Positions 1 to 64,000 of a DNA stretch of 64,000 nt are shown one piece after another. How positions within the stretch are numbered: the stretch's first letter is position 1; every line of letters begins with the position of its first letter. The notes beneath the pieces are model-generated. The model was not told the DNA's origin. It did not search any database and saw only the letters and a program-made list of their open reading frames with translations. The translations under genes were made by a program, and so were the position numbers. The DNA lies in contig JAERTH010000083.1 of NCBI GenBank assembly GCA_016844955.1, positions 15,712 through 79,711 on the forward strand, written 5' to 3'. The DNA comes from Fidelibacterota bacterium (GTDB taxonomy: Bacteria; Fidelibacterota; UBA8477; JABMPR01).

Positions 1-125
1 ACCACCATAGCTGGCAACGCTGCTGCCTGGAGGTTGTTTACCAACATACCAACGGCATAGGCCGACTTTTGCTTCAGGGAAATGCGATCTTCCGGGGCAG
101 TTTTGTATTGTGTGACTGCACTCAT
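1..125 (-). CDS. Partial CDS (5' end only, continues past left edge): putative MFS/GPH-type sugar:cation symporter
   Basis: Absent from the ORF track because it is open-ended. Minus-strand ATG at 125-123 is preceded by AAGGAG (139-134, overlapping the stop of the upstream GH gene). It translates to MSAVTQYKTAPEDRISLKQKSAYAVGMLVNNLQAAALPAMV..., which resembles the N-terminus and TM1 of glycoside-pentoside-hexuronide/MFS transporters. Same strand as, and contiguous with, the two GH genes. Confidence 0.4.
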   Translation of the reverse strand, partial: MSAVTQYKTAPEDRISLKQKSAYAVGMLVNNLQAAALPAMV

Positions 126-137
126 CTGCGTGACTCC

Positions 138-1382
138 TTAATTCTCTCGAGCTGACTGAATATTAGAAAAATGATTGTTGATTTGATCAGGGGTAACATC
201 AGTTGTATAGGGATTCAGGGAATGTATCTCTTGAAGTGTGTAATAAGCTGTTCTGGGTATTAAATCATAAAGTCCCAGTGAGTCACTGGGACCCTTGGCA
301 CAAATACCGAACCACTCCTCATTCATATTGTTATTCCCTGGTACAAAATCATGGGAATAACCACCATTGGACCAGGATGCATGGGTGTCGTGACTGTCCA
401 GGTTGGTCTGTTGACCATGTTTCCACCAGCCATCGCTGAACTGAAAGGTGAATCCGCCAATGGCATTGCCCAGTTTCCCCTGGCCGCTGGATTGAGTATA
501 GATTTCATGCCAGTTTTCCAGCAGGTATCTGGCCTGGGAGGCCTGATCTTCCTGCATTTCAATAGCATGGAAGGCATCTGCACCAAATTCAGTGAGCATA
601 ACAGGGATGCCTAATTTCTGGTCAACAGCCTGGAACAGATCATCAAAGGAAAGCCCACGGTACACATTGGTTCCAAAGACATCCAGATTCTCAATTTCCT
701 CAGCGATTATATCAAGGAACAATAGATCACCATTGGCAATGGCTACAGGTCGCTTGTCATCCAGTTCATGAATGGCGCTGATGGCTTCATTAAATAGCGA
801 ATATAGATGGCGAGCACGGTAAGTTTCTACTGATTCCCCCTCAGGGAGGTTTTCAGTCTCACCACCTTCCCAGAACAGTCCGAAATTATTTTCATTGCCC
901 AGAAGCCACATGAGCACGCCAGGAACCTCATGGAAACTTTCTACCATTTCGCTCACTTCGTCAAGCACTATCTGACGTACTGTTAAATCTGAGTAATTGA
1001 CTTTTCCCACCCACTGGCCATTTAGCTCCAGGCCATAACGGGCAAAGGAATGATTTAGAACCGTAAAAATCCCATACTCTTCGTAGATAAATTGCACCCA
1101 GCGGGGGGGGATATGAGAGTATTGGCGGATGGTATTGACGCCCATGTTTTTTAACAAAGGCATCTCATTGGCCAAAGCGGACAGAATAATCTCATCAGAT
1201 TGAGACCATAGATTGTAACTATAGTTGGTTCCAATGGGGAAGTAGTCCCAGTTCATGCCGAAAATCATATAGTCTTCACCATTTACCTGAAGCCGTTGTC
1301 CCTGACCATCGCTCACAACCCTAACTTCTGAAACAGGGTCAGTGGAGCAGGAAAAGCCTGATATCACAATCAGAAAACCCAT
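138..1382 (-). CDS. Clan GH-A (TIM-barrel) glycoside hydrolase lipoprotein, family not assignable by eye (GH2-TIM/GH5/GH158-like)
   Basis: 414-aa ORF with a lipoprotein-like N-terminus (MGFLIVISGFSCS). Acid/base-type motif 'WLLGNENN', nucleophile-region motif 'MLTEFGADAF', and 'GVNTIRQY'. Sits in a beta-glucan locus next to GH3. Confidence 0.7.
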   Translation of the reverse strand: MGFLIVISGFSCSTDPVSEVRVVSDGQGQRLQVNGEDYMIFGMNWDYFPIGTNYSYNLWSQSDEIILSALANEMPLLKNMGVNTIRQYSHIPPRWVQFIYEEYGIFTVLNHSFARYGLELNGQWVGKVNYSDLTVRQIVLDEVSEMVESFHEVPGVLMWLLGNENNFGLFWEGGETENLPEGESVETYRARHLYSLFNEAISAIHELDDKRPVAIANGDLLFLDIIAEEIENLDVFGTNVYRGLSFDDLFQAVDQKLGIPVMLTEFGADAFHAIEMQEDQASQARYLLENWHEIYTQSSGQGKLGNAIGGFTFQFSDGWWKHGQQTNLDSHDTHASWSNGGYSHDFVPGNNNMNEEWFGICAKGPSDSLGLYDLIPRTAYYTLQEIHSLNPYTTDVTPDQINNHFSNIQSAREN

Positions 1383-1440
1383 AATAGCTTGGGCTAATCT
1401 ACTAACCTTTCGGGCTGGGCTTGTTATATGGGTGGTGTTA

Positions 1441-3288
1441 CTAATAAGTCAATCCATACCCATAGCTAAAGAGTGGTGAATAATTGGAGTCTTTCCAATT
1501 GATTGGAATCTGATCCATGGAAGCCGGCCAGGTCACAGATAATTTTCCCGAAGGTGCATAATCGCCGAAAAGGACATCGGTAATTCCATTGCCCTCTGTT
1601 CCCGGTAACCAGGCTGCCAGTAAGGAGTTGGCATCTTCCAGTACATCATTGATAATCATGGGGCGACCTGAGAGCAGTACAACCACCATGGGAATACCGC
1701 TTGACTTCACTCTATTGATGACCTGAATGTCATCTTCATCAAGCTCAAGTTCAGCGCGGTCACCGTGCATCTCTGCATAGGGACTCTCACCCACAACCAC
1801 GATTACGGCATCAGCTCCTGAAATATCAGATCCAGTGAGGGAGTGAATAACCTGGGTTTCGCTTGAAACCATTTCCTGCACGCCTTCCAAAATGCTGGTG
1901 CCAGGGGTGATGTCACCCATTCCGCCCTGCCAGGCAATGCTCCAGCCACCACACTGCATCCCCACATTGTCAGCACCACGGCCAGTTACAACGATTTTAG
2001 ATAAATCTTTTGCAAGTGGGAGTGTGCCGTCATTCTTAAGCATCACAAGTGATTCACGCACGGCCTGTCTAGCTATTTCGCGATGTTCTGCAGATCCCAC
2101 GGTGGAGATCAAGCTACGATCATTGGCGTAGGCTGAATCCAGCAGACCCATACTTTTCTTCACATTCAGGATGCGGGTCACAGCATCATCAATCCGGGTC
2201 ATCTCAACGGAGCCTTCATTCACGGCTTCTTTTAATAATTTGATAAATTCACGATATCCTTCACCGCTACCACGGGTGATACCAGGCACCATAACCATAT
2301 CGACACCAGCATTGATACTGGTGATGATGTCACTTTTGTAATCGCCGGGAATTTCATCAATGCCTTGCCAGTCTGAGACAATGAAGCCCTCAAAACCCAA
2401 CTCATCCTTCAGAAGATCGGTGAGCAGTTGCCTGTGACCATGCAGTTTGACGCCATTCCAGCTGTTATAGGAAGCCATAATGGTTGCAGTTCCAGCCTCA
2501 ATGGCTTCAATGTAGGGGGGGAGGTGCAGGGTCCGCAGTGTTCCTTCATCGATGATGGCATCGCCGCGATCGATTTGACCATTGTTACCGGTTCCCCAGG
2601 TGGGGGCCCCATCTCCGATATAGTGTTTGGTACAGGCGGCAACGGCATCGGGTGCATTGAGGGCACTGCCCTGATAGCCTTCCACCATTGCCTGGCCTAA
2701 AAGTGAGATGAGCGCAGGATCTTCACCAAAGGATTCATACGCTCGACCCCAACGCTCATCTCTAGAATTTGCCACACAGGGGCTAAAGGTCCAATTGATA
2801 CCCGTTGCTCGAACTTCTTTTGCAGTCAGCGCTGCCAATGCCTTCACAAGCTCGGGGTTGCCCATGGCTCCCAGACCGATGTTGTGCGGAACGATGGTCG
2901 CTCCATAAACATTGTTGTGACCATGAATGGCATCGATTCCATACATCAGGGGGATTCCCAGACGTGTCTGAGACGCCAGGTCCTGATATTCATCCACCAT
3001 ATCAGCCCACGCAGCTGGTTCATTCACATCTGGGGCGGAACCTCCACCACTGAGAATGGAACCCAGATTGTAGTCCCGGATATCGCTTTCCCGTACAAGG
3101 TGGGCTCGTCCGGCCTGGGTCATTTGACCCACCTTCTCTGCCAGGGTCATGGATTGGACAATGGATTCCACCGATTTGCCATGGATTGATTCGGCTTTTA
3201 CGATGGGCTCGGTCGTATTGCAGCCGAGAATAACCAGCGTAGTTAACAGCATTAAAAATGAGAGGTGTTTATCTTGAAGTTTGAACAT
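1441..3288 (-). CDS. GH3 beta-glucosidase / exo-beta-1,3(4)-glucanase (BglX-like), lipoprotein
   Basis: 615-aa ORF. GH3 hallmarks: 'RLGIPLMYGIDAIHG', 'KHYIGDG', 'GFIVSDWQGID' (nucleophile Asp region). Signal/lipobox 'LVILGCN'. RBS GAGGAG lies upstream of ATG 3288. Confidence 0.9.
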   Translation of the reverse strand: MFKLQDKHLSFLMLLTTLVILGCNTTEPIVKAESIHGKSVESIVQSMTLAEKVGQMTQAGRAHLVRESDIRDYNLGSILSGGGSAPDVNEPAAWADMVDEYQDLASQTRLGIPLMYGIDAIHGHNNVYGATIVPHNIGLGAMGNPELVKALAALTAKEVRATGINWTFSPCVANSRDERWGRAYESFGEDPALISLLGQAMVEGYQGSALNAPDAVAACTKHYIGDGAPTWGTGNNGQIDRGDAIIDEGTLRTLHLPPYIEAIEAGTATIMASYNSWNGVKLHGHRQLLTDLLKDELGFEGFIVSDWQGIDEIPGDYKSDIITSINAGVDMVMVPGITRGSGEGYREFIKLLKEAVNEGSVEMTRIDDAVTRILNVKKSMGLLDSAYANDRSLISTVGSAEHREIARQAVRESLVMLKNDGTLPLAKDLSKIVVTGRGADNVGMQCGGWSIAWQGGMGDITPGTSILEGVQEMVSSETQVIHSLTGSDISGADAVIVVVGESPYAEMHGDRAELELDEDDIQVINRVKSSGIPMVVVLLSGRPMIINDVLEDANSLLAAWLPGTEGNGITDVLFGDYAPSGKLSVTWPASMDQIPINWKDSNYSPLFSYGYGLTY

Positions 3289-3347
3289 GTATTCTCCTCG
3301 GGAGGGTACTATTATTGGTAAAAATCTTTAAGACTAATACAATATTG

Positions 3348-3364
3348 TGGCAATTTGAATGCCA
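3348..3364 (-). promoter_or_regulatory. Sigma-54 (-24/-12) promoter candidate for the GH3-GH-transporter operon
   Basis: The minus strand reads TGGCAT-TCAAA-TTGCCA (3364->3348), against the consensus TGGCAC-N5-TTGCW. GG and GC are correctly spaced. The predicted TSS is about 50 nt upstream of the GH3 ATG (3288). A sigma-54 enhancer-binding response regulator is encoded about 3 kb away. Confidence 0.55.
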
Positions 3365-3422
3365 TCACATAGCCTGGCTTTATGAGCAGGTGCAAAACGA
3401 AAATATTTGTCCCCAAAACCTG

Positions 3423-3444
3423 GGCAAACTGAAACTCATTTGCC
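3423..3444. promoter_or_regulatory. Inverted repeat GGCAAA-N10-TTTGCC, possible enhancer (UAS) for the sigma-54 promoter
   Basis: 6-bp perfect arms (3423-3428 / 3439-3444). The centre is about 95 bp upstream of the predicted TSS of the GH3 promoter, a typical EBP-site distance. Confidence 0.25.
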
Positions 3445-3669
3445 ATGATTGATATCTGCTATATGAATCTATAGTGCTGCAGTAAAGACAACATAACCAA
3501 CAGCTAAGCTGATGAGCAGGATTGTTGAAATGGATGGTGAAATCCAAAAGTGGGAAGGTGATTGCCCTGAAAAAGTAAATTCAAGACCAATTGCTGCTGC
3601 GATATTTTGATATGTGAGAATATACAGCTTGTATTGTTTTGATATAAAAATTATTATCATTTCAATAAT

Positions 3670-5031
3670 ATGAATGAATCAGGAGATACCCGTAAGACCA
3701 CCTCTTTGTCCAGCTTGCAGACTTTCACAACGAGCTTGCCCTTCCTATTTATTGTAGGCATTTTAATTTTCCTGGTTTCCTTTGTTATATCTTCATTCCC
3801 CCTGGGTCGTAATCCCATAAAACAGAACCAGATACAACGTGTTTATTTTGCGGATAATATTGCCGCAGGACACTCCAGCATCATTCAAAAATTTAATGAG
3901 ATTCATGAGGGGGAAATTGAAGTAATAGCTATCGATCTTCCCTTTAGAAAATTTAATACCAATCAGCGTAAAGAGCTTATTGCCCGCAATCTGCGAAGTC
4001 GGGGGAGTCGGATAGATGTCTTTTCAGTGGATTTGATCTGGTTGCATAGGTTTACCAAATGGGCAGAACCTTTGACACCTTATTTCTCTCCAGCTTCAAT
4101 TGAAACCATGTTGCCGTCTTCACTGAACACCTGTTATGTGGATGGGGTGCTATATGCCATTCCCATGTACACAGATATCGGAGCATTGTATTACCGTGAG
4201 GATATCATAAAGTCACTACCTGATGGGGAAGCACTTCTTGAGCGCATCAAGCAATCCATTTCCTGGGAAGAGCTATTGGAAATCAAGCGCAAGCATTTTC
4301 CTCAAAAGCCCATATACATTCCTCAAGCGGATGCCTACGAAGGACTAATCTGCAATTTCAATGAAATTCTGGGAATACCGCTTCAGCACCGGGATACAGG
4401 CGAGATTTTAAATCTGACGGATGCGTTTGTGGTGAGGAAGACCCAGTTTTTTCGGGATATGTTTGTAAATGGTATAGCTCCACTGGAAGCTCTGGATATG
4501 ACTGAAGATGATTGCATCAGTTATGCACTGACCCACGATATCCCCTTTGTCAGAGGATGGCCCACCTTAAACAATGAAACCGACCCTCGTTTTGATCCCG
4601 AAATGTTTAAGAAGCTACGCATTGCACCCATGCCTCACTTTGAGGGAGAAAATTCAGCCCCTGTGTTTGGGGGCTGGAATATGATGCTGTCCCGCCATTC
4701 TCCAGTAAAGGAAGCGGCTATTTTGTTTATGCAATTTGCTTCCTCTGTGGAAGGGCAAACTATTTTCTACGAAGCGGAAGGACTATTGCCCATTCAAGAG
4801 ACCTTCTATGATACTGCCAGGACTGACAGGAAACGGGAGCGGCTCGCTAGCATTGAAAAGATGATGGCCAACGGCATTCATCGGCCTGCACTGGATCATT
4901 ACACTTTACTTTCAGATATCCTATCAGAACGACTGCATCTGATTTTGTCCGGTGAATTGGAAGTTGAAGCTGGATTGAAACTGGCGAAGGAAGAAATATC
5001 CATCGCCCTTCAGCGAGGCACATCATTTTGA
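3670..5031 (+). CDS. Membrane-anchored extracellular solute-binding protein (SBP family 1-like), probable sugar-sensing partner of the adjacent kinase
   Basis: 453-aa ORF with an N-terminal TM helix (LPFLFIVGILIFLVSFVISSF). SBP-like segments 'IDVFSVDLIWLHRFTKWAEPLTPYF' and 'GGWNMMLSRHS'. No ABC permease or ATPase is adjacent. The stop codon overlaps the start of the kinase gene. Confidence 0.65.
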   Translation: MNESGDTRKTTSLSSLQTFTTSLPFLFIVGILIFLVSFVISSFPLGRNPIKQNQIQRVYFADNIAAGHSSIIQKFNEIHEGEIEVIAIDLPFRKFNTNQRKELIARNLRSRGSRIDVFSVDLIWLHRFTKWAEPLTPYFSPASIETMLPSSLNTCYVDGVLYAIPMYTDIGALYYREDIIKSLPDGEALLERIKQSISWEELLEIKRKHFPQKPIYIPQADAYEGLICNFNEILGIPLQHRDTGEILNLTDAFVVRKTQFFRDMFVNGIAPLEALDMTEDDCISYALTHDIPFVRGWPTLNNETDPRFDPEMFKKLRIAPMPHFEGENSAPVFGGWNMMLSRHSPVKEAAILFMQFASSVEGQTIFYEAEGLLPIQETFYDTARTDRKRERLASIEKMMANGIHRPALDHYTLLSDILSERLHLILSGELEVEAGLKLAKEEISIALQRGTSF

Positions 5032-6503
5032 CAGTGCAGAACAGATTGCGTGAATATCATTTTGAAATTCGCCATGTATTGGTCTTGTTTATTATCGTGG
5101 TCGTTTTCCAAACAGCCCTTTCCTTTATTAATAATCAATCGACCAATCACATTTTCCAGCAAGCCATGGACTACTATCGCAGAGATTCGGCTGAACGAGT
5201 CGCAGACCTGACCACCACTGCCCTGGAGCTGCTCATCGAGCAGGGGCGCGTTGATGGTGAAGTGAACACAGCCAACGCTGATGATGCTATCCAATCGCTG
5301 GATAAACTCATGAGTCAACAGACCCTGCAGCGTAATGTGGATGAAGTATACCTTCTGGTTACACAGGGAGATAGTGTGCTGGCCTTAAGTCAAGGTCAGG
5401 ATATTTATAATCTGTATCTGGGAGGTGGGGTTGAAGGTGCCATCAATGGTGATTCCACTCCACTGAACGCCATTTCATATTTTGAAACGAACCGACAATT
5501 CGTTCTGGGAAGTGAGCAGGTCATCAGTTCTCTGGAGGGTGACAACACCTTCCATGTTCTGGTACCGTTTTACGATCGAGGTGAGATTGCCGGTGCAACC
5601 TATATGCGGGTTACTCCGGATATTGCCGGTTTTCTCGAGTTAATTGAATCTGCCTACAATCAATCCGGAATCCTGTTTACAGGCCTGATTCTCATGGGCT
5701 TTATGGCCATGTTCTTTATTTATTCATACACAGCCAAGGAGCGTGATCTGGTTCAACAGCAGCTGTTTGATCAGAGTTCAAAACAACTCAGGGAGCAGGT
5801 TGAGCACCAGAAGGAATCTCTTTTCACCAAGCGTATTTACCACACCCACCACAAAGCCGAAAAGGTGATGGGCTTCATCAAGGAAGATCTGCGCACACTC
5901 AACAATGACAATCTTGATGATACGCGTTATCGCGTCACCAAGTACGCCAACTTTGTATCCCGGGTGATTTATGATATGAAATCCTACGATCCACCCATTC
6001 ATGTGATCAGAAATCCCTTGTTTCGAACGGATATCAATGAGGTGATTAAATTTATTGTGGATAATATTTTTCAGCGTGTTTATCGTGAGGGAAAAACCAA
6101 TGCGGTAAATATTGAGCTGGATCTGGCTGAGAATTTACCCACTGTCCAGGTCAATGAATATGTGGTCTGGGAAATCATTGAACCACTTATTCAGAACTCC
6201 ATCGATCATAACTCTGAAATAAGCCTCACCATTATCCTGCGAACCTCAATGCCGGACGAGCATACTTTGCTGATTGAGATTCAAGACAATGGGAAGGGCT
6301 TTCCCGAGGAATTTTTGGATGTAGATGCTGATGGAGTAAAAGCGGTTTTTAAAGAACTGGTAAGCACCAAGGATACCGATCAGAATTCAGGTTATGGTTG
6401 TTATCTGGCCCAGGAAATCAGTCGCCGTTGCGGCTGGCAGGTCAGTGCACATAATGTTAAAGAAGGTGGCGCTTGTTTCACCATTCAGGCCAAGGTAGGA
6501 TAA
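5028..6503 (+). CDS. Sensor histidine kinase (two TM segments, extracytoplasmic sensor region, HATPase_c)
   Basis: 491-aa ORF. TM1 is 'VLVLFIIVVVFQTALSFI', TM2 is 'GILFTGLILMGFMAMFFIY'. H-box-like 'YHTHHKAEKVMGFIKEDL', N-box 'EPLIQNSIDHN', G-boxes 'DNGKGFPEEF' and 'GYGCYLAQEISRRCGW'. TTG (5028) or GTG (5034) start overlapping the SBP stop (5029-5031). Confidence 0.8.
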   Translation: MTVQNRLREYHFEIRHVLVLFIIVVVFQTALSFINNQSTNHIFQQAMDYYRRDSAERVADLTTTALELLIEQGRVDGEVNTANADDAIQSLDKLMSQQTLQRNVDEVYLLVTQGDSVLALSQGQDIYNLYLGGGVEGAINGDSTPLNAISYFETNRQFVLGSEQVISSLEGDNTFHVLVPFYDRGEIAGATYMRVTPDIAGFLELIESAYNQSGILFTGLILMGFMAMFFIYSYTAKERDLVQQQLFDQSSKQLREQVEHQKESLFTKRIYHTHHKAEKVMGFIKEDLRTLNNDNLDDTRYRVTKYANFVSRVIYDMKSYDPPIHVIRNPLFRTDINEVIKFIVDNIFQRVYREGKTNAVNIELDLAENLPTVQVNEYVVWEIIEPLIQNSIDHNSEISLTIILRTSMPDEHTLLIEIQDNGKGFPEEFLDVDADGVKAVFKELVSTKDTDQNSGYGCYLAQEISRRCGWQVSAHNVKEGGACFTIQAKVG

Positions 6504-6506
6504 CAC

Positions 6507-7952
6507 ATGGACAATGATCAGATACGGGTTTTACTCATTGAAGATGAGGAATATGATGTTCGCCGGATTCAGAGTACAATTTATCCATTCCGGGAACGAA
6601 TCAGTATCAAGGACATCGTGTCCACCGGTGAGGATGCACTCAATGCCGTTGATAAAAAGGGTCCCTTTGACGTAGCGATCCTGGATTATCAGATCTCTGG
6701 CGGACTCTATGGTGAACGGCTCATCAAGCGCATGAAGATTGCGGATCCCAGTCTGCAGATCATTGTGATTACAAAAATGACAATTAACCAGACCGACCTG
6801 CACTTTGCCAATCAGATGATGGAGAGTGGAGCCTACTGGTTTGGCACAAAATATCCTTCAGATATCGAAGATTTTATCTACCAGCCTACTGATTTCATAC
6901 TCACCATCATGAATGCTGCAGAAAAACGGAAACTGGAAGAGGACCGGCTAAAATCACAGAACCGGCTGGATCGTAAAATTGATCGAATCGTCCAGGAGAG
7001 ACCTCTGCTGGGCAATTCCCCGATCATTTTAAAGGTTAAAGAGCATATAGAGCGCTACGCAGCAACCAGTGCCAATGTTTTGATCTCTGGTGAATCAGGA
7101 TCTGGTAAAGAGCTCATTGCACGTAACATTCACTATCAATCCGCTCGTAAATACGAAAACTTTGTCACCGTTAATTGTGCCGCCATTCCGGATGAACTTA
7201 TTGAGAGCGAATTGTTCGGATTCGTGAAGGGCGCTTTTACCGGGGCCAAGGAAGATAAGCTGGGTTTATTTGAACAGGCCAACAGCGGAACCATCTTTCT
7301 GGATGAAATCTCTGAACTGCCCTATCAGGCACAAGCCAAACTGCTCCGTGTATTGGAAACGGGGGAGATGGATAAAATTGGCCGCAAGAAGAGCTACAAG
7401 GTGGATGTGCGGGTTATTTCCGCCACCAACAAGAACCTGAAAGATTTGATGAAACGGAATCATTTTCGCGAGGATCTCTATTATCGTCTCAATATCCTCA
7501 GAATTCAGGCACCCGCTGTGAGGGAACGCACTGAAGATATTAGACTTCTGATTGATTATTTTGTCGGTCACCATTGCCGTGATTTAAGTATCACTATCCC
7601 CAAAATCACTGATTCTGCCTGGAAAATACTGGAACTTTTTCACTGGCCTGGAAATGTGCGTCAGCTTAAAAATGTGGTGCAGCGAATGGTGATCTTATGT
7701 AATGATCGAATTACCAAAGATGTGGTTCATATGGCGCTTGATCTACAGGGTCAGGATTCCATATCATCTTTGGTAAACCCGGTTTTCTCAACCGAGAATA
7801 TCCTGCCCCTAAAAGATGTGGAACAGAGTTTTCGGCGTCAATATTTCGAGTTTGTCAGGCAGCACTGCAAAACCGACACTGAAGCCGCTGGAAAATTGGG
7901 TCTTGCCCCGCCAAATTTTCATCGGATGTGTAAGGAATTAGGTTTGAAATAG
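6507..7952 (+). CDS. Sigma-54-dependent response regulator (REC + AAA+ EBP + Fis-type HTH), NtrC family
   Basis: 481-aa ORF. REC domain 'VLLIEDEEYD...VAILDYQI'. Walker A 'GESGSGKE'. Sigma-54 contact motif 'GAFTGA'. 'FREDLYYRLNI'. C-terminal HTH 'AAGKLGLAPPNFHRMCKELGL'. Confidence 0.9.
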   Translation: MDNDQIRVLLIEDEEYDVRRIQSTIYPFRERISIKDIVSTGEDALNAVDKKGPFDVAILDYQISGGLYGERLIKRMKIADPSLQIIVITKMTINQTDLHFANQMMESGAYWFGTKYPSDIEDFIYQPTDFILTIMNAAEKRKLEEDRLKSQNRLDRKIDRIVQERPLLGNSPIILKVKEHIERYAATSANVLISGESGSGKELIARNIHYQSARKYENFVTVNCAAIPDELIESELFGFVKGAFTGAKEDKLGLFEQANSGTIFLDEISELPYQAQAKLLRVLETGEMDKIGRKKSYKVDVRVISATNKNLKDLMKRNHFREDLYYRLNILRIQAPAVRERTEDIRLLIDYFVGHHCRDLSITIPKITDSAWKILELFHWPGNVRQLKNVVQRMVILCNDRITKDVVHMALDLQGQDSISSLVNPVFSTENILPLKDVEQSFRRQYFEFVRQHCKTDTEAAGKLGLAPPNFHRMCKELGLK

Positions 7953-8089
7953 ATTAGAATCGTGTGAGGAATAGTTATTATAATAATAAGAAAATTATTC
8001 CAATAATAACGTGAATCACCAAATTTTGTGACCATCGCCAACTTCAACAGCCAATCCAGCAAATCCACTCTAAGAAAATATTTTAAGAT

Positions 8090-8133
8090 TTACAAATTGT
8101 AAGTCACTGTATTACAATAAGTAACAGTTGTAT
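8090..8133. promoter_or_regulatory. Cluster of TTACAA/TTGTAA inverted half-sites (candidate regulator/EBP binding sites)
   Basis: TTACAA-a-TTGTAA (8090-8102). TTGTAA-N9-TTACAA (8097-8117), extendable to ATTGTAA/TTACAAT. TTACAA-N10-TTGTAT (8112-8133). Located 145-190 bp upstream of the SSF start codon. Confidence 0.25.
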
Positions 8134-8175
8134 GCGTTAATGTCTGATCTTACTCAGATAAAAAAAAAGCATCCA

Positions 8176-8201
8176 TGGACTATATTCGGCACAAAGTGGT
8201 C
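8176..8201 (+). promoter_or_regulatory. Weak sigma-54-like -24/-12 candidates upstream of the SSF transporter operon
   Basis: TGGACT-ATATT-CGGCA (8176-8191) has GG-N10-GC spacing correct but 5 mismatches in flanking consensus positions. It overlaps cGGCAC-AAAGT-GGTC (8187-8201), which has a good -24 element but no GC at -12. Neither candidate is convincing alone. Confidence 0.2.
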
Positions 8202-8278
8202 TGGTAATTGAACCTGAGTACTTCGCAATTTATGAAAATATTTATTAATACGTATCGTTTACTGAACAAGGATCATTC

Positions 8279-9886
8279 ATGAGTGGCCTGGATTATGTTG
8301 TTATAGTCCTCTACTTTATCATGGTTTTGGGGATAGGTGTTTACTTCTCCCGTAGAACTTCTGATAGCACCGAATACTTCCTGGCCGGAAGGAATGTCGG
8401 GTGGGTAGCCATCGGTGCGTCTCTCTTTGCGTCCAATATTTCCAGTGAACATTTTATAGGCCTGGCTGGAACAGGTTCCAGCAGTGGTCTTGCTGTAGGT
8501 CATTTTGAATGGTTGGCTGCCTTTATCGTCCTCTTCCTGGGCTGGGTTTTTGTCCCCTTCTACTTAAAATCCGGTGTTTTTACCATGCCCGAATTTCTGG
8601 AAAGACGATATGGGCGGTCCAGTCGCATGTATTTAACTTCCGTATCAATTGTAGCTTATGTCATCACAAAAATATCTGTCACCCTGTTCGCTGGTGGATT
8701 GCTCCTGAACAAAATTCTGGGCTGGGATATGATGACTTCAGCTATTGTACTCATTATAGTCACGGGGATATACACGATAGCTGGTGGTTTGAGTGCAGTT
8801 ATCTATACAGAATTGATTCAGTCCATCATCCTGATCGGTGGCGCTATAGTTTTGACCGTGCTTGGTCTCAACGAAGTAGGGGGCTTCACAGGGTTACAGG
8901 CAAAATTGCCACCAGAATTCTTTGAAATGTTCAAGGGTATGAATCATCCGGATTTCCCCTGGACCGGTATTATCTTTGGGGCACCTATTCTGGGAATATG
9001 GTACTGGTGCACGGATCAATTCATCGTACAGCGAGTACTCAGTGCCAAAAATATCAACCATGCCCGTTCAGGTGCCATCCTGGCTGGTTTTCTTAAGATA
9101 TTGCCCGTATTTATTCTGGTATTGCCCGGTTTGATCGCAGCTGCACTTTTTGGTACCACAGGGGATGAAGCCTATCCTACACTGGTTACCAGCTATCTCT
9201 TACCCTCTGGTTTAAAGGGCATCGTCATCGCCAGCCTGCTGGCAGCACTCATGTCTTCACTGGCCAGTGTGTTCAACAGTACATCTACCTTATTTACTAT
9301 TGATTTTTATAAAAACTTTCGACCCGACTCCTCCGAGGTTGAGCTGGTCCTGGTGGGCCGATTAGCTACAACAGTCATGGTGATCCTGGGTGTGCTTGCA
9401 GTACCCTTGATCACCATGCTGAGTAGCCAATTATTTGTCTATCTGCAAAGTGTGCAGGCCTATATAAGTCCTCCTATCGCTGCTGTATTCATTATGGGAA
9501 TTTTCTGGCACAGGGCCAATTCCAGGGGGGCAATATCTGCCCTGGGAGCCGGAGCTGTGCTGGGTGCTCTACGCTTTGTACTTGAAATCCTGGTAAAACA
9601 GGGTGTGTCATTAGGGATGTTTGAATGGTATGCCACCATGAATTTTCTCCATTTTGCAGTCTTTCTCTTCATTATTTCGGTTGGGATAGTCTATGTGGTC
9701 AGCCTGGCTACACCCAGACCCAATCAGCAACAGATCACTGGTTTAACAATGGCTACAGCATCCGAAATGCAGACGGATATGAGTCGTCGCATGGATGTTC
9801 AGGATCCACTTTGGAATAGAATTAACATTATTGCATCTATTGTATTGGTAGTAAGCATACTCATACTCTGGGTGAAATTTGCATAG
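8279..9886 (+). CDS. Sodium:solute symporter family (SSF/SGLT-like) sugar transporter
   Basis: 535-aa polytopic membrane ORF. SSF-type N-terminus 'YFLAGRNVGWVAIGASLFASNISSEHFIGLAG'. About 13-14 hydrophobic segments. Confidence 0.9.
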   Translation: MSGLDYVVIVLYFIMVLGIGVYFSRRTSDSTEYFLAGRNVGWVAIGASLFASNISSEHFIGLAGTGSSSGLAVGHFEWLAAFIVLFLGWVFVPFYLKSGVFTMPEFLERRYGRSSRMYLTSVSIVAYVITKISVTLFAGGLLLNKILGWDMMTSAIVLIIVTGIYTIAGGLSAVIYTELIQSIILIGGAIVLTVLGLNEVGGFTGLQAKLPPEFFEMFKGMNHPDFPWTGIIFGAPILGIWYWCTDQFIVQRVLSAKNINHARSGAILAGFLKILPVFILVLPGLIAAALFGTTGDEAYPTLVTSYLLPSGLKGIVIASLLAALMSSLASVFNSTSTLFTIDFYKNFRPDSSEVELVLVGRLATTVMVILGVLAVPLITMLSSQLFVYLQSVQAYISPPIAAVFIMGIFWHRANSRGAISALGAGAVLGALRFVLEILVKQGVSLGMFEWYATMNFLHFAVFLFIISVGIVYVVSLATPRPNQQQITGLTMATASEMQTDMSRRMDVQDPLWNRINIIASIVLVVSILILWVKFA

Positions 9887-9925
9887 GTTTAACGATATGT
9901 TATTAACAATCAAGGAGGTTACACA

Positions 9926-12460
9926 ATGAAGACAATGTTACGCTTAACACTTGTTCTCACCCTTCTCGTAGTTATCGGACAGGCACAGGTCATCAATAAT
10001 TTTGATGCTGCTCCTGCTGACACCAACTATTGGGAATGGTACGAGCCAGTAACTGAAGGCGGGTTGGAAACCAATCCTGCTGGACATTATGCCATCAGCA
10101 CCGGTGCCGATCCTGAACTGGGTTGGATCGAAGTTAGCTATGTCACCGATATTGTACTGGAAGGTGATGGAGCTATGAAGGTAGATTATAGTATCCACAA
10201 CTCAGAAACCTGGGGTGGTTACTCCAAACTGCATCATTTTGAACCAGATACTCTAAGTTCTGTTACTTATGATTGGTCTCTTTATGACAGTTTGTCCTTC
10301 TCCTACTATAATGTTACACCACAGGACTCAACAGGTCGTGTGCATCTGAGACTCAATCTTGGAGATTATGGCGATATCGATGCACCTGACTATAGTGAAC
10401 TGGGTGAGTTCTGGTATTCTTTCCATTACATCTTGGATGAAGAACCAGGCTGGCACACCATCGAGATGGCACTAGAAAGTTCAGAATCCCAGAGTGGAAC
10501 TGCCTTTAACCATACAGGTTGGTCAGGAACCCCTGGAAACCTCGAGCTTGATACAGACAGAATCAAAAACTGGGCCTTTGAATTTTCCGTCAGTGGTAGT
10601 GGTGATGGCGATGTGGTCACAGGTAGTGTGATTTTTGATGATTTCAAACTGATTGCATCCAAGAACAGTCTTGAAAATGGCAGTTTTGAAACTGCCGATG
10701 CCAATGAAGATGACATGGGTTGGGGTTGGACACATGCTGGTGACGGCCAGGCTCATACAAACATTGTGATGGATGCTGACGTTGCCCGCACAGGTGACTA
10801 CTATGCTGAATTAGGTGTTGAGAATGGTTCAGCCTGGGGTGTTTTCTATACTGAGCAAACCATTCCTGCTTCACAGGGTGAAACCTGGGAATTGGGTGGA
10901 TACATTAAAGACATCTCCGAGACAGTAACCGGCGGAGCATTTGGTGGATATAAGATTGAAGCCAAGAATGATGCTGGAGACATTCTTTACACAACCGGTG
11001 ATGTACTGTTTGATATCACAACCGACTATCAAAAGTTTACTACCAGTGCAGTAATGCCTGAAAATACTACCAATGTAGCAGCCGTTCTGGTGGTGACCCG
11101 TTGGGATGGTTCCAATGTGAACTATGCTTTTGATGATATGTACCTCATGAGTGTTGGTGTGTTGGATCTTGAGCCACCTGTTGAAGTTGCCAATGTCAGC
11201 GCCATTGCTGGTACCAATTTCAACATGGTAACCTGGGATGAGAATGCTGGTGAAGAAGGCGAGACATATAACATTTATGCAAGTCGCTTCCCAATTACTG
11301 ACCTGAGTTCCAACAATGTTGATGTTGTTGCTTCTGGTCACCTTGAAGGTTCACCCACTGTTGTTCATTATCTCTATGCTCCTCTGAATGACGAAGTGCA
11401 GGAATTCTACTACGCCGTTGAATGTGTCGATGCATCAATGAATATTGGACCAGCCGGTGTTGCTGCAGCTACCTATACCAACACTGCTCTGGGTATTCCA
11501 ACTATTTCACTGGTTACACCAACCAACTTTGTTGCGGATGGATTTTTTGATGATTGGGCTGGCATCACACCTTTCCAGATTGGATTCACACCTGGATCAT
11601 GGGGCTATTCAAGTGTATGGCAAACTATAGATAATGATGAAGATTGTTCTGCATCCATCTACTTAGCCATGGATGATGAGTATCTCTATGTAGCCGCAGA
11701 TGTGCTGGATAACGTATACAATGGTTATCTAAATAGTGGCAACTGGTGGGATATGGATGCTTTACAGCTGTTTATAGGTCTATATAACCAACGTGGCGAG
11801 CGTCACAATGCATTGCTCCGTGGGGATGAACCAGATTATGGTTTAATTTTCGCTGACAGCAGCATTTTCCGTGACAATGGTGATCGTTACACACTTGCTG
11901 AAGATGATGATGGCATGTATTACTTTGAAGGTTTTAACCCCGATTATGTTATAGAAGCCATGATTCCTCTGGATTCTCTCGCTTCTGGTGGTGGTTTTAC
12001 TGATCAGGTCTATGCCCCCACAAATGGTGATCGCATTCTCATCGAGCCCATTCTTCATGACAATGATGGAACCTGGGAAGGAAATGTCCAGTCATCCTAT
12101 CTGAATGAAGATAATGCCTGGCAGACACCTGGCGTCTGGAACTACACCTTTGTTGGTGATATGGACGCAGTTGCCATCGATGACGTTGAGACTCCCTCTG
12201 CATATCGCCTGAACAACAATTATCCGAACCCCTTCAACCCAAGCACAGTTATTTCATATAAAATTGCAAACGCAGAACAGGTTCGCCTGAGTGTTTACAA
12301 TGTTCTTGGTCAGGAAGTTGCAGTTCTAGTGGATGAAGTTCAGAATGCTGGTGCGCATGAACTACAGTTCAATGCTGGAACATTGGCTTCAGGTATCTAT
12401 ATGTATAGATTAGAAGCTGGTGGCTATACAAGTACACAAAAAATGATCCTGATGAAATAG
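9926..12460 (+). CDS. Secreted non-catalytic carbohydrate-binding protein (CBM4_9-like + FN3-like + CBM9-like) with T9SS C-terminal sorting domain
   Basis: 844-aa ORF with RBS AAGGAGG and a signal peptide. CBM4_9-like 'ENGSFE...GYKIEAKN'. CBM9-like 'FFDDWAGITPF...YLYVAADVLDN...DALQLFIG'. CTD 'NNYPNPFNPSTVISYKI...GIYMYRLEAGGYTSTQKMILMK'. No catalytic motif recognised. Confidence 0.7.
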   Translation: MKTMLRLTLVLTLLVVIGQAQVINNFDAAPADTNYWEWYEPVTEGGLETNPAGHYAISTGADPELGWIEVSYVTDIVLEGDGAMKVDYSIHNSETWGGYSKLHHFEPDTLSSVTYDWSLYDSLSFSYYNVTPQDSTGRVHLRLNLGDYGDIDAPDYSELGEFWYSFHYILDEEPGWHTIEMALESSESQSGTAFNHTGWSGTPGNLELDTDRIKNWAFEFSVSGSGDGDVVTGSVIFDDFKLIASKNSLENGSFETADANEDDMGWGWTHAGDGQAHTNIVMDADVARTGDYYAELGVENGSAWGVFYTEQTIPASQGETWELGGYIKDISETVTGGAFGGYKIEAKNDAGDILYTTGDVLFDITTDYQKFTTSAVMPENTTNVAAVLVVTRWDGSNVNYAFDDMYLMSVGVLDLEPPVEVANVSAIAGTNFNMVTWDENAGEEGETYNIYASRFPITDLSSNNVDVVASGHLEGSPTVVHYLYAPLNDEVQEFYYAVECVDASMNIGPAGVAAATYTNTALGIPTISLVTPTNFVADGFFDDWAGITPFQIGFTPGSWGYSSVWQTIDNDEDCSASIYLAMDDEYLYVAADVLDNVYNGYLNSGNWWDMDALQLFIGLYNQRGERHNALLRGDEPDYGLIFADSSIFRDNGDRYTLAEDDDGMYYFEGFNPDYVIEAMIPLDSLASGGGFTDQVYAPTNGDRILIEPILHDNDGTWEGNVQSSYLNEDNAWQTPGVWNYTFVGDMDAVAIDDVETPSAYRLNNNYPNPFNPSTVISYKIANAEQVRLSVYNVLGQEVAVLVDEVQNAGAHELQFNAGTLASGIYMYRLEAGGYTSTQKMILMK

Positions 12461-12492
12461 GATCGTTGACGTTATAAGTAAATAAATATCAA

Positions 12493-12525
12493 GGGGGGGG
12501 AGATTAGACATTCCTCCCCCTTTTT
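12493..12525 (+). terminator. Rho-independent terminator/attenuator after the CBM protein gene
   Basis: Stem GGGGGAG (12496-12502) / CTCCCCC (14-20 of 125xx), 11-nt loop, followed by TTTTT (12521-12525). Only 17 nt separate it from the TonB-receptor start, so read-through is likely needed. Confidence 0.65.
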
Positions 12526-12542
12526 AAGTAGGTAACAGATAG

Positions 12543-15245
12543 ATGATGAAATTTCACTTGAGTAAACTCCGCCGAACATTCCTGACATCAGGCTTGTTTA
12601 TGATTTTAAGTAGTGGTTTGCTGGCGCAGACGACTGGCAAGATCGCTGGGACAATCGTTGATGAGGGAACCGGCGAACCTTTACCCGGTGCCAATATTGT
12701 ACTGGTTGATACCCGTATGGGTGCAGCTGCAGATATTGAAGGACGCTATTATATTCTGAATATTCGCCCCGGTCACTATGACCTACGGGTAGATATGATT
12801 GGATATGCCCCGGTTATCGTGGAAAATATCCCTGTTTCAATCAACAGGACGGTTCCAGTTGATGTCAAAATGACACCTGCCACCATCAGTGGTGAGGTTG
12901 TTGTGGTTGAGGTAGAACGAGCAGCCATGAAAAAGGACCAGACCGGAACCATTAAGAATATTTCTTCCGAACAACTGGAAATCCTACCGGTTGAGAACCT
13001 GGGGGCCGTTGTAGCCATGCAGGCAGGTGTAGTCGAAGGCCACTTCCGCGGTGGACGTTCAACTGAAGTTTCATATATGATTGATGGTGTGGCTGTGGAT
13101 GAGACCTTTGGTGGTCAATATGCTGCAGTTGACATTGAACCAGAGACTATCAAGGATCTGGAAGTCATCACCGGTACATTTAATGCCGAATATGGCCGTG
13201 CCATGAGTGGTGTTGTAAACGCCGTGACAAAAGATGGTAGCAAAAATTTTGAAGGCTCATTCTATACTGGATTAGCCAACTATTTAACCACGAATGATAC
13301 TATTTTTCCCGGGATTGATGAAGCGGGAGTGAACCGAAATGAGGACTATAAGTTTCAATTGAGCGGTCCCCTGGTCGGTGACAAAGTTACTTTCTTTTTT
13401 AATACGCGTTATCAGAATAATCGCAACCACTTGAACGCCCTGAGCCGATTTAAAGTGACCGATCTCAGTGACTATACATCTGAGCAGCCATCGGAGTGGA
13501 TAACTGAGAATACTGGAGACAGCGTTTATGTCCCCATGAATGGTTCTGAGAATCGCTCATTTCTGGGCAAAATTGCAATGAATATTTTCAGTGGTGGCAA
13601 GGTATCGATTATGCACTCCATCAATAGGGACAGATGGGATGGATACGATCATGGTTATAAATACAATCCAGATGGTGTGGCCAGCACATACAGAGAAACT
13701 GATTTTACTGTCCTGCAGTTAAATCACATGCTTTCAAATAGCCTGTTCTATGAAACCAAATTATCTAAGATGGTTAACTACAACGGGTACTACATTTTTG
13801 AAAATGTAGCCGATTCAGGTTACGTTAATGATGTCTATTCCAATAATTATGGCCCTGGTCTGTTCACCGGAGGTCAGAATAAGGACCATAGCGAACGCTG
13901 GATGACCGATCTGGCTGCCAAGTTTGATCTGACCTGGCAGATGAATTCACACCACAACATTAAAACCGGTGTTAACTATGTAAAACATGACCTGACCAAT
14001 GAGTGGTATCAAATTCGAAATCTCTGGGAGAATACGGAATTTGAGTCAGAACGCTATACACCCGTAACCTATGGTGATAGCTCAGTCTATGCAGACGTGT
14101 ACACCGTCAATCCAGTTGACTTCTCGGCCTATATTCAGGATAAAATGGAATATGATGAGATGGTTATCAATTTTGGATTACGCTATGACTGGTTTGACCC
14201 TGCAACCGTCTATCCTACCAACCTTAGAAACCCTGCGAATCAGCTACAGTTTGAAAACGACTCAAGCCGAACTTCACAATATCCTGAAACGCCGACAACT
14301 TCACAAATCAGCCCTCGTATTGGACTGGCTTATCAATTAGGAAATAAGGCCATTCTCCATTTTAGCTATGGCCACTTTTTCCAGTTGCCGCCCATGTATG
14401 CCATGTACCAGAATCATTCCTTCCTGATTGCACCCAGTGATTACGCAACAACCAATGGAAACTCAAACCTGAAATCTGAAAAGACAGTGGCCTACGAAAT
14501 AGGTCTCTGGCAGGAAGTGGGTCCAGGGATGGGACTGGAAGTATCGCTTTTCTATAAAGACATCTACAATCTGTTGAGTACAAAAGTGATCAGTACTTAT
14601 AACCAGATTGAATATGGCATGTATACCAATAAGGACTATGGAAATGTCAGGGGATTGGAAGTCAAATTTGATGTTTTCCAGGCACCTCTAAACTTCTGGG
14701 TGAATTACACACTTCAATACACTCGCGGTAATGCAGATTCACCGAATCAGTCCTTTGACCGAGCCGGTTCCAACCAGGATCCTGTGAACAAGTTTATTCC
14801 TATGAGTTGGGATCAACGCCACACGCTGAATGGGACGCTGGGCTATATTGGTGACAATTATGGAGTTTCCATCACTGGATACTTTAACTCCGGTGCACCA
14901 TACACCTTCTCACCCCAGGGAGAGAGCGTGTTGGCCCGTGTGAATCTGGATCCCAACAATGATTATCGTCCCATTAGATATCATGCTGATATGACGGCCT
15001 ATTATCATCTGAAACTCATGGGTAAAACCAGTCTACGCTTTGATCTCTCCATTTACAACCTGTTTGATCGTCTTAACGAGAACTGGGTCAGTGGCGAGAC
15101 CGGCCGAGCCTATACTGCTATCGTAACTGATGCCGAACTATCTAATTTTAAGAGTGACTTTAGTGAATATCGTGAACTTTATCAAGATCCCAGCGCATAC
15201 AGCGCTCCTCGCCAGATCAAACTGGGCGTGGGAATCAATTTCTAG
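12543..15245 (+). CDS. TonB-dependent outer-membrane receptor with N-terminal CarboxypepD_reg domain (SusC-like architecture, no SusD partner)
   Basis: 900-aa ORF with a signal peptide. 'GKIAGTIVDEGTGEPLPGANIVL' (CarboxypepD_reg). Plug region 'ISSEQLEILPVENLGAVVAMQAGV'. 'TFNAEYGRAMSGVVN'. C-terminal barrel strand ending '...KLGVGINF'. Confidence 0.9.
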   Translation: MMKFHLSKLRRTFLTSGLFMILSSGLLAQTTGKIAGTIVDEGTGEPLPGANIVLVDTRMGAAADIEGRYYILNIRPGHYDLRVDMIGYAPVIVENIPVSINRTVPVDVKMTPATISGEVVVVEVERAAMKKDQTGTIKNISSEQLEILPVENLGAVVAMQAGVVEGHFRGGRSTEVSYMIDGVAVDETFGGQYAAVDIEPETIKDLEVITGTFNAEYGRAMSGVVNAVTKDGSKNFEGSFYTGLANYLTTNDTIFPGIDEAGVNRNEDYKFQLSGPLVGDKVTFFFNTRYQNNRNHLNALSRFKVTDLSDYTSEQPSEWITENTGDSVYVPMNGSENRSFLGKIAMNIFSGGKVSIMHSINRDRWDGYDHGYKYNPDGVASTYRETDFTVLQLNHMLSNSLFYETKLSKMVNYNGYYIFENVADSGYVNDVYSNNYGPGLFTGGQNKDHSERWMTDLAAKFDLTWQMNSHHNIKTGVNYVKHDLTNEWYQIRNLWENTEFESERYTPVTYGDSSVYADVYTVNPVDFSAYIQDKMEYDEMVINFGLRYDWFDPATVYPTNLRNPANQLQFENDSSRTSQYPETPTTSQISPRIGLAYQLGNKAILHFSYGHFFQLPPMYAMYQNHSFLIAPSDYATTNGNSNLKSEKTVAYEIGLWQEVGPGMGLEVSLFYKDIYNLLSTKVISTYNQIEYGMYTNKDYGNVRGLEVKFDVFQAPLNFWVNYTLQYTRGNADSPNQSFDRAGSNQDPVNKFIPMSWDQRHTLNGTLGYIGDNYGVSITGYFNSGAPYTFSPQGESVLARVNLDPNNDYRPIRYHADMTAYYHLKLMGKTSLRFDLSIYNLFDRLNENWVSGETGRAYTAIVTDAELSNFKSDFSEYRELYQDPSAYSAPRQIKLGVGINF

Positions 15246-15254
15246 GAGTATGAA

Positions 15255-18200
15255 ATGAGAATGAACCAAAAACTTCCCTTGTTTCTCATGCTCCTCATGG
15301 TGCTGGGACTCGTACAATTAAATGCCCAGGGACGTCCCTATGAAGGTCCCACGGATAATGCTGGAGATCCAGCCTTTAATCGTGAAGGGTATATGACCGG
15401 TAATAGAGTGTTGATGTATTTTCAAAATTCAACCGAACTTTCATCCTGGCAAAAGCCCAATGTGTCTCGCTGGCCAAACAACTCCAGCGGCACCAAAATG
15501 ACCGATGGTATTGGTCTGCTCATAGGAGCCAAGGTCTTCATCGAAGATAATGGTGCTCCCGTAGATTCCATCCCAATACAGGGTTTGCTGGGGGATGTTT
15601 TAAATCAGGACCACCACACTCTCTATTATCTCCAGACCAGTTATCGAGAGGAGATGGATCGGGCACTTGTGGGTGATGTAATCTGGGGCTTGTTTCCCGT
15701 CGAAGGTTACTCAAACCTGCTTAGCGATTATCCTGCCATGAGCCACCTTGAAGAATCCTGGCCTGAAGCTGGATGGCCCGCTCTGAATGGTGCCTTGAAA
15801 TGGCCCGGTGAGTGGAATGGTCGGTTCGGCCGAGGTGTCACATACGCGGATATGGAAAGTTTCTTTGTCGTCAATGATGCCCAGGATCAGGAGAATCTGG
15901 GATTTGAAGATGCCATAAAATATTATCCTAAACCAGGTCATTTGATTCAAAGTGATGCTACACAACAACCAGGTGCCCCATGGGGTGGATTAGGTATTCG
16001 TGTTGCTACCCGCGGTTTTCAGTGGAATAACCCACAGGCCCGTGATGCCATCTTCTGGGAATACAATATTGCCAACACCTCGGACTATGACCTGCTGGAA
16101 GTTGCCTTTGGTTACTGGGTGGACAATGCCATTGGTCACAGTCAGTCTGGTGGTGGCGGCTCCAGTGATGGTGATGATGAAAAAGGGTATTTTGACGATG
16201 AACTTGATATGGCCTATTCCTGGGATGTTTCTGGTCGTGGTGTAGGTAATCTTAAAACTGGGACCCTGGGATTTGCCTACCTTGAAAGCCCTGGTGTACC
16301 CGATGATTTCATTGATAATGATGGTGATGGACTTACGGACGAAAAACGTGACAATGAACCCATAGCCATGGTTGGTGCCTATGATGGTATCGACGATTTA
16401 GCTAAATTCCTGGAGTTTTACAAATTGAACGAAGCAGATCTCCGTCCCCATTGGGATGCAGATGAAGACCAGGATTGGGAAGATGGTGTGGATGCCAACG
16501 GTGACGGTATCTACCAGGTTTCCGAGTACTATGGTGATGATGTTGGTCTGGATGGTGTGGGACCTGGAGAATTGAATTATTATGGTCCTGACCAGGGAGA
16601 AGGGGATCATATGCCTTCGTTCCAGGAAGGGGTTGGATGTGAACCTAATTTCAATCTCACCGATGTGTCTGAATCAGATATGATTGGTTTAACTGCCTTT
16701 CAGATGTTTCCCGTACCATCACACTCGCAGTCAAATACCACCCTCTGGTTTAAAAATGATCAGGCTATGTGGAATCTGGTCTCCAGTGATACACTGGAAG
16801 AGTATACCACCAATGTTTCCAATCTGATTGAGGTCTTTGCCTCCGGTCCTTTTCCTCTGGCACAGGGCTTAACCGAGCGTATTTCCATGAGTGAGTTACA
16901 CTCATATGATGATATCGATGGACTTAACTCTGATGAGCACAGAGCTCCTGCCCTTTATGAGTTGAAGAAAATTGTCCAGGTCATCTATGAAAAGGATTAT
17001 CGTTTTGCACAACCTCCCAAGATGCCCACACTCACAGCCACCGCTGATGATGGTCGGGTAATTCTAACCTGGGATGATATTGCTGATAAGCGTACACGTG
17101 ATCCCTTTGTAGGTAATATTAATGATTTCGAGGGTTACAAAATCTATCGCTCCACTGATAAATTCCTATCTGATCCTGAGATTATTACTGATGGATTTGG
17201 TCAGCCCACTTTTAAAACGCCGATTTATCAATGTGATTTAAAAGATGACATTCAGGGATTTACAGATTTTGGTCTGTTGAATGGTACTGCCTATTATCTG
17301 GGGAGTGAAACGGGTTTGTCTCACCGTTATATCGATAACAATGTTCAGAATGGTCGGACTTATTATTATGCATTGGTTGCCTATGACTTTGGAGCGCCCG
17401 ATGTTGGTCCCGGTATATCACCCTCTGAAAACAATGCTGTCATTGAGTTAGATGAAGCTGAGAATGTTCGCTCCGTCGGCAAAAACGTTGCTATCATGGT
17501 CCCACGTCAACAAGCTGCAGGGTATATCCCACCTGAGATTGTTCAGGAAGAGAATGATATGATTATAGGTAGTGGTACTATCACACCGGAAATCCTATCA
17601 ATCGGGGCCCTTGCCGAAAATCATGAATACCTCGTGACCTTCGATGTGGATACCATCAAACAAATGGATGGTTATGACTACGGCTTGTTTTACTCTACAT
17701 CAGGGTTTTCGATCTGGGATGTGACAGATACATCACGTCTGGTCTATTCGGAAGACAGCAGCTCATACTCTGGTGAGAATATCTACCACGTTGATCGCGA
17801 TTCCCTGGATGTTGGCCTGGGTTACTATCCATTCTATACACTGAATAACACAGACGTAAGTACTGACATCTTTGATGGGCTTCAGCTCTCAATTGATCTT
17901 GGGACTCAGTACGCCAAATATAGCTATCCAAAATCAGGTTGGCTGCAGGGGAGTGGCCTCATCAATGTCACACCTACTGTCTTTGAGTCAAGAATGTTGG
18001 CCTGGGATTATGAGATTATTTTTACTGATAATGATTCTGCCTATGTTGGCAAGGCGCGAGGTGGCTCTCCCAAGGATTATGATGGGGTAACCATCCAGAA
18101 TCCCTTGTGGCGTCAGGCCTACCCATTCTATGTTCAGAATACCACCTTTACCGATACGCTGGGTCAATATGAACAGTTTGATATGGTGATCGATGATCTC

Positions 18201-18761
18201 AATCAGAATGGCGTCTATGACATCCTGGAAGATAAAGTTCTCGTGGGTGTTACCGACAGTCGATTACGCTGGAAGGGAACAGTTTTCACCATTGATTTTA
18301 AATTCGTGACTGAAAACACGCTCCCTCAACCAGATGATGTGTATCGCGTCGTTTTTGACCGACCTTTCTTCAATACAGATTCTATTCGCTTCTCAGTAGA
18401 GGCCACTGACGATCTGGATCTTGACTATCTGAGAACCAAGATGGATAGTATACAGGTTGTACCCAACCCATATGTGGTGACCAATATGATGGAATCAGCG
18501 GTGGCGAACCCTTTCTTGAATCAGAGAAGACAGATCATGTTCACACATCTTCCTTCAGAATGTACCATTCATATCTTCACAGTGAGTGGAACCCTGGTTG
18601 ACAAATTGATCGTTGAGAATGCAGACCCCCAAAATGGCATTGCCCATTGGGACATGCTGACTCGAGAGGGATTGGAGATTGCGGCAGGTATGTACCTTTA
18701 TCACGTTGAATCCACCCAGACGGGTGAAGTTAAAACCGGCAAATTTGCCGTGATCAAATAG
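15255..18761 (+). CDS. Large secreted protein of unknown function (Ca-binding TSP3/dockerin-like Asp repeats, FN3-like domain, variant FlgD-Ig/T9SS-like C-terminal domain)
   Basis: 1168-aa ORF starting 9 nt after the TBDT stop, with a signal peptide. 'DNDGDGLTDEKRDN' and 'DADEDQDWEDGVDANGDG'. FN3-like 'GRVILTWDDIAD...FEGYKIYRS'. The C-terminus 'VVPNPYVV...CTIHIFTVSGTLV...GMYLYHVESTQTGEVKTGKFAVIK' deviates from the 'YPNPFNP' CTD seen in other cargo in this window. Confidence 0.6.
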   Translation: MRMNQKLPLFLMLLMVLGLVQLNAQGRPYEGPTDNAGDPAFNREGYMTGNRVLMYFQNSTELSSWQKPNVSRWPNNSSGTKMTDGIGLLIGAKVFIEDNGAPVDSIPIQGLLGDVLNQDHHTLYYLQTSYREEMDRALVGDVIWGLFPVEGYSNLLSDYPAMSHLEESWPEAGWPALNGALKWPGEWNGRFGRGVTYADMESFFVVNDAQDQENLGFEDAIKYYPKPGHLIQSDATQQPGAPWGGLGIRVATRGFQWNNPQARDAIFWEYNIANTSDYDLLEVAFGYWVDNAIGHSQSGGGGSSDGDDEKGYFDDELDMAYSWDVSGRGVGNLKTGTLGFAYLESPGVPDDFIDNDGDGLTDEKRDNEPIAMVGAYDGIDDLAKFLEFYKLNEADLRPHWDADEDQDWEDGVDANGDGIYQVSEYYGDDVGLDGVGPGELNYYGPDQGEGDHMPSFQEGVGCEPNFNLTDVSESDMIGLTAFQMFPVPSHSQSNTTLWFKNDQAMWNLVSSDTLEEYTTNVSNLIEVFASGPFPLAQGLTERISMSELHSYDDIDGLNSDEHRAPALYELKKIVQVIYEKDYRFAQPPKMPTLTATADDGRVILTWDDIADKRTRDPFVGNINDFEGYKIYRSTDKFLSDPEIITDGFGQPTFKTPIYQCDLKDDIQGFTDFGLLNGTAYYLGSETGLSHRYIDNNVQNGRTYYYALVAYDFGAPDVGPGISPSENNAVIELDEAENVRSVGKNVAIMVPRQQAAGYIPPEIVQEENDMIIGSGTITPEILSIGALAENHEYLVTFDVDTIKQMDGYDYGLFYSTSGFSIWDVTDTSRLVYSEDSSSYSGENIYHVDRDSLDVGLGYYPFYTLNNTDVSTDIFDGLQLSIDLGTQYAKYSYPKSGWLQGSGLINVTPTVFESRMLAWDYEIIFTDNDSAYVGKARGGSPKDYDGVTIQNPLWRQAYPFYVQNTTFTDTLGQYEQFDMVIDDLNQNGVYDILEDKVLVGVTDSRLRWKGTVFTIDFKFVTENTLPQPDDVYRVVFDRPFFNTDSIRFSVEATDDLDLDYLRTKMDSIQVVPNPYVVTNMMESAVANPFLNQRRQIMFTHLPSECTIHIFTVSGTLVDKLIVENADPQNGIAHWDMLTREGLEIAAGMYLYHVESTQTGEVKTGKFAVIK

Positions 18762-18772
18762 GGAGGTGAGAG

Positions 18773-19825
18773 ATGAAAAAAACAATCGTATTTCTTAGTT
18801 GTATCCTCCTGGTGATCACAATGGTCTCAGCTGAAGAAATCAACCGTGTTGGATCCACCAGTGCCAGTTTTCTTGAAATAGGGATGGGTAGTGCGCCTTC
18901 AGCCATGGGTGAGGCATATGTGGCCATGAGTGGTGACCTGTCTTCAGTATACTGGAATCCTGCAGGGGTTGCCTATCTGGAAAAAAGTGCTTTCACCATG
19001 ATGTACCAACCCTGGCTGGTTGACATTAACACTCTCTTTGCCAGTGGTGCCGTGGTGGTACCTACTATTGGTACCATCGCTATTTCCATGACTCAGGTGG
19101 GTTATGGTGAGATGCTGGTAACCAATCTGGCAAATCAGGATGGAACTGGTGAATTTTTTACGGCGAATGATTTTGCTGTTGGACTTACCTACGCCAGAAA
19201 AATTGCAAATTGGTTTTCCTTTGGTGCCACTGCCAAAATGATCAACTCTCAGATCTGGCACGAGAGTGCCTCGGCATTTGCCATGGATCTTGGGGTCATC
19301 GTCAAAACTCAATTCTTTGCACCGGGAGGTGAAAAAGGAAAAGGGTTGGATATTGGCATGAGTATTTCCAATTATGGAACCCGAATGCAGTATGATGGTA
19401 TTGATCTAATTCAACCCATTGACATCTCAATCGATGAAACTGGTAACTATGGAGATGTAATCGGTCAGTACAGAACCAATGAGTGGGAATTACCCCTCAT
19501 GTTCAGAATTGGCTTATCCTATAGCCCGATTCAAACCAGTTTTCAGACGCTGACCCTGGCAGTGGATGCCCTCCATCCCAATAATAATGCTGAGTCTATC
19601 AACCTGGGTGGACAGTGGGCATTGCGCGTGGCCAATAGTGGGAAATTCTATATCCGCGGTGGCTACAAAGCATTGTTCATGAAAGAATCCCAGTTTGGTC
19701 TCACCGCCGGTGGTGGTGTCGAGCTCTTTATGATGGGCAATCGATCAGTAATAGTTGATTATGCATTCAAAGAAGCCGGAATAATGGGTCGCACCCATGC
19801 GTACACCCTTGGGCTGACCTTCTAA
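18773..19825 (+). CDS. PorV/PorQ-family (FadL-like) outer-membrane beta-barrel protein
   Basis: 350-aa ORF with a signal peptide. N-terminal motif 'GSTSASFLEIGMGSAPSAMGEAYVAMSGDLSSVYWNPAGVA' matches my recollection of the PorV/PorQ family signature. Alternating beta-strand pattern. Aromatic C-terminal residue '...YTLGLTF'. Confidence 0.6.
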   Translation: MKKTIVFLSCILLVITMVSAEEINRVGSTSASFLEIGMGSAPSAMGEAYVAMSGDLSSVYWNPAGVAYLEKSAFTMMYQPWLVDINTLFASGAVVVPTIGTIAISMTQVGYGEMLVTNLANQDGTGEFFTANDFAVGLTYARKIANWFSFGATAKMINSQIWHESASAFAMDLGVIVKTQFFAPGGEKGKGLDIGMSISNYGTRMQYDGIDLIQPIDISIDETGNYGDVIGQYRTNEWELPLMFRIGLSYSPIQTSFQTLTLAVDALHPNNNAESINLGGQWALRVANSGKFYIRGGYKALFMKESQFGLTAGGGVELFMMGNRSVIVDYAFKEAGIMGRTHAYTLGLTF

Positions 19826-19828
19826 ATA

Positions 19829-21337
19829 ATGAAACATCTTTCTCTAAAAGCCGTCCTGATTATAATATTCGGGGCGGCTTTGTTGCTTTTATCCACCTGT
19901 GACAAACAACCAGAATTTGCCGGTAATGTCCTGGCGAAGGTTGGTGATCGTGTAATTACCAGTGAAGATTTTATGCGGCGGGCAGAATACACCATCCGTC
20001 CGGATTTCTGTGCCGGTGAAAATTATATCCACCGCAAAATTGTCTTAAACAGCCTCATTGCTGAAAAATTATTAGCGCTGGAATCGCCCAACTCCCCACT
20101 CCTGAATAACCCCGAATTCACAGCTTACATGCAGGGTCGGCAGGAACAGGCCATGCGCAAATGGCTATATAAGACGCAAGCCATGGATCAGGTTGAGATC
20201 GACACCAGTGAACTTCGCAGTGCTTTGCGAAAATCCATCCGAACCTATAACCTGCAATACTTGAACTTGCCTGATAGTCAGGCACTTGATGGCTGGAAAC
20301 ATGCACGGGCTGATGGGTATGATTTCGAAATACTCGCCCGAACCCTCACCGGTGCAGATACGATCCCGACCCATGAGATGTCCTGGTTCGAACGTGGGGA
20401 TGAATTGATTCATGATTATGTCTTCCAGAACGATCATAAAAAGGGTGCCCTGCTGGAGCCTCTGGAACTGGAGGATGGCAGCTTTATGATCATTAAGGTT
20501 GCAGGCTGGGTCGACCGTCCAGTGGTAAGCGGTCTTCAGTACGAACAGCATTACCAAGATGTTCAGGATCGCGTATCTCAGAAAAAAGCAGATGCCATTT
20601 ATAAGGATTACGTCACCAACATTATGGCTGGAAAATCACTTGAGCTGAACAAACCAATTTTTAGAGCTTACGCAAAACAGGCCGCTGATATTTATTTGAA
20701 GTCTCCTGAGGAGAAGGACCAGCTACTCAATAGTGCCATCTGGAACACAGAAGAACAAATCTATACTGAATCTCTCTCAGGTCATGCAGAAATACCTGGT
20801 GAAGCCACCATATTTAGTGTGGATGGTGAAGCCTGGTCGGTGGACCGCTTTGAGTCAGAACTGGCACTCCATCCGCTGGTGTTCAGAAAACGTAATATGA
20901 GCCACCGGGAGTTTCCAGAACAATTGAAATATGCCATGGCTGATCTGATTCGTGATAGGCAATTGACCAACGAGGCGTATAAACTCGGTTATGACGAGAT
21001 TCCTAACGTTAGACAACTTAAAAATATGTGGCAGGATCACTACGTCAGTCGACAGACTCGCAATGAATATGTGAGGTCCGAAATGTTGGCCAGTAAAGAC
21101 AGCACACAACGTTCAGAAGTTGCGGTGATTGAGATGTATATGAATCCTCTCATCGATCATCTCCAGAATAAATATGCTGAGGTAATCAGAATCAATACCG
21201 ACCTGTTTGAGAGTCTTGAATTGACGACTGTACCCATGATGGTGAGCAGTCGAAATGTACCCTTTCCCCTGGTTGTGCCTGCCTTTCCCAGATTGACTAC
21301 TGACAATGTCCTGGACTATGGTGAGCGGCTTGAATAG
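19829..21337 (+). CDS. Lipoprotein of unknown function (weak SurA/PpiD N-terminal chaperone-like start)
   Basis: 502-aa ORF. Lipobox-like 'LLLLSTCDK'. 'VLAKVGDRVITSEDFMRRAEY' resembles the N-terminal segment of SurA/PpiD-type chaperones. No parvulin motif seen. Confidence 0.3.
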   Translation: MKHLSLKAVLIIIFGAALLLLSTCDKQPEFAGNVLAKVGDRVITSEDFMRRAEYTIRPDFCAGENYIHRKIVLNSLIAEKLLALESPNSPLLNNPEFTAYMQGRQEQAMRKWLYKTQAMDQVEIDTSELRSALRKSIRTYNLQYLNLPDSQALDGWKHARADGYDFEILARTLTGADTIPTHEMSWFERGDELIHDYVFQNDHKKGALLEPLELEDGSFMIIKVAGWVDRPVVSGLQYEQHYQDVQDRVSQKKADAIYKDYVTNIMAGKSLELNKPIFRAYAKQAADIYLKSPEEKDQLLNSAIWNTEEQIYTESLSGHAEIPGEATIFSVDGEAWSVDRFESELALHPLVFRKRNMSHREFPEQLKYAMADLIRDRQLTNEAYKLGYDEIPNVRQLKNMWQDHYVSRQTRNEYVRSEMLASKDSTQRSEVAVIEMYMNPLIDHLQNKYAEVIRINTDLFESLELTTVPMMVSSRNVPFPLVVPAFPRLTTDNVLDYGERLE

Positions 21338-21353
21338 ATGCGTGTTAAATCGC

Positions 21354-23156
21354 ATGCCGTTGATGGTAGTCTGCCAGTTTATGCTGGTTGCCATGCTTCA
21401 GGGACAACAATATAGTGGCGCTGAGCTCCGCACCCTGGACAGTTTGCAGTATGGTCGTTTTGAAACCTCAATGCGCTCCTCCCAGGGAGATGGGTATCTC
21501 TCCAGCTTTTTTACCTACAATGATAAATATCCCGCCAGTAATTGGGCTGAAATAGATTTTGAAGTCCTCGGTCGTTGGCCCAACAATATCGATGTAAATA
21601 TTATCGATGAGCGGGGATCTCACCTGAGACAACATCCCACTGAGGTAAATGTCCACCTGGACTTCCATCGTTATGCATTTGAATGGACGCCTGATTATGT
21701 GGCCTGGTTCTTTGATGGTGAGGAGTTCTATCGTCAAACCGGTGACCATATCAGCACACTCTCGGAGCCAGGAAAACTGATGATGAACATCTGGACTCCA
21801 GCTTATACGGACTGGGTGGGGATCATGGATGATCGCATTCTCCCTCGATATGCACATTATGATTGGGTATCATACGCCAGCTACACACCGGATGCAGGTT
21901 CTGTGGGCACTGACTTGAATTTTACCCCCGTATGGACGGATTCATTTGATGTCTTTGATGAAAGCAGATGGGAAAAAAGCGATGGTCACACCTGGAATGG
22001 CAACAATGCGCTCCTGCTAGCAGAAAATATTGTTTATGAAAATGGTCACATGATTCTGTGTCTCACCCTGTCTGGAGAGGAGGGGATTCAAGATAATGAA
22101 GCCCCCGTTGCTCTCTCGGCCCGTGCTTTGACCATGGACTCCATTATTGTTCGTTATAGCGAATGGCTGGACCCAGTATCTGCTTCTACAGCGACTACCT
22201 TTGCTGTCCCCGGTACTTCTGTGCAATCAGCCACGCTGAATGAAGACAATATGACGGTTACCCTGAAATTGACACCCCCACTCACTGGTCCGGCAAATGT
22301 TTACGCCCTGGGTCTCAAGGATCTGGCATCCCCGGCCAATACCCAGATCGGAGCTCAGGTAGCGATTGATATGCCTGAACCGCTGGCTCTGCCCATTCGA
22401 ATTGATTGCGCTGGTCCGGGTCGCCAGGGTTTCTTACCCGATCAGCTCTGGAATTCCACTACCGAATATGGACATGAAGGTGGCAATTATCAGGAGGCCG
22501 TAAATTTTCCAGATTTGTCCAATACTGATCTGGATAGTGTAGTGGCGACTTCATTGAATCGCTACTCACGCTACCATGTAAGATTGGCACCGGGTGTATT
22601 CGACATCCAGCTCCATTTTGCTGAACACGCCTACCATGAGTCCGGTGTTCGGACCTTTGAACTCTTTGTTGAGGATTCCCTGGTGGTAGCCGAATTGGAC
22701 GTATTTGATCTGGCCGGGAATTCAGCTGTCTACACTGTAAATCTGGGTAACTGGCTTATTACGGACGGAACCCTGGATATTATTGGTGCCGCCCTCGAAT
22801 ATGGAGCAGGTTATGTCTATGCCGGTCCTGTAATTAATGCCATTGAAATTAATGGTGAGTACCTGGTGGGGCTGGATGAAATCGAGCTACCTGAGGAATT
22901 TGGGATGCAAATGATTTATCCCAATCCCTTTAACAGTACCACCCATTTGGATTTCACATTGCCCTTCACCCAATCGGTTAATTTTACATTGTATAATCTC
23001 AGGGGTGAGCAGATGATGGACATAGAAGACCATATCTATACTGCAGGACAACATACCCTGAGCTTGAATGCCGGTGATCTGGCAAGTGGGTTGTATATTG
23101 TTGAAATGCAGTGTCCAGCATTCCAACAAAATCGCAAAATCCTTTACCTGAAATAG
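21354..23156 (+). CDS. GH16 beta-glucanase (lichenase-like active site) + malectin-like domain + T9SS CTD
   Basis: The track ORF starts at 21306, overlapping the upstream gene. I prefer Met at 21354 (MPLMVVCQFMLVAMLQG signal). GH16 'YGRFETSMRS' and catalytic 'WAEIDFEVLG' (ExDxxE). Malectin-like 'IDCAGPG...FDIQLHFAEHAYHESGVRTFELFV'. CTD 'IYPNPFNSTT...GLYIVEMQ...RKILYLK'. Confidence 0.85.
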   Translation: MPLMVVCQFMLVAMLQGQQYSGAELRTLDSLQYGRFETSMRSSQGDGYLSSFFTYNDKYPASNWAEIDFEVLGRWPNNIDVNIIDERGSHLRQHPTEVNVHLDFHRYAFEWTPDYVAWFFDGEEFYRQTGDHISTLSEPGKLMMNIWTPAYTDWVGIMDDRILPRYAHYDWVSYASYTPDAGSVGTDLNFTPVWTDSFDVFDESRWEKSDGHTWNGNNALLLAENIVYENGHMILCLTLSGEEGIQDNEAPVALSARALTMDSIIVRYSEWLDPVSASTATTFAVPGTSVQSATLNEDNMTVTLKLTPPLTGPANVYALGLKDLASPANTQIGAQVAIDMPEPLALPIRIDCAGPGRQGFLPDQLWNSTTEYGHEGGNYQEAVNFPDLSNTDLDSVVATSLNRYSRYHVRLAPGVFDIQLHFAEHAYHESGVRTFELFVEDSLVVAELDVFDLAGNSAVYTVNLGNWLITDGTLDIIGAALEYGAGYVYAGPVINAIEINGEYLVGLDEIELPEEFGMQMIYPNPFNSTTHLDFTLPFTQSVNFTLYNLRGEQMMDIEDHIYTAGQHTLSLNAGDLASGLYIVEMQCPAFQQNRKILYLK

Positions 23157-23163
23157 AGACCCC

Positions 23164-24240
23164 ATGAAAAAAAATATATTCTACAAATCGCTCCTACTCA
23201 TACTTCTGGCAACATTTGTATCTGCCAAGGCTTATCGTGGAGCAGAGCTTCGCACCATAGATAGCTACCGTTATGGTCGCTTCGAGACCCGCATGAAATC
23301 AGCTCCAAATTCTGGAGTCGTATCCAGCATGTTCACCTATCACGAGTTGGGATCAGCCGGGGTTGAGGATTGGTGTGAGGTTGATATTGAATTTCTGGGT
23401 CGTTACACAGACAAGGTGCAATTCAATACCATCACCAATTGGGAAGAAAGCCATGAGCACCTCCATGAACTGGATTATGACCCCGCCACAGAATTCCACG
23501 TGTATGCTTTTGAATGGACCCCCAACTATGTAGCCTGGTTTGTAGATGGGGAAGAGGTATTCCGGCAAACCGGTGGGCATATTACCCTCATGGATCGGGC
23601 CGCCAAATTCATGATGAACATCTGGCCACCCAATTATCCTGACTGGGTCGGTAATTTCAATTCAGCCGATCTACCCAGCTATGCCATCTATGACTGGGCC
23701 CGCTACTATGCTTATGTACCAGGTACTGGCAACACGGGAACAGGCAATGACTTTATTCAACTCTGGCATGATGACTTTGAAAGTTGGAACACCAGCCGCT
23801 GGCAAAAGGCCACCCACACCTGGGACGGTAACAATTGCGACTTTATTCATGCCAATGCAGTCTTCCAGGGAGGTTTTTTCATTCTGTGTCTGACCACTCC
23901 CACTGCCACCGGTTACCGTGGACCGACCTTGCCCGTGGATAGCGAGCAGGGAGCCTTGCCCGAAAAGATTCATTTATCCCCGGCCTATCCCAATCCTTTT
24001 AACGGAACTACCAACTTCACTTTCGAACATCTCGAACCTGGATCTCTGACCATGGATATCATTGATACGCAAGGCCAAATCCTATCCAGCCGGGTATTTA
24101 ACAAATCTGCAGGTGGGTTTACCAGTTTGAGTTGGGATGGCAACAATGATCTGGGGCATGCCGTACCCAGCGGATCCTATATCTGTCGTGTGAGAGATAA
24201 AGATGGTGCCGTCAGTCGTAAACTACTGCTGCTAAAATGA
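23164..24240 (+). CDS. GH16 beta-1,3-1,4/1,3-glucanase (lichenase-like) + T9SS CTD
   Basis: 358-aa ORF with a signal peptide. 'YGRFETRMKS'. 'WCEVDIEFLGRYTDKVQFNTITNW' closely mirrors the Bacillus lichenase motif [22 protein letters not shown]. CTD 'AYPNPFNGTTNFTF...GSYICRVRD...RKLLLLK'. Confidence 0.85.
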   Translation: MKKNIFYKSLLLILLATFVSAKAYRGAELRTIDSYRYGRFETRMKSAPNSGVVSSMFTYHELGSAGVEDWCEVDIEFLGRYTDKVQFNTITNWEESHEHLHELDYDPATEFHVYAFEWTPNYVAWFVDGEEVFRQTGGHITLMDRAAKFMMNIWPPNYPDWVGNFNSADLPSYAIYDWARYYAYVPGTGNTGTGNDFIQLWHDDFESWNTSRWQKATHTWDGNNCDFIHANAVFQGGFFILCLTTPTATGYRGPTLPVDSEQGALPEKIHLSPAYPNPFNGTTNFTFEHLEPGSLTMDIIDTQGQILSSRVFNKSAGGFTSLSWDGNNDLGHAVPSGSYICRVRDKDGAVSRKLLLLK

Positions 24241-25046
24241 GTTTTCAGCGCATAGGCGCCGCTCACTTACTGCTCATGACTCTGAGCCTCATGTTGATTA
24301 TTCAATGTGAGGAAAACCCTGAACCAGAAGACGAAACCCCCAATCCTTATCAGCGTGAGGGTTGGACATTAACCTGGCATGATGAATTTAATGGGGATGT
24401 TGTTGATACCTCGAAATGGGTGATTGCTGATGGGTATTGGTCTCATAACGGGGAAGAACAATACTATGCACCGGATGATGTCTACCCGGAGGATGGGAAG
24501 CTACGTCTACGTTCTCAATATCGACCATACGGGGAGCAATCCTTCACTTCTGGTCATGTGCATTCCCACTATTACCAACGCTATGGTCGTATCGATATAA
24601 GTGCTCGACTACCAGGCACCAAGGGGATGTGGCCAGCGCTCTGGTTGCTACCCAAGAATCCAGGTTGGCCACCTGAGATAGACATTTTAGAACTACTTGG
24701 TCATGATCCAAACACCATTCATATGTCCGCACACTGGGGACCAGTGCCACATGGCGTTAAACCCTGGGATATAGAGCAGATTGCCACTGGCCATTTTACA
24801 GGACCAGATTTTACAGCAGATTTTCATCTTTTCAGCCTGGAATGGTATCCTGACAGTCTGAGATGGCTGGTAGATGATGTGGTCAGGTTTAAGAGTGAAA
24901 TTGGTATACCCCATGAGGAAATGTACTTGATCATGAATACAGCAATCGGTGGGTTTTGGCCTGGATCTCCAGACAATACCACCATTTTACCCCAATATCA
25001 TGATATAGAATATGTGAGAATTTATGAACAAGCTAAAGCAAATTAA
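24237..25046 (+). CDS. GH16 laminarinase-type endo-beta-1,3-glucanase, lipoprotein
   Basis: 269-aa ORF whose ATGA start overlaps the previous stop. 'GRIDISARLPGTKGMWPALWLLP' and catalytic 'WPPEIDILELLG' (GH16_3-like ExDxxE). Lipobox-like 'LIIQC'. No CTD. Confidence 0.85.
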   Translation: MSFQRIGAAHLLLMTLSLMLIIQCEENPEPEDETPNPYQREGWTLTWHDEFNGDVVDTSKWVIADGYWSHNGEEQYYAPDDVYPEDGKLRLRSQYRPYGEQSFTSGHVHSHYYQRYGRIDISARLPGTKGMWPALWLLPKNPGWPPEIDILELLGHDPNTIHMSAHWGPVPHGVKPWDIEQIATGHFTGPDFTADFHLFSLEWYPDSLRWLVDDVVRFKSEIGIPHEEMYLIMNTAIGGFWPGSPDNTTILPQYHDIEYVRIYEQAKAN

Positions 25047-26994
25047 AATTTTTTTGCTCATTCTGGTGGTGGCCACCAACCTTCAGGCGTTTATCCACGC
25101 TGAGGGAACAAATTTAGTAGACGCAGATGGCAACCCGGCACTACTAAGGGGTATGGGTCTGGGAGGCTGGCTGGTTCCTGAAGGCTACATGCTGCACACC
25201 CCAGGCATGGGATCTCCAACCAGTATCCGGGCACAAATAGTTGATGTTCTGGGAGAGCCCGGCGCTCAGGAGTTTTATGCTGCCTATCATGAAAATTATG
25301 TCACCCGTGAAGATATTGCCGAGTTGGCAGAATGGGGCTTTGACCATGTACGCATGCCATTCCACTACAATATGTTTTCACCAGCACGTGGTGTATGGAG
25401 CGAATGGGGCTTTGAGGTCACCGATTCTCTAATTGCCTGGTGTTCTGATGTAGGGATGCATGTGGTTCTGGACATGCATTGTGCCCCTGGCGGCCAGAAT
25501 GGGGGTCCTATCAGCGATAGCGATGGTACGGCAAGGTTGTGGCTGGCAGACTCAAATAAATCCCATACCATCGAAATCTGGGAGGCTATTGCAGAGCGTT
25601 ATGTGGATGAACCCTGGATAGGGGGGTATGATCTGCTCAATGAACCCGTCCTACCTGATGGAGTTACCGGACAGGATTTACGATCATTATACGTAAACAT
25701 TAGAAATGTCATTCGAGGTGTGGACAACAATCACCACCTGTTTATCGAGGGCAATTGGTATGCTACCGACTTTTCCGGTCTGACCCCCATTTTTGACTTA
25801 AATATGTCCTACAGCTTCCATAAATATTGGAGTACTAACGATTATGCATCTATTCAAGGGTTCATTGCCTTGAGTAATCAAACCAACACACCGCTCTGGA
25901 TGAGTGAAACGGGCGAAAACTCAAATACATGGTTTCACGACGCGGTTCAGCTCTTCGAAGCCAACAATATCGGGTGGTGCTGGTGGACCACCAAAAAAGT
26001 GGATACCATCACCTCGCCTTATTCTGCAAATCGACCCGCTGGTTACCAGCAACTCCTGGATTACTGGGGAGGATCTGGTCCCAAGCCAAGCGCTGCCGCG
26101 GCACAGGTGATTCTCACTGAATTGGCAGAGAATCTGAAGACGGAGAACTGTCGCTTCAGTCCTGGCATTGTGGCTTCCTGGTTCAGTCCTGTTTATGCCA
26201 GTGAAAATGTGCCTCTGAAAGCGCATAATATCCCGGGGACCATTCTGACAGCGGACTATGATATCGGCGCGCAGGGTGTTGCCTATCAGGACAATGTCTA
26301 TGAAACCACCCAATGGGACAATTACACCGCCTGGAACAGTGGTCATCAATATCGCAATGATGGCGTCGATCTGGAAATTGGCAGTTCTGGAATACCCAAT
26401 GTGGGCTGGACTGAAGTAGGGGAATGGTTGAAGTACACCTTCACCGCAGCTTCAAGTGGTCTGTATAGTATGAGTATTGAAATCGCCAGCCCTGATGGAG
26501 CAGGTCAATTGAGACTTTATCTTGACAATGAGTTATTGACCACGATTACAGATCCTCCAGATACAGGAGGGTGGTCTGATTATGAGCCCCTGGTGGTGGA
26601 AGGTCTAAGCATTGGTAGTGGTGAACATGAGCTACGGTTGGAAATTCTTGAATCCGGGTTCAATATGCGAGCAATGATGTTCACTCTGGATTCCGTGCAT
26701 ACTGATCCTGAGTTGCCTGAATCGTTTTACTTGGGACAAAATTTCCCCAACCCATTTAACAATGGCACCACTATTCAAGTGGATGTCTTTTCAGCAAGTC
26801 AGGTCCAGGTTGATATTCTTGATCTCAAGGGGCGTATCCAAAAAACATTCTTTCGTGATCAATTGACTGCTGACTATGAATTAAATTGGAACGGTTCAAA
26901 TGTTGATGGTGCATTTGTGCCTGCAGGTGTTTATTTATATCGGGCACAATCAGGGGATGTCCAGCAAACCAGAAAAATGTTGTACCTTCCTTGA
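25024..26994 (+). CDS. GH5 beta-glucanase (exo-beta-1,3-glucanase-like) + CBM6-like domain + T9SS CTD
   Basis: 656-aa ORF with a signal peptide. 'HVRMPFHYN'. 'LDMHCAPGGQNGGPISDSDG' compares with fungal Exg 'LDLHGAPGSQNGFDNSG'. Acid/base 'GGYDLLNEP'. Nucleophile region 'LWMSETGE'. CBM6-like 'ADYDIGAQGVAYQD...WLKYTFTA'. CTD 'NFPNPFNNGTT...GVYLYRAQSG...RKMLYLP'. Confidence 0.8.
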   Translation: MNKLKQIKIFLLILVVATNLQAFIHAEGTNLVDADGNPALLRGMGLGGWLVPEGYMLHTPGMGSPTSIRAQIVDVLGEPGAQEFYAAYHENYVTREDIAELAEWGFDHVRMPFHYNMFSPARGVWSEWGFEVTDSLIAWCSDVGMHVVLDMHCAPGGQNGGPISDSDGTARLWLADSNKSHTIEIWEAIAERYVDEPWIGGYDLLNEPVLPDGVTGQDLRSLYVNIRNVIRGVDNNHHLFIEGNWYATDFSGLTPIFDLNMSYSFHKYWSTNDYASIQGFIALSNQTNTPLWMSETGENSNTWFHDAVQLFEANNIGWCWWTTKKVDTITSPYSANRPAGYQQLLDYWGGSGPKPSAAAAQVILTELAENLKTENCRFSPGIVASWFSPVYASENVPLKAHNIPGTILTADYDIGAQGVAYQDNVYETTQWDNYTAWNSGHQYRNDGVDLEIGSSGIPNVGWTEVGEWLKYTFTAASSGLYSMSIEIASPDGAGQLRLYLDNELLTTITDPPDTGGWSDYEPLVVEGLSIGSGEHELRLEILESGFNMRAMMFTLDSVHTDPELPESFYLGQNFPNPFNNGTTIQVDVFSASQVQVDILDLKGRIQKTFFRDQLTADYELNWNGSNVDGAFVPAGVYLYRAQSGDVQQTRKMLYLP

Positions 26995-27098
26995 TTAAAA
27001 ACCAATGTTTTAAAATTTTCTGCAAAGGTTTTTGAGCAAATAGCGTCTCATCTGTTGACAGGTGCAGACACCGCAATAATCTGGGGAATTGGTATCGA

Positions 27099-28145
27099 AT
27101 GAAAGTGAAGCACAACAAAACAACAGGGTATATAGGATTGGCAGCAGTACTTGTACTGGTGCTATTGTTTATCCCATTCCCACAGGGGAGCACCCAGAAG
27201 GCTGTAGTCATGCCCTCTGCTGAGTTTCAAGTGACAGCAAGTGGGGCAGGCGGTTTTTCCAGTATTTTCACTGATTTGTGGAACAACCACATCTTGTCAT
27301 CAAAAGATTTTATACCCCAACGCGGTGGAGTGATCCAGTATGAGCGCAACCTGGAATTACGTTCTGAAACGGTTGATTCTGGAGATACACTGGGATGGCT
27401 GATTTCAAGTTCAGTCCTGGACAGAATCATCACCCTGGAAGGCAATATCAGCACCCTGAAAGCCAACCTTGAATTTGAACAGTCCGGAAGCAGGCAAACC
27501 GTAATTCAGGCTGCCAGACTACAGTTGGATTATGCCAGAACCCGCCACGCCGAGCAGCTGAAAATTTTGGATAGATCAGCCGCCATGTTGGAAAGCGGTA
27601 TCATCACCCAGGAAGAATTTGAGCAGGATCAACGGCGCGAGCGACTGAATGCTATTCGCATTTCTATTGCTGAAGCTGAACTGGGATCTGCCCTTTCGGG
27701 ATCAAAATCCAGCAAGCTGGATATCTACCGCACGCAGATAGCTGATGAGGAGCGTAAACTGGAGTTGGCTAGAGAAACGCTGGCTTCCATGACGCTCGTC
27801 AGTCCAATTTCTGGAAAACTAAATTACGCCGAGGATACCGATATACTGTTTACTCTGGGAAAATTGGACACAGTGCTTGTGTTGGTTCCCCTGGATGGGG
27901 CTACTTATAGCATGTCGGAGTGGACTTCTGACCTAAGCCTGTCGGGAACAGACTTTTCAGTGGTTCTGACACCTGATCAGGTGAAGGTGACGGAACAAAT
28001 TTTGGGATCTGGTACCAACCAGATGGTTCTTATCCGAGCCAGACTGCCCAACCCCCATGGCACATTAATTCCAGGTCAATTTTTAGAAGCCTCACTGAAG
28101 TTCAGAGCCAAAAGTGTATTTCAAATTCTGAAAGCCATGTTTTAG
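27099..28145 (+). CDS. Membrane-fusion-protein-like (HlyD-type coiled-coil periplasmic adaptor) protein
   Basis: 348-aa ORF with an N-terminal TM helix (IGLAAVLVLVLLFIPF). Long coiled-coil region (QAARLQLDYARTRHAEQLKILD...EEFEQDQRRERLNAIRISIAEAEL). Lipoyl/beta-barrel-type 'LVSPISGKLNY'. Confidence 0.5.
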   Translation: MKVKHNKTTGYIGLAAVLVLVLLFIPFPQGSTQKAVVMPSAEFQVTASGAGGFSSIFTDLWNNHILSSKDFIPQRGGVIQYERNLELRSETVDSGDTLGWLISSSVLDRIITLEGNISTLKANLEFEQSGSRQTVIQAARLQLDYARTRHAEQLKILDRSAAMLESGIITQEEFEQDQRRERLNAIRISIAEAELGSALSGSKSSKLDIYRTQIADEERKLELARETLASMTLVSPISGKLNYAEDTDILFTLGKLDTVLVLVPLDGATYSMSEWTSDLSLSGTDFSVVLTPDQVKVTEQILGSGTNQMVLIRARLPNPHGTLIPGQFLEASLKFRAKSVFQILKAMF

Positions 28146-28153
28146 GAAACAGC

Positions 28154-28921
28154 ATGCCCGGTCGCCAGGAAAGCAAATATGTTATTCCCGTGTATGCCAT
28201 GGATGATCTACGGGCCGCCGTAGCTCCCTATGTCCGCGCTGATAACCACCGAGCGCTTCAGCATTCCAACATCTATGAGATTCGCTCGATCTATTTTGAC
28301 AGTTTTGATCTAAAAGATTATTATGAGAAACATGCTGGTTTGCAGATGCGTAAGAAATTGCGGATGCGCGGCTACAATACTATGACTGAGGAGAGTGAAG
28401 TATTTCTAGAGATCAAATGGAAGAACAATCTGTTTATCTCCAAGGACCGTACACCGATTAAGTATAAGGATGCCCGGGCTATTCTGGCTGGCGGTGACCT
28501 GGATAATTATTTTCCGTATCGGAAGGACTTTCCCCAGGCCCGAGAAAAAGCCAGTAAGTTTCTGTTCTACTTGAAACGACACTCCCGAGTTCCTTTGAAC
28601 CTCGTGACTTACACCCGGGAAGCCTATATCGGTAAATTCAATCATTCCGATAGAGTTACTTTTGATTCCCATATCAGATCCATGATGTATCCGGGTCTGG
28701 ATGACCTCTTCGAGGAAGAGCGTCTCAGGACTTTTCTGGATAGAGAGTTTGTACTTGAATACAAATCAGAAAATCCCATGCCCGAATGGTTCAAAAAAAT
28801 TATCCGGCGTTTCAATTTGAGGAAACAGGCCTTTTCCAAATATGTCAGGGGCATTGACGCCCATTATCGCGCAGTGGGGGATTGCACCAAGCGTGAAATA
28901 GTTTCAATGAGTCATTACTAG
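28154..28921 (+). CDS. VTC-domain (CYTH-like, polyphosphate-polymerase-type tunnel) protein
   Basis: 255-aa ORF starting 8 nt after the previous gene. 'ESKYVIP...', 'IRSIYFDSFDL', 'LRMRGY' and 'FLEIKWKNN' are typical of bacterial VTC-domain proteins (PF09359) as I recall them. Followed by the canonical DUF4956 partner. Confidence 0.65.
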   Translation: MPGRQESKYVIPVYAMDDLRAAVAPYVRADNHRALQHSNIYEIRSIYFDSFDLKDYYEKHAGLQMRKKLRMRGYNTMTEESEVFLEIKWKNNLFISKDRTPIKYKDARAILAGGDLDNYFPYRKDFPQAREKASKFLFYLKRHSRVPLNLVTYTREAYIGKFNHSDRVTFDSHIRSMMYPGLDDLFEEERLRTFLDREFVLEYKSENPMPEWFKKIIRRFNLRKQAFSKYVRGIDAHYRAVGDCTKREIVSMSHY

Positions 28922-28929
28922 AAAGACAA

Positions 28930-29616
28930 ATGATGCAGTTACAAGACCTACAAACCGTTATGGACATGAATATCCGCACAGGGGATGTCTTGTTCAACCT
29001 CCTGGTTGCCTTCCTGTGTGGCTGGTTTATTGCCCAGACCTACAAGATCACCTTTGGTGGTGCCTCTTATTCAAAAAGTATATCCAATGCGCTGGTTGTG
29101 CTCGCCATGATCACATCAGTTGTGATTCTGGTGATTGGCAACAATCTAGCGCGGGCCTTTGGACTGGTAGGTGCCATGTCCATTATTAGGTTTCGCACCG
29201 CCGTGAAAGATCCCATGGATATTGTCTTCATATTCTTTTCGCTGGCAGTGGGTCTGGCAGCAGGGGTGGGTTTGGCCCAAATCGCCATCATTGGCACTTT
29301 GAGTGTCAGCGGCGTGTTACTGGTTATGAGCAAAGTAGGTTACGGCTCCAGTCGGAGTGATGAGAATTTGCTCCAATTTGCCTATAGTGGAGATCACAAT
29401 GGGGGAGAACCTCCCTATCTGGAAACGATTCAAAACCATTGCCGTCGCTTCACCATGATCAATGTCAGATCACTGGGAAGCAGCACCCAGTATGAAATCT
29501 CGTACTATGTCACACTACGAGATGCAACCAAGGGCAATGACCTGGTAAAAGACCTCTCTAAGTTGGAAGATGTTGATAAAATCAATCTGTATTCAGACGA
29601 GTCGCTTACCAACTAA
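28930..29616 (+). CDS. DUF4956-family integral membrane protein
   Basis: 228-aa ORF with 4 hydrophobic segments. Signature-like 'GLVGAMSIIRFRTAVKDPMDIVFIFFSLAVGLAAG'. Confidence 0.65.
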   Translation: MMQLQDLQTVMDMNIRTGDVLFNLLVAFLCGWFIAQTYKITFGGASYSKSISNALVVLAMITSVVILVIGNNLARAFGLVGAMSIIRFRTAVKDPMDIVFIFFSLAVGLAAGVGLAQIAIIGTLSVSGVLLVMSKVGYGSSRSDENLLQFAYSGDHNGGEPPYLETIQNHCRRFTMINVRSLGSSTQYEISYYVTLRDATKGNDLVKDLSKLEDVDKINLYSDESLTN

Positions 29617-29693
29617 ATCTTAAGGTATGCAGATAAATCACACCTGAAACTCGCTTGACGCATTCGGATATCTACTAATTTCAGGGTAAAACT

Positions 29694-29720
29694 CAGAAGC
29701 CCCGCGGTGCGGGGCTTCTG
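29694..29720. terminator. Strong GC-rich hairpin (possible bidirectional terminator) after the DUF4956 gene
   Basis: CAGAAGCCCCGC-ggt-GCGGGGCTTCTG, a perfect 12-bp stem. There is no T-run on the + strand. The minus-strand side is followed by GAGTTTT. Confidence 0.45.
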
Positions 29721-30004
29721 AATGTCAAGGAGGGATTGTTTATTATAAAGGAGAGAGTTCTTTATTTATCCCTACACTCATCATCGTCGCATATACTCTA
29801 GTCTTTGGATTTACCCCAATTCTACCAAAGATTCTTTTCACCCAGATACTAATCGGATAAAAGTGAGAAAATTGAGCAAGTCTGGTTAAAATTTGATACG
29901 TTTCATGCAACAACATCATTAATTCATAGATACCCTGATTCTTCCACACCCAAATTTGCACGACAGCTACCTGCATCAGGTGCTGCACCACAATTTTCTT
30001 TGCC

Positions 30005-30029
30005 AATTCATATCCAATTGATATGAATT
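30005..30029. promoter_or_regulatory. Perfect 10-bp inverted repeat AATTCATATC-N5-GATATGAATT (operator/UAS candidate)
   Basis: Read directly from the sequence. Its centre is about 118 bp upstream of the TGGCAC element at 30135. Confidence 0.3.
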
Positions 30030-30134
30030 ATATATCGATCTGAATAGATATTCATTGTTCGGAAAACCCTTCTGGTGTGAAAAATTTCTGTAAAATCATA
30101 AATAACAGGCAGTAAGAATTGTCAAATCCATCCT

Positions 30135-30149
30135 TGGCACATGCCTTGT
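30135..30149 (+). promoter_or_regulatory. Sigma-54-like promoter candidate upstream of the HlyD/ABC/FtsX operon
   Basis: TGGCAC-ATGCC-TTGT (30135-30149). The -24 element and the TTG are perfect, but the conserved -12 GC is GT. It lies about 100 nt upstream of ATG 30251. Confidence 0.3.
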
Positions 30150-30250
30150 GTTAAGAAACCACATGACATCTGCAGGAAGCATCACTAATCAGAACAATTG
30201 GATCGGTGGAAAAGCTTGCTGCATCCACAAAATGCAGGGATGAATTAACC

Positions 30251-31507
30251 ATGGATAAAAAAATTGAAAAAACAAGCTGGCAGAAATACAAATCTGTAGT
30301 CTACCCCACCGTTTTCATGATGCTGGTCATTGTGGCCTTTGCTATGAGTACGCGTCGAGGCGAATCACTAAAGATTAATGGTCAACGTATACAGCTGAGC
30401 ACGGTTGAAAGAGGTGAGTTTCAGGAATTTATTGCATTGAGTGGAAGTGTGGTGCCTCTTAAAACCTATTACCTGGATGCCATTGAAGGGGGCAGAGTGG
30501 AGATGCGTTACATTGAAGCAGGCACCTTTGTTGAAAAGGGTGATCCCATCCTCAGTCTGGCCAATACCAATTTGCTGCTGGACATTATGTATCGTGAAGC
30601 CGAACTCTTTCAGCAGAGCAATAATTTGAGAAATACGAAACTCGCCATGCAGCAGAATCGACTCACCATCCAATCCCAACTCCTGGATCTTGATTACCAG
30701 ATTCGCCAATCCAAACGCGTCTATCAGAGAAATGAAAAGCTGGCCGAGAAAAAAATGATTTCAAACGAGGAATACGAAGCCAGCCTGGATGACTACCAGT
30801 TTCTGGAAAAGAAACGTGACCTGACACTCTTGTCTTTTGGACAGGATTCCATCTACCGGGAAGTCCAGATCGAGCAACTGGAGAGTGGCTTGAAGCGCAT
30901 GCAGGACAATATGGAAATTGTGAAGCAAAATTTAGATAATCTTGTCATCAAAGCACCAGTATCAGGTCAATTAACTGCACTAAATGCTGAAATTGGTGAA
31001 TCCAAGAATCGTGGGGAGCGACTGGGGCAGATAGATATTCTGGATGGTTTTAAAGTCTCTACCCCAGTCGATGAGCATTTTATTACGCGAGTAGACCTGG
31101 GACAGACTGCAATTTTTACCTTAAGTAATCAAGAATACACTATTACACTGACAAAAATTTATCCAGAAGTACTCAATGGACAATTCAGAATCGAGCTTGA
31201 ATTCACTGAAGTGGAACCCGCTGAAATCCGTAGAGGGCAGACCCTGCACTTGCGTCTGGAATTGGGAAATTCAAACCAGGCCCTCCTGTTAAGAAGGGGT
31301 GGATTTTACCAGGAGACAGGTGGCCAATGGGTCTATGTCATGGCTGAGGACAATCGCTCAGCAGTTAAACGCAACATCAAATTGGGCCGCCAGAACCAGG
31401 ATTACTACGAAGTGCTGGAAGGGCTGGAACCTGGAGATCGTGTCATCACCAGTAACTACGGACAGTTCGGGGATTATGAACTACTCACATTTGCCGAAGA
31501 AGTTTAA
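30251..31507 (+). CDS. HlyD-family periplasmic adaptor (MacA-like)
   Basis: The track ORF begins at GTG 30206. I prefer ATG 30251 (MDKKIEKTSWQKYK + TM 'VVYPTVFMMLVIVAFAM'). Lipoyl-like 'VEKGDPILSL' and 'IKAPVSGQLTALNAEIGE', plus a coiled-coil region. Confidence 0.8.
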   Translation: MDKKIEKTSWQKYKSVVYPTVFMMLVIVAFAMSTRRGESLKINGQRIQLSTVERGEFQEFIALSGSVVPLKTYYLDAIEGGRVEMRYIEAGTFVEKGDPILSLANTNLLLDIMYREAELFQQSNNLRNTKLAMQQNRLTIQSQLLDLDYQIRQSKRVYQRNEKLAEKKMISNEEYEASLDDYQFLEKKRDLTLLSFGQDSIYREVQIEQLESGLKRMQDNMEIVKQNLDNLVIKAPVSGQLTALNAEIGESKNRGERLGQIDILDGFKVSTPVDEHFITRVDLGQTAIFTLSNQEYTITLTKIYPEVLNGQFRIELEFTEVEPAEIRRGQTLHLRLELGNSNQALLLRRGGFYQETGGQWVYVMAEDNRSAVKRNIKLGRQNQDYYEVLEGLEPGDRVITSNYGQFGDYELLTFAEEV

Positions 31508-31535
31508 CACGCAATAATTATTGAAGGAGAAAATC

Positions 31536-32225
31536 ATGATAAAAACTGAAAAGCTCAACAAAGTATTTAGATCCGAGGAAATTGAAACCACTGCCCTCAA
31601 TGAAATTGACCTGGCTATTAAAGCAGGTGAATTTGTATCCATTATGGGACCATCTGGTTGTGGTAAATCTACCCTGATGAATGTGCTGGGGCTTCTGGAC
31701 AATCCCACATCTGGTCAATACCACTTCCTGGGTGAAGAGGTAGGCTCGTACAACGAACGTCAGCGGGCTGATTTTCGGAAAGCCAATATTGGTTTTGTTT
31801 TTCAGAGCTTCAACCTGATTGATGAATTGAGTGTCTATGAGAATGTTGAATTGCCACTGCTTTATCTGGGAGTGCAGGCAGCAGAGCGTAAGGAACGTGT
31901 GAATGCCATGTTAGAAAAAATGGGTGTTGGCCATAGAAACGGACATTACCCACAGCAACTCTCAGGAGGACAGCAGCAGCGTGTTGCTGTTTCCAGAGCT
32001 CTGGTTACTGATCCAAAAATTGTACTGGCTGATGAACCCACTGGAAATCTGGATTCACAACATGGTGATGAGGTCATGAATCTATTGAAAGATTTGAACC
32101 AGCAGGGGACAACCATCGTGATGGTGACCCACTCACCAGCATATGCTGCCTATGGCAACCGAACCGTCAATTTGTTTGATGGTAAAATTGCAGACGAGAC
32201 CCTTAATGGAAATTTCCATGTTTAA
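31536..32225 (+). CDS. ABC transporter ATP-binding protein (MacB/LolD-type)
   Basis: The track start TTG 31521 contains the RBS (AAGGAGA), so ATG 31536 is preferred. Walker A 'GPSGCGKST', Q-loop, signature 'LSGGQQQRVAVSRAL', Walker B 'VLADEPTGNLD'. Confidence 0.9.
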   Translation: MIKTEKLNKVFRSEEIETTALNEIDLAIKAGEFVSIMGPSGCGKSTLMNVLGLLDNPTSGQYHFLGEEVGSYNERQRADFRKANIGFVFQSFNLIDELSVYENVELPLLYLGVQAAERKERVNAMLEKMGVGHRNGHYPQQLSGGQQQRVAVSRALVTDPKIVLADEPTGNLDSQHGDEVMNLLKDLNQQGTTIVMVTHSPAYAAYGNRTVNLFDGKIADETLNGNFHV

Positions 32226-32270
32226 TCCCAATAGCTGTAATTACTCACCACCAAATATGGAGTATCGATT

Positions 32271-34703
32271 ATGTGGTTAAGTTACTTAAAAGTGGCATTC
32301 CGATCCTTGATCAAACAACGACTCTATGCCTTTATCAATATTGCCGGTTTGGCCATTGGCGTTAGCACGTGTATTCTCATACTCATGTATGTTCGCTATG
32401 AGCAAAGCTATGACCGGTTTCATCCTCAAGCAAATCAGATCCAGCGGCTGAATCTCGCAGGAAAATTAGGGGACAATGAGTTTAGAATGACCAACTCAAC
32501 AGCCCCTGCCGGGCCAGCGATGTTGGAAGAATATCCTGAAGTTATCAATTATGTTCGTATCAGGAACACCGGCTTCCCTGTTTTGCGCTATGAAGATAAA
32601 GTGTTCTCCGAGGAACACTGGTGGCAGGCTGATTCCACTATTTTCGAGGTCTTCAATATCCCCATGACAATTGGGGATCCGAAAACGGCCCTGACACAAC
32701 CATTTTCAGTCGTCATCACAGAAAAAATGGCCAGGAAATATTTCGGTGATGAAGATCCCATCGGCAAGGTATTAAACTCGGATAACCGCTCCGATTGGAC
32801 AGTGACTGGTGTTGTACAAGAAATGCCTCCAAATTCTCATTGGCACTTTGAGTTTCTGGGAGCCATGGTCACCTATGGAGACTCTCGGAGTACCATGTGG
32901 CTCAATAACAATTTCCAGACCTATCTATTGCTGCAAGAGGGGGCAAGCCCAGACGAGCTACAAGCCAAGTTTCGTGATTTGATACAGCGCAATGTTGGTC
33001 CAGAACTCCAACGCTTCATGGGGATAAGCATGGATCAACTTGAAGCGCGCGGCGATGCCTATGAGCTCTTTCTGACCCCACTGGTGGATATTCATCTGTA
33101 CTCTGACCTTCAAGGGGAAATTGAGGTGAATGGTGATGGAAAAACAGTGAGAATCTTTGGCTTTATTGCTGTCTTTATACTTCTATTGGCCTGTATCAAC
33201 TATATGAATCTCTCCACTGCAAGATCAATGAGCCGGGCCCGGGAGATTGGGATTCGCAAGACACTGGGCTCAAAACGAGGACAGATTATTGTACAATTCC
33301 TGGCTGAGTCAATTTTTGTGACATTCATAGCATTCAGTCTGGCCTTATTGTTGGTTAAAATTCTCCTACCCTGGTTTTCCGGACTCATTGATACTCCCCT
33401 TAACCTGGAATTGTCGGATATTCCATGGGTGTATTTATGGGTCATTCCTGTGGGTCTTCTGGCTGGTAGCTACCCGGCATTTCTACTGTCCTCATTCAAT
33501 CCACTCAGGGTTTTGAAGGGCAAACCAACTGCAGGAAAGGGCGGAAATTGGTTGAGAAACGGTCTCGTGATCTTTCAATTCTCAGTTTCAATCACCTTAT
33601 TGATCGGAACCATGATTATTAAAGACCAGCTGGATTATATGCAGACCAAAGACCTGGGACTTAAGCCTGAAAATCTGATCGTCGTGAATAAAACTGATGA
33701 CATTGGTCGGACTATCCAGGGCTTTAAAACTGCACTTCGTGATAACCCGGGTACAATTTTGGTATCCAATAGTACGGTAATACCTGGAAACCCTGATGGG
33801 GTGAATGGAAATGCCACCGGAATGATGATAAATGATGAAGAGGTCGTTCGCCTGCTGGCCCAATTCTTTGTGGATTATGATTATGCCAATGTCTATGGTC
33901 TTGACATGGCCGAGGGACGCTTTTTCTCACGTGATTGGGGCACTGATACCCTGGCAGCAGTGATCAATGAAGCCACAGTGAAAGCATACGGAATCACGGA
34001 CCCCATCGGCAAGGAGTTGCTCACTTTTCAGCGGGGGCCGGACAGAGTACCTGTGAAAATTATAGGTGTTGTGGAGGATTACCATTTTGAGGCACCCCAA
34101 TTGGAAATTCGTCCCTTGGCCATGTTTCTCATACCAGATCAGTTTAGCAGGACTCGGGTCAATTGGGGGAAATTTGTCACCATAAAAATTGATCCTGATC
34201 AGATGACTTCAAGTCTGGCTCATATAGAGTCCTCATGGAAACGGTTTGCTGGAGAACAGGCTCTGGAATTCGATTATTTTGATGAATTCTACAATGAATT
34301 GTTTAGTGCAGAACAGCAAGCATCCAACATCATTATGCTTTTTGCAGCTCTGGCCATCTTTATCGCCTGCCTGGGGCTTTTAGGCCTGGCAGCTTACACG
34401 GCGGAGCGTCGTACCAAGGAAATTGGCATACGCAAAGTACTGGGAGCTTCGGTTATCACCATCCTGATAATGTTATCCAAGGATACCATGAGAATGGTGG
34501 TGGTTTCCATCCTGATAGCCATTCCTATTTCCTATTACGCCATGCAGGAATGGTTAGCTAATTTTGCCTACCGGGTGGATATCAGTCTAATCATCTTCGT
34601 CGGTGCCTCGTTGTTGGCTGTGGTCATCGCCATTATCACCGTAGTTCTGCAATCCCTTCAGGCAGCAGTTGTCAATCCCGTCAAGTCTCTAAGATACGAG
34701 TAA
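32271..34703 (+). CDS. ABC transporter permease, duplicated FtsX/MacB-type (two periplasmic core + FtsX modules)
   Basis: 810-aa ORF with 'FRSLIKQRLYAFINIAGLAIG' at the N-terminus. Two FtsX-like repeats, each with '(E)IGIRK(T/V)LG(S/A)' (aa ~325 and ~715). Confidence 0.9.
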   Translation: MWLSYLKVAFRSLIKQRLYAFINIAGLAIGVSTCILILMYVRYEQSYDRFHPQANQIQRLNLAGKLGDNEFRMTNSTAPAGPAMLEEYPEVINYVRIRNTGFPVLRYEDKVFSEEHWWQADSTIFEVFNIPMTIGDPKTALTQPFSVVITEKMARKYFGDEDPIGKVLNSDNRSDWTVTGVVQEMPPNSHWHFEFLGAMVTYGDSRSTMWLNNNFQTYLLLQEGASPDELQAKFRDLIQRNVGPELQRFMGISMDQLEARGDAYELFLTPLVDIHLYSDLQGEIEVNGDGKTVRIFGFIAVFILLLACINYMNLSTARSMSRAREIGIRKTLGSKRGQIIVQFLAESIFVTFIAFSLALLLVKILLPWFSGLIDTPLNLELSDIPWVYLWVIPVGLLAGSYPAFLLSSFNPLRVLKGKPTAGKGGNWLRNGLVIFQFSVSITLLIGTMIIKDQLDYMQTKDLGLKPENLIVVNKTDDIGRTIQGFKTALRDNPGTILVSNSTVIPGNPDGVNGNATGMMINDEEVVRLLAQFFVDYDYANVYGLDMAEGRFFSRDWGTDTLAAVINEATVKAYGITDPIGKELLTFQRGPDRVPVKIIGVVEDYHFEAPQLEIRPLAMFLIPDQFSRTRVNWGKFVTIKIDPDQMTSSLAHIESSWKRFAGEQALEFDYFDEFYNELFSAEQQASNIIMLFAALAIFIACLGLLGLAAYTAERRTKEIGIRKVLGASVITILIMLSKDTMRMVVVSILIAIPISYYAMQEWLANFAYRVDISLIIFVGASLLAVVIAIITVVLQSLQAAVVNPVKSLRYE

Positions 34704-34727
34704 TTCATAGTTCCATAAACCCTGCAC

Positions 34728-34762
34728 AATCCCCTCATCATGAAAGTGGTGGGGGGATTTTT
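34728..34762 (+). terminator. Rho-independent terminator of the ABC efflux operon
   Basis: 13-bp stem AATCCCCTCATCA / TGGTGGGGGGATT (2 G-U pairs), loop TGAAAG, followed by a T-run (34758-34762). Confidence 0.65.
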
Positions 34763-35091
34763 AATTCAATGTATAAACCACGCTGGCCCCAGAGGGATCC
34801 CCTTGATGACAATCAAATTGTTGTCGTCCGGGAGCCTTTCTATAACTTCCTATCTTGTAATTAGTTGCTAATAGTTTAATATTATCAATTAAAGAAATTC
34901 AGTCGTTACCCGATCTTAAGATATGAATCTTAAAATCGGTGGGAGTGGGGAAACACTATATCAATTCAGAATCAATCAGGTGGGTATTGTCCTATAGTAT
35001 TGCAGGCGTGGAATGCAGTCTCAATGGCGGGCTATGCTCACTCAAATCTATCAGCATTTAATTATCACCCGAAACTTTGGAGGAATTCACA

Positions 35092-36465
35092 ATGAAACGA
35101 ACAGCTCTAGTAATTAGCCTTTTAGTAGTAGCTCTGGTCCTGAGCACCACTGCCCAGACTATCAGCACCCAGGGTGTCCTCAGGGATAGTGATGGACATT
35201 CCGTAGAGGATGGTGACTATACCATGACCTTTTCCATCTACGGAGCTGAAACAGGTGGAACCCTCCTGTGGGGTCCAGGAACTCAAACCGTTACTGTAGA
35301 GAATGGCATCTATCATGTCGTTCTAGGTGAAGATTCACCCATAACCTCCTTTAATTCGGATGGTAGCAATTATTTGGAGATTTCTGTTGAAAATGAGACC
35401 ATGACACCGCGTCTGCGTCTGAATGTTTCACCTTACGAGCTATCTGAATTATCAGGGTCAAGTAATACCGTACCAGGGAGTGGCAATGTTGGTATCGGAA
35501 CCACCAATCCTCAAGCCAAGCTCAGTATTGTGGCTCCTGGTGACAATGTAGATTTGCTCCATTTTGATGAAAATTCAGATTCGGAAAAAGAATTTAGTTT
35601 CCAGGGGATGTTCAGCCCTGCTGGTGGTGCTAATGGTCTGAAGTTAAGATCGCAGTGGGTGGATAAGATCATGTTCTGGCGCGGAGATGGAAATGTCGGT
35701 ATTGGCACCCAGGATCCTGCCGCTAAGTTGCATGTTGAAGGAACGATATACTCCCCCAATCAATTCTCCACACGAACCACCAATATTGGTCAGTCCATGG
35801 AAAAGGGTACTTCGGCTCGAACAACCCTACGCTTTGACTCAGATAGCTATCGTATCTATGCCGGTGGTACAGGCGGTGTTGGCTCTGTTTTGACTGCTTT
35901 AGAGTCTGGAAAAGTTGGAATAGGTACTACTACTCCGGATCAGAAGTTGGTCGTTAATGGTGGCTCAGATGTAACCGTTTCAAGTGGTGCATACATCCAA
36001 ACAGGATTAACCAGCGGATCAAATATCGGGATTGATGACAACGAGATCATGGCACGTAACAATGGCTCAACCTCGACGCTGTATTTAAACACAGAGGGTG
36101 GAACCGTTAATGTCGGGGGGGATGCCCAATTCGAGTCCGAGATTGAGGTCCAGCATGGTAGCAGTTTTACCAAACCTTTTCAATTCGTACGCTACAGCGG
36201 AAGTGGTGAAAATTGTACTATTGCAACCACCTATAGCGAAGATGACTGGATTGCTGCTGTGGTTGGTTTTGATGCCGGATCTGGTGATATCGATGAAGGG
36301 GGAACTGAGGATCTGTGGCAGATAAATTGTGCTGTTGCCTCAGATGGCAATTGGGAAATCTTCTGTGATGCACCCACCCATAACAATTATCCAGATTGGC
36401 AAATATACGTAATGTTTGTCAGTACAAAACTTGGATCAGCCACCACTGGTTACAAATCTCACTGA
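35092..36465 (+). CDS. Tail-fibre-like secreted protein, paralogue 1 (cassette 1 small partner)
   Basis: The track ORF starts at TTG 35077, which contains the RBS GGAGGA, so ATG 35092 is preferred. Signal peptide present. Conserved N-domain 'QGVLRDSDGHSVEDGDYTMTFSIY..ETGGTLLW'. Three 'GNVGIGTxxPxxKL' repeats. Unique Cys-containing C-terminal globular region. No T9SS CTD. Confidence 0.65.
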   Translation: MKRTALVISLLVVALVLSTTAQTISTQGVLRDSDGHSVEDGDYTMTFSIYGAETGGTLLWGPGTQTVTVENGIYHVVLGEDSPITSFNSDGSNYLEISVENETMTPRLRLNVSPYELSELSGSSNTVPGSGNVGIGTTNPQAKLSIVAPGDNVDLLHFDENSDSEKEFSFQGMFSPAGGANGLKLRSQWVDKIMFWRGDGNVGIGTQDPAAKLHVEGTIYSPNQFSTRTTNIGQSMEKGTSARTTLRFDSDSYRIYAGGTGGVGSVLTALESGKVGIGTTTPDQKLVVNGGSDVTVSSGAYIQTGLTSGSNIGIDDNEIMARNNGSTSTLYLNTEGGTVNVGGDAQFESEIEVQHGSSFTKPFQFVRYSGSGENCTIATTYSEDDWIAAVVGFDAGSGDIDEGGTEDLWQINCAVASDGNWEIFCDAPTHNNYPDWQIYVMFVSTKLGSATTGYKSH

Positions 36466-36529
36466 TCAATGATACTAAGCTTTATTGTCTATAACTCAAT
36501 TTGCTTGATGTCTTGACAGGAGAATTACC

Positions 36530-39500
36530 ATGACGGATAAAATGAGATTAAAGAGCAAGGTTCTGCCTGGAGTGTTTACTACGATGATGTTTCTCGTGGT
36601 AGCATTAACCTGGGCACAGACCAGCTCTTCTGAATATCAGATTACTCAACACAGTGATGTCCATGGGGGACAGGCCGTGTTGACCAACACAATTAATAAT
36701 CCCGCAGGACCAGCCAGCATGACCATAACTGCTGGACAGGTTGTGGTCGGGAAAGCGGAGGCTCCCCACTTTTCAACAGATCTGGGATTGTGGAGTTTTT
36801 ACATCAAAGAACCTGATGCACCACTCGTGAATGCATCTGATGGAGAAAGTGAGCATCCCGCATACATCACCATATCGGCAGTTCAGGACGTTCTGAGTCC
36901 ACCTGCCACCGGTGAAATATCGGATGCCTCGGATTTTCCAGCTGGAAATTGGGTCCTGACCAGGGATGGTGTCTGGAAAGCCAACATCCCCGTTGAAGAC
37001 CCTGCGTTTAATGATGACCAGAGTATTTACCCCGGTCAGCTCTATAACTATGGAGTGACTGTGAGTAATAAATTTGGTGCCAGCCTGGAAGGCTTTGATG
37101 CTGGATTTACCCTGCCCAATGGTAAAATTGCCGGGCGGGTATTTACTCCAGGTCCAACTCCAGGGGCTCCCTGGAATCCAGCCGGAAATCCGGTGGCTGA
37201 TGTAGAAGTATCCCTGTCACCCATACGTGGAAAATCTGCCCGCCTGGATGGGGAGAATGATTTCATTGGGATAGATGGTGACTACGAGGTAGAAATCGAC
37301 CAATCCTATTCAGTAGAATTATGGATCAACATTGATGCAACTCCTCAGTTGAGCACAATCGCTGATTGGGGTGAGAGACTCCAGGTTTACCATGATAACA
37401 CAGACCTAACTGCAAATGTTGGAGGTGTTGAAGTAAGCGTTGCGTTACCATCACAACAGAATTGGCATCATCTGGCTTGCGTTCTGGATACCAACGAGAT
37501 CATCCTGTATCTGGATGGTGATTCGGTAAAATCAGCCGCTGTAGCTCTCATGCCTGAAAGCGCAGATCTCCGGTTTGGTAAGAACCGAACCCTGGGACAG
37601 TTTTTTGATGGCTGGCTGGATGATATCCGTGTCTGGAAAACTGCCCGCAGCAAAGATGAAATTTCTAAAAATAAGGATCGAGCGCTCTTTGGTGATGAGG
37701 CCGGACTCATTGGGTATTGGAAATTTGATGAAGGGGTGAATGATATCTCTTATGATGCAACAGCTCCCAGAGAGTTGGCATCGCTGGAAGGGGCCGTATG
37801 GAGCTCGGAGATACCTGCTGTACGCCTATCGGCGTTCACGGATGTTCATGGCTTTTACGAAATCAGAAATGTCTGGTATGATGCCTCTGATGACAATGGC
37901 ACGACCTACACGGTTACACCTTTCAAGAAAAATCACGATTTTTTCTCACCGAACAACTCAGAAGCAACCATCAGTCGCAACAGTCCTGAAGCGCCGGAAG
38001 TTAAATTTATCGATGAATCTTTATTCACGGTAAGTGGATACCTGGTTTATGATGGAACCAATTGTCCGGTTGTGCATGCCGAGATTCTGGCCGATTCAAT
38101 GAGTACTCGCCCAGAGACTTTCACCGATGCATATGGTAAGTTCACGCTTGATTTTGAGCCCAATGATGGTGCTGCATTAACCGTCCGATTTGGTGGCAAT
38201 TTTGTCTACGATACCACGACTTATGAGGGTTCTGATGATATCGATATAGACACATCCTATGTGGGAGCTCATACCTTCCACCTAGACGGTGTTGAGCAAA
38301 GCTATATTGTTGAAAACATCGAGGCAGATATTGCTGATGCCGATTTCATGGATGTTCATACGAAGTCCATCTTTTTGAATATTGGTGGTGGAACTTGCAT
38401 GTTTCCCATTGGTGATGCTTCAGTGGACCTCAGGGTAGCAGGGCAGGGAGAAGGGTTTTGTTATGAGGTAGATGACATCTCAGTAATTACGGGTGATGGA
38501 TACCAGGAGATCGATGGCTTACCACCCCTGTCCTACGAAATGATTGTGACACATACCAATCCGGATATTGAATTTGATCCAATGCAGTTGAGTCTTTACG
38601 ATTCAAGTCGGCATGTGGAATACATGTATAATTCAGACCTGCAGTTGACGTTTTCAGACTTCCCCTGGGGCGAAGACTGCGCTGTGATAGCTCAGCATGT
38701 AGCAGACAGTTTGAAAGCAACTGTATATGAGGAGTACGGTGGCTATGATGGTATTGATGCCAATCGATGTCCCATAAAAATCTTCGATGTTGAAATATTG
38801 GATGATTGGAGTGGAATTTATACCGAACGCGAACCTTTTGGATCAGATAATGGTGAGTTCTGGTACCATTTTCAGGCCGGAAATCCTAATATTCTGGGTG
38901 GGGGAGAACATCCCTATCAAAAACGCCTGCAAATTGTCGTCATCGATGAACTTGGACGCTATGCCTCGGATGATGTCTGGGCCATAATCGAAGGTCGCAC
39001 CGCTACTGACGGTACCGACTTCGCGTCCATGCCTGCCAGAACCTCTGAACTTCCTTTATTTGTCCTGCGTGACCCACCGGGAGATGAGAGTTACTCGTTC
39101 CTCTCAGAGGACCAAACTATCTGTAGAACCATTGGTCTGGAGATCGAGGATGAAGAGGCTGATGATAATTACACCACTGTGAGTCTGGGAGCGGATTTTG
39201 GCCTGGAGACTGGTGTTTCGTCGCCCTTTGGGAGTCTGTTGTGGTCCAGTGAGTTGGATGCCACGCTGGATTTCAATCCCACATGGGGTGGATACCAGAC
39301 AGATCTGTCACTGGAAGAAACAGAGGTGTGTATCACAACCTCAGAAATTTTTTCCACTGACGATGGAGGTCTGATTGTAGGGGGGGAGGGTGATGTGTAT
39401 GTCGGCGCGACGCTCAACCTGACTTATAGTCGTATTATGGATTTATATGTTGAGGACTGTGAAGTGGTGATTGACACCAGTCATGGGATCAATGACATGG

Positions 39501-42500
39501 ATGGATTTCATTCCTTCTATGTATATTCCGATTATCACATTCGCTACACGCTGATTCCTGACCTTATTGAACTCAGGAACCATGCTGAGCCAGAGGACTC
39601 CACACGCTTTGACCAGTCTATTACGTACTGGACAACCCTGCTTGAAACCAATGAGGCTGCCAAGGCCAGTGCAGTCCCCACCAATGCTGAATCCAATTCG
39701 GGTGAAGCACTGACCAACATCTCCTTTGATGCGTTGGCCAATTATGAGTATTCAACCACCACAGACAGTGCTGTTACCAATCAGACTGCAGTTACCATAT
39801 CTACCTATGATGCATTTGGAATGGATATTGGAGTCACCTGGAGTGGGATCGGCGTAGTCGGTGGATTCAATGATACCGATACAGAAACCGAAACCAATGA
39901 TACAACGGATGTGGCGAGTTATAGTCGGACTGTTGGCTTTTTCCTCAGTGATGATGATCCAGGTGATGCCTTTACTGTGGATGTCAAACGTGATACAGTC
40001 TGGGGAATGCCCGTGTTTGATCTGGTGGCCGGTCAAACCTCCAACCCGTGGGAAGCTGGCACCTTCAAACGCCAATGGTGCTCCATCGATGTGGATCCCG
40101 CATCTTCATTGGATAATGAACCGGATGAGGATGCCATACTAAACCTGACCCTGGGTAATTTGAGTGAAACTGGCGAGACGTGGACCTATGCTCTTGCAGC
40201 CTGGAACGAAACCAATCCAGACGGAGCCATCATACGTGTTAACGGGACGCCCATCACTGGAACCGATCTTATTTTCGAGATCGAAGCCGGAACCAGCTCC
40301 ATGGCAACCCTGGTCATCGAACGTGGGCCGGAGGCCTACCATTACGAGGGGTTGACGCTTGAATTTGCACCGCCTGGTGAGGTGGAGATTGCCGATGCCC
40401 TGGGTCGTGATCCTCAGAATTCGGCCACCACTGAATTCGATGTCCATTTTATTGCTCCTTGTTCAGAAGTATCGCTCACAACCCCTGAAGCAGATGGCTG
40501 GGTCATCAATCAAGCCAATGCTGATTCAGCTGGATCAGATAGCCTGCAGATTGTGTTTGCAGGTTATGACCGCACTGATACCGAGCTGGAGGATATTGTC
40601 CTTGAATATTCACGTCTAAATGAAGAGACCTGGTTCAATGGGATCGTGTTGGAGGGGATTGATACGCTGGAACAGGATTTTTGGACCATGTACTGGAATA
40701 CTACTGGAGTGTCTGAAGGCACCTATATGATTCGCGCACATGCGGGTTGCCGATTACGAGATAGCTTTTCCGAAACACGCATCGGTATCATTGATCGAAC
40801 CTCGCCCCAGATTCTGGGGGTACCTGCTCCTGTTGACCATGTTCTGAATGGAAATGATCAGATCATTCTGGCCATGACTGAATCAATTGATTGTGAACAG
40901 GTTTATCCCAATACAGGTGAACTGTTTTTCGCCCATACGGGTGAGGCTATCGCTGCTGAGGTTACTTGTAATGACAATGAGATTATCATTACACCAGCAG
41001 CATCCGTCTCCAACAGGGAGATCGAGAATCAGTTGCTCAGAGCCCAGGTGCAGTTTGTAAGGGATATGGTTGGTAATCCATTGTGGGATGTCACAGGAGA
41101 GGTCCTGGATACAGTAGCCTGGGAGTTTACAGTCGATCGCAATCCATTGCATTGGAATGTACCTGCCCACGATCAGATCGCCTATCTGGGTGAGGAAACC
41201 ATCATTCCCATCACGTTGAATAATAATGGCGCTGATGCAGCTTACTTCGAATTTGGAAATCTATTCCCATTGCCGGAGTGGGTGGTTGCTGAACCAGCTT
41301 ATGGTGAGGTGAATTCAGGTGGCAGTATGACAGTCTATCTCACCCTGGATCCTTATTTGAATCTCGGGGAGTATGATGCCCGCATCTTTGCGGAAACCCC
41401 TCTGGGGGATGAACCTCTGGATTTGACGGTTCATGCCATTTGTCGGCCACCAGAGTGGACCGTTGATGCAAGTCAGTTTCAGCATAACATGACCATCACC
41501 AGCCAACTCAGCATTCAAGGTGACGCCTCAATCGATGTTTATGATCGTGTGGGTGCCTTTGTTGATGGTGAGTGTCGGGGAGTGGCAGATGTTGAACACC
41601 TGGAGTCCACTGATTCAGTTGGTGTGGATTCCCTGGGTAACGCCATCTACGAAACCACGCATTTCTACCGCACATTTCTCACTGCATATAGCCCGGAGCC
41701 AGTAGGCGAAACGTTGGAGTTCCGCATCTGGGATGCTTCGGACTGTGAAGAATTGTGGGAAATCCAGCAACCCATTCCCTTCATGGCCAATACCATACAG
41801 GGTAGCCTGGATGATCCCTTCGTGTTGAATGCATCGGGGGCCATCGCCCAGCATATCGATCTATCGCAGGGGTGGACCTGGTTCAGTTTCAATCTCCAAT
41901 ATGGAGAGATGAACTTCAATGATGTCTTTGAGTTGTTAGGAGCATCAACCGGTGATCGCATTATCGCTGCTGATACATCGGCCTATGCCCAGTACTCTGA
42001 GAGCACTGGATGGGTTGGTCCACTCACCAGTCTGCCTGTCACCAATGTGGATATGTATCAGGCCGACATGCTGGAAGCAGCCAGCTTCCCCTTTGTGGGT
42101 TTTGTCATTGATCCGGATATCACCTCTATTGAGATGGAATCAGGTTGGAATCGCATCAGCTACACCCCCCAGGTGAATATGGAAACAGTTGAAGCCCTGT
42201 CAGGGATAACTCCATCCCCCGAGGACCAGATCAAGAGCCAGTACGGCTTCGCACAGTATGATGCCACCTATGGCTGGTATGGATCATTGGACTATCTGGA
42301 ACCAGGTGTGGGTTACATGATGCATCTGGCCCAGGCCGATACGCTGATCTATCCATCTGGAGTTGGCAGGTCCTCAGATCCTCTTTATGAAGAGGATCTA
42401 CCTGAGCAAGAACTGCGAGTTGATTGTCCCTGGACTGTCGATGAGAATCACTACCTGGACAATATGACTATCACAGCTCTATTGGAAAGTGATACACTGG

Positions 42501-43066
42501 GTCTTAATAATCCAGACGATGCCGTCGCTGCTTTTGTGGGTGATGCGTGTCGCGGTGTAGCCCGACCAGTCTATGTCCCGGAAATTGAATCTTATCGCAT
42601 TTATATCATGATTTATGGTGATCAGAGTGAGCAGATCAATTTCAGAATTTGGCAGGCGGAGGGTGATCTTACCTATCAGAGTGGAACTAGCTTTGACTTT
42701 CAGGCAGATCAACGCCTGGGTGGTCTGGTTGACCCCATCATGATTACAAGAACTCCACTGGGGATAGGGGACAAGGGCTATATACCAGAAGTCTTCAGTC
42801 TCAGCCAGAACTATCCAAACCCATTCAATCCGGTTACAACCATGGGATTTGGATTGCCTGAGGACGGTCACGTGAGTATTCGCATCTATAATATCCGTGG
42901 TCAGCAGATACGGACTTTGCTGGATGAAGACCTCACAGCCGGCTATCGTTTTGTCATCTGGAACAGTCAGAATGATGTTGGACACAAGGTGCCATCAGGT
43001 ATTTACCTCACTGTTATGGAGAGTGGTTCTTTCCGTGAGGTAAAAAAGATGGTGATGCTGAAATAG
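36530..43066 (+). CDS. Giant (2178 aa) multidomain LamG-containing T9SS cargo protein, paralogue 1
   Basis: Signal peptide. FN3-like 'PDAPLVNASDGE...YNYGVTVSN'. CarboxypepD_reg-like 'NGKIAGRVFTP'. LamG/ConA-like '...NWHHLACV...LYLDGD...FDGWLDDIRVWKTARS...GYWKFDEG'. Unassigned core beginning 'LPLFVLRDPPGDESYSF'. Big_5/SbsA-like 'IIDRTSPQILGVPAPVD'. Two 'WTVD...CRGVA...FRIW' modules. CTD 'QNYPNPFNPVTT...GIYLTVMESGSFREVKKMVMLK'. Confidence 0.85.
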   Translation: MTDKMRLKSKVLPGVFTTMMFLVVALTWAQTSSSEYQITQHSDVHGGQAVLTNTINNPAGPASMTITAGQVVVGKAEAPHFSTDLGLWSFYIKEPDAPLVNASDGESEHPAYITISAVQDVLSPPATGEISDASDFPAGNWVLTRDGVWKANIPVEDPAFNDDQSIYPGQLYNYGVTVSNKFGASLEGFDAGFTLPNGKIAGRVFTPGPTPGAPWNPAGNPVADVEVSLSPIRGKSARLDGENDFIGIDGDYEVEIDQSYSVELWINIDATPQLSTIADWGERLQVYHDNTDLTANVGGVEVSVALPSQQNWHHLACVLDTNEIILYLDGDSVKSAAVALMPESADLRFGKNRTLGQFFDGWLDDIRVWKTARSKDEISKNKDRALFGDEAGLIGYWKFDEGVNDISYDATAPRELASLEGAVWSSEIPAVRLSAFTDVHGFYEIRNVWYDASDDNGTTYTVTPFKKNHDFFSPNNSEATISRNSPEAPEVKFIDESLFTVSGYLVYDGTNCPVVHAEILADSMSTRPETFTDAYGKFTLDFEPNDGAALTVRFGGNFVYDTTTYEGSDDIDIDTSYVGAHTFHLDGVEQSYIVENIEADIADADFMDVHTKSIFLNIGGGTCMFPIGDASVDLRVAGQGEGFCYEVDDISVITGDGYQEIDGLPPLSYEMIVTHTNPDIEFDPMQLSLYDSSRHVEYMYNSDLQLTFSDFPWGEDCAVIAQHVADSLKATVYEEYGGYDGIDANRCPIKIFDVEILDDWSGIYTEREPFGSDNGEFWYHFQAGNPNILGGGEHPYQKRLQIVVIDELGRYASDDVWAIIEGRTATDGTDFASMPARTSELPLFVLRDPPGDESYSFLSEDQTICRTIGLEIEDEEADDNYTTVSLGADFGLETGVSSPFGSLLWSSELDATLDFNPTWGGYQTDLSLEETEVCITTSEIFSTDDGGLIVGGEGDVYVGATLNLTYSRIMDLYVEDCEVVIDTSHGINDMDGFHSFYVYSDYHIRYTLIPDLIELRNHAEPEDSTRFDQSITYWTTLLETNEAAKASAVPTNAESNSGEALTNISFDALANYEYSTTTDSAVTNQTAVTISTYDAFGMDIGVTWSGIGVVGGFNDTDTETETNDTTDVASYSRTVGFFLSDDDPGDAFTVDVKRDTVWGMPVFDLVAGQTSNPWEAGTFKRQWCSIDVDPASSLDNEPDEDAILNLTLGNLSETGETWTYALAAWNETNPDGAIIRVNGTPITGTDLIFEIEAGTSSMATLVIERGPEAYHYEGLTLEFAPPGEVEIADALGRDPQNSATTEFDVHFIAPCSEVSLTTPEADGWVINQANADSAGSDSLQIVFAGYDRTDTELEDIVLEYSRLNEETWFNGIVLEGIDTLEQDFWTMYWNTTGVSEGTYMIRAHAGCRLRDSFSETRIGIIDRTSPQILGVPAPVDHVLNGNDQIILAMTESIDCEQVYPNTGELFFAHTGEAIAAEVTCNDNEIIITPAASVSNREIENQLLRAQVQFVRDMVGNPLWDVTGEVLDTVAWEFTVDRNPLHWNVPAHDQIAYLGEETIIPITLNNNGADAAYFEFGNLFPLPEWVVAEPAYGEVNSGGSMTVYLTLDPYLNLGEYDARIFAETPLGDEPLDLTVHAICRPPEWTVDASQFQHNMTITSQLSIQGDASIDVYDRVGAFVDGECRGVADVEHLESTDSVGVDSLGNAIYETTHFYRTFLTAYSPEPVGETLEFRIWDASDCEELWEIQQPIPFMANTIQGSLDDPFVLNASGAIAQHIDLSQGWTWFSFNLQYGEMNFNDVFELLGASTGDRIIAADTSAYAQYSESTGWVGPLTSLPVTNVDMYQADMLEAASFPFVGFVIDPDITSIEMESGWNRISYTPQVNMETVEALSGITPSPEDQIKSQYGFAQYDATYGWYGSLDYLEPGVGYMMHLAQADTLIYPSGVGRSSDPLYEEDLPEQELRVDCPWTVDENHYLDNMTITALLESDTLGLNNPDDAVAAFVGDACRGVARPVYVPEIESYRIYIMIYGDQSEQINFRIWQAEGDLTYQSGTSFDFQADQRLGGLVDPIMITRTPLGIGDKGYIPEVFSLSQNYPNPFNPVTTMGFGLPEDGHVSIRIYNIRGQQIRTLLDEDLTAGYRFVIWNSQNDVGHKVPSGIYLTVMESGSFREVKKMVMLK

Positions 43067-43103
43067 TGTATGGGTAATCCATACAGTTGACATAATGGTA
43101 CTT

Positions 43104-43130
43104 CAGGGGTCGAATAACTTTCGGCCCCTG
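43104..43130 (+). terminator. Hairpin after giant gene 1 (terminator-like, no T-run)
   Basis: CAGGGGTCGA-ataactt-TCGGCCCCTG (10-bp stem, 1 G-U pair). The core GGGGTCGA...TCGGCCCC is shared with the hairpin after giant gene 2. Confidence 0.4.
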
Positions 43131-43328
43131 GGTATCAGTCCAAAACCCCAGGTGTGTTATGCTTCAAAAGGCTCAGCAAGACAGGCGTGAGTACGTCGAC
43201 ATACTCAGTTTATCAGGGCAGAATGGCACACCATAAATGGGATTGTTGAGGGAGAAAGAACGGGCTTGCCTCGGGGAAGTCGAAATGTATCTTGCCCCTG
43301 ACTTACAAAATATAAAAATGGAATTACG

Positions 43329-44648
43329 ATGAAAACATCACTCAAAATACTGTTTCTCACCCTACTTATCTCTACAGTCTGGGCACAGTACCCGGCGCAA
43401 TGGACAGTGGATGCCCACGCCTTCGAGCACACCATGACATTAACCGGTGAACTGTTTATAAATGATGAACTTCAACTGGAAGCGACCAACGCTGTCGCCG
43501 CCTTTCACAATGATGAATGTCGCGGAGTCGTGGAAGGAACCACGGTTGGTGATGAGGTAATTTTTTTCCTACTCATTTATGGAAACACAGTAGGTGACAG
43601 CCTCGAATTTCGGGCCTGGGATGCCACCATAGGCAACGTGGTGCTCCTGGATGAAGAAATGTTATTTTCCAGTGGAGCAGCCCTGGGTGAAGTTGACGCT
43701 CCCTACCAACTCTCCGGGACCAACAGTCTGAGCTACATTGAAGCTTTTGCCGATGTATTTGAACAAGCCGAAGATACTGATGAGAGTGTACCCTTTGATA
43801 TCCTGGGGAATGATGTTTATGACCGCAGTCTGGCCATGGTCGTGACCTTCCCCATAGAGCCCCAACATGGGATGTTGTTTGAAAATGTTGATCAAACTTT
43901 CACATTTGTATCAGATCTGAACTTTTTCGGTCAGGATTCCTTTCAATACCGGGTTGCTCATGAATACGGTGCTGATTCAGCCTGGGTGCAAGTGAATATT
44001 ACCCCCATAGATGATCCTTTGGGAGCATTCCATCTCCAAAGCCCTCATGACAATAGTATGTTTGAACATGGTGGTAGCAGTTTTCAGGAATTCACCTGGG
44101 AAATCCCCGAGGAACTTGATGGCGACCCTATAAGCTATTCGCTGAATGTTTATGATGGAGTGACTTTAGACTCATCCTACAGTACAGATGCAAATACTTT
44201 TACAGTCAACCTTGAAGACCACAACCGTGACACCTGGCTGGACTGGCATGTCGTTGCTTATGATGGCTGGGGGTGGACCGTGTCTGCCGATACGTTCTCA
44301 ATCCAGATTTCAAGTCTGCTAAATACGGATCCAATTTCATACCTACCCGAGCGTTTTTCTTTGGGTCAGAATTATCCCAACCCATTTAATCCTGCGACAA
44401 AGATCTCCTACGAACTACCAGAAGCTGCGATCATTATACTGCAGGTATTTGATATTCATGGGAAATGTATGGCGAATGAGATGCTTGGGACTAAAGCTCA
44501 GGGAAGTCATCTGCATACTTTCGATCTAAGCAATCCGGAGTATTCAAATCTACGATCCGGGATTTATCTGTATCGCTTATCCGCGCTAACTTTGAATAGT
44601 AATACTCAACTATTCAAAGCCACCAGGCGGATGTTAATCCTTAAGTAG
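43329..44648 (+). CDS. Secreted protein: 'WTVD-CRG' module + cadherin-like Ig domain + FN3-like domain + T9SS CTD
   Basis: 439-aa ORF with a signal peptide. N-terminal 'QYPAQWTVDAHAFEHTMTLTG...AVAAFHNDECRGVVEG...LEFRAWDA' is homologous to the module repeated in the giants. 'DESVPFDILGNDVYD...GQDSFQYRV...VNITPIDDP' (bacterial cadherin-like). CTD 'QNYPNPFNPATKISYEL...GIYLYRLSA...RRMLILK'. Confidence 0.8.
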   Translation: MKTSLKILFLTLLISTVWAQYPAQWTVDAHAFEHTMTLTGELFINDELQLEATNAVAAFHNDECRGVVEGTTVGDEVIFFLLIYGNTVGDSLEFRAWDATIGNVVLLDEEMLFSSGAALGEVDAPYQLSGTNSLSYIEAFADVFEQAEDTDESVPFDILGNDVYDRSLAMVVTFPIEPQHGMLFENVDQTFTFVSDLNFFGQDSFQYRVAHEYGADSAWVQVNITPIDDPLGAFHLQSPHDNSMFEHGGSSFQEFTWEIPEELDGDPISYSLNVYDGVTLDSSYSTDANTFTVNLEDHNRDTWLDWHVVAYDGWGWTVSADTFSIQISSLLNTDPISYLPERFSLGQNYPNPFNPATKISYELPEAAIIILQVFDIHGKCMANEMLGTKAQGSHLHTFDLSNPEYSNLRSGIYLYRLSALTLNSNTQLFKATRRMLILK

Positions 44649-44685
44649 TTTCCTGGAAAACTCCAGATAGTTGGATAAAAACAAC

Positions 44686-44718
44686 CAGGGGCCAACATAA
44701 CAGCCCCTGTTTGTATTT
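44686..44718 (+). terminator. Rho-independent terminator
   Basis: CAGGGGC-caacataaca-GCCCCTG followed by TTTGTATTT. Confidence 0.6.
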
Positions 44719-44882
44719 AAAAGCCCTCACCCTAAACCAGTGTCTGAGCTCGTCCGCAATTTAAAGCTGGGTAATCTCCAAATCCCACAGGTCTTCAATT
44801 GGGGATTAAAGTTACCAACTCTGGTATGAGGCTAGCCAAAATCCTTAAACCAGCTCATGAGCTTTTCATTGTCTATAACCTG

Positions 44883-44919
44883 GCCAAAAAACAAAGAACC
44901 CTGCACCTGGCAGGGTTCT
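44883..44919 (-). terminator. Rho-independent terminator of the BNR-propeller gene
   Basis: Perfect 10-bp stem AGAACCCTGC/GCAGGGTTCT (44895-44919) with a 5-nt loop. On the minus strand it is followed by TTGTTTTTTGG. Confidence 0.7.
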
Positions 44920-44943
44920 TAATTACAGCCTTTTGAGAAGTAA

Positions 44944-47331
44944 CTATTTGAGCAACATCATCTTCCGTGTTTCAACATTTGATCCCATGGATAGTCGATA
45001 AAAATAGACACCACTGGCTACGGGAGTACCATTAAAATCCTGGCCCTTCCACTGGTATGTGTAATGGCCGGCTGTCTGGAATCCAGCCTTCAGAACAGCG
45101 ATTTGCTGACCCAGTAAATTATGGACGGTGAGTTGACTGTAGCCATCCCCAGACAATTCATAGCTGATTGACGTGGTGGGGTTAAACGGGTTCGGGAAAT
45201 TTTGTGCCAACGAGAATGCCTGGGGTTTGAAACTTGACCACTTATCAATGGAGACTGTTGGTAATGAGTTGTGCCCAAAGAGGCCAAGATCTGTACCTGC
45301 CAGTAACTCATCATAAAAAAGCATATTGATGCGGGTTCCTACAGGATATTCATATCCAAGACTCCAGGCACTGCCCGAGAGTGGAAGGGAATAGATTTCG
45401 TTAGCTACTGCCACGTAAACTGTATCAAGTCCGATTGTAACCGCTGTGGCTTCAGCACCGCTTACAAAAGGAAACCCACTCACTGGCATGACGGTCCAAA
45501 GATTGGAGCTGTTGATGGGCTTGTAATAGGCTGTTGGGTGATTCGCACCCGCATCGGTTCCCACTGCGTATAGTGTATCCGTGCTTGGCGAGAGTTCCAT
45601 ATCCCAGAGGGTCACCACGATAACAGAACCAGTACTTGTGTTACTGGAACTCATATCCTGGGAAACAGTCCAGGAAGCGCCGGATTTCACAGCACGATAT
45701 ACACTGTAGCCCTGTGGTGAACCAAGATCATATATTGCGCTCATATAGGCCACTGTATCTGAGCCTTCAATATTGAAAACGATATCCGAGATATCCACAT
45801 CCTGCCCGGCTGAACTTGCTATGAGTAGCAACTGATCCCAATTGGTACCACCATCATGGGAGTAGAACACGCCTCCTTTATCGTTACCCTGGATCTCAAA
45901 ACCCGCGAAAACTACATTGGGATCACTCTCAAGCACTTCAATGGCAAGACATTTAGTCCCTACATTTGAATAATTGTAGGGAGCATTCTCCGGTGTGAAT
46001 ACCCGATTCCAGGTTGAGCCCTCATCTTCTGTCTTGTAGACCCTGACATTTCCAACATAAACATCATTGCTGTCTGATGGATTTAGCGCTGCAGAATAAT
46101 ATGGAGATCCATCACCATTGGGAAAAATAGCATTGGTCCACAGAGCGCCTGTGAGATAATCATCAACACGACGAATACCAGATTTAGAGGCAACCCATCC
46201 CGTCATTTTTGAGGCGGTCTGATCAAAGTCATTTACCTGAACCGCTTCTACACCGTTATTAATCTCGAAGATGCTAGCCCCCTGATCCTCAGAGACACCA
46301 ATACCTTGATCCGTGGTCATATAAACCATGTTGCCATTTATCGGATCCGTAAAAACTGTTCCATCGTTTGGGTGGGTCTCAAAGCCACCAGGATTTCCAA
46401 AAGTCTGCCAGGATCCAGACGCACCATTGGAGTGATTGTACATTTTAGCATGATACACTGTGTATGTCGTTGAATCACCACTAAAGGCAAAATCTTGACC
46501 TGTCACACCACCTTGACTGCTGGCAGCATAGGTCCAGGTGAGTTCATCATCTGTCTGGCCAATATATTTATCGCTCATATCTGAAGCGGAAACAAATAAG
46601 CGTCCACTGGGGGCAATGCCAAAAGCCACCCAACCCATGCTACTGCTTAGGCCAGTAGTGCTGACGGTGGAAAAAGTGGTAGCACTGCTCAGGGAGGAAA
46701 GTGGATCTGAGGTTTTCACAATCGTGGGGGAGGCTCCGTCAGTGAAGATGTAAACCTTCTCATCGATGGGATTCACGTCAATAGCCATAAAACCCCCGGG
46801 TGAACTGAAGCTCAACGGTGAGGCAGAATCCCAGGAAAGCCCACCGCTGGCATCCAGATCACCAAAATGAAGATCACTACCGTCAACCATGAGAATGCGA
46901 TCTCCATAAATTTCCAGAGCGTTGATACTCAATCCAGTGTATAAAACAGAACTGGTTGCAGAAGCAGGCTCCGTCTTGATGACTGAGTTTGGTGTTTGAA
47001 TGAAATAGAGCATCCCGGATGTTTCATGGGCTGCAATCTTTTGTATACCAGATCCATAGCCGGCTGTGGCATCAGCTCCAGGCATAACTTGAAAAGCACC
47101 ATAGACCTGAGAACTGGTATTTGAATGAACATCTGCAAAAAAAAGAGAGTTGGCACTTTCAGTTGCAATAAAAATTCTACTTGTATCAGCATTTAGTGAA
47201 ATGCCGGTGATATCATTAATTCTTCCACCATAAACAGCTTCTACATTGGGGGCGTCTAACTGGCCAAAAGCCAACTGGGATGTTAGGAACAGTCCCATCA
47301 GAACGATTTTTTGTGTGTCAATAGATTTCAT
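44944..47331 (-). CDS. BNR/Asp-box (sortilin-VPS10/GH74-like) beta-propeller protein with T9SS CTD
   Basis: 795-aa ORF with RBS AGGAG and a signal peptide. Asp-boxes 'SHDGGTNWDQL', 'TEDEGSTWNRV' and 'SEDQGASIFEI'. CTD 'QNFPNPFNPTTSISYEL...GVYFYRLSMGSNVETRKMMLLK'. Confidence 0.75.
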   Translation of the reverse strand: MKSIDTQKIVLMGLFLTSQLAFGQLDAPNVEAVYGGRINDITGISLNADTSRIFIATESANSLFFADVHSNTSSQVYGAFQVMPGADATAGYGSGIQKIAAHETSGMLYFIQTPNSVIKTEPASATSSVLYTGLSINALEIYGDRILMVDGSDLHFGDLDASGGLSWDSASPLSFSSPGGFMAIDVNPIDEKVYIFTDGASPTIVKTSDPLSSLSSATTFSTVSTTGLSSSMGWVAFGIAPSGRLFVSASDMSDKYIGQTDDELTWTYAASSQGGVTGQDFAFSGDSTTYTVYHAKMYNHSNGASGSWQTFGNPGGFETHPNDGTVFTDPINGNMVYMTTDQGIGVSEDQGASIFEINNGVEAVQVNDFDQTASKMTGWVASKSGIRRVDDYLTGALWTNAIFPNGDGSPYYSAALNPSDSNDVYVGNVRVYKTEDEGSTWNRVFTPENAPYNYSNVGTKCLAIEVLESDPNVVFAGFEIQGNDKGGVFYSHDGGTNWDQLLLIASSAGQDVDISDIVFNIEGSDTVAYMSAIYDLGSPQGYSVYRAVKSGASWTVSQDMSSSNTSTGSVIVVTLWDMELSPSTDTLYAVGTDAGANHPTAYYKPINSSNLWTVMPVSGFPFVSGAEATAVTIGLDTVYVAVANEIYSLPLSGSAWSLGYEYPVGTRINMLFYDELLAGTDLGLFGHNSLPTVSIDKWSSFKPQAFSLAQNFPNPFNPTTSISYELSGDGYSQLTVHNLLGQQIAVLKAGFQTAGHYTYQWKGQDFNGTPVASGVYFYRLSMGSNVETRKMMLLK

Positions 47332-47779
47332 TGGTTATCTCCTGTTTGGGATTCACACCATGTGAATCAGGTATAAATCTAAACATATGGCAGGCAAGCT
47401 GTGTGACTTGAATCATGATAGAAATAGTGTTGTATAGAATATGAACCAAATTGCACCACTACCCGGCTTTGGAAAATTCCTCGTTGTTCCGAAAAGTATA
47501 CACTTATGTCATTTTTTCAGACGAGTCTAATCATTATGTAGATTTTTAGCGCTCATTATTCATTATCCTGGTTCCCAAACAACTGGATCAAGACGATTTA
47601 TTGTCCATCAATGCAATTGGGTATCATTTGTAAATAGAGTAGAAATAGCGAACTACAAAAATGATAAATTGTATCACCAAATAGATATAAATAACAAACA
47701 CTTAGATAGTCTTGTTGGGCACAATCTTTGACCTATATTGTATGAAATAATGACAATTAGCAATTAAAGGGGAAAGTGC

Positions 47780-49087
47780 ATGTATCGTTCAAGTTGTAAA
47801 GTGATTGTAGTGTTTTTGTTTATTGTTTCAAGTCTGTTGGGCCAAAATCTTAGCATGCAAGGGGTTGCTCGAGACAATTCTGGACAATCCCTGCCTGATG
47901 GTTCTTATAGTTTTACTTTTCGTCTGTATACAACAGAAACAGGTGGGACCGCAGAATGGACAGAGAATCAGAATCTGGATGTTTTGAATGGAGTTTTTAG
48001 TACTGTCCTGGGTGAGATTATTGATGGAGAAAGCAGTATGGTCGATCTCGATTTCAATGATGAGTATTGGCTAAGTATCGAGATTGAAGGGAATGGACAG
48101 CTGGAGCCCCGCACCAAGTTGATCCTGTCACCTTATGCTATTATGGCAGGGCTTTCAGGAACGACGAATGTGGTACCCGAGTCTGGTAATGTTGGTATTG
48201 GGACTGACACTCCCGCGGAATTGCTCCACGTTAAAGGGGCAACCCTCGTGGAAGTAAATTCTGTTGAAACGGATATCAGTACTCTTCCGGGGCTGACCAT
48301 CGCTAACATGGCACGTTCAGGTGGAAATCAGATCTCCGGTAATCGCAGTAAACTGGGTTTCAAGCAATGGATGTCCTGGGATGATTACGTAGAAGCCGGT
48401 GCCATCGTCACAGGAAACAATACCAATAATTACAATCTTGGATACATGGCATTTCATACCAACAATGAGCATGCTGGCGGACTGCTTGAAAGGATGAGAA
48501 TCGACTGGAACGGGAATGTAGGCATCGGGACCAGTAGTCCAGAATATCCCCTTCATATTGCAAGACCCAACGCTTCACTGCGGCTCACCATGGAACGAAC
48601 AGACAACACACATGAAGCTTTTCTTCAGTTTCGTACTGGAGGTGTAAACAAGGCTCTTTTTGGGTTCGATAATGACATGAACGATCTCAGTATCTATACC
48701 TATGACTATGGTCGAGTGATCACCTTTGAGAGTGCCACGGGTGAAGTGGGTATCGGTGATGCAACCCCGGATGCCAAGCTGGATGTTGCAGGCTCACTGG
48801 ATATAGATTCATGGAAAACACAGGATCTTTCTGCCAATGGTTATGTGAAGATGGGTGGACTCATCATGCAGTGGGGTGTATTTGAGTGTACTCTGGATGA
48901 CACACAGACTGAAAGTTTTCCAATTGCCTTCCCCAATGCCTGTTTCGGTGTTTATTCAAACCGCAAGGAATCAAATGTGGAATCGCCCATCACTGTAAAC
49001 TCATGGAGTACGACAAGTTTCACTGTTAACAGAGATGATGGCATTGGTGGGTCTGAGACAGTCAATTGGTTTGCAGTCGGGCATTAA
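47780..49087 (+). CDS. Tail-fibre-like secreted protein, paralogue 2 (cassette 2 small partner) with phage-fibre-tip-like C-terminus
   Basis: 435-aa ORF with a signal peptide. N-domain 'QGVARDNSGQSLPDGSYSFTFRLY..ETGGTAEW'. Three GNVGIGT-type repeats. C-terminus 'GGLIMQWGVFECT...ESFPIAFPNACFGVYSN...TTSFTVNR' resembles the 'LIIQWG...FPIAFPN.C' tip domain of phage tail-fibre proteins. No CTD. Confidence 0.7.
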   Translation: MYRSSCKVIVVFLFIVSSLLGQNLSMQGVARDNSGQSLPDGSYSFTFRLYTTETGGTAEWTENQNLDVLNGVFSTVLGEIIDGESSMVDLDFNDEYWLSIEIEGNGQLEPRTKLILSPYAIMAGLSGTTNVVPESGNVGIGTDTPAELLHVKGATLVEVNSVETDISTLPGLTIANMARSGGNQISGNRSKLGFKQWMSWDDYVEAGAIVTGNNTNNYNLGYMAFHTNNEHAGGLLERMRIDWNGNVGIGTSSPEYPLHIARPNASLRLTMERTDNTHEAFLQFRTGGVNKALFGFDNDMNDLSIYTYDYGRVITFESATGEVGIGDATPDAKLDVAGSLDIDSWKTQDLSANGYVKMGGLIMQWGVFECTLDDTQTESFPIAFPNACFGVYSNRKESNVESPITVNSWSTTSFTVNRDDGIGGSETVNWFAVGH

Positions 49088-49142
49088 ACAACCTCTGACC
49101 AAAATTCTGATAATTCAAATCTATTTTTTTTCAGGGGATGCT

Positions 49143-52100
49143 ATGAATAAATCATTTCAAGCGGGATATCGACGTCTAAGGCAGTCTTTGATCCTGTTGC
49201 TCTTGCCCACAATTGCACTTACCCAGGATTACCAGGTTGATCTTCAGATCGTCTCCGGAGGTGCTGGTACCATGAGTGGTTCCCTTCCTTTTAATGGGGA
49301 ACTCATCTCTGGAAATGTTAGTGTGATTGTTAATCAACCGATTATGACAACCCAGACCATGTCAGGTGGAATTTATAAAATAGACCTGGGGTATTGGTCT
49401 CAAATGCTGAGAACACCCGGTACACCTATTGTTAAGGCAAGCTATGACATATATCCGGATCAGGTTAAATTGGAATGGCGCTATGATCCAAATGATCCTC
49501 CCGGAACAGAGAAACACAAGATCTATCGAAATTATAGTTCAAATCCTGCTTACATTTACGAGACACCTTCAGGAGATACCAGCTATACGGACACTGAGCT
49601 TCCAGCGGGTCATCAGTATGAATACCTGGTTCGTGGCAGCAATCGCATTCAATCTGCTACAACCTACCAGCCCCTTACCCATGCAGGGATTTCTTTTGGA
49701 AAAACCAGCAGCAATGGATCCATTGGTGGATTCATTAAAACAACTTTGAATACACCCATACCTAATGTGAGAGTCACTGCCATGAACGCGGCCGGGAGCG
49801 GTCCGGCCTGGGGGCAGTCTGTCTATTTGGATGGCCTCGAGAACTCAGTCACCATAGCTGATGCAGATGCCTTTGAATTGTTTGATGCGGCTGTTTCTGA
49901 TGCCAGAACCCTGGAAATGTGGTTTAGGCCTGAGGTATCCGGACTCCAGACGCTGATCTCCAAGGGAAGCCAATGGGAGGTGGGTATCAATGTCGATGGC
50001 CTCAACTATGTTTATTTAAACATGAATGATGAACCCATCTTCACTACGGATATCCTTCAATCCCAGGCAATCAGTATTAATGAATGGAATCATGTAGCCC
50101 TGGTGAGAGATGCTACTACCCTGCGAGTTTATATCAACGGCTGGCTGGCAACCATCAATGGCGGAGATGAGAGCGTCACTGTGTCCAATCAGATTGGGAC
50201 GAGTGCCTCTGTCTCCCTGGGCGATGGGGCAGATCATCATTTTTACCGTGGTCTCGTCGATGAGCTCCGTTGCTGGAGCGAGGCGCGCGATGAGATGTTC
50301 ATGGAACCCTATTCCGATGTAAACAACAGTGGTGCCTTTGAGGACTCATCTGATTTCTTTACCGATATCAATGGTGATGGCTTCTGGGGATCCAGTGATT
50401 CAACGGCCATCAAGCGTGACTATGACCGACTTTTCGACTACATGGTTGAAGGGATTATTGCCGAACCCACACTTGAGGCTTGCTTTCACATGGATATGGG
50501 CTCCGGACAAACTCTGATCAATTCAGTCGATATCGAGAACAATGGAAGCCTTATGGGAGGCTGGTCTACCACCCAGGCTCCGGTTTATCCCTGTGTCTAT
50601 ACAGATGCCAATGGCGGCTATACGATCAAGAACTTGAACTTTGGGAGTGGTAGGACATTTCGGGTGGTTCCCTTAAAGGCCTTTCATGAATTTGACAACC
50701 CCCATCAGGATGTCTCACTCAGCATTTATACACCAGCCAATTACACCACACATTTTAATGTGGTCAACATGATTTCCATTTCTGGTTATGTGACTTACTC
50801 AGAGGTTGGAACCAATGGATCAGCCTGTGGTGAACCCGATGTGGAAATCTGGGTTGATGGTGCCAATATGGGTGAAAGAACCGATGCAGACGGATTTTAC
50901 ATGCTCGAGGTGGAACCCGGTCGTACAGTGACGATTGTTCCCCACAAAGGAGGTCGGGAGCCGGGACATTTTTCGCCCCAGACTAAGACTTTCTTCAGTG
51001 TAGTATCTCCTCAAAGCAAGGATTTTGTAGATTCAAAACTACGTACCATACGAGGTAGTGTAACCGGTGGTGCCTGCGAATATCCTGTAGGTCCCAGTGG
51101 GATTGCTACCATCACCCTGAGTGCTGACGATGGTTGTTTCAGTTTAGACACCCCCGTTGATGCAGCGGGAAATTATGAGTTTGCCAATATTGCACCCATG
51201 GCATACTCACTTGGCGTGGGTATTGATACTGATGTTAGCAATATTCCCAATTTGCTTGAAATGAACACGTATTTCCAGAATAATGGTGCAACCATAGATC
51301 TTGAATCATCATTTGATCCAATAGATTCTGTCTGGATCACTGAAGAAGATACGGTAAAATTCAATTATCGGTCACCCATACAATTGAGGGTTGAAGGTTG
51401 GACCACCAACCCGTTGAATGATTACTACTTTGAACAGAATGGTGCTGACACACTGGATGTTTATGTTTATGAGCATTACTATGGGGGAGAGTGTCCCATG
51501 GATTCCGGTATTGTCCATATCAAGGATTGGATATCGGATCGCTATGTAGATGGTGATGCTGAAGATGGTGTTGCATTCAATTTCGCCCAGGACAGGGACG
51601 ACTATGATATTCCTAGCCTCAGGTATGGCCTCATACCGGGATTCCCTCGCTTTGAGGGTGATCACAGAAAGAATATTGAACTCATGGCTACTGATCCGTC
51701 AGGCAACATAAGTACGGATTCTGAAGCGTACCGGGCAGTTGTCCTTGGACAAAAATCGAATCAACTAAATTTTGCTACGACAGCACCTGAAATCCCTTTG
51801 TTGATTTTGAGACGCCCTCCCGGTGATGGTAGTTGGGCCAGCTTTTCTGAATCCAACACTTCATCTACCTCATTCTCCATGAGTTTGGGAAGCGCGGATA
51901 GCGAAGAAGGCAGCATTACTGCCAGCCTGGGTGTAGAAACCGAGATCAATGTTGCTCCCTGGGGAGTTGGGATGTCCTTCGATATTGATGCCCAATATGA
52001 TATAGAATCAGGTTTTTCTACTACCGCTTCACTTCAGAACAGCAGTACTATGCAATGGACAACCACAACATCAACAGAGTATACTACGGCCACCGCAGTA

Positions 52101-55100
52101 GAGCTCATGGGTGATCTGGGTACCGTTTTTGTGGGGGGAGCTATGAACTTGCTCTATGGTTCTACTAATATGCTCAGCTTGGTTGAGGATGATGGTGAAT
52201 ACGATTATCTAGTTACTCACCCCGTCATTTTCATGCCAAACGGTTTTGAAACAACCTACATCTATACGAGAGGTTATATTGAAGACTCTTTGTTGCCCGA
52301 ACTTGAGTTCCTGTCAGCAACCGACAGCAATCTGGTTAGGAGTATAGATCGCTGGAATTACATTTTGAATTACGAAGACTCGCTGCGGTGGATAACTCCT
52401 TCTGATTCTAATTTTAGCTTTAATGGCGGTGGTCAATCTATGACAGTCACCCACACTTCAGAAGGCAGTGAATCCCTGGTGTTTGAAGAAACACTTGATT
52501 TGGAATCATCATTTGCTGAAACCATGGGTCTGGAAGTATCTGGAGTTGGTGTAAGTGGAACCTCAAAAGTGACCACAAGCTTCCACCTTGGAAGCTCTGA
52601 GGAAGAAACATGGACGAATACGACCACCACCTCTTATACGCTCATGGATGATGATGGTAATGCTGAGTACGGTTACGATGATTATACGGTTGATGTCGGG
52701 AGCGATCCTGTCTATGGAACACCTGTTTTTAGGGTGATAGCCGGAAATTCATCCTGCCCTTATGAGGAATGGCGCAATGAAGTGGATTCGGTGGTTACCA
52801 CACCTCGGGATGAGCCAGGTATGAATTGGATATCACCCAGCACGGTGGTCAATGTTCCCCCCGATGATCCGGCAGAGTTGTGGATCGGTTTGAGTAATCT
52901 ATCCAGTCTTGATGAATCGAGGGTCTATTTCCTGTCCTATCTCAGCTCAAGTAATACTTATGGGGCACAGATTCTGATCAATGGTGAAGATGCTGATGAA
53001 TCCGCACCCATTCCCTTTGAATTAGAATATCTGGGGAATGATTCCGCGCTAATCACCGTTTCACGACCCGAGGGTTCGGATACCTATGAATTTGATGGTC
53101 TGATGATCAAATTCGCTCCGGAATGTGAAACCAATTACGCAGGTGTTACGCAAGGTTATACTGCATCTTTTGATGTCCGTTTCGCCAGACCCTGTACTGA
53201 GGCCGATATTTATCAACCCGTTGAAAATTGGGTCGTTAATACCATCACAGGTGATACAATGACCGTGGTTGTACAGGACTACGATCTGGGACAATCATAC
53301 TTTGATGAGCTGTTTGTGCAGTACTCAGCCATGGGAAGCGAAGACTGGTTTGCAGTGGATACTCTCATTGCAGACACGCTACGCCACTATGACTATCTGT
53401 ACAGTCAACTCAAGTGGGATGTCGGCTTATTGGAGGATGGCGTTTATGACATACGATTGATGTCGCGCTGTCTTGATGGCCTGCTGAACAATATGATGGA
53501 TCCGGTTCGAGGTGTTTTGGATCGACAAATCCCTGAAGTCCTGGGATCACCTGAACCCCTGGATGAAGTGCTGAATTTCAACGATGAGATTGCACTTAAC
53601 TTTACCGAGTCAATTAATCCGGAATCAGTGGATGCTGTGAACGTTACTCTGTATGATCTCAGCATGGATCAAACCATCACCGATTTTGATCTATCTGTTT
53701 CAGAAGAACGTCTGGTAATCAACCCAACCCTGCAAAACCGATTTATTGAGAATCATGCCTTAATGGCTACAGTGAAGGGACATGAAGATCTCTACGGGAA
53801 TCCGGGAGATTCTACATCCTGGCAATTCATTGTGGATCGTAATCCCGTGGCCTGGAGTACTTCGGATTTGGAACATATTGCCTTCCAGGGAGAGCCTGAA
53901 CCTGTTGTTCTACAGTTGAATAACACCGGGTCCACGGCACAACCCTTTTTCTTCTCAGGAACAGCAGACCAGAATGGCACACCCTTGCCTGAATGGCTCA
54001 CTGTTTCTCCCTTAGAAGGATCACTCAATCCAGGTGGCTCATTTGATATTACCATTGATGTGGCTTCCGATTTGAATAGTGGTGAATATGATGTCGTCAT
54101 CTATGCCGTAACACCAGAAGGCTATGAACCCTTTGTGCTGCATGTGGTTTCCATGTGTCCATATCCTGACTGGAGTTTCGATTTTACTGAATATGAATAC
54201 TCCATGAATGTCACAGCCAATGTGTATCAGATGTCAACTTTGTCAGATGACATCTATGACCGGGTGGCTGCCTATGTCGGTGATGAGTGTCGTGGCTGGG
54301 CACAACTGGAGTACGTCCCTGAACTGGATGATTATCAGGCCTTTATCACTGTCTTCAGTAATGAATGGAGTGGGGAAGAAGTCCAATTCCATATCTGGGA
54401 TCGCACCGAATGTTCTGAATACTGGCAGGCTGACACCAGCGTGACCTTTATTGAAGGGGAAGCCTACGGAAGTCCCATGGAGCCTATCGCCTTGAACGCC
54501 ACTGGAGAACTGGGTCAAAATATCGATCTTCACAGTGGTTTCACCTGGATGTCACTCAATCTGGATGCAGATGATATGAGTATGGCTTCGATTCTTGAAG
54601 GTATTGAAGCAACCCCTGGAGATCGCATTATCGGGCATGAAGCTTTTGCTCAATATTCTGATTCTTCCGGATGGTCTGGAACGCTTACCTCCCTTGACAA
54701 CTACTCAATGTACCAGCTTGATCTGGAAAATGCCGATGAACTCATTCATGTGGGTTTGCCAGTTCAGCCAGATATCACCAATATTGAAATCGCCTCAGGT
54801 TGGAATTGGATTTCCTATCTTCCTGTTGAGAATATCAATGTGAATCACGCCTTGTCCTCACTGCTGAATAGCACGGATGATTTGATTAAAAATCAGTCAC
54901 AGTATGCTCAATTCGTGGATGGCGTTGGCTGGTTGGGAAGCTTGAATCGCATGCACCCTGGAATGGGATACAAGTTGGAGTCCTTTGAAGGTGGTATGCT
55001 GAATTACCCCCCCAGTGAAAGTATCACCCTGGGCCGTTCAATCGCATCAAATGACCCCGTTGAATTGCCTGAGTTACCCTGGACCCTCGAGGAAATGCCT

Positions 55101-55718
55101 CATTTTCAGAATAATATGACTATTACAGCGTTGCTGGAAAGTGATACCATCGGTGTCAACAATCCTGGTGATGCTGTCGTGGCATTTGCGGGTGAAGAAG
55201 TACGTGGGATTGCCAGGCCAATCTACATCCCCGAGCTGCATGCCTATCGTGTCTTCCTTATGATTCAGGGTGATTCCGGGGAAGAAATCAGTCTGAAAAT
55301 CTGGGACTCCGAGAATGATGTCCAGTACCAGGCTACCCGGTCAATGAACTTCCAGGCGGATGCTGTGCATGGAACGCCTCTGAATCCTTATATGCTGGCC
55401 AGAGCGCCACTTGGAATCGGAGATAAGGGCTATGTGCCAGATGTGTATTCACTGGCTCAGAACTATCCCAATCCTTTCAATCCAACGACCAATATTGGAT
55501 TTGGACTACCAGAAGATACCGAAGTATCCATACAGATCTACAATCTCAGGGGGCAATTGGTTACAAATCTTATGGAAGGACCGCTGACAGCTGGTTATCG
55601 CTACATCAAATGGTCCGGTCTAAATGATAATCAGCATCGACTACCCTCAGGTGTATATCTGGTGGTCATGAATACTGAGTCATTTAGAGATGTGAAAAAG
55701 ATGGTACTGCTGAAATAA
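49143..55718 (+). CDS. Giant (2191 aa) multidomain LamG-containing T9SS cargo protein, paralogue 2
   Basis: The track ORF starts at 49035, inside the upstream gene. Met at 49143 (MNKSFQAGYRRLRQSLILLLLPTIALTQ) gives a signal peptide. Collinear with paralogue 1: FN3-like, 'NGSIGGFIKT', LamG ('WNHVALV...VYINGW...YRGLVDELRCWSEAR'), core 'IPLLILRRPPGDGSW', 'LDRQIPEVLGSPEPLD', two WTVD/CRG-type modules. The CTD has 68/107 identical residues to paralogue 1 in my by-eye alignment. Confidence 0.85.
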   Translation: MNKSFQAGYRRLRQSLILLLLPTIALTQDYQVDLQIVSGGAGTMSGSLPFNGELISGNVSVIVNQPIMTTQTMSGGIYKIDLGYWSQMLRTPGTPIVKASYDIYPDQVKLEWRYDPNDPPGTEKHKIYRNYSSNPAYIYETPSGDTSYTDTELPAGHQYEYLVRGSNRIQSATTYQPLTHAGISFGKTSSNGSIGGFIKTTLNTPIPNVRVTAMNAAGSGPAWGQSVYLDGLENSVTIADADAFELFDAAVSDARTLEMWFRPEVSGLQTLISKGSQWEVGINVDGLNYVYLNMNDEPIFTTDILQSQAISINEWNHVALVRDATTLRVYINGWLATINGGDESVTVSNQIGTSASVSLGDGADHHFYRGLVDELRCWSEARDEMFMEPYSDVNNSGAFEDSSDFFTDINGDGFWGSSDSTAIKRDYDRLFDYMVEGIIAEPTLEACFHMDMGSGQTLINSVDIENNGSLMGGWSTTQAPVYPCVYTDANGGYTIKNLNFGSGRTFRVVPLKAFHEFDNPHQDVSLSIYTPANYTTHFNVVNMISISGYVTYSEVGTNGSACGEPDVEIWVDGANMGERTDADGFYMLEVEPGRTVTIVPHKGGREPGHFSPQTKTFFSVVSPQSKDFVDSKLRTIRGSVTGGACEYPVGPSGIATITLSADDGCFSLDTPVDAAGNYEFANIAPMAYSLGVGIDTDVSNIPNLLEMNTYFQNNGATIDLESSFDPIDSVWITEEDTVKFNYRSPIQLRVEGWTTNPLNDYYFEQNGADTLDVYVYEHYYGGECPMDSGIVHIKDWISDRYVDGDAEDGVAFNFAQDRDDYDIPSLRYGLIPGFPRFEGDHRKNIELMATDPSGNISTDSEAYRAVVLGQKSNQLNFATTAPEIPLLILRRPPGDGSWASFSESNTSSTSFSMSLGSADSEEGSITASLGVETEINVAPWGVGMSFDIDAQYDIESGFSTTASLQNSSTMQWTTTTSTEYTTATAVELMGDLGTVFVGGAMNLLYGSTNMLSLVEDDGEYDYLVTHPVIFMPNGFETTYIYTRGYIEDSLLPELEFLSATDSNLVRSIDRWNYILNYEDSLRWITPSDSNFSFNGGGQSMTVTHTSEGSESLVFEETLDLESSFAETMGLEVSGVGVSGTSKVTTSFHLGSSEEETWTNTTTTSYTLMDDDGNAEYGYDDYTVDVGSDPVYGTPVFRVIAGNSSCPYEEWRNEVDSVVTTPRDEPGMNWISPSTVVNVPPDDPAELWIGLSNLSSLDESRVYFLSYLSSSNTYGAQILINGEDADESAPIPFELEYLGNDSALITVSRPEGSDTYEFDGLMIKFAPECETNYAGVTQGYTASFDVRFARPCTEADIYQPVENWVVNTITGDTMTVVVQDYDLGQSYFDELFVQYSAMGSEDWFAVDTLIADTLRHYDYLYSQLKWDVGLLEDGVYDIRLMSRCLDGLLNNMMDPVRGVLDRQIPEVLGSPEPLDEVLNFNDEIALNFTESINPESVDAVNVTLYDLSMDQTITDFDLSVSEERLVINPTLQNRFIENHALMATVKGHEDLYGNPGDSTSWQFIVDRNPVAWSTSDLEHIAFQGEPEPVVLQLNNTGSTAQPFFFSGTADQNGTPLPEWLTVSPLEGSLNPGGSFDITIDVASDLNSGEYDVVIYAVTPEGYEPFVLHVVSMCPYPDWSFDFTEYEYSMNVTANVYQMSTLSDDIYDRVAAYVGDECRGWAQLEYVPELDDYQAFITVFSNEWSGEEVQFHIWDRTECSEYWQADTSVTFIEGEAYGSPMEPIALNATGELGQNIDLHSGFTWMSLNLDADDMSMASILEGIEATPGDRIIGHEAFAQYSDSSGWSGTLTSLDNYSMYQLDLENADELIHVGLPVQPDITNIEIASGWNWISYLPVENINVNHALSSLLNSTDDLIKNQSQYAQFVDGVGWLGSLNRMHPGMGYKLESFEGGMLNYPPSESITLGRSIASNDPVELPELPWTLEEMPHFQNNMTITALLESDTIGVNNPGDAVVAFAGEEVRGIARPIYIPELHAYRVFLMIQGDSGEEISLKIWDSENDVQYQATRSMNFQADAVHGTPLNPYMLARAPLGIGDKGYVPDVYSLAQNYPNPFNPTTNIGFGLPEDTEVSIQIYNLRGQLVTNLMEGPLTAGYRYIKWSGLNDNQHRLPSGVYLVVMNTESFRDVKKMVLLK

Positions 55719-55757
55719 TTACAAGCACTAGATCCCTACAATTAGTAGATGTAAAAA

Positions 55758-55795
55758 GCGGGGTCGATTAACCATCGGCCCCGCTTCGTTCTATT
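55758..55795 (+). terminator. Terminator hairpin after giant gene 2
   Basis: GCGGGGTCGA-ttaacca-TCGGCCCCGC (10-bp stem, 1 G-U pair) followed by TTCGTTCTATT. Confidence 0.55.
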
Positions 55796-56388
55796 AAATC
55801 ATAATACCATAGCGGTGGCTGAGCCCGTCCTTAATAGAAAAAGCTGGCTACATACCACATCTCACCCTCGCTTTCCGACCCCTTCACCTGTGTCTACAAA
55901 CCCTGACAGATAAGTCATTTTATTCTGACAAATGTTTCCTTTGATTTAAACCAACCTAAATCAAACCAGAAAATATCTATGCTATAATCACTGATTACCC
56001 AATCAGGAATGGGTCAGGCTCAATATCCTGAAATTATAATATGAATATAAATAAGGAGATAAAAAGATGATCAATATTATCTCCATAAAGATAATAAAAA
56101 TAATGTCGTAGCAGATCATTTTAGGTTCAGTATTTGCATGGTATCGCGTAAGTATCAACTATTGACATATACTAAGGAATTGGAATTGGGCGATGAGACA
56201 TGGCGCTTAATGTCTTATCCCATTATGAATTGATCACCTGAAGTGGAGGCTTCATTTGAAGCCAAAAGATGGGTATGAGCTAAAGCGTCTATACGGCAAG
56301 AGCCAATCTGATAAATCCATCTGCCATTAGTTCCAGCGGGGATGAAACAAGAACTTACGAAAAAAATACCATCATAAGGGAGTTTGTC

Positions 56389-58659
56389 ATGAAACGATTA
56401 GCAAGTATTGTGTTCCTAACTGTAATTATTACTCAGATACTCAGTGCGCAAAGCATTACTGTACAGGGAGTTTTGCGTGATCCAGCAGGTCGGACTGTTG
56501 TTGATGGTAGCCATATGGTCATCTTTCGGCTCTATGATGCAGAAAGCGGTGGCACTGAACTCTGGTCAGAACATCATGGATCCGTCTTAACCACACACGG
56601 TGTATTCGCCGCAAACCTGGGCCAGACAAACTCACTGGCGTCTCTAAGTTTTACTGATAACTATTGGTTGGGGATCCAGGTTGATGATGGCACCGAAATA
56701 TCTCAGCGTATGCAATTGCAAAGCGCACCAAACGCAACTGCTGTGACCGGTTCTGCCAATATTGTGCCTTCCACTGGTAATGTGGGTATTGGTACGCTTA
56801 ACCCCACGCGACAACTGGAAGTCAACGGTTCAGGTCTTCAGCGAATCAAAGTCGCCTCATCCAATGATCAAGCTGGAATCAGCTTTGAATCAGATGGTGC
56901 AGGAGAAGCAACCATCTTAAGTCCAAGTGGAACCGACGATATACGTTTTTACGTTGGCGAGGCTGATCGAGTGGCTGTTACCTCAAATGGAAGGGTTGGA
57001 ATAGGAACAACAGAACCTGTTGAAGCGCTCCATGTAGCGGGTGGTTCTTATTTTGAAGCAACCCTGCGTCTTATGAACGATGGTGGATATAATGAAATCG
57101 ACTTTAACAATACCGGCAACCTCCATATCAAATCCAAGGGAACTGACGACTCCAACCCACTGAGCATCTTAACTATGGAGCCAACTGGGAATGTTGGAGT
57201 AGGTACTGATACACCTTCAGAAAAACTGGATGTTGCTGGAAACCTCAAGATTTCCAACGGAGGTGTTTTACTTTTCGCAGATGGATCATCATTGGCCACC
57301 AGCTCATTGAGCGGTTCTGCGTCTGCTGTTGCGACTCCTGGCAATGCCCTGATAACTGCCGACTCAGATGAAGCTGGAGCGGGGGAAATTCAAATGAAAA
57401 CAGGAGTAAACACTCGGGCCGTCATCACTCATGAGGGGAATATGGGTATCAATGACTTGCTACCAGATGCAAAACTATCAATTGATGCTGATGCAGATGA
57501 ATCCCTGCTGAGTGTTCATTCCTCGCATGCATCAGATTCCAAAATCTTTGAGGTGGAGCAGGAAAACAGTGATGGAAAGGTCAGTGTAAGAACTGGATCA
57601 GGGGAAACCATCTCACAGCTTAGTGGGTTTGCCTCAACACCAACCTACTTCCAATCAAAGCTGGGTATTGGAACGGCCACACCTGGGAGTGAGCTCACCG
57701 TATCCGGTGGCAACCTGTATATGGATAATCTTGGCCATGGAGGCTCCGCCACTATTGATGTGGCCATAGGAGATGGTGACACTGGTTTTAGATCATCAGG
57801 TGATGGTGAATTGCTCGCTGTTTCCAATGGAACTGATATCATGAGTTTCAGGAATCAATCCGTGGGAATCGGCGTGGCAATACCCACCACCGTTCTGGAT
57901 GTACGCGGCAATTTTCGGATTGATCGCGATGCCACTTACGATGTTTGGCTTCAGGGTGGGGGTGATGCATCTGGAAATGGTCGGAATTTAGCCCTGCTTG
58001 GAGAGAAGGCTTCGGATAGGTTAATTCTTAATCATGCTGGAGAGTATACAGGGGGAACACGATTCGATGGAACGGTTAGTATCGGAAACAATGCCTCAGC
58101 AGCGCTGCTTGACGTGGGAACAGGTGCTCCTCATAATGGAAATGGTGGATTTAAGATTATGTCCACTGGAACATCAGCTGCTGGCCTGGCAGCCAATGTT
58201 GGCTATCGATCCGTGTATCTTTATGCCAGCACCACTGAAACCAAACTGGATGCTTACGATTATGAAACTGATACGCCTCTGGATGTAGGTATTGCCAGCA
58301 ATGGCGGCAACGTGGGTATTGGGACCTCAAATCCAGCTTCAAAATTAGATGTTGCTGGTAGAATCACTCGGCATGGACATGCAATGTCCGCTTCAGGTAC
58401 TGCAAGTCATGGTGATATCATTACCGTCCCTTGGGGAACACGAGATGATTGGAGCATATTTGTTTCAGTAAACTCTATGGGTATAGATGAAACGGGTAGT
58501 CTTGGCGACAATGCCATGATGATGATCAGGTGTTACACATCAGTTGCTGCAGTGGATAAATGGGAAGTACACGCCCAATATTTATATCGTATGAGTAGTG
58601 ACAATAGCAGTGGTGCATGGCACAGTGGCACCGCCAATTATATGTTGGTAGCCAAGTAG
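56389..58659 (+). CDS. Tail-fibre-like secreted protein, paralogue 3 (cassette 3 small partner, expanded repeat shaft)
   Basis: 756-aa ORF with a signal peptide. N-domain 'QGVLRDPAGRTVVDGSHMVIFRLYDAESGGTELW'. Seven GNVGIGT-type repeats (e.g. TGNVGIGTLNPTRQLEV, GGNVGIGTSNPASKLDV). Unique C-terminal domain. No CTD. Confidence 0.7.
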   Translation: MKRLASIVFLTVIITQILSAQSITVQGVLRDPAGRTVVDGSHMVIFRLYDAESGGTELWSEHHGSVLTTHGVFAANLGQTNSLASLSFTDNYWLGIQVDDGTEISQRMQLQSAPNATAVTGSANIVPSTGNVGIGTLNPTRQLEVNGSGLQRIKVASSNDQAGISFESDGAGEATILSPSGTDDIRFYVGEADRVAVTSNGRVGIGTTEPVEALHVAGGSYFEATLRLMNDGGYNEIDFNNTGNLHIKSKGTDDSNPLSILTMEPTGNVGVGTDTPSEKLDVAGNLKISNGGVLLFADGSSLATSSLSGSASAVATPGNALITADSDEAGAGEIQMKTGVNTRAVITHEGNMGINDLLPDAKLSIDADADESLLSVHSSHASDSKIFEVEQENSDGKVSVRTGSGETISQLSGFASTPTYFQSKLGIGTATPGSELTVSGGNLYMDNLGHGGSATIDVAIGDGDTGFRSSGDGELLAVSNGTDIMSFRNQSVGIGVAIPTTVLDVRGNFRIDRDATYDVWLQGGGDASGNGRNLALLGEKASDRLILNHAGEYTGGTRFDGTVSIGNNASAALLDVGTGAPHNGNGGFKIMSTGTSAAGLAANVGYRSVYLYASTTETKLDAYDYETDTPLDVGIASNGGNVGIGTSNPASKLDVAGRITRHGHAMSASGTASHGDIITVPWGTRDDWSIFVSVNSMGIDETGSLGDNAMMMIRCYTSVAAVDKWEVHAQYLYRMSSDNSSGAWHSGTANYMLVAK

Positions 58660-58718
58660 GATCGATTTACTGATCTCAATTCTAGTAAGTCTTTAACCTT
58701 GTGAACAAAGGTGATCCC

Positions 58719-61700
58719 ATGAAATCTTTCCATCAATATCTGCTATCAGCAGTCCTCATTGTCCTGCCCCTGGCGCTGTGGCCCCAATATGAATGCCAGC
58801 CAGAATGGTCCGTGGATAACTTTAACAGCTCTCTGGGTTTTGCTGAGGGTCAATCCACCAGCAACAACTCAAGTTTCAGCGTGGTCTACTCCGCTGTGGG
58901 TGCCACTGACCTCTATCTTAGCGAAACCAGTCCCAGCTGGGGCTTTTACTCCTATTATCAAACAGAACCCATCCCGCCCCGGGTCAATGCCTCTGATGGT
59001 GATCATGATGACCGCATCGAAATCACCTGGGAAATCACAGATGATGACCAGGGACCCCCAGTCACCGGGGAATTGGCCAAGCTCTTTCGCAATGGCAATC
59101 TTCTGACCACTATCCCCGTTGATCAAACTGCCTACCAGGACTACAATGTTTTTCCCGGTGAGTTTTATGAGTATGAAGTCGTGGTGGAAAATGACTACGG
59201 AGAGAGCTATACAGAGGGCGATGTAGGCTTTTTGAATCCCAACGGTTTAATCCTCGGGAAAATCAAAACTCCCAACCTGGTTCCTGTGCCCAATGTTGAG
59301 GTTAGGCTCACTCCCAACCTGGGCCGTGCCCTTGAATTCGACGGTTTGTCTGATTTTGTAGTGTTTGATACACTGACCGTTCTACCTGTTGATAGCCAAT
59401 ACACCATGGAGGGCTGGTTTAGAGCATTTCCCGATGCCCGGATTCAGACCTTTATCAGCTTAACTGATATTGGTACCCTATCTGGAGATTTGTATGTCTG
59501 GATTGGTCTGAATGCCGCCGGACAAGTCAGTTTTACCCACACAAAGATTGCCGGTTCTGAAAATCCTGCTGAATTGCATAGCCCTGAGTCTTTTAATGAC
59601 CTGGAATGGCATCATTGGGCTGCCACGCATTCAGGCAGTGAAATGATGCTTTATGTAGATGGTGACCTGGTGGCTAGTCAGGCCGAAAACAACCCTATCC
59701 TGAGTTTGGTGAACCTGGGTATGGGGAAATGGACACCTCAGGATGACTCAGGATATTTACACGGCCGTCTGGATGATATACGCTTCTGGAATATTGCACA
59801 AGATCGTGAAACCATCCGTTTGAACGACCAACGAACCATGAACGGTGAGGAAACCGGGTTGGTCGCGTATTGGAAATTTGACGAAGTTTTAGGTACCAAG
59901 ATTTTTGACCTCACAGACAATGATTATGACGGTGTTATCTGTAGTGTATCACGTACTGACCAGAAAGCGCCAGTCTGGGTAAGTGGGCTAAGCGATGAGG
60001 ATGGCAACTATGCCATAAAAGGCATTTATTATGGTGCCGGAACTACTTTTGACGTGACTCCCATCAAAGAGACACCCATCGGTCGCGCCCTGGAGTTTGA
60101 TGGTGAAGATGACTTCATCCAGTTTGACTTTAAACGTCTGGACTTTTCAGCTGGGTATACTGCGGAATGCTGGTTTAAGACAGCAGCCGGGTATGATATG
60201 ACGCTTTTTTGCGCAACGGATCCCGTGTCCGGCAGTGTCAAATCACAAATTCGTGTTCTCGGTGACGGTACAGTGTTGATTAGACACGGAGGTACTGGAG
60301 ATTATGTACTCAGTAGCACCGATGTATATCACGATGAAATGTGGCATCATGTAGCGGTTACCCATACCGGCGAAAATCTATCCCTCTACGTAGATGCAGA
60401 ACTTGTGGCAACTGCAACAAACACTGATCTCTATAATGAGGAAGTGGAGTATGTGATAGCTCGAGATACCCCTGATATTAGTAGTGGATATTATCAAGGT
60501 CGCCTCGATGAATTTCGAGTGTGGGACTATGGACGAATCGAGACTCAAATTTCCGGCACCATGCCCCAAACCCTGGTCGGTGATGAATCTGGACTTGTTG
60601 CCTACTGGAACCTGAACGAAGGTTCTGGAGATCTCATTGAAGATAAGAGTGGGCATTCCAATAGTGGCGTGCTGATGAACACCGTGGTTGATACCTGGGT
60701 GGAAGACATTCCACTCAATGAATATTTTACCCATATATTTGATGTTGAGAGCCGTCAAGCTATCCTGAATCCCAGCAATACGGCTGTTGATCGAGTAGAA
60801 TTTACCGATATCTCACAGATTGCCATTAGTGGTTTTGTTCGTTTTGAAGGCACTGACTGTTTTGCCGGTGGCGTTGAGATTCTGGTTGATGGCGAGTCAC
60901 AAATTCCACCCATTCTGACTGATGATGCAGGTAAATATATAGCCGAATTTGAACCCGGACGCACGGGTGCCATCCTAACTGCAGTGCTAGATGATCACTC
61001 CTTTATTCCGCCCTTTATTGAGCTACCAACCATTAATACCCCCATGACCGGGATCACCTTTTATGATCAGCAAAAGTTTGACCTGAGTGGAAAAGTGGTC
61101 GGTGGGAACTGTGAGTATCCGATTACTCCATCCCAGGGCCAGATTGAGGTAACCATTTCAAGTATCAGCGGTTGTATCGAAGTCATGACCGTCCCAGATG
61201 AAATTACAGGTGAATTCCTGGTTGAAGATCTGCCGCCACAAATCTACAACGTATCCATTGACCATCCAGATCCCGATATTGATGCATTTTTTACCGGAGA
61301 TACCGTATCCTTGAAAGCGGGTGATAATGGTCAGGACTTCATATATATGGCCAGTCCCAATGTTGTCATTAGCGGATTTCCAACCAATGCATGCGGGTTG
61401 CGGATTCAGGAGGAACTGGTTGATGTAACTGTGGACATTCAAGTCTTCGAAATATATGTAAATCGAGGAGACACCAACACGTGTCCTGTTGACTCAGGTA
61501 GTCTGCTTATTGTAGACAACATGGGTGATGCTGGAGAATCAGAACTAGCTTTTCAGAATGGTGCGGCTGCTTATACCATACCCGGTGGTGGGTATCCCAA
61601 CATTCTGGGTGGGGGAGAATATCCCTATCAAAAGAGCATCCAGGTGGTGGCCACAAATGCAGCAACTGATGAAAATGTCAGTGTTACAGAATGGGCTTAT

Positions 61701-64000
61701 GTCCTGGGTAATCGTCCACGTGAGACCGTATTTACTACCGCTACTCCTGAAATTCCACTCCTCATCCTCCGGGATCCACCTGGGGATGGCAGCTACTCTT
61801 ACCTCTCTCAAGAAACCTCATCATCCTATACATTTGGGATGGGTATCAATGTGGGAAGTGGTGTGGAATCCTTTGCTGCCGTGCATCTTGGCGCGGATGT
61901 TATCGTTTCAGCCGGTGCCTGGGGCATTCCAGATGTGGAAGTTGAAACCACCATGGATGTGACTGCTACCATGGGACTCAATGTGAGTGCGGGAGCTTAT
62001 GAAGAGCAAACCTGGTCTATTTCCACTTCAGAAACATTTCAAACCTCAGATGGAGATGCAATAGTAGGTTCGGGAGGTGATGTCTTCATCGGTGGAGCCA
62101 TGAATATCGCATATGGTGTAACTGATATTTTGGAAATTAATGAAGGCTGTGATCCTGTCATCACCCAGAATATAATTCTGGCTCCCAATGGATTTGAAAC
62201 GACCTATATCTATAGTGAAAATCATATCGTAGAATCTGTTATACCATCACTCTGGACCATTGCAGATACTGCATCGGCAGAGCTGTGGGAGCAGGTTATT
62301 CAACGCAATACAGAGTTGAAAGAGGCTGCCACTTTTGAGCATAACTACTCATTTGATGGTGCCGCCGGGACTTTTGAATTTTCAGAAACGGAAGAAGTTA
62401 CTTCCAGCCTGACCCTGGAATTTGAGATGGAAATCTATGGATCAGTAGCTGTAGAAGTCGGTGCTGAAGCCAATGGTGTGGGGGTCTCAGGTGGTGTCAT
62501 GGTTTCCTTTCAGACCTCAATGGGTGTCAGTGAAACTTCTGAGATTACCAACTCCAATACCGTCGGATATGTGCTGGCTGATGATGATCCAGGCGATTTC
62601 TTCAGCGTGGATGTCCTCTGGGATGGAGCGTATGGAACCCCTGTGTTCGCAACCGTGAGTGGAGCCAGTAGCTGCCCCTACGAACCGGATACTGCGCCTC
62701 GAGAAGGCGTTCAACTTTCTGCTGATGAAACCATTGCTATCAATGTACCCCCTGATGAACCTGCAGTATTCTCATTGCTGCTGGGGAATACCAGTCAGAC
62801 AGATGAATCAGGAGATTATGCCATTTCAATTCTGCAGGAAACCAATCCTCACGGTGCCGTATTTGCCGTGAATGGAATTCCCTTTGCTGATCAATTCCCA
62901 ATTTTTCTGGAAGCAGGAATGCAAACGCCAGTTACCCTGACCATCGAGCGTGGTCCTGAAGCATACGTTTATGAGGGGCTGGAAGTCCAACTCAGCTCTA
63001 TATGTGATGGAGACATTTCCGAATCCATCAGTTTTGCTGTGGAGTATTCCGTCCCTTGTAGTGAAGTGTCCATTGCCGTTCCTGAAGACAATTGGCTCAT
63101 CACAGGTGGTGATAGTGATAGCCTGTGGGTCACCCTCAGTGGATATGACAATACCGATGAGAATCTGACTCATATTGAACTACAATACCGACCTGTCCTG
63201 GATGTTTTGGTGAATGCCAGGGCTGGGGAGTATACTCAGCCGAATATAGGTCCGTACTATATTGAACCTGAGCTCGGGGATGTGTCATACTTCGAGAACC
63301 TCAGCAAGACACTACATTTTGATTCAAATCGTCATCATGAGGCTCTCGAAGGACGTCGATCCTATATAAATGAAGCAAGTGAGGCTTTTCAATCAGACAA
63401 TTCCACGCGGGAAAACGACTGGTTTATTGCAGCTACTATTCCCATAGACAGCCTGGTGGAGGACTATTATCTGATTCCCTGGAATGTGAGTCCTGATATC
63501 ATTCTGGATGGAACCTATGAAATCCGCGCATCAGCTGTCTGCGATGCTGGTCTGGTTCCAGGGCGGTCGGAGGTTTTGTCCGGTATCATTGATAGAACAG
63601 GACCCCTGGTTGTAGGTCTGCCCACACCGGTTGATGGAATTCTTGGTCCTGATGATCAGATCATTGTCACCTTGAATGAAAACATTGATTGTGAGAACAT
63701 CAATATAGGTGCTGGTGACATAATGTTGTTCAATACGGTAACGGGGAATCCGGTTGACTTTACCTATACTTGTGGTGGCAACCTCATTAGTATTGAACCC
63801 AATATTCAGAATCACTTTATAGAGAACCAAACCCTGAGGGCAGAGGTCCACAACCTGAGTGATGTCTATGGAAATGAACGTACAGCTCCAATTGAATGGG
63901 AATTCTATGTGAATCGCAATCCCATCGAATGGGTGGGTACCGATATTTCCAATATCGTCATTTACGAAGATGAAACCTTCGGGACCACCAGACAATTGGT
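58719..64000 (+). CDS. Giant LamG-containing protein, paralogue 3 (partial: >1760 aa, runs off right edge; two LamG modules)
   Basis: Absent from the ORF track because there is no stop codon within the window. ATG 58719 gives MKSFHQYLLSAVLIVLPLALWPQ (signal). I translated segments at 58719-59430, 60240-60302, 61560-61860 and 63960-64000 in this frame without stops. All + strand track ORFs in this region are in another frame. Motifs: 'PRVNASDGDHDDRIEITW', 'NGLILGKIKTP', LamG1 '...GRLDDIRFWNIAQ...AYWKFDE', LamG2 '...GRLDEFRVWDYG...AYWNLNEGSG', 'IPLLILRDPPGDGSYSY', 'IIDRTGPLVVGLPTPVD', 'YVNRNPIEW'. Confidence 0.8.
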   Translation, partial: MKSFHQYLLSAVLIVLPLALWPQYECQPEWSVDNFNSSLGFAEGQSTSNNSSFSVVYSAVGATDLYLSETSPSWGFYSYYQTEPIPPRVNASDGDHDDRIEITWEITDDDQGPPVTGELAKLFRNGNLLTTIPVDQTAYQDYNVFPGEFYEYEVVVENDYGESYTEGDVGFLNPNGLILGKIKTPNLVPVPNVEVRLTPNLGRALEFDGLSDFVVFDTLTVLPVDSQYTMEGWFRAFPDARIQTFISLTDIGTLSGDLYVWIGLNAAGQVSFTHTKIAGSENPAELHSPESFNDLEWHHWAATHSGSEMMLYVDGDLVASQAENNPILSLVNLGMGKWTPQDDSGYLHGRLDDIRFWNIAQDRETIRLNDQRTMNGEETGLVAYWKFDEVLGTKIFDLTDNDYDGVICSVSRTDQKAPVWVSGLSDEDGNYAIKGIYYGAGTTFDVTPIKETPIGRALEFDGEDDFIQFDFKRLDFSAGYTAECWFKTAAGYDMTLFCATDPVSGSVKSQIRVLGDGTVLIRHGGTGDYVLSSTDVYHDEMWHHVAVTHTGENLSLYVDAELVATATNTDLYNEEVEYVIARDTPDISSGYYQGRLDEFRVWDYGRIETQISGTMPQTLVGDESGLVAYWNLNEGSGDLIEDKSGHSNSGVLMNTVVDTWVEDIPLNEYFTHIFDVESRQAILNPSNTAVDRVEFTDISQIAISGFVRFEGTDCFAGGVEILVDGESQIPPILTDDAGKYIAEFEPGRTGAILTAVLDDHSFIPPFIELPTINTPMTGITFYDQQKFDLSGKVVGGNCEYPITPSQGQIEVTISSISGCIEVMTVPDEITGEFLVEDLPPQIYNVSIDHPDPDIDAFFTGDTVSLKAGDNGQDFIYMASPNVVISGFPTNACGLRIQEELVDVTVDIQVFEIYVNRGDTNTCPVDSGSLLIVDNMGDAGESELAFQNGAAAYTIPGGGYPNILGGGEYPYQKSIQVVATNAATDENVSVTEWAYVLGNRPRETVFTTATPEIPLLILRDPPGDGSYSYLSQETSSSYTFGMGINVGSGVESFAAVHLGADVIVSAGAWGIPDVEVETTMDVTATMGLNVSAGAYEEQTWSISTSETFQTSDGDAIVGSGGDVFIGGAMNIAYGVTDILEINEGCDPVITQNIILAPNGFETTYIYSENHIVESVIPSLWTIADTASAELWEQVIQRNTELKEAATFEHNYSFDGAAGTFEFSETEEVTSSLTLEFEMEIYGSVAVEVGAEANGVGVSGGVMVSFQTSMGVSETSEITNSNTVGYVLADDDPGDFFSVDVLWDGAYGTPVFATVSGASSCPYEPDTAPREGVQLSADETIAINVPPDEPAVFSLLLGNTSQTDESGDYAISILQETNPHGAVFAVNGIPFADQFPIFLEAGMQTPVTLTIERGPEAYVYEGLEVQLSSICDGDISESISFAVEYSVPCSEVSIAVPEDNWLITGGDSDSLWVTLSGYDNTDENLTHIELQYRPVLDVLVNARAGEYTQPNIGPYYIEPELGDVSYFENLSKTLHFDSNRHHEALEGRRSYINEASEAFQSDNSTRENDWFIAATIPIDSLVEDYYLIPWNVSPDIILDGTYEIRASAVCDAGLVPGRSEVLSGIIDRTGPLVVGLPTPVDGILGPDDQIIVTLNENIDCENINIGAGDIMLFNTVTGNPVDFTYTCGGNLISIEPNIQNHFIENQTLRAEVHNLSDVYGNERTAPIEWEFYVNRNPIEWVGTDISNIVIYEDETFGTTRQL

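Follow-up and report, generated by a model that had tools for sequence, protein, structure and literature searches.

The arsenite-sensing three-component system AioX-AioS-AioR of Rhizobium sp. NT-26 and Agrobacterium acts on a target with an RpoN promoter (PMC6011840). The locus described here, in a window of 64,000 nucleotides from a member of the Marinimicrobia (Marinisomatota), holds a trio of genes that resembles AioXSR both in gene order and in logic, with a periplasmic binding protein, a membrane kinase and an NtrC-type sigma-54 regulator; the AioXSR genes are co-transcribed (PMC6011840). In both cases a separate promoter of a non-sigma-54 type, a putative one in the trio, serves the sensor operon, and an adjoining target operon stands behind an RpoN promoter (PMC6011840), here a predicted one. 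As a kind, the combination of binding protein, kinase and sigma-54 activator is already known from this precedent (PMC6011840), which the preliminary description of the locus did not cite. AioX itself is of a different binding-protein sub-family and binds arsenite (PMC5908839), whereas the sugar-binding protein (SBP) of the trio is of the CUT1 type and carries a TM anchor. The sensor domain of the trio's kinase, in contrast to AioXSR, is without a Pfam match, genes for glycan uptake and degradation on either side are the putative targets, and the trio is found in FCB-group bacteria rather than Proteobacteria.

Sugar three-component systems are also described. CuaD-CuaS-CuaR of Ruminiclostridium cellulolyticum senses cellobiose, a polysaccharide breakdown product, and its kinase can do so without the SBP (PMC10384115), which counts against an SBP-dependent reading of the trio. 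XylFII-LytS-YesN of Clostridium beijerinckii is cited as another in PMC8050422. Like the trio, both encode a transporter-independent sugar SBP together with a kinase and a regulator, and uptake genes are induced (PMC10384115; PMC8050422). The logic of the trio matches that of AioX-AioS-AioR and CuaDSR. The clostridial systems, however, serve ABC importers in Gram-positives, whereas the trio has a sigma-54 output and is associated with a TonB receptor, T9SS enzymes and an SSF symporter. The regulators CuaR and YesN are of the sigma-70 type (AraC/YesN-like) and not sigma-54 activators.

In LuxP-LuxQ-(LuxU)-LuxO of Vibrio, a sugar-derived ligand on a periplasmic binding protein modulates a kinase with PAS/PDC-like periplasmic domains. 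As in the trio, a binding protein is paired with a membrane kinase, with an NtrC-type sigma-54 activator at the end of the pathway. Unlike the trio's kinase, the hybrid kinase LuxQ signals by way of a phosphotransfer protein, LuxU. LuxP falls into the ribose-binding-protein class and not CUT1, the output consists of quorum-sensing small RNAs instead of catabolic genes, and the genes do not form a trio with their targets. The proposed role of the trio is that of the HTCS, SusR and ECF-sigma/anti-sigma systems in polysaccharide utilisation loci of Bacteroidia, where a locus-embedded sensor of periplasmic oligosaccharides induces TonB-receptor and GH genes. Its sensor is nevertheless non-homologous to these: a Reg_prop/Y_Y_Y periplasmic domain, an AraC output and a SusR-type protein are all missing, and the output is sigma-54. 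The trio had been called an unusual solution compared with those of Bacteroidota; the host does not itself belong to the Bacteroidota, and in its own and in sister lineages the trio is common, not unusual.

Genes and protein classes

The genes of the trio and its flanks are the following:

3670..5031, + strand: membrane-anchored CUT1 sugar-binding protein (sensor SBP), 453 aa, Pfam SBP_bac_1 / SBP_bac_8
5028..6503, + strand: sensor histidine kinase, 491 aa, with TM1, a ~180-aa periplasmic alpha/beta domain, TM2, DHp with RIYHxHHKAEK and CA domain, Pfam HATPase_c
6507..7952, + strand: NtrC-type sigma-54 enhancer-binding response regulator (EBP), 481 aa, Response_reg + Sigma54_activat + AAA_lid_14
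138..3288, - strand: divergent putative target operon, GH3 beta-glucosidase and TIM-barrel GH
1441-3288, - strand: GH3 beta-glucosidase, Pfam Glyco_hydro_3 + Glyco_hydro_3_C, lipoprotein-type N-terminus ...LGC
138-1382, - strand: TIM-barrel GH, Glyco_hydro_2_C-like barrel (Pfam)
8279..26994, + strand: putative downstream target string of SSF symporter, CBM9-T9SS, TonB-dependent receptor, 1168-aa protein, PorV-like, 502-aa protein, three GH16 and GH5+CBM6 (Pfam)

The ORFs for SBP, kinase and regulator (3670-5031, 5028-6503, 6507-7952) are co-directional. The TGA stop of the SBP gene (5029-5031) is overlapped by a TTG of the kinase (5028-5030), and a GTG follows at 5034. As the kinase of the orthologue L002 has an ATG start inside the same 4-nt overlap and the kinase N-termini align, TTG 5028 appears the likelier start rather than GTG 5034. 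A 3-nt gap separates the kinase stop (6501-6503) from the regulator ATG at 6507, and in nine other loci the SBP-kinase gaps range from -4 to +14 nt. Between the listed ORFs of the downstream string gaps do not exceed 83 nt, and a search of 7953-12600 for a convincing terminator yielded none. No binding-protein-dependent permease gene is present in the 64-kb window, whose only ABC genes form a MacB-type efflux set (31521-34703). The preliminary description is borne out by ORFs, domains and sequence in all these respects: a TM-anchored SBP with a kinase and a sigma-54 regulator, the overlap at 5028/5034 and the 3-nt junction, the lack of ABC permease or ATPase partners for the SBP, and a position divergent from GH3 and upstream of the transporter and GH genes.

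As evidenced by profile matches to the trehalose/maltose-binding protein 1EU8 (E=6e-69) and to 6DTQ (4e-61), the SBP belongs to the sugar-class CUT1 proteins of the trehalose/maltose-binding-protein subfamily, and not to a non-sugar class as had been considered before. Its AF2 model (pLDDT 86.9) has an N-terminal helix at 14-41 and finds 1eu8/6dtq/6j9w as best Foldseek matches, with E=1e-27 and target-normalised TM-scores of 0.79-0.84 against Thermococcus 1EU8 and Thermotoga 6DTQ. The pocket residues are retained, R100, D169, W336 and R405 aligning with R49, D118, W287 and R356 of the Thermus alpha-glycoside-binding protein. The closest solved relatives, 1EU8 (Thermococcus litoralis) and MalE3 6DTQ (Thermotoga), are SBPs of CUT1 ABC transporters that have the motif TNxRKxL...R and the GGW and RP pocket elements in common with the SBP. 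Both hand sugar over to ABC permeases whose genes adjoin their own, whereas the SBP here is TM-anchored, is without a permease partner and has its stop codon overlapped by a kinase gene.

Beyond HATPase_c, no Pfam match to the sensor or DHp parts of the kinase was obtained even at E<=10. In its AF2 model (pLDDT 80) the periplasmic domain has a PDC-like topology, and Foldseek retrieved the cytoplasmic domains of WalK, HK853 and ZraS. The kinase has N, G1 and G2 boxes as well as two invariant histidines, H272 and H275. The regulator has the receiver residues D60, T89 and K115, a Walker A motif, GAFTGA within GFVKGAFTGA, and a strongly conserved C-terminal helix-turn-helix, ...KLGLAPPNFHRMCKELGLK. 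From these residues, boxes and models, kinase and receiver are predicted to be functional. Note that the LuxO model matches the regulator with E=7e-78, yet far under that model's cut-off. The genome also encodes rpoN (G000:C12, Sigma54_DBD E=2e-56), the absence of which had earlier been named as an argument against the proposal.

Distribution and synteny of the trio

The kinase family occurs in 57 of 201 Marinisomatota and in 35 of 151 Ignavibacteria-class genomes, with up to three trio copies per genome. For every kinase match in the 201 Marinisomatota genomes, leaving aside those at or beside contig ends or breaks, an SBP is encoded directly upstream on the same strand. The order SBP-HK-EBP was found in all 65 loci examined (50/50 distant, 15/15 close), and 14 further genomes from the genus or family share the layout GH3<- ->SBP-HK-EBP-SSF in synteny, with GH3 seen in 13 as it lies off the contig in L042. 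Synteny in these 14 genomes and the order in 50/50 distant loci argue that the arrangement is not due to chance. In the eleven distinct distant loci annotated (L015/L016 and L018/L019 being one locus each), the trio's neighbours are all sugar transporters, TonB receptors or glycoside hydrolases; GH3, GH16, GH5, GH65, trehalase and GH66 adjoin it, and GH99, GH125 and GH130 lie a few genes further. Identities to the proteins of the window are 36-46% for the SBP, 40-49% for the kinase and 50-61% for the regulator.

Candidate promoters and activator sites

Around the trio the following elements were located, palindromes being given without strand:

3364..3350, - strand: predicted sigma-54 type -24/-12 promoter TGGCAT-TCAAA-TTGC = TGGCATTCAAATTGC, 62 nt before GH3 start
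3629..3657, + strand: putative housekeeping-type promoter of the sensor operon, TTGTAT-N17-TATTAT, block CTTGTATTGTTTTGATA ... ATTATTATCATTTCAATAA
3654..3668: palindrome TTATCATTTCAATAA, candidate EBP site for the divergent GH3 promoter, ~290 bp from it, overlapping the putative sensor-operon -10
7975..8009: two palindromes, candidate upstream activating sequence (UAS), TTATTATAATAATAA (7975-7989) and TTATTCCAATAATAA (7995-8009), 20 bp apart
8090..8118: palindrome TTACAA-A-TTGTAA ... TTACAA, between candidate UAS and promoter
8197..8211, + strand: predicted sigma-54-like -24/-12 element TGGTCT-GGTAA-TTGA, 68 nt before SSF start

The GH3 promoter and three further sites are the window's only 1-mismatch matches to TGGCAC-N5-TTGC, none being exact. 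TGGCA-N6-TTG is kept at this promoter in 14/14 orthologous spacers with non-aligning flanks, and the same element faces a divergent gene in 12 distant loci, this gene being GH3 in both annotated cases (L043, L046). In the 15 orthologues of the SSF promoter TGGT is invariant and the -12 TTG is kept (tTTG in 13, aTTG in the window and L002), with varying inner positions, and in KSB1 the SSF is preceded by TGGTCTTTGGTTTGC at the corresponding position. Its TGGTCT + TTGA in place of TGGCAC + TTGC counts against a sigma-54 reading, and the genome shows no enrichment of TGGTA-type -24 elements in front of its genes. TGGCAY-N5-TTG[A/C/T] is enriched there, and the -12 variants at the trio-flanking promoters fit the genome's own promoter usage. 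Another SSF gene elsewhere in the genome has the palindrome and the -24/-12 element found beside the trio. Across 14 orthologues there is hardly any variation in the block CTTGTATTGTTTTGATA ... ATTATTATCATTTCAATAA, the few variable bases falling in the spacer. A generic promoter scan did not list the element at 3629-3657; we infer that it is the housekeeping-type promoter of the sensor operon, whose mRNA would be nearly leaderless.

The palindrome at 3654-3668 is invariant in orthologues, and in 16 distant loci TTATCA-N3-T(G/A)ATAA precedes the SBP start by 56-106 bp. The pair at 7975-8009 is kept in 15 orthologues, and a palindrome TTAT[C/T]A-N3-T[G/A]ATAA recurs after the EBP gene across the family, often in two copies ~21 bp apart. 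Within 120 bp after the EBP stop, TTAT-N7-ATAA occurs in 29 of 44 non-identical distant loci (44 sites), while composition-preserving shuffles gave a mean of 1.06 loci and a maximum of 5, and 0/1000 reached 29; in the other 15 of the 44 loci the strict palindrome is missing. On the + strand, 23/44 loci have a relaxed -24/-12 pattern 60-300 bp beyond the EBP stop; on the - strand 0/44 do. Palindromes and strand-specific elements span Marinimicrobia, Ignavibacteria-type bacteria and KSB1. The palindrome is rich in A and T and carries little information, and across the genome its 7 strict matches are no excess over the 6-15 of shuffles.

The family-wide candidate activator sites are 3654-3668, 7975-7989 and 7995-8009, and with the -24/-12 elements on both flanks they support, from comparative sequence, a regulon link to the neighbouring GH and transporter genes, which the preliminary description had left in question. 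The palindromes it had put forward for EMSA fared differently: 3423-3444 is unconserved even among orthologues, and the motif at 30005-30029 is another one, standing before an unrelated efflux operon. The one at 8090-8133 is conserved in the genus but only there; its 8090-8118 part is kept as TTTGTAAAC-N-TATACAAAC in 15 orthologues and absent from the distant loci examined. Counting against the assignment, palindrome and promoter are ~200-290 bp apart in this genus versus 70-125 bp in most other loci, and the usual enhancer position is occupied here by this second, genus-specific palindrome.

Proposed mechanism and alternatives

We consider it likely that the trio is a binding-protein-assisted three-component sugar sensor with sigma-54 output, dedicated to the surrounding beta-glucan (laminarin-type) locus of a marine Marinimicrobia. 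The sensor operon would be transcribed from its own promoter, and the uncleaved N-terminal helix would tether the SBP to the periplasmic face of the inner membrane. Surface GH16 enzymes would cut beta-glucan and the TonB-dependent receptor import a glucoside for the SBP to bind, most likely laminaribiose or a short laminari-oligosaccharide. The closed, loaded SBP would dock on the ~180-aa PDC-like periplasmic kinase domain, and autophosphorylation at H275 or H272 would be followed by phosphate transfer to D60 of the regulator. The latter would assemble on the TTATCA-N3-TGATAA-type palindromes on both operon flanks, its GAFTGA opening two sigma-54 promoters and presumably inducing the divergent GH3 operon and the downstream SSF-to-GH5 string. 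No RNA run was found to contain this sequence.

An unlikely variant takes the periplasmic domain of the kinase as the primary ligand sensor, with the SBP sharpening affinity or specificity or scaffolding the kinase, as proposed for CuaD with CuaSR. This domain is sizeable and folded, with a PDC-like topology that binds small ligands directly in other kinases, and the two- and three-component versions of R. cellulolyticum both perceive cellobiose (PMC10384115). However, the SBP is never lost, standing directly upstream in every assessable kinase match, no family member is without an adjacent SBP save matches at or next to contig ends or breaks, and the sugar-pocket residues R100, D169, W336 and R405 are retained. 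The trio might also work as described but report a general sugar signal such as free glucose or carbon status, with locus specificity coming from elsewhere. The pocket residues conserved in all paralogues are those of the glucosyl subsite, the promoter-proximal target is a Na+/solute symporter and likely a monosaccharide carrier, and the second SSF gene carries the same sites. We nonetheless regard this as quite improbable: paralogous trios stand beside different glucan enzyme sets (GH66 dextranase; GH65 + trehalase; GH5; GH16/GH3), in up to three copies per genome, and SBP and kinase diverge faster than the regulator, all of which fits ligand diversification.

That the SBP is an ordinary uptake protein of a CUT1 ABC transporter with genes at another locus, and only by accident neighbours a two-component system, is hardly credible. 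CUT1-type permease pairs do exist on contigs C52, C142 and C152, but those of C152 have a neighbouring lipoprotein SBP, C142 encodes a fused SBP-permease and C52 an adjacent, uncharacterised ORF. Moreover, SBP-kinase adjacency is invariant across phyla, with reading frames overlapping or nearly so, and permease genes immediately follow the closest genuine transporter SBP found (Fusobacteriota, 28% identity) but never an SBP of the sensor clade. With no adjacent permease, a single gene copy in the genome, membrane attachment by a TM anchor and not a lipobox, and permeases on C142 and C152 that have their own SBP, the protein does not appear to be part of a transporter. As a sugar sensor with sigma-54 output, the trio would represent a so far undescribed family of three-gene switches that, as judged from comparative genomics, recurs with its DNA sites beside sugar-use genes in several little-studied phyla.

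The sensor operon and its sugar-binding protein

The window lies within contig C83 of a 4.2-Mb metagenome-assembled genome of the Marinimicrobia (Marinisomatota), and the gene trio and its flanks are arranged as follows.

Genes of the trio and its flanks
3670-5031, + strand: sugar-binding protein (SBP), SBP_bac_1 / SBP_bac_8 (Pfam)
5028-6503, + strand: histidine kinase, HATPase_c, E=1e-12 (Pfam)
6507-7952, + strand: sigma-54 enhancer-binding regulator, Response_reg, Sigma54_activat (E=1e-69) and AAA_lid_14 (Pfam), GAFTGA motif
138-3288, - strand: divergent operon with GH3 and a second TIM-barrel hydrolase
8279-26994, + strand: downstream string of SSF symporter, CBM9 T9SS protein, TonB-dependent receptor and three unannotated or PorV-like genes, ending in three GH16 and GH5+CBM6; inter-ORF gaps of at most 83 nt

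The stop codon TGA of the SBP gene (5029-5031) shares bases with the TTG start of the kinase gene (5028-5030), the overlap spanning 5028-5031, and 3 nt (6504-6506) separate the kinase stop from the ATG of the regulator gene. The layout in the preliminary description was exact to the single base. That observation is thus confirmed, and the interpretation attached to it, an SBP-assisted sugar sensor exerting sigma-54 control over a beta-glucan locus, is supported with the corrections given below.

Using a profile built from 28 homologues, the SBP was matched to the trehalose/maltose-binding protein of Thermococcus (1EU8, E=6e-69) and to MalE3 of Thermotoga (E=4e-61). Its AlphaFold (AF2) model (pLDDT 86.9, pTM 0.82) has the two-lobe fold of a periplasmic binding protein, and a Foldseek search with this model retrieved the same CUT1 structures with a probability of 1.00 and target-normalised TM-scores of 0.79-0.84. 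Residues R100, D169, W336 and R405, invariant or nearly so among the 28 homologues, align to R49, D118, W287 and R356 of the alpha-glycoside-binding protein of Thermus (6J9W), the residues mutated in the sugar complexes of that protein; their contact with the ligand is read from PDB titles rather than coordinates. Profile, fold and pocket residues thus agree in placing the SBP in the sugar class, within the trehalose/maltose-binding-protein subfamily of CUT1, as had been supposed. At its N-terminus, about 22 polar residues are followed by a 21-residue hydrophobic stretch with neither a lipobox nor an AXA site, an arrangement common to all 28 aligned homologues; in the AF2 model, residues 14-41 form a single long helix that leads into a disordered tether.

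The assignment of this protein to one of the CUT1 ABC importers of the genome was considered and rejected upon examination of the three other contigs on which CUT1-type permease pairs are found. The pair on C152 is accompanied by a lipoprotein SBP of its own, the locus on C142 is an SBP-permease fusion, and the pair on C52 is adjoined by an uncharacterised ORF of 469 aa. The sensor SBP is present in a single copy in the genome, there is no binding-protein-dependent permease gene within the window, no ABC permease adjoins any of the 65 trios examined, and none of the sensor-clade members has permease genes directly 3' of the SBP gene. The nearest true transporter relative that we found, an SBP from Fusobacteriota (locus L005, 28% identity), is followed by two permease genes. 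The SBP of the trio is most probably a sensor and not a transporter component. Note that the ORF on C142 (16769-18331, 768 aa) joins a maltose-type SBP with a signal sequence to a MalF-like permease and precedes a MalG-like permease, an SBP-permease fusion in a diderm-type genome.

Kinase, regulator and the distribution of the trio

In the AF2 model of the kinase (pLDDT 80), the first transmembrane helix is followed by a long periplasmic helix and a five-stranded alpha/beta domain (approximately residues 36-213), whose modelled topology may be described as PDC-like; the second transmembrane helix continues as a coiled coil into a two-helix DHp hairpin, and a CA domain follows. As whole-model Foldseek searches were swamped by the cytoplasmic domains, with matches to WalK, HK853 and ZraS, the periplasmic fold is described from the AF2 secondary structure only. 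The CA domain has the N, G1 and G2 boxes of class I sensor histidine kinases, with N390, DxGxG (420-424) and GYGCY (455-459) invariant within the family. Its His box, RIYHxHHKAEK, is unusual and likewise invariant, H272 and H275 included. When the sensor part (1-238) and the DHp/CA part were searched against Pfam at E<=10, HATPase_c was the only match and no HisKA family was found. An exhaustive comparison with 1.84 billion cluster representatives returned only 39 matches at E<=1e-30, of which the best 17, apart from two fragments, are about 490 aa long and align over nearly their full length, while below them the scores fall to the level of a generic CA domain. This sharp drop after the full-length matches indicates a sharply bounded family with a sensor domain private to it.

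In the regulator, a member of the NtrC family, the receiver residues D13, D60, T89 and K115 are invariant, Walker A and B motifs are present along with GAFTGA, and the C-terminal helix-turn-helix is strongly conserved across phyla. None of the three trio proteins reaches a family cut-off in NCBIfam, and in the case of the regulator, for which this includes the equivalog cut-offs, it follows that it is none of the named regulators. The genome does have rpoN, as sigma-54 control presupposes (Sigma54_DBD, E=2e-56, contig C12).

The kinase family was found in 57 of 201 sampled Marinisomatota genomes (24 of 78 genera), with one or two copies each, and in 35 of the 151 genomes of the class that holds the Melioribacteraceae, with one to three copies each. 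Judged by database names, KSB1, Calditrichia and Ignavibacteriales hold it as well; in a phylum-wide search, Bacteroidia are not separable from Ignavibacteria among genomes reached through loci. At every kinase hit away from contig ends or breaks an SBP gene lies directly upstream on the same strand, and the order SBP-kinase-regulator is kept in 65 of 65 cases, these being the window, 14 close relatives and all 50 distant loci that were fetched. Sequence identity of the distant proteins to those of the window is 36-46% for the SBP, 40-49% for the kinase and 50-61% for the regulator, so that the sensory parts diverge faster.

Eleven distinct distant loci were annotated, L015 and L016 being one locus and L018 and L019 another, and in all eleven the neighbours of the trio are genes of sugar use.

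Neighbours of the trio in annotated distant loci
GH66 dextranase, CBM20 protein, ADP-glucokinase
TonB receptor, MFS transporter, trehalase and GH65 (three loci, GH65 missing in one)
SSF symporter only (one KSB1 locus, one Marinimicrobia locus)
GH5, with GH99 a few genes off
GH3, GH5 or GH16 with CBM9 (two loci, TonB receptor in one of the two)
trio between GH125 and GH5; GH130 and SSF slightly farther away, at a few genes' distance

Some of these loci have features of their own. A Marinimicrobia contig with a paralogous trio also holds a second kind of trio (L018, 1-3711), in which an SBP_bac_5 protein, of the peptide/oligosaccharide class, is combined with a sigma-54 regulator and a HAMP kinase, so that Marinimicrobia may make more general use of sigma-54 sensing aided by binding proteins. 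In a genome with two trios (G143), a paralogous sensor SBP gene on contig C89 (2511-3698) contains two in-frame TAA stops next to a kinase and a regulator that look intact, and may be a decaying copy. In a MAG of Ignavibacteria type (L015, 6136-9312), the trio has a divergently oriented dCache_1 kinase and a further sigma-54 regulator next to it, and TGGCATATTGGTTGC precedes the SBP gene of this trio, so that transcription of the sensor operon may depend on sigma-54 in this MAG.

DNA sites flanking the trio

The spacers on both sides of the trio were compared between the window and its 14 close relatives, giving 15 sequences, or 14 for the GH3 spacer since GH3 lies off the contig in one relative (L042). 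These spacers are mostly unalignable and contain five conserved blocks.

Conserved blocks
3364..3350, - strand: block 1, TGGCA[C/T]-N5-TTG, 62 nt before GH3, in 14/14
Directly before the SBP start: block 2, TTGTAT-N17-TATTAT, nearly invariant
3654-3668: palindrome TTATCATTTCAATAA inside block 2
7975-7989 and 7995-8009: block 3, two palindromes 20 bp apart, just past the regulator stop
8090-8118: block 4, palindrome TTACAA-A-TTGTAA...TTACAA, in 15/15 genus-level orthologues
8197-8211: block 5, TGGTCTGGTA(A/T)TTGA, 68 nt before SSF

In block 5 TGGT is invariant, the TTG of the -12 region is kept with a T before it in 13 of 15 sequences, and the inner bases vary, the pattern of conservation expected of a -24/-12 element. 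Note that this predicted SSF promoter departs from the consensus at -23/-21 and at -12. In the genome itself, 34 of the 96 occurrences of TGGCA[C/T]-N5-TTG with A, C or T as the next base stand correctly oriented in front of a gene, as opposed to 2 of 30 with G as the next base; this organism thus appears to use a -12 element that is less strict than the textbook TTGC. The candidate sigma-54 promoters of the genome number about 34. Generic scans for sigma-70 promoters and terminators gave nothing above shuffled sequences, and a search of RNA runs for the SSF region gave no match, the locus being found only in three seawater DNA metagenomes.

The palindromes past the regulator gene recur far beyond the genus. 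TTAT-N7-ATAA is found within 120 bp of the regulator stop in 29 of 44 non-identical distant loci (44 sites), as opposed to a mean of 1.06 and a maximum of 5 loci in 1000 composition-preserving shuffles, and in only 3 loci over the next 315 bp. The consensus is TTAT[C/T]A-N3-T[G/A]ATAA, the sites are often paired at 20-23 bp, and about one third of the distant loci are without a strict palindrome at this position. In 23 of 44 loci the palindromes are succeeded by a relaxed -24/-12 pattern on the coding strand, usually 70-125 bp past the last of them, and in none by one on the opposite strand; in the genus of the window the distance from palindromes to promoters, 200-290 bp, is larger than in most loci. 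Upstream of the SBP gene, a palindrome is present in 16 distant loci, and TGGCAT-N5-TTG(C/T) points away from the trio in 12, the divergent gene behind it being a GH3 in both annotated cases (L043 and L046). By eye, the same arrangement of palindrome and promoter can be made out in loci of Ignavibacteria type, of Melioribacteraceae and of KSB1, and KSB1 has TGGTCT-N5-TTGC before its SSF, with the same unusual -24 hexamer as the window. This recurrence across phyla parallels the conserved helix-turn-helix of the regulator. Genome-wide, the strict palindrome TTATNANNNTNATAA is not over-represented (7 matches, as opposed to 6-15 in shuffles), and the argument for it consequently rests on position and on recurrence across loci.

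At the level of sequence, the adjoining putative target genes thus have a -24/-12 promoter in front of them and a candidate activator site farther upstream, and the regulon link between the trio and its neighbours that had been proposed is favoured by the conserved sites in the orthologues together with the bias in position and strand across the 44 distant loci. The individual sites named in the preliminary description fared differently. An inverted repeat at 3423-3444, put forward as a regulator site, is unconserved among the 14 orthologous spacers. The palindrome at 8090-8133 is kept in the 15 genus-level orthologues (as 8090-8118) but is missing from the distant loci; with the family-wide palindromes on one side and the promoter on the other, it stands at classical enhancer distance, about 100 bp before the SSF -24/-12 element, and may be the site of a second regulator or of a bending protein. 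The palindrome at 30005-30029 was rejected as part of the regulon, being a different perfect palindrome before a MacAB-type efflux operon. Its sequence AATTCATATC-CAATTG-GATATGAATT lies about 110 bp upstream of a -24/-12 match, TGGCACATGCCTTGT (30135-30149), which in turn stands 57 nt before the HlyD/ABC/MacB-type operon (30206-34703), so that 30005-30149 resembles a further sigma-54 unit whose activator site is of another kind.

Contig C52 carries a second SSF gene (18908-20740), whose product is 32% identical to the SSF of the window and which has TTATCAATTTCATAA and a half-site in front of it as well as, on its own strand, TGGCTTGGTTTTTGT; genes for a LacI-type regulator and for a further GH3 are close by. 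This SSF gene may be controlled by the activator of the trio as a third target. The gene divergent from it was considered as a second activator and rejected, since its GAF-PAS-LuxR-type product shows no similarity to the regulator of the trio.

Proposed mechanism and wider setting

In the mechanism that we propose, the sensor operon would be transcribed from its own promoter, and the tethered SBP would sample periplasmic glucosides that are made by surface GH16 enzymes and imported via the TonB receptor. The loaded SBP would then activate the kinase through the periplasmic domain of the latter, a contact for which the invariant adjacency of the two genes provides indirect support. The phosphorylated regulator would bind the palindromes on both flanks of the trio and open two sigma-54 promoters, one serving the GH3 operon and the other the string from SSF to GH5. 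Because the nearest solved relatives of the SBP bind disaccharides, its most likely ligand is a disaccharide or an oligosaccharide of few units, and from the enzyme content of the locus we infer that laminaribiose or laminaritriose would fit. As the palindrome at 3654-3668 overlaps the putative -10 region of the sensor operon, one might speculate that the regulator damps its own synthesis.

Several known systems provide parallels. The LuxP-LuxQ pathway, which ends in LuxO, is one of them. Another is AioX-AioS-AioR, whose genes for a binding protein, a kinase and a sigma-54 regulator share one transcript from a sigma-70 promoter and adjoin a target operon that lies behind an RpoN promoter (PMC6011840). 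The signalling logic is the same as in the trio, down to the combination of binding protein, kinase and NtrC-type sigma-54 regulator; since the SBP falls into SBP_bac_1/8 and has sugar SBPs as its nearest structures, we claim likeness of logic and not descent. A sugar-sensing parallel is found in CuaD-CuaS-CuaR of a cellulolytic clostridium, in which the kinase retains some sensing without its SBP (PMC10384115). As this logic already exists in AioXSR and CuaDSR, the advance lies in a new family and its biological setting rather than in the principle: the SBP is of CUT1 type and TM-anchored, the kinase family has a sensor that is unannotated, the sigma-54 output would act on TonB-receptor/T9SS glycan loci, and the candidate activator site, common to several phyla, is readable. 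In the literature searched we found no description of glycan loci in these phyla being regulated by a sugar SBP, a kinase and a sigma-54 regulator together. The features of the regulators of polysaccharide utilisation loci in Bacteroidia are missing from the trio: neither among its proteins nor among the annotated genes of the locus is there a Reg_prop/Y_Y_Y sensor with AraC output as in hybrid two-component systems, a SusR-type protein, or an ECF sigma factor with its anti-sigma factor.

Marinimicrobia (SAR406) and their relatives are abundant bacteria that feed on the organic matter of the sea and have not been cultured, and we know of no account of how they regulate the use of polysaccharides. 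A broader reading, to which we give slightly less than even weight, is that the trio is the main and ancestral regulator class of SusD-less, TonB-receptor/T9SS glycan loci in the FCB phyla outside Bacteroidia, namely Marinimicrobia, Ignavibacteria, KSB1 and Calditrichota. If so, the trio would be the counterpart of the hybrid two-component systems and SusR of Bacteroidia, the fast-evolving pair of SBP and kinase sensor would have been swapped or have diverged, retuning each paralogue to another glucoside, and the shared site TTATCA-N3-TGATAA with a relaxed -24/-12 element would make glycan regulons readable from metagenomes. E. coli possesses sigma-54, and SBP, kinase and activator could therefore be reconstituted there. 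For laminarin-type loci, the trio provides a candidate regulator that consists of three proteins, a predicted activator palindrome and two predicted sigma-54 promoters. As a compact family of sugar sensors that adjoins other glucan-degrading gene sets in several phyla, it enables the prediction of regulons from metagenomes and points to the inducing sugar in the periplasm.

Follow-up and report, generated by a model that had tools for sequence, protein, structure and literature searches.

A glycan locus of a Fidelibacterota bacterium, lying in a stretch of 64,000 nucleotides analysed as a whole (the window), encodes a TonB-dependent transporter (TBDT) without a SusD partner. A Pfam scan of 28 window proteins finds no SusD/RagB family member, in agreement with the first-pass annotation, which had described a receptor without a SusD/RagB gene. 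The reading slightly favoured on balance is that the locus is the outer-membrane core of a Marinimicrobia system for beta-glucan (laminarin or mixed-linkage) utilisation built on a plan unlike that of SusC/SusD, in which a T9SS-exported and barrel-held 1168-aa protein partners the TBDT. This protein would functionally replace SusD.

Table 1. Features of the locus, in window coordinates
Feature	Position	Strand	Basis
GH3 and GH2_C-like pair, divergent, upstream of regulators	138..3288	-	Pfam
GH2_C-like TIM-barrel protein	138-1382	-	Pfam
GH3 beta-glucosidase-type enzyme	1441-3288	-	Pfam
Putative sensor/regulator trio	3670..7952	+	Pfam matches
Periplasmic solute-binding-like protein	3670-5031	+	Pfam SBP_bac_1/8
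Histidine kinase	5028-6503	+	Pfam HATPase_c
Sigma-54-dependent response regulator	6507-7952	+	Pfam Response_reg+Sigma54_activat
Sodium:solute symporter (SSF)	8279..9886	+	PF00474 E=6e-93
844-aa T9SS cargo, CBM9-like module and type-A CTD	9926..12460	+	CBM9_1 E=1e-7, Por_Secre_tail E=1e-10
Putative terminator-/attenuator-like element (GC-rich hairpin, then T-run) in the gap between CBM9-CTD and TBDT genes	12491..12525	+	direct sequence reading
TBDT, 900 aa	12543-15245	+	ORF calling
1168-aa protein	15255-18761	+	ORF calling
PorV/PorQ-family barrel, 350 aa	18773-19825	+	ORF calling
Probable SurA/PrsA-type lipoprotein, 502 aa	19829-21337	+	ORF calling
CAZyme block	21306..26994	+	Pfam and NCBIfam matches
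GH16+malectin+CTD	21306/21354-23156	+	Pfam, NCBIfam
GH16+CTD	23164-24240	+	Pfam, NCBIfam
GH16 without CTD	24237-25046	+	Pfam, NCBIfam
GH5+CBM6+CTD	25024-26994	+	Pfam, NCBIfam

The block of four outer-membrane genes described earlier is borne out by ORF calling, with gaps of 9, 11 and 3 nt between the genes, and so are the two starts proposed for the GH16 gene behind it: the reading frame opening at 21306 overlaps the stop of the 502-aa gene, and its internal Met at 21354, with a signal-peptide-like stretch after it, lies 16 nt past that stop. The TBDT has a signal peptide, a TonB-box-like GEVVVVEVE segment and the Pfam domains CarboxypepD_reg (N-terminal), Plug and TonB-dependent-receptor barrel, and a PDB sequence search with it returns nothing at E<=1e-3. 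Its earlier designation as SusC-like holds for this domain order but not for membership of the SusC family, as it reaches 58 bits with the SusC/RagA model TIGR04056, whose cutoff is 368, and the match is confined to the N-terminal 200 residues.

The 1168-aa protein carries a signal peptide with cleavage at about the junction of LNA and QG. Its conservation profile delimits a conserved beta-rich body (residues 41-760, with Asp-rich loops at ~350-480) and a variable beta region (761-1040) that evolves faster than the body, and the protein ends in a T9SS CTD-like domain (~1060-1168). The AF2 model is a confident one (pLDDT 82.7, pTM 0.74), almost all beta with few helices, and the 50 PDB matches that Foldseek lists for it include no SusD. 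Pfam yields zero matches to the protein, even when it is cut into six pieces and searched at E<=5; the family is large, with 409 cluster representatives matching at E<=1e-30, and has no Pfam model, its members being named "hypothetical". The FN3 and Ca-binding repeats attributed to the protein are supported by motifs (DNDGDGLTDE, DDVGLDGVG and DFEGYKIYRS...YYYALVAYD) and by AF2 secondary structure, but by no Pfam match. A profile-profile alignment by hhalign with CTDs from the enzymes encoded nearby confirms the proposed CTD-like end (E=3e-10, probability 96.7%). PF18962 and TIGR04183, the canonical models for T9SS CTDs, remain below threshold on this protein, and its CTD has an insertion after the PNPY motif. 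The sole match in a PDB sequence search is the PorU CTD (E=0.017), and the best Foldseek matches of the model are PorZ and PorU at TM-scores of just 0.07-0.12, so that the likeness is limited to a CTD-sized piece.

The 350-aa barrel belongs to the PorV/PorQ family, as previously assigned (model NF033709, 207 bits, cutoff 90), and matches Flavobacterium johnsoniae PorV (6h3i_F, E=8e-16). It falls below the equivalog cutoffs for PorV (98 versus 250), PorQ (90 versus 220) and also PorV2, and by these profile scores it is a family member that is neither PorV nor PorQ proper. It is proposed to be the cognate anchor of the 1168-aa protein. The 502-aa protein has the lipobox LLLLSTC and a SurA_N-like N-terminus; its middle resembles a degenerate parvulin. 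Among 38 members of its family Pfam finds SurA_N_2 in 21, SurA_N_3 in 19, Rotamase_2 in 8 and SusD/RagB in none, the family profile matches PrsA (4wo7, E=4e-6), and in locus L083 its slot is taken by a full SurA_N + 2x parvulin protein. The 502-aa protein is thus most likely a chaperone of the SurA/PpiD/PrsA type and not a surface glycan binder. As a member of the block it stands as a lipoprotein, but neither as a glycan binder nor as a universal component, since its family is present in 34 of 59 loci.

The core of this block recurs in 80 loci from Marinimicrobia, KSB1, Calditrichota, Ignavibacteria, Rhodothermales and other Bacteroidota MAGs, where the order TBDT, 1168-aa protein, PorV/PorQ-family barrel is near-universal. 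Of 76 independent loci, at least 67 have the TBDT gene immediately 5' of the 1168-aa gene, a recurrence far beyond chance; the PorV-like gene is immediately 3' in 59 of 75 by ORF calling and in a further 8 by tblastn, and the median gaps are 18 and 14 nt. Pairwise distances among TBDT, 1168-aa and PorV-like proteins are correlated (r = 0.96, 0.91 and 0.93), with a Mantel permutation p=0.001 for the two pairs run (TBDT/1168-aa and 1168-aa/PorV-like). The three genes form one tightly spaced, co-diverging unit, although simple co-inheritance could also give rise to such co-divergence. Strict 1:1 pairing is not universal, as a single barrel gene accompanies tandem arrays of two or three 1168-aa paralogues in L016, L054 and L068. 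A SurA/PrsA-like lipoprotein gene often lies 3' of the unit and a T9SS-CTD/CBM gene often lies 5' of it. Next to CAZymes the unit shows strong conservation in Marinimicrobia, Ignavibacteria and Calditrichota, three of the groups suggested earlier for a check, and in KSB1 and Rhodothermales. Conserved in at least five FCB lineages, it is reused, like SusCD in Bacteroidota PULs, with varied CAZymes, regulators and inner-membrane sugar transporters: GH16/GH3/GH5 in some loci, and in others GH130 with LacI and an ABC transporter, GH9, GH2/GH5, GH35/42 and GH31, GH97 with alpha-galactosidase, or a GH94-like enzyme. Within the 1168-aa family, subfamilies sort by locus type across phyla and not by taxonomy.

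The surroundings of the core are also partly conserved. A CTD-bearing gene lies immediately 5' of the TBDT gene in 43 of 57 loci, with homology extending past the CTD in 18 of those 43. The upstream CBM9+CTD gene is often part of the conserved unit; its product is a candidate surface glycan-binding protein, better suited to this role than the 502-aa lipoprotein. The hairpin separating it from the TBDT gene (RNA fold -21.8 kcal/mol, z=-2.2) is likewise found in the relative L001, and the whole locus therefore need not share one transcript. The gene order histidine kinase, response regulator, SSF, CBM9-CTD, TBDT is found again in L001, L009, L010, L015 and L072, and a search for a sigma-54 promoter at the locus gave no convincing candidate. 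The SSF symporter, whose gene is syntenic in many related loci, is likely to be the inner-membrane sugar importer. The GH16/GH5 block also lies 3' of the module in L001 and L004-L006, and the GH3 gene is seen again in related loci. As at least eight window proteins bear canonical T9SS CTDs, a T9SS is expected in the organism.

The pairing of a CTD protein with a barrel invites comparison with the T9SS itself, in which the CTDs of PorU and PorZ are retained, bound to PorV and PorQ, and type-B cargo genes are clustered with cognate PorP/SprF barrels (review PMC10202324). Like the PorZ-PorQ, PorU-PorV and type-B/PorP-SprF pairs, the locus combines a large secreted protein having a C-terminal T9SS-type beta-sandwich with an adjacent PorV-family barrel gene, and the CTD of the 1168-aa protein best matches those of PorZ and PorU. 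It differs from PorZ-PorQ and PorU-PorV in its barrel, which stays under the equivalog cutoffs, in the very low overall similarity of the 1168-aa protein to PorZ and PorU outside the CTD, and in the joining of the cargo-barrel pair with a TBDT into a nutrient-uptake operon. To our knowledge, no TBDT uptake operon containing a T9SS cargo-barrel pair has been reported for the PorZ-PorQ, PorU-PorV or type-B systems. The 1168-aa protein and its barrel could instead be a locus-dedicated sorting or attachment pair like PorZ-PorQ, which tethers CTD enzymes and CBM proteins around the transporter and acts neither as a lid nor as a glycan binder. The PorZ and PorU matches and the family of the barrel fit this explanation, as do the canonical CTD cargo encoded beside the module in nearly every locus and a conserved body that is indifferent to substrate class, as for a general sorting factor. 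It is nevertheless rather unlikely, because the likeness to PorZ and PorU does not extend beyond the CTD, the few helices of the model make a PorU-type protease fold look improbable, and a sorting factor has no need to co-diverge with a TBDT and directly follow it in ~90% of loci.

A less probable alternative, to which little weight is given, is that the 1168-aa protein represents a new family of surface enzymes, for instance one processing or debranching glycans at the transporter mouth, with the barrel merely as its anchor. The conserved body does hold many invariant acidic and aromatic residues (E132, E201, D208, D290, D318, E344, W73, W174, W187 and W257), but the invariant Asp residues belong mostly to DxDxDG loops of the Ca-binding type. 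Foldseek gives a probability of about 0.99 to GH116, GH94 and exo-arabinanase structures; since the model has few helices, these matches are attributed to the N-terminal beta-sandwich domains of those enzymes, of which they cover a small part (TMt about 0.2), so that no catalytic domain is indicated. The same body is moreover found beside enzymes whose glycans are unrelated (beta-glucan, mannan, cellulose and alpha-galactosides), which argues against substrate-specific catalysis.

A role of the module as a general device of the outer membrane, for uptake of non-carbohydrate nutrients or for envelope biogenesis, with its proximity to CAZymes incidental, is very improbable. In a few loci no CAZyme is recognisable within the 10-kb flanks, among them L018 with a cytochrome c biogenesis gene upstream, and a SurA-like chaperone and a FadL/PorV-type barrel also occur in Bacteroidota BAM-type machinery (PMC12578637, PMC12611786). 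There, a 14-stranded barrel of this type, as in the BamG-BamH pair, holds a large surface protein by its extracellular loops, and a PPIase-fold protein and Ca-structured loop domains are present as well; the function is OMP assembly, however, and the families are others, so the likeness may be read as an architectural analogy only. In most loci with annotated flanks, in contrast, genes for glycoside hydrolases, sugar regulators (LacI, or an SBP sensor paired with a sigma-54 response regulator) and sugar transporters directly adjoin the module on its own strand, and the TBDT combines a plug with a TonB-box-like segment.

The favoured reading, a T9SS-exported partner of the TBDT, retains several traits of SusC/SusD (RagA/RagB): a TBDT with a CarboxypepD_reg-type N-terminus and the gene of a large extracytoplasmic partner right after it, co-divergence of the two, and a setting among substrate-specific CAZymes, a regulator and an inner-membrane sugar transporter, with the core reused among many CAZyme sets. 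With its conserved body, faster region and co-evolution with the transporter, the 1168-aa protein also resembles SusD in its evolution. Against this reading, the variable region 761-1040 does not track substrate class or give any sign of encoding specificity, with a similarity of 0.21 between two independent GH16-linked subfamilies versus 0.20 between GH16- and GH130-linked ones. Departures from SusC/SusD are a transporter that falls short of the SusC/RagA model, an all-beta partner of 1168 aa and of Sec/T9SS type where SusD is a helical TPR lipoprotein of ~550 aa, the addition to the core of a PorV/PorQ-family barrel and, in many loci, of a SurA-like chaperone, and surface enzymes that have T9SS CTDs instead of lipid anchors. 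That this is an ordinary SusC/SusD locus whose SusD has diverged past recognition within the 1168-aa or 502-aa protein can be dismissed, for although the TBDT has the SusC-type domain order and the 502-aa lipoprotein is helical (at low-confidence secondary structure) and similar in size to SusD, it is contradicted by the SurA_N, parvulin and PrsA matches of the latter, the all-beta model of the former, the Pfam negatives and the TIGR04056 score. The earlier idea of an alternative glycan-capture complex is accordingly upheld in part, as it survives the search for a SusD fold and the survey of conservation, but not with respect to SusC membership or the role of the 502-aa protein.

No paper describing this module was found in the literature, and two SusD-less systems come near it. 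The Cytophaga hutchinsonii PUL chu_1276-chu_1280 is likewise a CAZyme-linked outer-membrane cluster of an FCB bacterium with no SusD homologue, and has a TBDT-like barrel with further outer-membrane and glycan-binding proteins; its CHU_1278 and CHU_1279 (375 aa), however, are small SGBP-B-like CBM tandems, and no PorV-family barrel, member of the 1168-aa family or SurA-like gene is reported there (PMC12016534). The CUT loci of Proteobacteria also cluster a TBDT with glycoside hydrolases, a regulator and an inner-membrane transporter in the absence of SusD, but their transporters act alone, with no conserved surface partner, PorV-like barrel or T9SS known (PMC1790865).

In the proposed mechanism, the 1168-aa protein would cross the inner membrane by Sec, fold in the periplasm, possibly aided by the SurA-like lipoprotein, and be exported by the T9SS via its variant type-A CTD. 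By analogy with PorU on PorV, PorZ on PorQ and type-B cargo on PorP/SprF, the CTD would remain uncleaved on the PorV-like barrel encoded next to it, which would serve as a surface tether. The conserved 720-residue body may then dock on or next to the TBDT as an extracellular partner, either lid or scaffold, and pass on oligosaccharides that the GH16/GH5 enzymes displayed through the T9SS would produce and the CBM9 protein would capture. TonB-energised import would be followed by periplasmic trimming (the GH16 without CTD, and GH3) and uptake by the SSF symporter. If this is true, the module may be these phyla's own way of capturing polysaccharides.

The TonB-dependent transporter (TBDT), the 1168-residue protein, the PorV-like barrel and the lipoprotein are encoded by four co-directional genes which lie within a beta-glucan-type locus. 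ORF calling confirmed the four genes across 12543-21337 and the gaps of 9, 11 and 3 nt which the first-pass annotation had given. The GH16 ORF that follows starts either at 21306, where it overlaps the lipoprotein stop, or at an internal Met at 21354, which lies 16 nt past the stop and precedes a signal-peptide-like stretch. The gene directly 3' of the TBDT gene encodes the 1168-residue protein and not a SusD/RagB protein, here as well as in at least 67 of the 76 related loci that were informative. The claimed absence of SusD from the locus is borne out by a Pfam scan, in which none of the 28 window proteins covered matched SusD/RagB. The strict (PULDB) definition of a polysaccharide utilisation locus (PUL) asks for a SusC/SusD pair beside CAZymes, and this pair is missing from a locus that has CAZymes, a regulator and a transporter. 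Close homologues are named from 'Candidatus Marinimicrobia/Neomarinimicrobiota' MAGs, which places the window in this phylum.

Features of the locus and its surroundings in window coordinates, with two features of related loci where these are named
Feature	Coordinates	Description
Sensor trio	3670-7952	Solute-binding-protein-like sensor, histidine kinase, sigma-54-dependent response regulator; 5' of block
SSF symporter gene		5' of block
GH3 gene		Divergent, upstream of block
CBM9-CTD protein gene	9926-12460	844 aa, CBM9 and T9SS C-terminal sorting domain (CTD); 5' of block
Hairpin and T-run	12491-12525	G8/C-rich; between CBM9-CTD and TBDT genes
Hairpin and T-run in L001	about 7230-7265	Same position in an 80%-identical relative
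TBDT gene	12543-15245	900 aa, same strand as block
TBDT signal region	12543-12640	Predicted cleavage between LLA and QT
1168-residue protein gene	15255-18761	Same strand as block
1168-residue protein signal region	15255-15330	Predicted cleavage between LNA and QG
PorV-like barrel gene	18773-19825	350 aa, same strand as block
Lipoprotein gene	19829-21337	502 aa, same strand as block
GH16 genes	21306 or 21354 (first start)	Three, two with CTDs; 3' of block
GH5 gene		GH5, CBM6 and CTD; 3' of block
Genes after GH block	27099-29616	348-aa protein without firm domain, VTC-domain protein, DUF4956 protein
Giant cargo gene	36530-43066	2178 aa, T9SS cargo
435-aa protein gene	47780-49087	Overlaps start of 2227-aa ORF
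Giant cargo gene	49035-55718	2227 aa, T9SS cargo
Third long ORF	58689-64000	No stop over at least 1770 codons; continues past window end
Paralogue array in L016	282-12263	KSB1 MAG

The VTC-domain and DUF4956 genes look polyphosphate-related. Together with the gene for the 348-residue protein they also follow the GH block in the related locus L001 and probably in L010, and because this order recurs they may belong to the locus. Further downstream, the two giant cargo genes and the third long ORF lie clustered and code for surface proteins of very large size; both cargo proteins combine Laminin_G_3, CarboxypepD_reg-like and Ig-like domains with a CTD. The 435-residue protein has a C-terminal match to the gp53-like C-terminal domain of phage tail fibres (E=1e-16).

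The block is a conserved, tightly linked and co-diverging outer-membrane gene set that is reused with many CAZyme sets and does without SusD. It was compared across 80 loci, each from a distinct species, labelled as Marinimicrobia, KSB1, Calditrichota, Ignavibacteria, Rhodothermales/Rubrivirga and other Bacteroidota, some of the MAG labels looking unreliable. ORF calling places a PorV-like gene directly 3' of the 1168-residue protein gene in 59 of 75 loci, and tblastn adds a further eight in which an antisense ORF had masked it; the median gaps within the core trio of TBDT, large protein and barrel are 18 and 14 nt. Of the 59 loci with enough downstream sequence, 34 have a SurA-like gene, which mostly follows the barrel gene directly, and a CTD-bearing gene lies directly 5' of the TBDT gene in 43 of 57. 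The three core proteins have correlated pairwise distances (r = 0.91-0.96; Mantel permutation on two of the three pairs, p=0.001). The enzyme neighbours vary by locus and include GH16/GH3/GH5, GH130 with LacI and an ABC sugar transporter, GH9, GH2/GH5, GH35/42, GH31, GH97 with an alpha-galactosidase, and a GH94-like enzyme, and subfamilies of the 1168-residue protein sort with the type of locus, across phyla, and not with taxonomy. Changing flanks together with subfamilies that follow locus type are the pattern which defines a modular PUL core. The trio is thus conserved and reused across the labelled phyla, as the earlier proposal of a SusD-less module would have it.

The order of the trio is not obligatory and differs in a minority of the loci. 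It is permuted to TBDT, barrel and large protein in L025, L030 and L040, small ORFs separate the large-protein and barrel genes in L033, and two large-protein genes precede the TBDT and barrel genes in L054, the trio being retained in all five loci. In L016 a single PorV-like gene comes after three tandem paralogues of the large protein (1170, 1157 and 1163 aa), and two paralogues occur in each of L054 and L068; several cargo proteins may share one barrel. The full module is also found in a cultured thermophilic species of the Ignavibacteria, Rosettibacter firmus (L089; GCA_036860695.1, JAYKGJ010000002.1 370703-393942), where the order is LacI, a 1218-residue CTD protein, TBDT, a 1079-residue member of the large-protein family, PorV-like barrel, a 489-residue protein, an ABC sugar transporter and two GH130 genes.

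The 900-residue protein, judged by its profile matches, is a TonB-dependent transporter outside the SusC family. Its Pfam domains (CarbopepD_reg_2, 34-122; Plug, 130-224; TonB_dep_Rec barrel, 366-840), with a TonB-box-like GEVVVVEVE between the N-terminal domain and the plug, follow the SusC-type order of CarboxypepD_reg-type domain, TonB box, plug and 22-strand barrel. To this extent its earlier designation as a SusC-like receptor holds, but family membership does not, since the SusC/RagA model TIGR04056 gives 58 bits where its cutoff is 368.25 and matches only by its positions 2-208 of 981, in the N-terminal part. The protein has no relative among PDB sequences at E≤1e-3. Its predicted signal-peptidase cleavage leaves an N-terminal Gln.

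The 1168-residue protein belongs to a large family whose members bear the name 'hypothetical protein', RefSeq WP_353680270.1 of R. firmus among them. The family takes in 3390 cluster representatives (50% identity) at E≤1e-3, falling to 409 at E≤1e-30, and at least 533 stretches with the family were confirmed by tblastn in GTDB species genomes. Pfam and NCBIfam detect no domain in the whole protein, nor in six fragments of it at E≤5, and the FN3 and Ca-binding repeats previously described for it were confirmed by none of these models; its C-terminus in isolation gives a weak FlgD_ig match (E=0.021). The signal is of the signal-peptidase-I type, ending LVQLNA before QG, and is without the Cys of a SusD-style lipobox, and the lipoprotein of the block is encoded by the fourth gene and not by the second, where SusD would be expected. 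Predicted cleavage again leaves an N-terminal Gln, and almost every sequence in the family alignment has Gln at this position. In Bacteroidota an N-terminal pyroglutamate is known as the 'Q-rule', and the N-terminal Gln of both the large protein and the TBDT recalls it.

A confident AF2 model of the 1168-residue protein built on a 66-sequence alignment (mean pLDDT 82.7, pTM 0.74) is almost entirely beta with few helices, and the Asp-rich segment at about 350-480 appears in it as well-predicted loops without regular secondary structure. The sequence falls into a conserved body (41-760), a faster-evolving region (761-1040) and a conserved C-terminal domain (1081-1168). The faster-evolving region was considered as a substrate-binding module and rejected because it does not track substrate class, identity being 0.21 between two GH16-linked subfamilies and 0.20 between GH16- and GH130-linked ones. 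The CTD-like end proposed in the first-pass annotation proved to be homologous to bona fide T9SS CTDs over the last 80 or so residues: hhalign aligned the C-termini of the family with the CTDs of the neighbouring enzymes over 65 columns (96.7% probability, E=3.3e-10). It departs from the CTDs of the neighbours by an insertion after the PNPY motif, and the T9SS type-A CTD models PF18962 and TIGR04183 gave no Por_Secre_tail match at E≤0.01 and did not reach threshold. Searched against PDB sequences, the family profile matches nothing but the PorU CTD (E=0.017), and the single sequence has no match.

The PorV-like barrel is, on its HMM scores, a distinct member of the PorV/PorQ family that is neither PorV, PorQ nor PorV2. 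The family model NF033709 matches it over its full length (29-350) at 207.4 bits against a cutoff of 90, in agreement with the first-pass assignment of the third gene, and further matches are to PF19572 PorV (E=7e-11) and the PDB structure of PorV, 6h3i_F (E=8e-16). The equivalog models fall below their cutoffs, with PorV NF033710 at 98 of 250 bits, PorQ NF033711 at 90 of 220 and PorV2 NF052325 at 66 of 325.

The 502-residue protein carries the lipobox LLLLSTC, consistent with its earlier annotation as a lipoprotein. The window protein itself scores 18.4 bits against a SurA-like N-terminal model with a cutoff of 27.2 and matches the HP_0175 PPIase weakly (E=0.05). Among 38 homologues at E≤0.01, SurA_N_2 is matched by 21, SurA_N_3 by 19 and the parvulin model Rotamase_2 by 8, and the family profile aligns with the foldase PrsA (4wo7) across the parvulin domain (E=4e-6). 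One NCBI record names a homologue 'peptidylprolyl isomerase', and the position of the gene is taken in L083, a distant locus, by a full SurA_N protein with two clear parvulin domains at 80 bits. Because of these SurA_N and Rotamase_2 matches, the PrsA alignment, the database name and the L083 equivalent, the lipoprotein is read as a probable SurA/PpiD/PrsA-type chaperone with a degenerate PPIase domain, a classification made entirely on HMM evidence for a helical protein whose single-sequence AF2 model has a pLDDT of about 34. Nothing supports a role as glycan binder for it.

The hairpin and T-run ahead of the TBDT gene is kept in L001, so the block is possibly transcribed, or attenuated, apart from the two preceding genes. 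The element may be a terminator or attenuator which gives the upstream genes and the block different expression levels. The sensor trio is syntenic with the module in L001, L009, L010, L015 and L072. No clear -24/-12 (sigma-54) promoter was found in the relevant intergenic regions (TGGCAC-N5-TTGCW, at most two mismatches), the pattern giving 42 matches against 37 expected, and neither sigma-70 nor terminator scans exceeded shuffled background. Rfam detected no RNA family in the window.

It is proposed that the 1168-residue protein would be a T9SS substrate whose variant CTD is not cleaved and stays bound to the dedicated PorV-like barrel, so that the conserved body of the tethered protein may act as the extracellular partner of the TBDT. 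Glycan would be captured and cut by the CBM9-CTD protein and the CTD-bearing GH16 and GH5 enzymes, the SurA-like lipoprotein would aid the folding or delivery of the big cargo or the barrels, and the GH16 without a CTD, the GH3 and the SSF symporter would finish the pathway. A partner role is favoured over that of a mere accessory binder because the protein evolves in a SusD-like manner, with a conserved scaffold that co-diverges with the transporter and is indifferent to substrate. The module is classed among glycan utilisation loci centred on a TBDT, a T9SS-linked core taking the place of SusCD; the gene arrangement of the first-pass annotation stands, and its interpretation, in which the large protein replaces SusD, is partly supported with refinements. 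A farther-reaching reading, tentative and somewhat short of probable, is that non-Bacteroidia FCB lineages (Marinimicrobia, KSB1, Calditrichota, Ignavibacteria, Rhodothermia/Balneolia) use a previously undescribed T9SS-dependent 'utilisome' as a general polysaccharide-import platform. A non-SusC TBDT would be capped or served by a protein of about 125 kDa from a new family, which would be held at the surface by its dedicated PorV-like barrel via the uncleaved CTD and assembled by a dedicated SurA-like chaperone. The system would be an independently arisen functional analogue of SusCD in which type IX secretion replaces surface-lipoprotein export.

Structural comparison bears on the alternatives. 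The best two Foldseek matches of the 1168-residue model are PorZ (E=1.8e-6) and PorU (E=2.3e-5), as would suit a locus-dedicated PorZ/PorQ-like sorting pair; the TM-scores of 0.07-0.12 correspond to a CTD-sized overlap only, so orthology to PorZ or PorU is rejected. The sorting pair is unlikely. Other matches, of high probability and low TM, are to GH116, GH94 and exo-arabinanase structures, and since the model has few helices one lead is that they may stem from the N-terminal beta-sandwich of those enzymes; that the protein is a new surface enzyme seems decidedly improbable. A device unrelated to glycans is more improbable still for a core with such enzyme neighbours. A SusD hidden in the 1168- or 502-residue protein is contradicted and retains next to no probability, as SusD_RagB and SusD-like Pfam models match neither protein, nor the 38 homologues of the latter or the other scanned window proteins, the 50 Foldseek PDB matches listed include no SusD, and the TPR fold that the earlier annotation had thought might be concealed is not found in the beta-rich model.

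The proposed T9SS-linked import module would work like the SusCD core, yet it falls outside SusC, SusD and strict PUL membership. CTD retention has precedents in PorU-PorV and PorZ-PorQ, and type-B cargo genes cluster with cognate PorP/SprF barrels (PMC10202324); the pairing of cargo and barrel genes in the module is similar to that of PorZ-PorQ and of type-B cargo with PorP/SprF. Proteobacteria (PMC1790865) and Cytophaga hutchinsonii (chu_1276-1280; PMC12016534) also have CAZyme/TBDT clusters that lack SusD, but these are made of other parts than the module. In the Bacteroidota BAM complex, a FadL/PorV-type barrel holds a large surface protein in BamG-BamH (PMC12578637, PMC12611786), to which the module may be likened in architecture only. 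No description of the module was found in the full-text literature searched, a prior account elsewhere being possible.

SusC/SusD pairs serve as the marker for finding PULs and inferring glycan niches from genomes and metagenomes, and this marker misses loci built on the TBDT/1168-residue/PorV-like core. The core is present in hundreds of species-level genomes, including those of Marinimicrobia, which rank among the dominant groups of the dark ocean and of oxygen-minimum zones. The module is widespread and unannotated, escapes PUL prediction based on SusCD and occurs in uncultured phyla of ecological importance, and R. firmus, as a cultured carrier, offers a practical experimental system for the hypothesis. 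Should the module prove to import glycans, the trio would provide a simple genomic marker of carbohydrate use for these phyla, a role would be assigned to a large family of 'hypothetical proteins', and the reach of type IX secretion and PorV-family barrels would extend from secretion and attachment to nutrient uptake.

What the first reader, a model, noticed from the sequence alone, without database searches (positions are those of the whole stretch)
35092..64000. Three tandem bicistronic 'tail-fibre-like protein + ~2,200-aa T9SS giant' cassettes: a candidate undescribed surface system
On the + strand, three times in succession, a 435-756-aa signal-peptide protein with phage-tail-fibre-like features is followed by a collinear paralogous giant secreted protein. 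The gap is only 55-64 nt and contains no hairpin. The pairs are 35092-36465 / 36530-43066, 47780-49087 / 49143-55718, and 56389-58659 / 58719->64000. Each giant has the same domain order: FN3-like, CarboxypepD_reg-like, LamG/ConA-like (x1, or x2 in copy 3), more beta-sandwiches, an unassigned ~480-aa 'RDPPGD' core, a Big_5-like Ig domain, two 'WTVD..CRG' modules flanking a GW-rich domain, and a T9SS CTD. The small partner never carries a CTD. Cassettes 1 and 2 each end in a hairpin, and every cassette is preceded by an unusually long noncoding spacer (388, 448 and 670 bp). I know of no described system with this obligate pairing. My inference is a modular, duplicating cell-surface recognition or attachment apparatus (particle, prey or cell contact), or a contact-dependent antagonism apparatus, in which a trimeric fibre and a T9SS-anchored giant act together.
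Basis: partly seen in the sequence, partly recalled or inferred. Interest (0 to 1): 0.85.

Follow-up and report, generated by a model that had tools for sequence, protein, structure and literature searches.

The report
Tail-fibre plus giant-protein surface cassettes
Three neighbouring gene sets each pair a phage-tail-fibre-like protein with a ~2,200-residue exported giant; the pairing recurs in many bacteria of the Bacteroidota-related (FCB) group, so the two very probably work together on the cell surface, but what they do has not been tested.

Summary
The window holds three fibre-plus-giant gene pairs on the + strand, with gaps of 64, 55 and 59 nt. The giants are collinear paralogues (~30% identity), and strong hairpins follow giants 1 and 2.

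The pairing is conserved well beyond this window.
- A genome scan with the giant's unassigned core found at least 510 loci across FCB lineages.
- Among the best 80, 43 carry one to three fibre genes directly upstream of the giant.
- An independent metagenome scan started from the fibre's N-terminal domain. Every strong hit with enough downstream DNA had a giant next to it.

"Obligate" and "bicistronic" are overstated.
- Short giants (1,360-1,735 aa) have no fibre. They lack the N-terminal module and the C-terminal 'WTVD..CRG' modules.
- Many cassettes have a third gene, a T9SS protein built from the same 'WTVD..CRG' module. Cassettes 1 and 3 here have it.

The fibres resemble Bdellovibrio MAT prey-recognition fibres, whose surface partner is unknown. 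They share the N-domain (weak hits), the shaft motif and swappable tips.

The giant's core belongs to about 1,900 unnamed protein clusters. Its fold is unassigned, with only faint hints of a β-barrel or pore-forming module.

Best reading: a modular T9SS surface-recognition apparatus in which the giant carries the fibre. I found no published description.

The parts
34704..35091 (+). 388-nt non-coding spacer before cassette 1. The preceding MacB-type gene ends with a terminator-like hairpin at 34728-34759.
   Evidence: No motif is shared with the other two spacers.
35092..36465 (+). Fibre S1 (457 aa). It has a Sec signal peptide, a conserved N-domain (aa ~21-125, 35152-35466), GNVGIGTxxPxxxL shaft repeats and an unassigned tip without an S74 domain.
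   Evidence: NCBIfam Bdello_MAT_N gives 25.5 bits, E 9.8e-6.
36530..43066 (+). Giant G1 (2,178 aa), a T9SS type-A cargo. It starts 64 nt after S1 and has its own SD-like site.
36605..37009 (+). N-terminal module of G1 (aa ~26-160). Across genomes it co-occurs with an upstream fibre gene. It is the candidate fibre-docking region.
   Evidence: It is present in 43/43 giants with a fibre and absent in 8/9 without.
37289..37666 (+). LamG/ConA-like domain of G1 (Laminin_G_3, aa 254-379).
   Evidence: E 1.3e-18
38675..40879 (+). Unassigned ~735-aa core of G1 ('RDPPGD' ... 'DDDPGDAFTVDV' ... 'SSCPWE'). The sub-domain 39038-40054 is predicted to be 30-40-residue β-hairpins plus a helical hairpin.
41432..42754 (+). 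Two 'WTVD..CRG' modules (aa ~1635-1770 and ~1960-2075) flanking a region of four GW motifs. The same module builds the downstream third-gene products.
42812..43054 (+). T9SS type-A C-terminal sorting domain of G1 (aa 2095-2175).
   Evidence: Por_Secre_tail 26.5 bits, cut-off 27; TIGR04183 22.7 against 23
43104..43130 (+). G+C-rich hairpin after G1 (CAGGGGUCGAAUAACUUUCGGCCCCUG).
   Evidence: z -6.5
43329..44648 (+). Third gene of cassette 1 (439 aa). It has a signal peptide, one 'WTVD..CRG'-type module (aa ~5-130), Big_9/cadherin-like Ig and a T9SS CTD.
47332..47779 (+). 448-nt spacer before cassette 2.
47780..49087 (+). Fibre S2 (435 aa). It has the N-domain, shaft repeats and a Gp53-like_C tip (aa 359-435).
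49143..55718 (+). Giant G2 (2,191 aa). It has LamG, CarboxypepD_reg-like, core, Big_5, 'CRG' modules and a CTD that passes the curated cut-offs.
   Evidence: The orthologous S2/G2-type pairs are L103, L105 and L107-109.
55756..55786 (+). G+C-rich hairpin after G2 (GCGGGGUCGAUUAACCAUCGGCCCCGC). Its sequence resembles the hairpin after G1.
   Evidence: z -5.8
55719..56388 (+). 670-nt spacer before cassette 3. It has no Rfam match and only ORFs of 51 aa or less.
56389..58659 (+). Fibre S3 (756 aa). It has the N-domain, a long shaft with many VGIGTxxPxxxL repeats and an unassigned tip. It is 77% identical in the N-domain to the fibre of L003.
58719..64000 (+). Giant G3, cut by the window end. It has two LamG domains. 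The full length is 2,372 aa with a CTD on the near-identical contig L124. There a third gene made of 'WSVD..CRG' modules follows after 66 nt.

Best explanation
Each cassette encodes parts of one cell-surface recognition apparatus of a T9SS-bearing FCB bacterium. The window is most similar to Neomarinimicrobiota/Marinisomatota MAGs.

1. **The giant.** It is exported by Sec and then by the T9SS through its type-A C-terminal domain. It stays on the outer face of the outer membrane and projects a chain of β-sandwich, LamG and core domains.
2. **The fibre.** The small protein is a phage-type fibre, presumably trimeric, that has no T9SS signal of its own. Its conserved N-domain of about 120 residues docks on the N-terminal module of the giant. 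That module is the end farthest from the membrane anchor.
3. **The tip.** The fibre's interchangeable C-terminal tip is thereby presented outwards to bind a ligand on particles, prey or other cells.
4. **The third protein.** A T9SS protein made of the same 'WTVD..CRG' module as the giant's C-terminal part often joins the set.
5. **Three cassettes.** Three diverged cassettes with three different tips would give three specificities.

**Shown here:** gene order and its conservation, the domain content, the co-occurrence of the giant's N-module with the fibre gene, and the similarity of the fibres to MAT fibres.

**Inferred:** physical docking, trimerisation, surface retention, and the nature of the ligand.
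For: **Co-localisation starting from the giant**
- A scan of one genome per species with the core found at least 510 confirmed loci.
- Among the best 80, 43 have one to three fibre genes on the same strand directly upstream. The gap is mostly 6-270 nt.

**Co-localisation starting from the fibre**
- A metagenome scan with the N-domain alone found giants directly downstream in every strong hit that had at least ~3 kb of downstream DNA. That is about 22 loci.

**Order and co-inheritance**
- 62 loci show the order fibre N-domain, giant N-module, core. Cassette-2-type pairs and cassette-3-type pairs are each inherited as pairs.

**Co-occurrence of the giant's N-module with the fibre**
- The module (aa 26-160) is present in 43/43 giants with a fibre and in 1/9 without. 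Fisher p = 5e-7 on the first count of 41/2/1/8. This is not corrected for phylogeny.
- The C-terminal modules do not track the fibre in the same way. L017 and L076 have them without a fibre.

**Fibre architecture matches MAT fibres**
- MAT fibres have a signal peptide, a ~130-aa β-rich N-domain, the motif V-G-G/N-π-x-x-P-x-x-x-L and S74 or non-S74 tips (PMC10769870).
- 43/54 fibres hit NCBIfam Bdello_MAT_N, best E 3.6e-9.
- 26/54 have Peptidase_S74, 3 have Collar and 1 has Gp53-like_C.
- That paper states that the surface partner of the MAT N-domain is unknown.

**The N-domain is cellular, not phage-derived**
- Phage genomes match only the shaft, from about aa 89-132 onward, never the N-domain.
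- No relative of the N-domain was found in viral contigs.

**Secretion and expression signals**
- No fibre carries a CTD. The giants do.
- A PorV-like gene lies in the window.
- The intra-pair gaps lack strong hairpins and strong hairpins follow the giants. This fits co-transcription.
Against: - No direct evidence exists for a fibre-giant contact. Multimer modelling was not available.
- Giants with the same core exist without fibres. These are the short class and proteins of 750-830 aa with only core plus CTD. So the core has a role that does not need a fibre, and that role is unknown.
- The core's long amphipathic β-hairpins and faint toxin or secretin similarities fit an oligomeric barrel better than a passive stalk.
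- The similarity to the MAT N-domain is below NCBI's curated cut-off (at most ~25 bits here against 60).
- How a CTD-less fibre crosses the outer membrane is unexplained.
- Gene adjacency could reflect shared regulation only.
- The co-occurrence statistics are not phylogenetically independent.
- The fibre-first scan used a pattern (..QGVLRD) that is biased to relatives of this window.
Confidence: 0.5

Rival explanations
1. Fibre-targeted killing device. The giant's core is a β-barrel pore-forming module, as in aerolysin or CEL-III. The LamG domains and the fibre supply target recognition. The complex, tethered or released by the T9SS, perforates prey or competitor cells on contact.
For: - The core sub-domain is predicted as 30-40-residue β-hairpins around a helical hairpin.
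- The best PDB matches are barrel-forming protomers. Secretins come first (E 2e-6 to 1e-3), then epsilon toxin and Cry51 (E 0.05-0.5).
- Pfam CEL_III_C is hit by 6/52 family members (best 9.7e-5) and ETX_MTX2 by 2/52.
- The PDB 'Toxin' entries 7y78 and 7y79 are hit at E 0.02-0.05.
- CEL-III also combines lectin domains with a pore-forming domain (my own knowledge).
- MAT fibres recognise prey in Bdellovibrio.
- Many carriers are Saprospiraceae, a family with predatory members according to the ixotrophy paper.
Against: - All similarities are weak. TM-scores are at most 0.17 and rmsd is about 20 Å.
- Family consensus sequences do not hit CEL_III_C.
- The family profile finds no toxin in the PDB at a significant E-value.
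- Model confidence is moderate (pLDDT ~71). Long hairpins inflate 3Di matches.
- No immunity gene is evident.
- A pore module in the middle of a 2,200-aa protein is unusual.
Confidence: 0.2
2. Secretion or assembly dependence rather than a lasting complex. The fibre has no T9SS signal. It uses the neighbouring giant, or the third protein, as a carrier or chaperone to cross the outer membrane, and then acts alone.
For: - Fibres never carry a CTD while both neighbours do.
- Gene coupling is tight.
- The T9SS translocon is reported to pass folded substrates (cited).
Against: - I know of no precedent for piggy-back export through the T9SS.
- A 2,200-aa carrier with lectin and core domains is far more than a carrier needs.
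- Bdellovibrio MAT fibres reach the surface without a T9SS.
Confidence: 0.12
3. Independent adhesins that are merely co-regulated. Fibre, giant and third protein each bind something on their own. They sit together because they share a promoter and a sensor.
For: - Sensor kinases or hybrid two-component regulators lie directly upstream of the cassettes in about 29 loci.
- Every gene has its own SD-like site.
- Giants and fibre-like proteins of other types occur separately.
Against: - Order, orientation and adjacency are kept across lineages as far apart as Neomarinimicrobiota, Ignavibacteriota, Gemmatimonadota and Bacteroidota.
- They are kept through cassette duplications with ~30% identity between copies.
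- A specific giant module co-occurs with the fibre.
- Such conservation is typical of interacting products.
Confidence: 0.13
4. Prophage or tailocin remnant. The fibre genes are left-over phage tail-fibre genes, and the giants are unrelated neighbours.
For: - PHROGs tail-fibre hits, and S74, Collar and gp53-like tips.
- The shaft is similar to cyanophage and pelagiphage fibres.
Against: - No other phage gene lies in the window region or in the related loci.
- The N-domain is absent from 50,697 phage genomes and from viral contigs.
- The fibres have Sec signal peptides.
- The synteny with giants is conserved in 62 loci.
Confidence: 0.02

Closest known systems
Bdellovibrio bacteriovorus MAT (mosaic adhesive trimer) fibres (Caulton et al. 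2024, PMC10769870; NCBIfam NF053851)
   Same: - Both have a Sec signal peptide followed at once by a conserved β-rich N-domain of about 120-130 aa.
- Both have a shaft with the repeated motif V-G-G/N-π-x-x-P-x-x-x-L (here GNVGIGTxxPxxxL).
- Both have mosaic tips, either S74 chaperone-protease or non-S74 (collar, gp53-like, novel).
- Both occur as several paralogues per genome.
- 43/54 fibres give weak hits to the MAT N-domain model.
   Different: - The hosts are a different phylum group (FCB, not Bdellovibrionota).
- Scores are far below the curated cut-off (at most ~25 bits in the window against 60).
- Here the fibre gene is fixed next to a T9SS giant. No partner is known for MATs.
- A role in predation is not established for these organisms.
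Giant T9SS surface adhesins SprB (Flavobacterium johnsoniae) and GhpA grappling hook (Aureispira; bioRxiv 10.1101/2024.01.29.577165)
   Same: - They are very large Sec- and T9SS-exported, β-sandwich-rich surface proteins of FCB bacteria used for contact with surfaces or prey.
- Many carriers of the present cassette are Saprospiraceae/Lewinellaceae, the lineage in which the ixotrophy paper places these predators.
   Different: - GhpA and SprB are ~5,900-6,500 aa chains of Ig-like repeats. GhpA has PorP/PorE-type genes downstream and no fibre partner.
- The giants here are ~2,200-2,400 aa and have a type-A CTD, LamG domains, a unique ~700-aa core and 'WTVD..CRG' modules.
- They are preceded by a fibre gene.
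Phage tail fibres and tailspikes with an intramolecular S74 chaperone (endosialidase-type)
   Same: Shaft repeats and tip domains are homologous (PHROGs tail-fibre families, Peptidase_S74, Collar, Gp53-like_C). A conserved N-terminal adaptor with a variable distal tip is the same design logic.
   Different: - The N-terminal adaptor here is a cellular, signal-peptide-led domain absent from phage genomes.
- There is no virion or tailocin context.
Lectin-linked β-pore-forming toxins (CEL-III, aerolysin/ETX-MTX2 family)
   Same: Lectin-type domains combine with a module predicted as long β-hairpins around a helical hairpin. There are faint sequence and fold hits.
   Different: - No hit reaches a curated or convincing threshold, and TM is at most 0.17.
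- The module is embedded in a 2,200-aa T9SS cargo.
- Pore formation is untested.

Membership tests
MAT (mosaic adhesive trimer) fibre family - applies to S1-S3 | Conserved ~130-aa β-rich N-domain directly after the signal peptide (NCBIfam NF053851 Bdello_MAT_N, cut-off 60 bits) | tested here: inconclusive
   S1 scores 25.5 bits, S2 16.4 and S3 19.3. 43/54 homologous fibres hit at E<=0.01, best 3.6e-9, and the window's three are far below the curated cut-off. The position (aa ~10-104) and length agree with the family.
MAT (mosaic adhesive trimer) fibre family - applies to S1-S3 | Shaft loops with consensus V-G-G/N-π-x-x-P-x-x-x-L | tested here: met
   GNVGIGTxxPxxxL(x)V is repeated in all three fibres.
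MAT (mosaic adhesive trimer) fibre family - applies to S1-S3 | Mosaic C-terminal tips, either S74 chaperone-protease or non-S74 | tested here: met
   Across 54 fibres, Peptidase_S74 occurs in 26, Collar in 3 and Gp53-like_C in 1. The rest are unassigned. All three window fibres are non-S74.
MAT (mosaic adhesive trimer) fibre family - applies to S1-S3 | Trimeric fibre exposed on the cell surface | not testable with these tools
   No multimer prediction or localisation data were available.
T9SS type-A cargo - applies to G1-G3 and to 43329-44648 | C-terminal type-A sorting domain (Pfam PF18962 / TIGR04183) | tested here: met
   - G2: 33.5 bits (cut-off 27) and 31.0 (cut-off 23).
- G1: 26.5 and 22.7, just below the cut-offs, at E 8e-6 and 7e-5.
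- Full G3 on L124: FlgD_ig 32.5 and Por_Secre_tail 20.1. It is 37-43% identical to the other CTDs compared.
- 43329-44648: 25.3 bits.
T9SS type-A cargo - applies to G1-G3 and to 43329-44648 | N-terminal Sec signal peptide | tested here: met
   Read from the sequences: a charged N-terminus, a hydrophobic stretch and an A/G-Q site. No dedicated signal-peptide predictor was available.
T9SS type-A cargo - applies to G1-G3 and to 43329-44648 | T9SS machinery in the same genome | tested here: inconclusive
   A PorV-like gene lies at 18773-19825, and at least 7 other CTD proteins are in the window. The core genes (SprA/Sov, PorKLMN) lie outside the window.
T9SS type-A cargo - applies to G1-G3 and to 43329-44648 | CTD cleavage and surface attachment or release | not testable with these tools
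   This needs proteomics.
Aerolysin / CEL-III type β-pore-forming toxins - applies to the giant core | Significant match to a family model (CEL_III_C, ETX_MTX2, Aerolysin) | tested here: not met
   The window cores give no hit. 6/52 relatives hit CEL_III_C (best 9.7e-5) and 2/52 hit ETX_MTX2 (0.54). Family consensus sequences give none.
Aerolysin / CEL-III type β-pore-forming toxins - applies to the giant core | Superimposable fold | tested here: not met
   Epsilon toxin and Cry51 match at E 0.05-0.5 with TM ~0.1. Model pLDDT is 70.7.
Secretins - applies to the giant core | Secretin domain by sequence and by fold | tested here: not met
   Foldseek E is 2e-6 to 1e-3, but TM is 0.11-0.17 and rmsd about 20 Å. 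There is no Secretin Pfam hit.
SprB/GhpA-type T9SS filament adhesins | More than 5,000 aa of Ig-like repeats with PorP/PorE-type anchoring genes alongside | tested here: not met
   The giants are 2,178-2,372 aa. No neighbour of the window cassettes gave a PorP- or PorE-type Pfam hit. Among the related loci the recurrent flanking genes I scanned were sensor regulators and CTD proteins.
Prophage / tailocin tail-fibre locus | Other virion or tail genes adjacent, with the fibre N-terminus shared with phages | tested here: not met

The most novel reading that the evidence does not exclude
The cassette encodes a previously unrecognised, widespread FCB contact weapon or capture device. A MAT-like fibre selects the target cell. 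The T9SS giant it rides on then oligomerises through its ~700-aa hairpin-rich core into a β-barrel that perforates the target. The 'WTVD..CRG'-module protein acts as an accessory subunit. This would also identify, for the first time, the class of surface partner that holds MAT-type fibres.
Probability: 0.15. Interest if true: 0.9.

Novelty: new variant of a known kind. Interest (0 to 1): 0.7.

Why it matters
**An open question becomes testable.** MAT-type fibres are known as prey-recognition adhesins in Bdellovibrio, and what holds them on the cell is explicitly unknown (PMC10769870). In FCB bacteria, similar fibres are genetically locked to a T9SS-exported giant. One specific giant module tracks the fibre. 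That gives a concrete candidate for the partner.

**A secretion problem is raised.** A protein without a T9SS signal appears to end up on the surface of a T9SS organism. How it gets there is unexplained.

**Large unannotated families get a context.**
- The giant core is found in about 1,900 protein clusters at 50% identity and in at least 510 genome loci.
- The 'WTVD..CRG' module is a second family without a name.
- The carriers are ecologically important and mostly uncultured lineages: marine Marinisomatota/SAR406, Saprospiraceae of lakes and activated sludge, and Ignavibacteria.

If the apparatus mediates attachment to particles, algae or prey, it bears on carbon turnover and on microbial interactions in those habitats.

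Tried and rejected
- **Word-index protein searches**. They returned only 10, 14 and 30 hits, mostly fragments, and made the families look rare. The exhaustive profile search and the genome scan showed they are common. The third search did not retrieve Bdellovibrio MATs, so no profile-profile comparison with them was possible.
- **First genome scan with alignment A2**. It failed for lack of a conserved stretch. It was redone with a trimmed alignment.
- **Fold search of the 735-aa core model**. It returned only generic strings of Ig/MG domains (complement C5, α2-macroglobulin; TM at most 0.19). I rejected these as uninformative.
- **Fold search of the sub-domain against viral structures**. Nothing credible. 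The herpesvirus 'histidine-rich glycoprotein-like' hit has 2% identity and TM 0.19.
- **PDB sequence searches of the giant's N-terminal third, C-terminal modules and core**. There was nothing significant. The 'Cake' designer propellers are a spurious match to the GDVYVGG motif.
- **GhpA grappling hook as a relative of the giants**. Rejected, because size, repeats and neighbours all differ.
- **A shared regulatory motif in the three long upstream spacers**, including σ54 and Bacteroidota -7 motifs. None was found. The σ70-type scan is no better than shuffles.
- **Rfam**. No RNA family is present in the window.
- **Upstream 'sensor kinase' cluster**. It is heterogeneous (HTCS, TPR-HisKA_2, 7TMR-DISM), so it is not one conserved component.

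Full report
**1. The observation**

The ORF map confirms three same-strand pairs:
- S1 35092-36465 and G1 36530-43066
- S2 47780-49087 and G2 49143-55718
- S3 56389-58659 and G3 58719 to the window end

The intra-pair gaps are 64, 55 and 59 nt. The upstream non-coding spacers are 388, 448 and 670 nt. All six genes have SD-like sites.

The giants are collinear paralogues at about 29-30% identity. Pfam gives Laminin_G_3 (twice in G3), weak CarboxypepD_reg, Big_5 and the T9SS sorting domain.

The small proteins share a ~120-residue domain directly after a signal peptide (36-40% identity). Next come GNVGIGTxxPxxxL repeats and then unrelated C-terminal tips. PHROGs calls the repeats tail fibre, and S2 ends in Gp53-like_C.

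Strong G+C-rich hairpins of similar sequence follow G1 (43104-43130, z -6.5) and G2 (55756-55786, z -5.8). The short gaps inside the pairs fold weakly.

A Logan contig 99.99% identical to the window (L124) shows full-length G3. It is 2,372 aa and has the same C-terminal modules and a CTD.

**2. Is the pairing more than local coincidence?**

*Starting from the giant.* I aligned the Pfam-free core and scanned one genome per bacterial species. The best 80 include:
- Neomarinimicrobiota/Fidelibacterota (up to 72% identity, the likely source group of the window)
- many Saprospiraceae/Lewinellaceae, including the cultured Phaeodactylibacter xiamenensis KD52 and Neolewinella aquimaris DSM 105137
- Ignavibacteria, Calditrichota, KSB1, Gemmatimonadaceae, Fibrobacterota, Chlorobiota and Balneolales

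In 43 of the 80, one to three genes with the fibre N-domain lie on the same strand directly upstream of the giant. The gaps are mostly 6-270 nt. Most of the remaining loci simply lack upstream DNA.

*Starting from the fibre.* A metagenome scan with only the N-domain gave 41 loci. Every strong hit with about 3 kb or more downstream (~22 loci) has a giant homologue next to it. Five weak half-domain hits from soil do not.

*Overall.* In all, 62 loci show the order fibre N-domain, giant N-module, core. Cassette-2-type (S2/G2) and cassette-3-type (S3/G3) pairs each have orthologous pairs elsewhere, so the pairs are inherited as units. Tandem cassettes also occur elsewhere (L012, L026, L101).

**3. 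Limits of "obligate" and "bicistronic"**

Giants of 1,360-1,735 aa have no fibre upstream despite ample flank (L029, L035, L037, L039, L046, L051, L053, L070). They align with G1 only over aa ~430-1535 plus the CTD. They therefore lack the N-terminal module with FN3 and LamG, and they lack the 'WTVD..CRG'/GW region.

Two long giants without a fibre (L017, L076) keep the C-terminal modules but lack the first ~140-160 residues.

Across loci, the giant's N-module (aa 26-160) is present in 43/43 fibre-associated giants and in 1/9 without a fibre. This points to that module, not the core, as the feature tied to the fibre.

Proteins of 750-830 aa with only core plus CTD also exist.

A third conserved gene emerged:
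- Directly after the giant (0-220 nt), at least 25 loci encode a protein with one to five copies of the same 'WTVD..CRG' module. The length ranges from 232 to 2,143 aa, with Big_9, He_PIG or cadherin-like Ig domains and a T9SS CTD where I scanned it.
- None follows the nine short giants with at least 1 kb of downstream DNA.
- In the window this gene is 43329-44648 after G1.
- After G3 it is a large gene called at 1,919 aa, seen on L124.
- Cassette 2 has none.

**4. What the fibres are**

Fifty-four fibres were scanned individually.
- Tips: 26 have Peptidase_S74, 3 have the phage tail Collar domain and 1 has Gp53-like_C. The rest are unassigned, and none has a CTD.
- N-domain: 43 hit NCBIfam NF053851, the N-terminal domain of Bdellovibrio mosaic adhesive trimer (MAT) fibres. 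The best E is 3.6e-9. In the window the scores are 16-25 bits against a cut-off of 60.

The MAT paper describes the same layout. It has a signal peptide, a conserved ~130-aa β-rich domain, the loop motif V-G-G/N-π-x-x-P-x-x-x-L, and S74 or non-S74 tips. [quoted passage not shown]

Phage genomes match the window fibres only from about residue 89-132 onward. These matches are shaft regions of cyanophage and pelagiphage fibres. A viral-contig scan found no relative of the N-domain.

So the fibres are chimeras. A cellular adaptor domain is joined to a phage-type shaft and tip. They are MAT-like in design and probably remotely homologous. I do not file them as members of the curated MAT family.

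**5. What the giants are**

They are T9SS type-A cargo. G2 passes both curated CTD models, and G1 and G3 are marginal but clearly homologous. A PorV-like gene and many other CTD proteins lie in the window.

The ~700-aa core is a large unnamed family. The exhaustive profile search found 3,349 cluster representatives at E<=1e-3 and 1,868 at E<=1e-30. Sources call them "hypothetical" or name only the CTD.

AlphaFold2 models are of moderate confidence (pLDDT 73.5 and 70.7). They show very long β-hairpins around a helical hairpin, followed by Ig-like sandwiches.

Similarity searches gave only weak results:
- Foldseek's best PDB matches to the hairpin sub-domain are secretin protomers, followed by aerolysin-type toxins. 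All have TM of 0.17 or less.
- Pfam CEL_III_C is hit weakly by 6/52 relatives and ETX_MTX2 by 2/52.
- Family consensus sequences give only faint β-barrel families.
- PDB sequence searches are empty or spurious.

I treat the fold as unassigned. There is a weak, convergent hint of an oligomerising β-barrel module.

**6. Mechanism**

The best-supported reading has four steps:
1. The giant is exported by Sec and the T9SS and is held at the outer membrane through its C-terminal end.
2. Its distal N-terminal module binds the fibre's N-domain.
3. The fibre's swappable tip, together with the LamG domains, provides ligand recognition.
4. The 'WTVD..CRG' protein is a frequent third subunit.

Conservation, co-inheritance and the module-fibre co-occurrence are shown. 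Docking, trimerisation, anchoring and the ligand are inferred.

The main rival is that the core is a pore-forming module and the whole is a fibre-targeted killing device. The other rivals are export dependence without a lasting complex, mere co-regulation, and a phage remnant. The data contradict the phage remnant.

**7. Comparison and novelty**

The closest known systems are:
- MAT fibres, which share the design and have no known partner
- giant T9SS adhesins such as SprB and GhpA, which use the same secretion route but have a different architecture and different neighbours
- phage S74 fibres, which share the shaft and tips
- lectin-linked β-pore-forming toxins, for which there are only faint hints

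Five literature searches found no description of a fibre-T9SS-giant cassette. The library is open-access only, so this is absence of evidence.

I rate it a new variant of a known kind. It is a MAT-like surface fibre system coupled to T9SS cargo, and it contains two sizeable unnamed domain families.

**8. Verdict**

Functional linkage is strongly supported. "Obligate" and "bicistronic" need correction, and the function is untested.
- Interest is 0.7.

Noticed in passing
window 43329-44648; L124 10128-12883; L003 14403-20630 and at least 25 other loci: A third conserved gene lies directly downstream of long giants. It encodes a T9SS-CTD protein (232-2,143 aa) with 1-5 copies of the same unnamed 'WTVD..CRG' module that occurs twice in the giants. 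It is absent after short giants and after G2.
   Followed up: yes
L010, L025, L040, L059, L066, L069, L093, L098 and others (about 29 loci), directly upstream of the fibre gene; also upstream of short giants L035, L039, L046, L070: Sensor regulators of several types sit next to the cassettes. The types are hybrid two-component systems with Reg_prop/Y_Y_Y and an AraC HTH, TPR-HisKA_2 kinases with LuxR- or LytTR-type response regulators, and 7TMR-DISM hybrids. This suggests signal-induced expression. None is adjacent to the window's cassettes.
   Followed up: partly
window 3670-26994: There is a laminarin-type polysaccharide utilisation cluster without SusD. It has a histidine kinase with a σ54 response regulator, an SSF transporter, a CBM9 protein, a TonB-dependent receptor, a 1,168-aa ORF with no Pfam hit, a PorV-like protein, three GH16 enzymes and a GH5+CBM6 enzyme. 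Most carry T9SS CTDs.
   Followed up: partly
window 43104-43130, 55756-55786 and 44686-44709 (- strand): The hairpins after G1 and G2 share the sequence GGGGUCGAnUAAC..UCGGCCCC. A related CAGGGGC...GCCCCUG hairpin lies between the convergent genes at about 44.7 kb. This may be a recurrent terminator or REP-like element.
   Followed up: no
window 44944-47331 (- strand): A 795-aa BNR/sortilin-like protein with a T9SS CTD lies between cassettes 1 and 2 on the opposite strand. It is not part of the conserved cassette in other loci.
   Followed up: partly
window 27099-34703: A VTC-domain and DUF4956 pair (polyphosphate-related) and a HlyD/ABC/MacB-FtsX efflux operon lie upstream. The operon ends in a terminator-like hairpin at 34728-34759, just before cassette 1.
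   Followed up: no
P0014, P0017, P0018 (750-830 aa); P0063 (7,786 aa); P0128 (5,751 aa, 10 matched stretches): The giant core occurs in very different contexts. These range from minimal core-plus-CTD proteins to proteins of more than 5,000 aa. One has ten partial matches to the C-terminal half of the core profile.
   Followed up: no
L016, L020, L024, L045 (Saprospiraceae/Haliscomenobacteraceae): Two or three tandem fibre paralogues of about 400 aa precede a single giant. All end in a conserved '...ESYGISNIEIWVR' tip that has no Pfam assignment.
   Followed up: no
L032 3493-5277 (- strand): Near a short giant lies a 594-aa protein that starts '...FKYQAVVRDAGN...'. This looks like a different fibre N-terminal type common in Bacteroidota. 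It was not detected by the N-domain search.
   Followed up: no
L004 (labelled Lentisphaeria), P0186 (labelled Betaproteobacteria), P0016 (labelled Deltaproteobacteria): A few homologues carry non-FCB taxonomic labels in MAG records. These are probably binning errors rather than real occurrences outside T9SS-bearing lineages.
   Followed up: no
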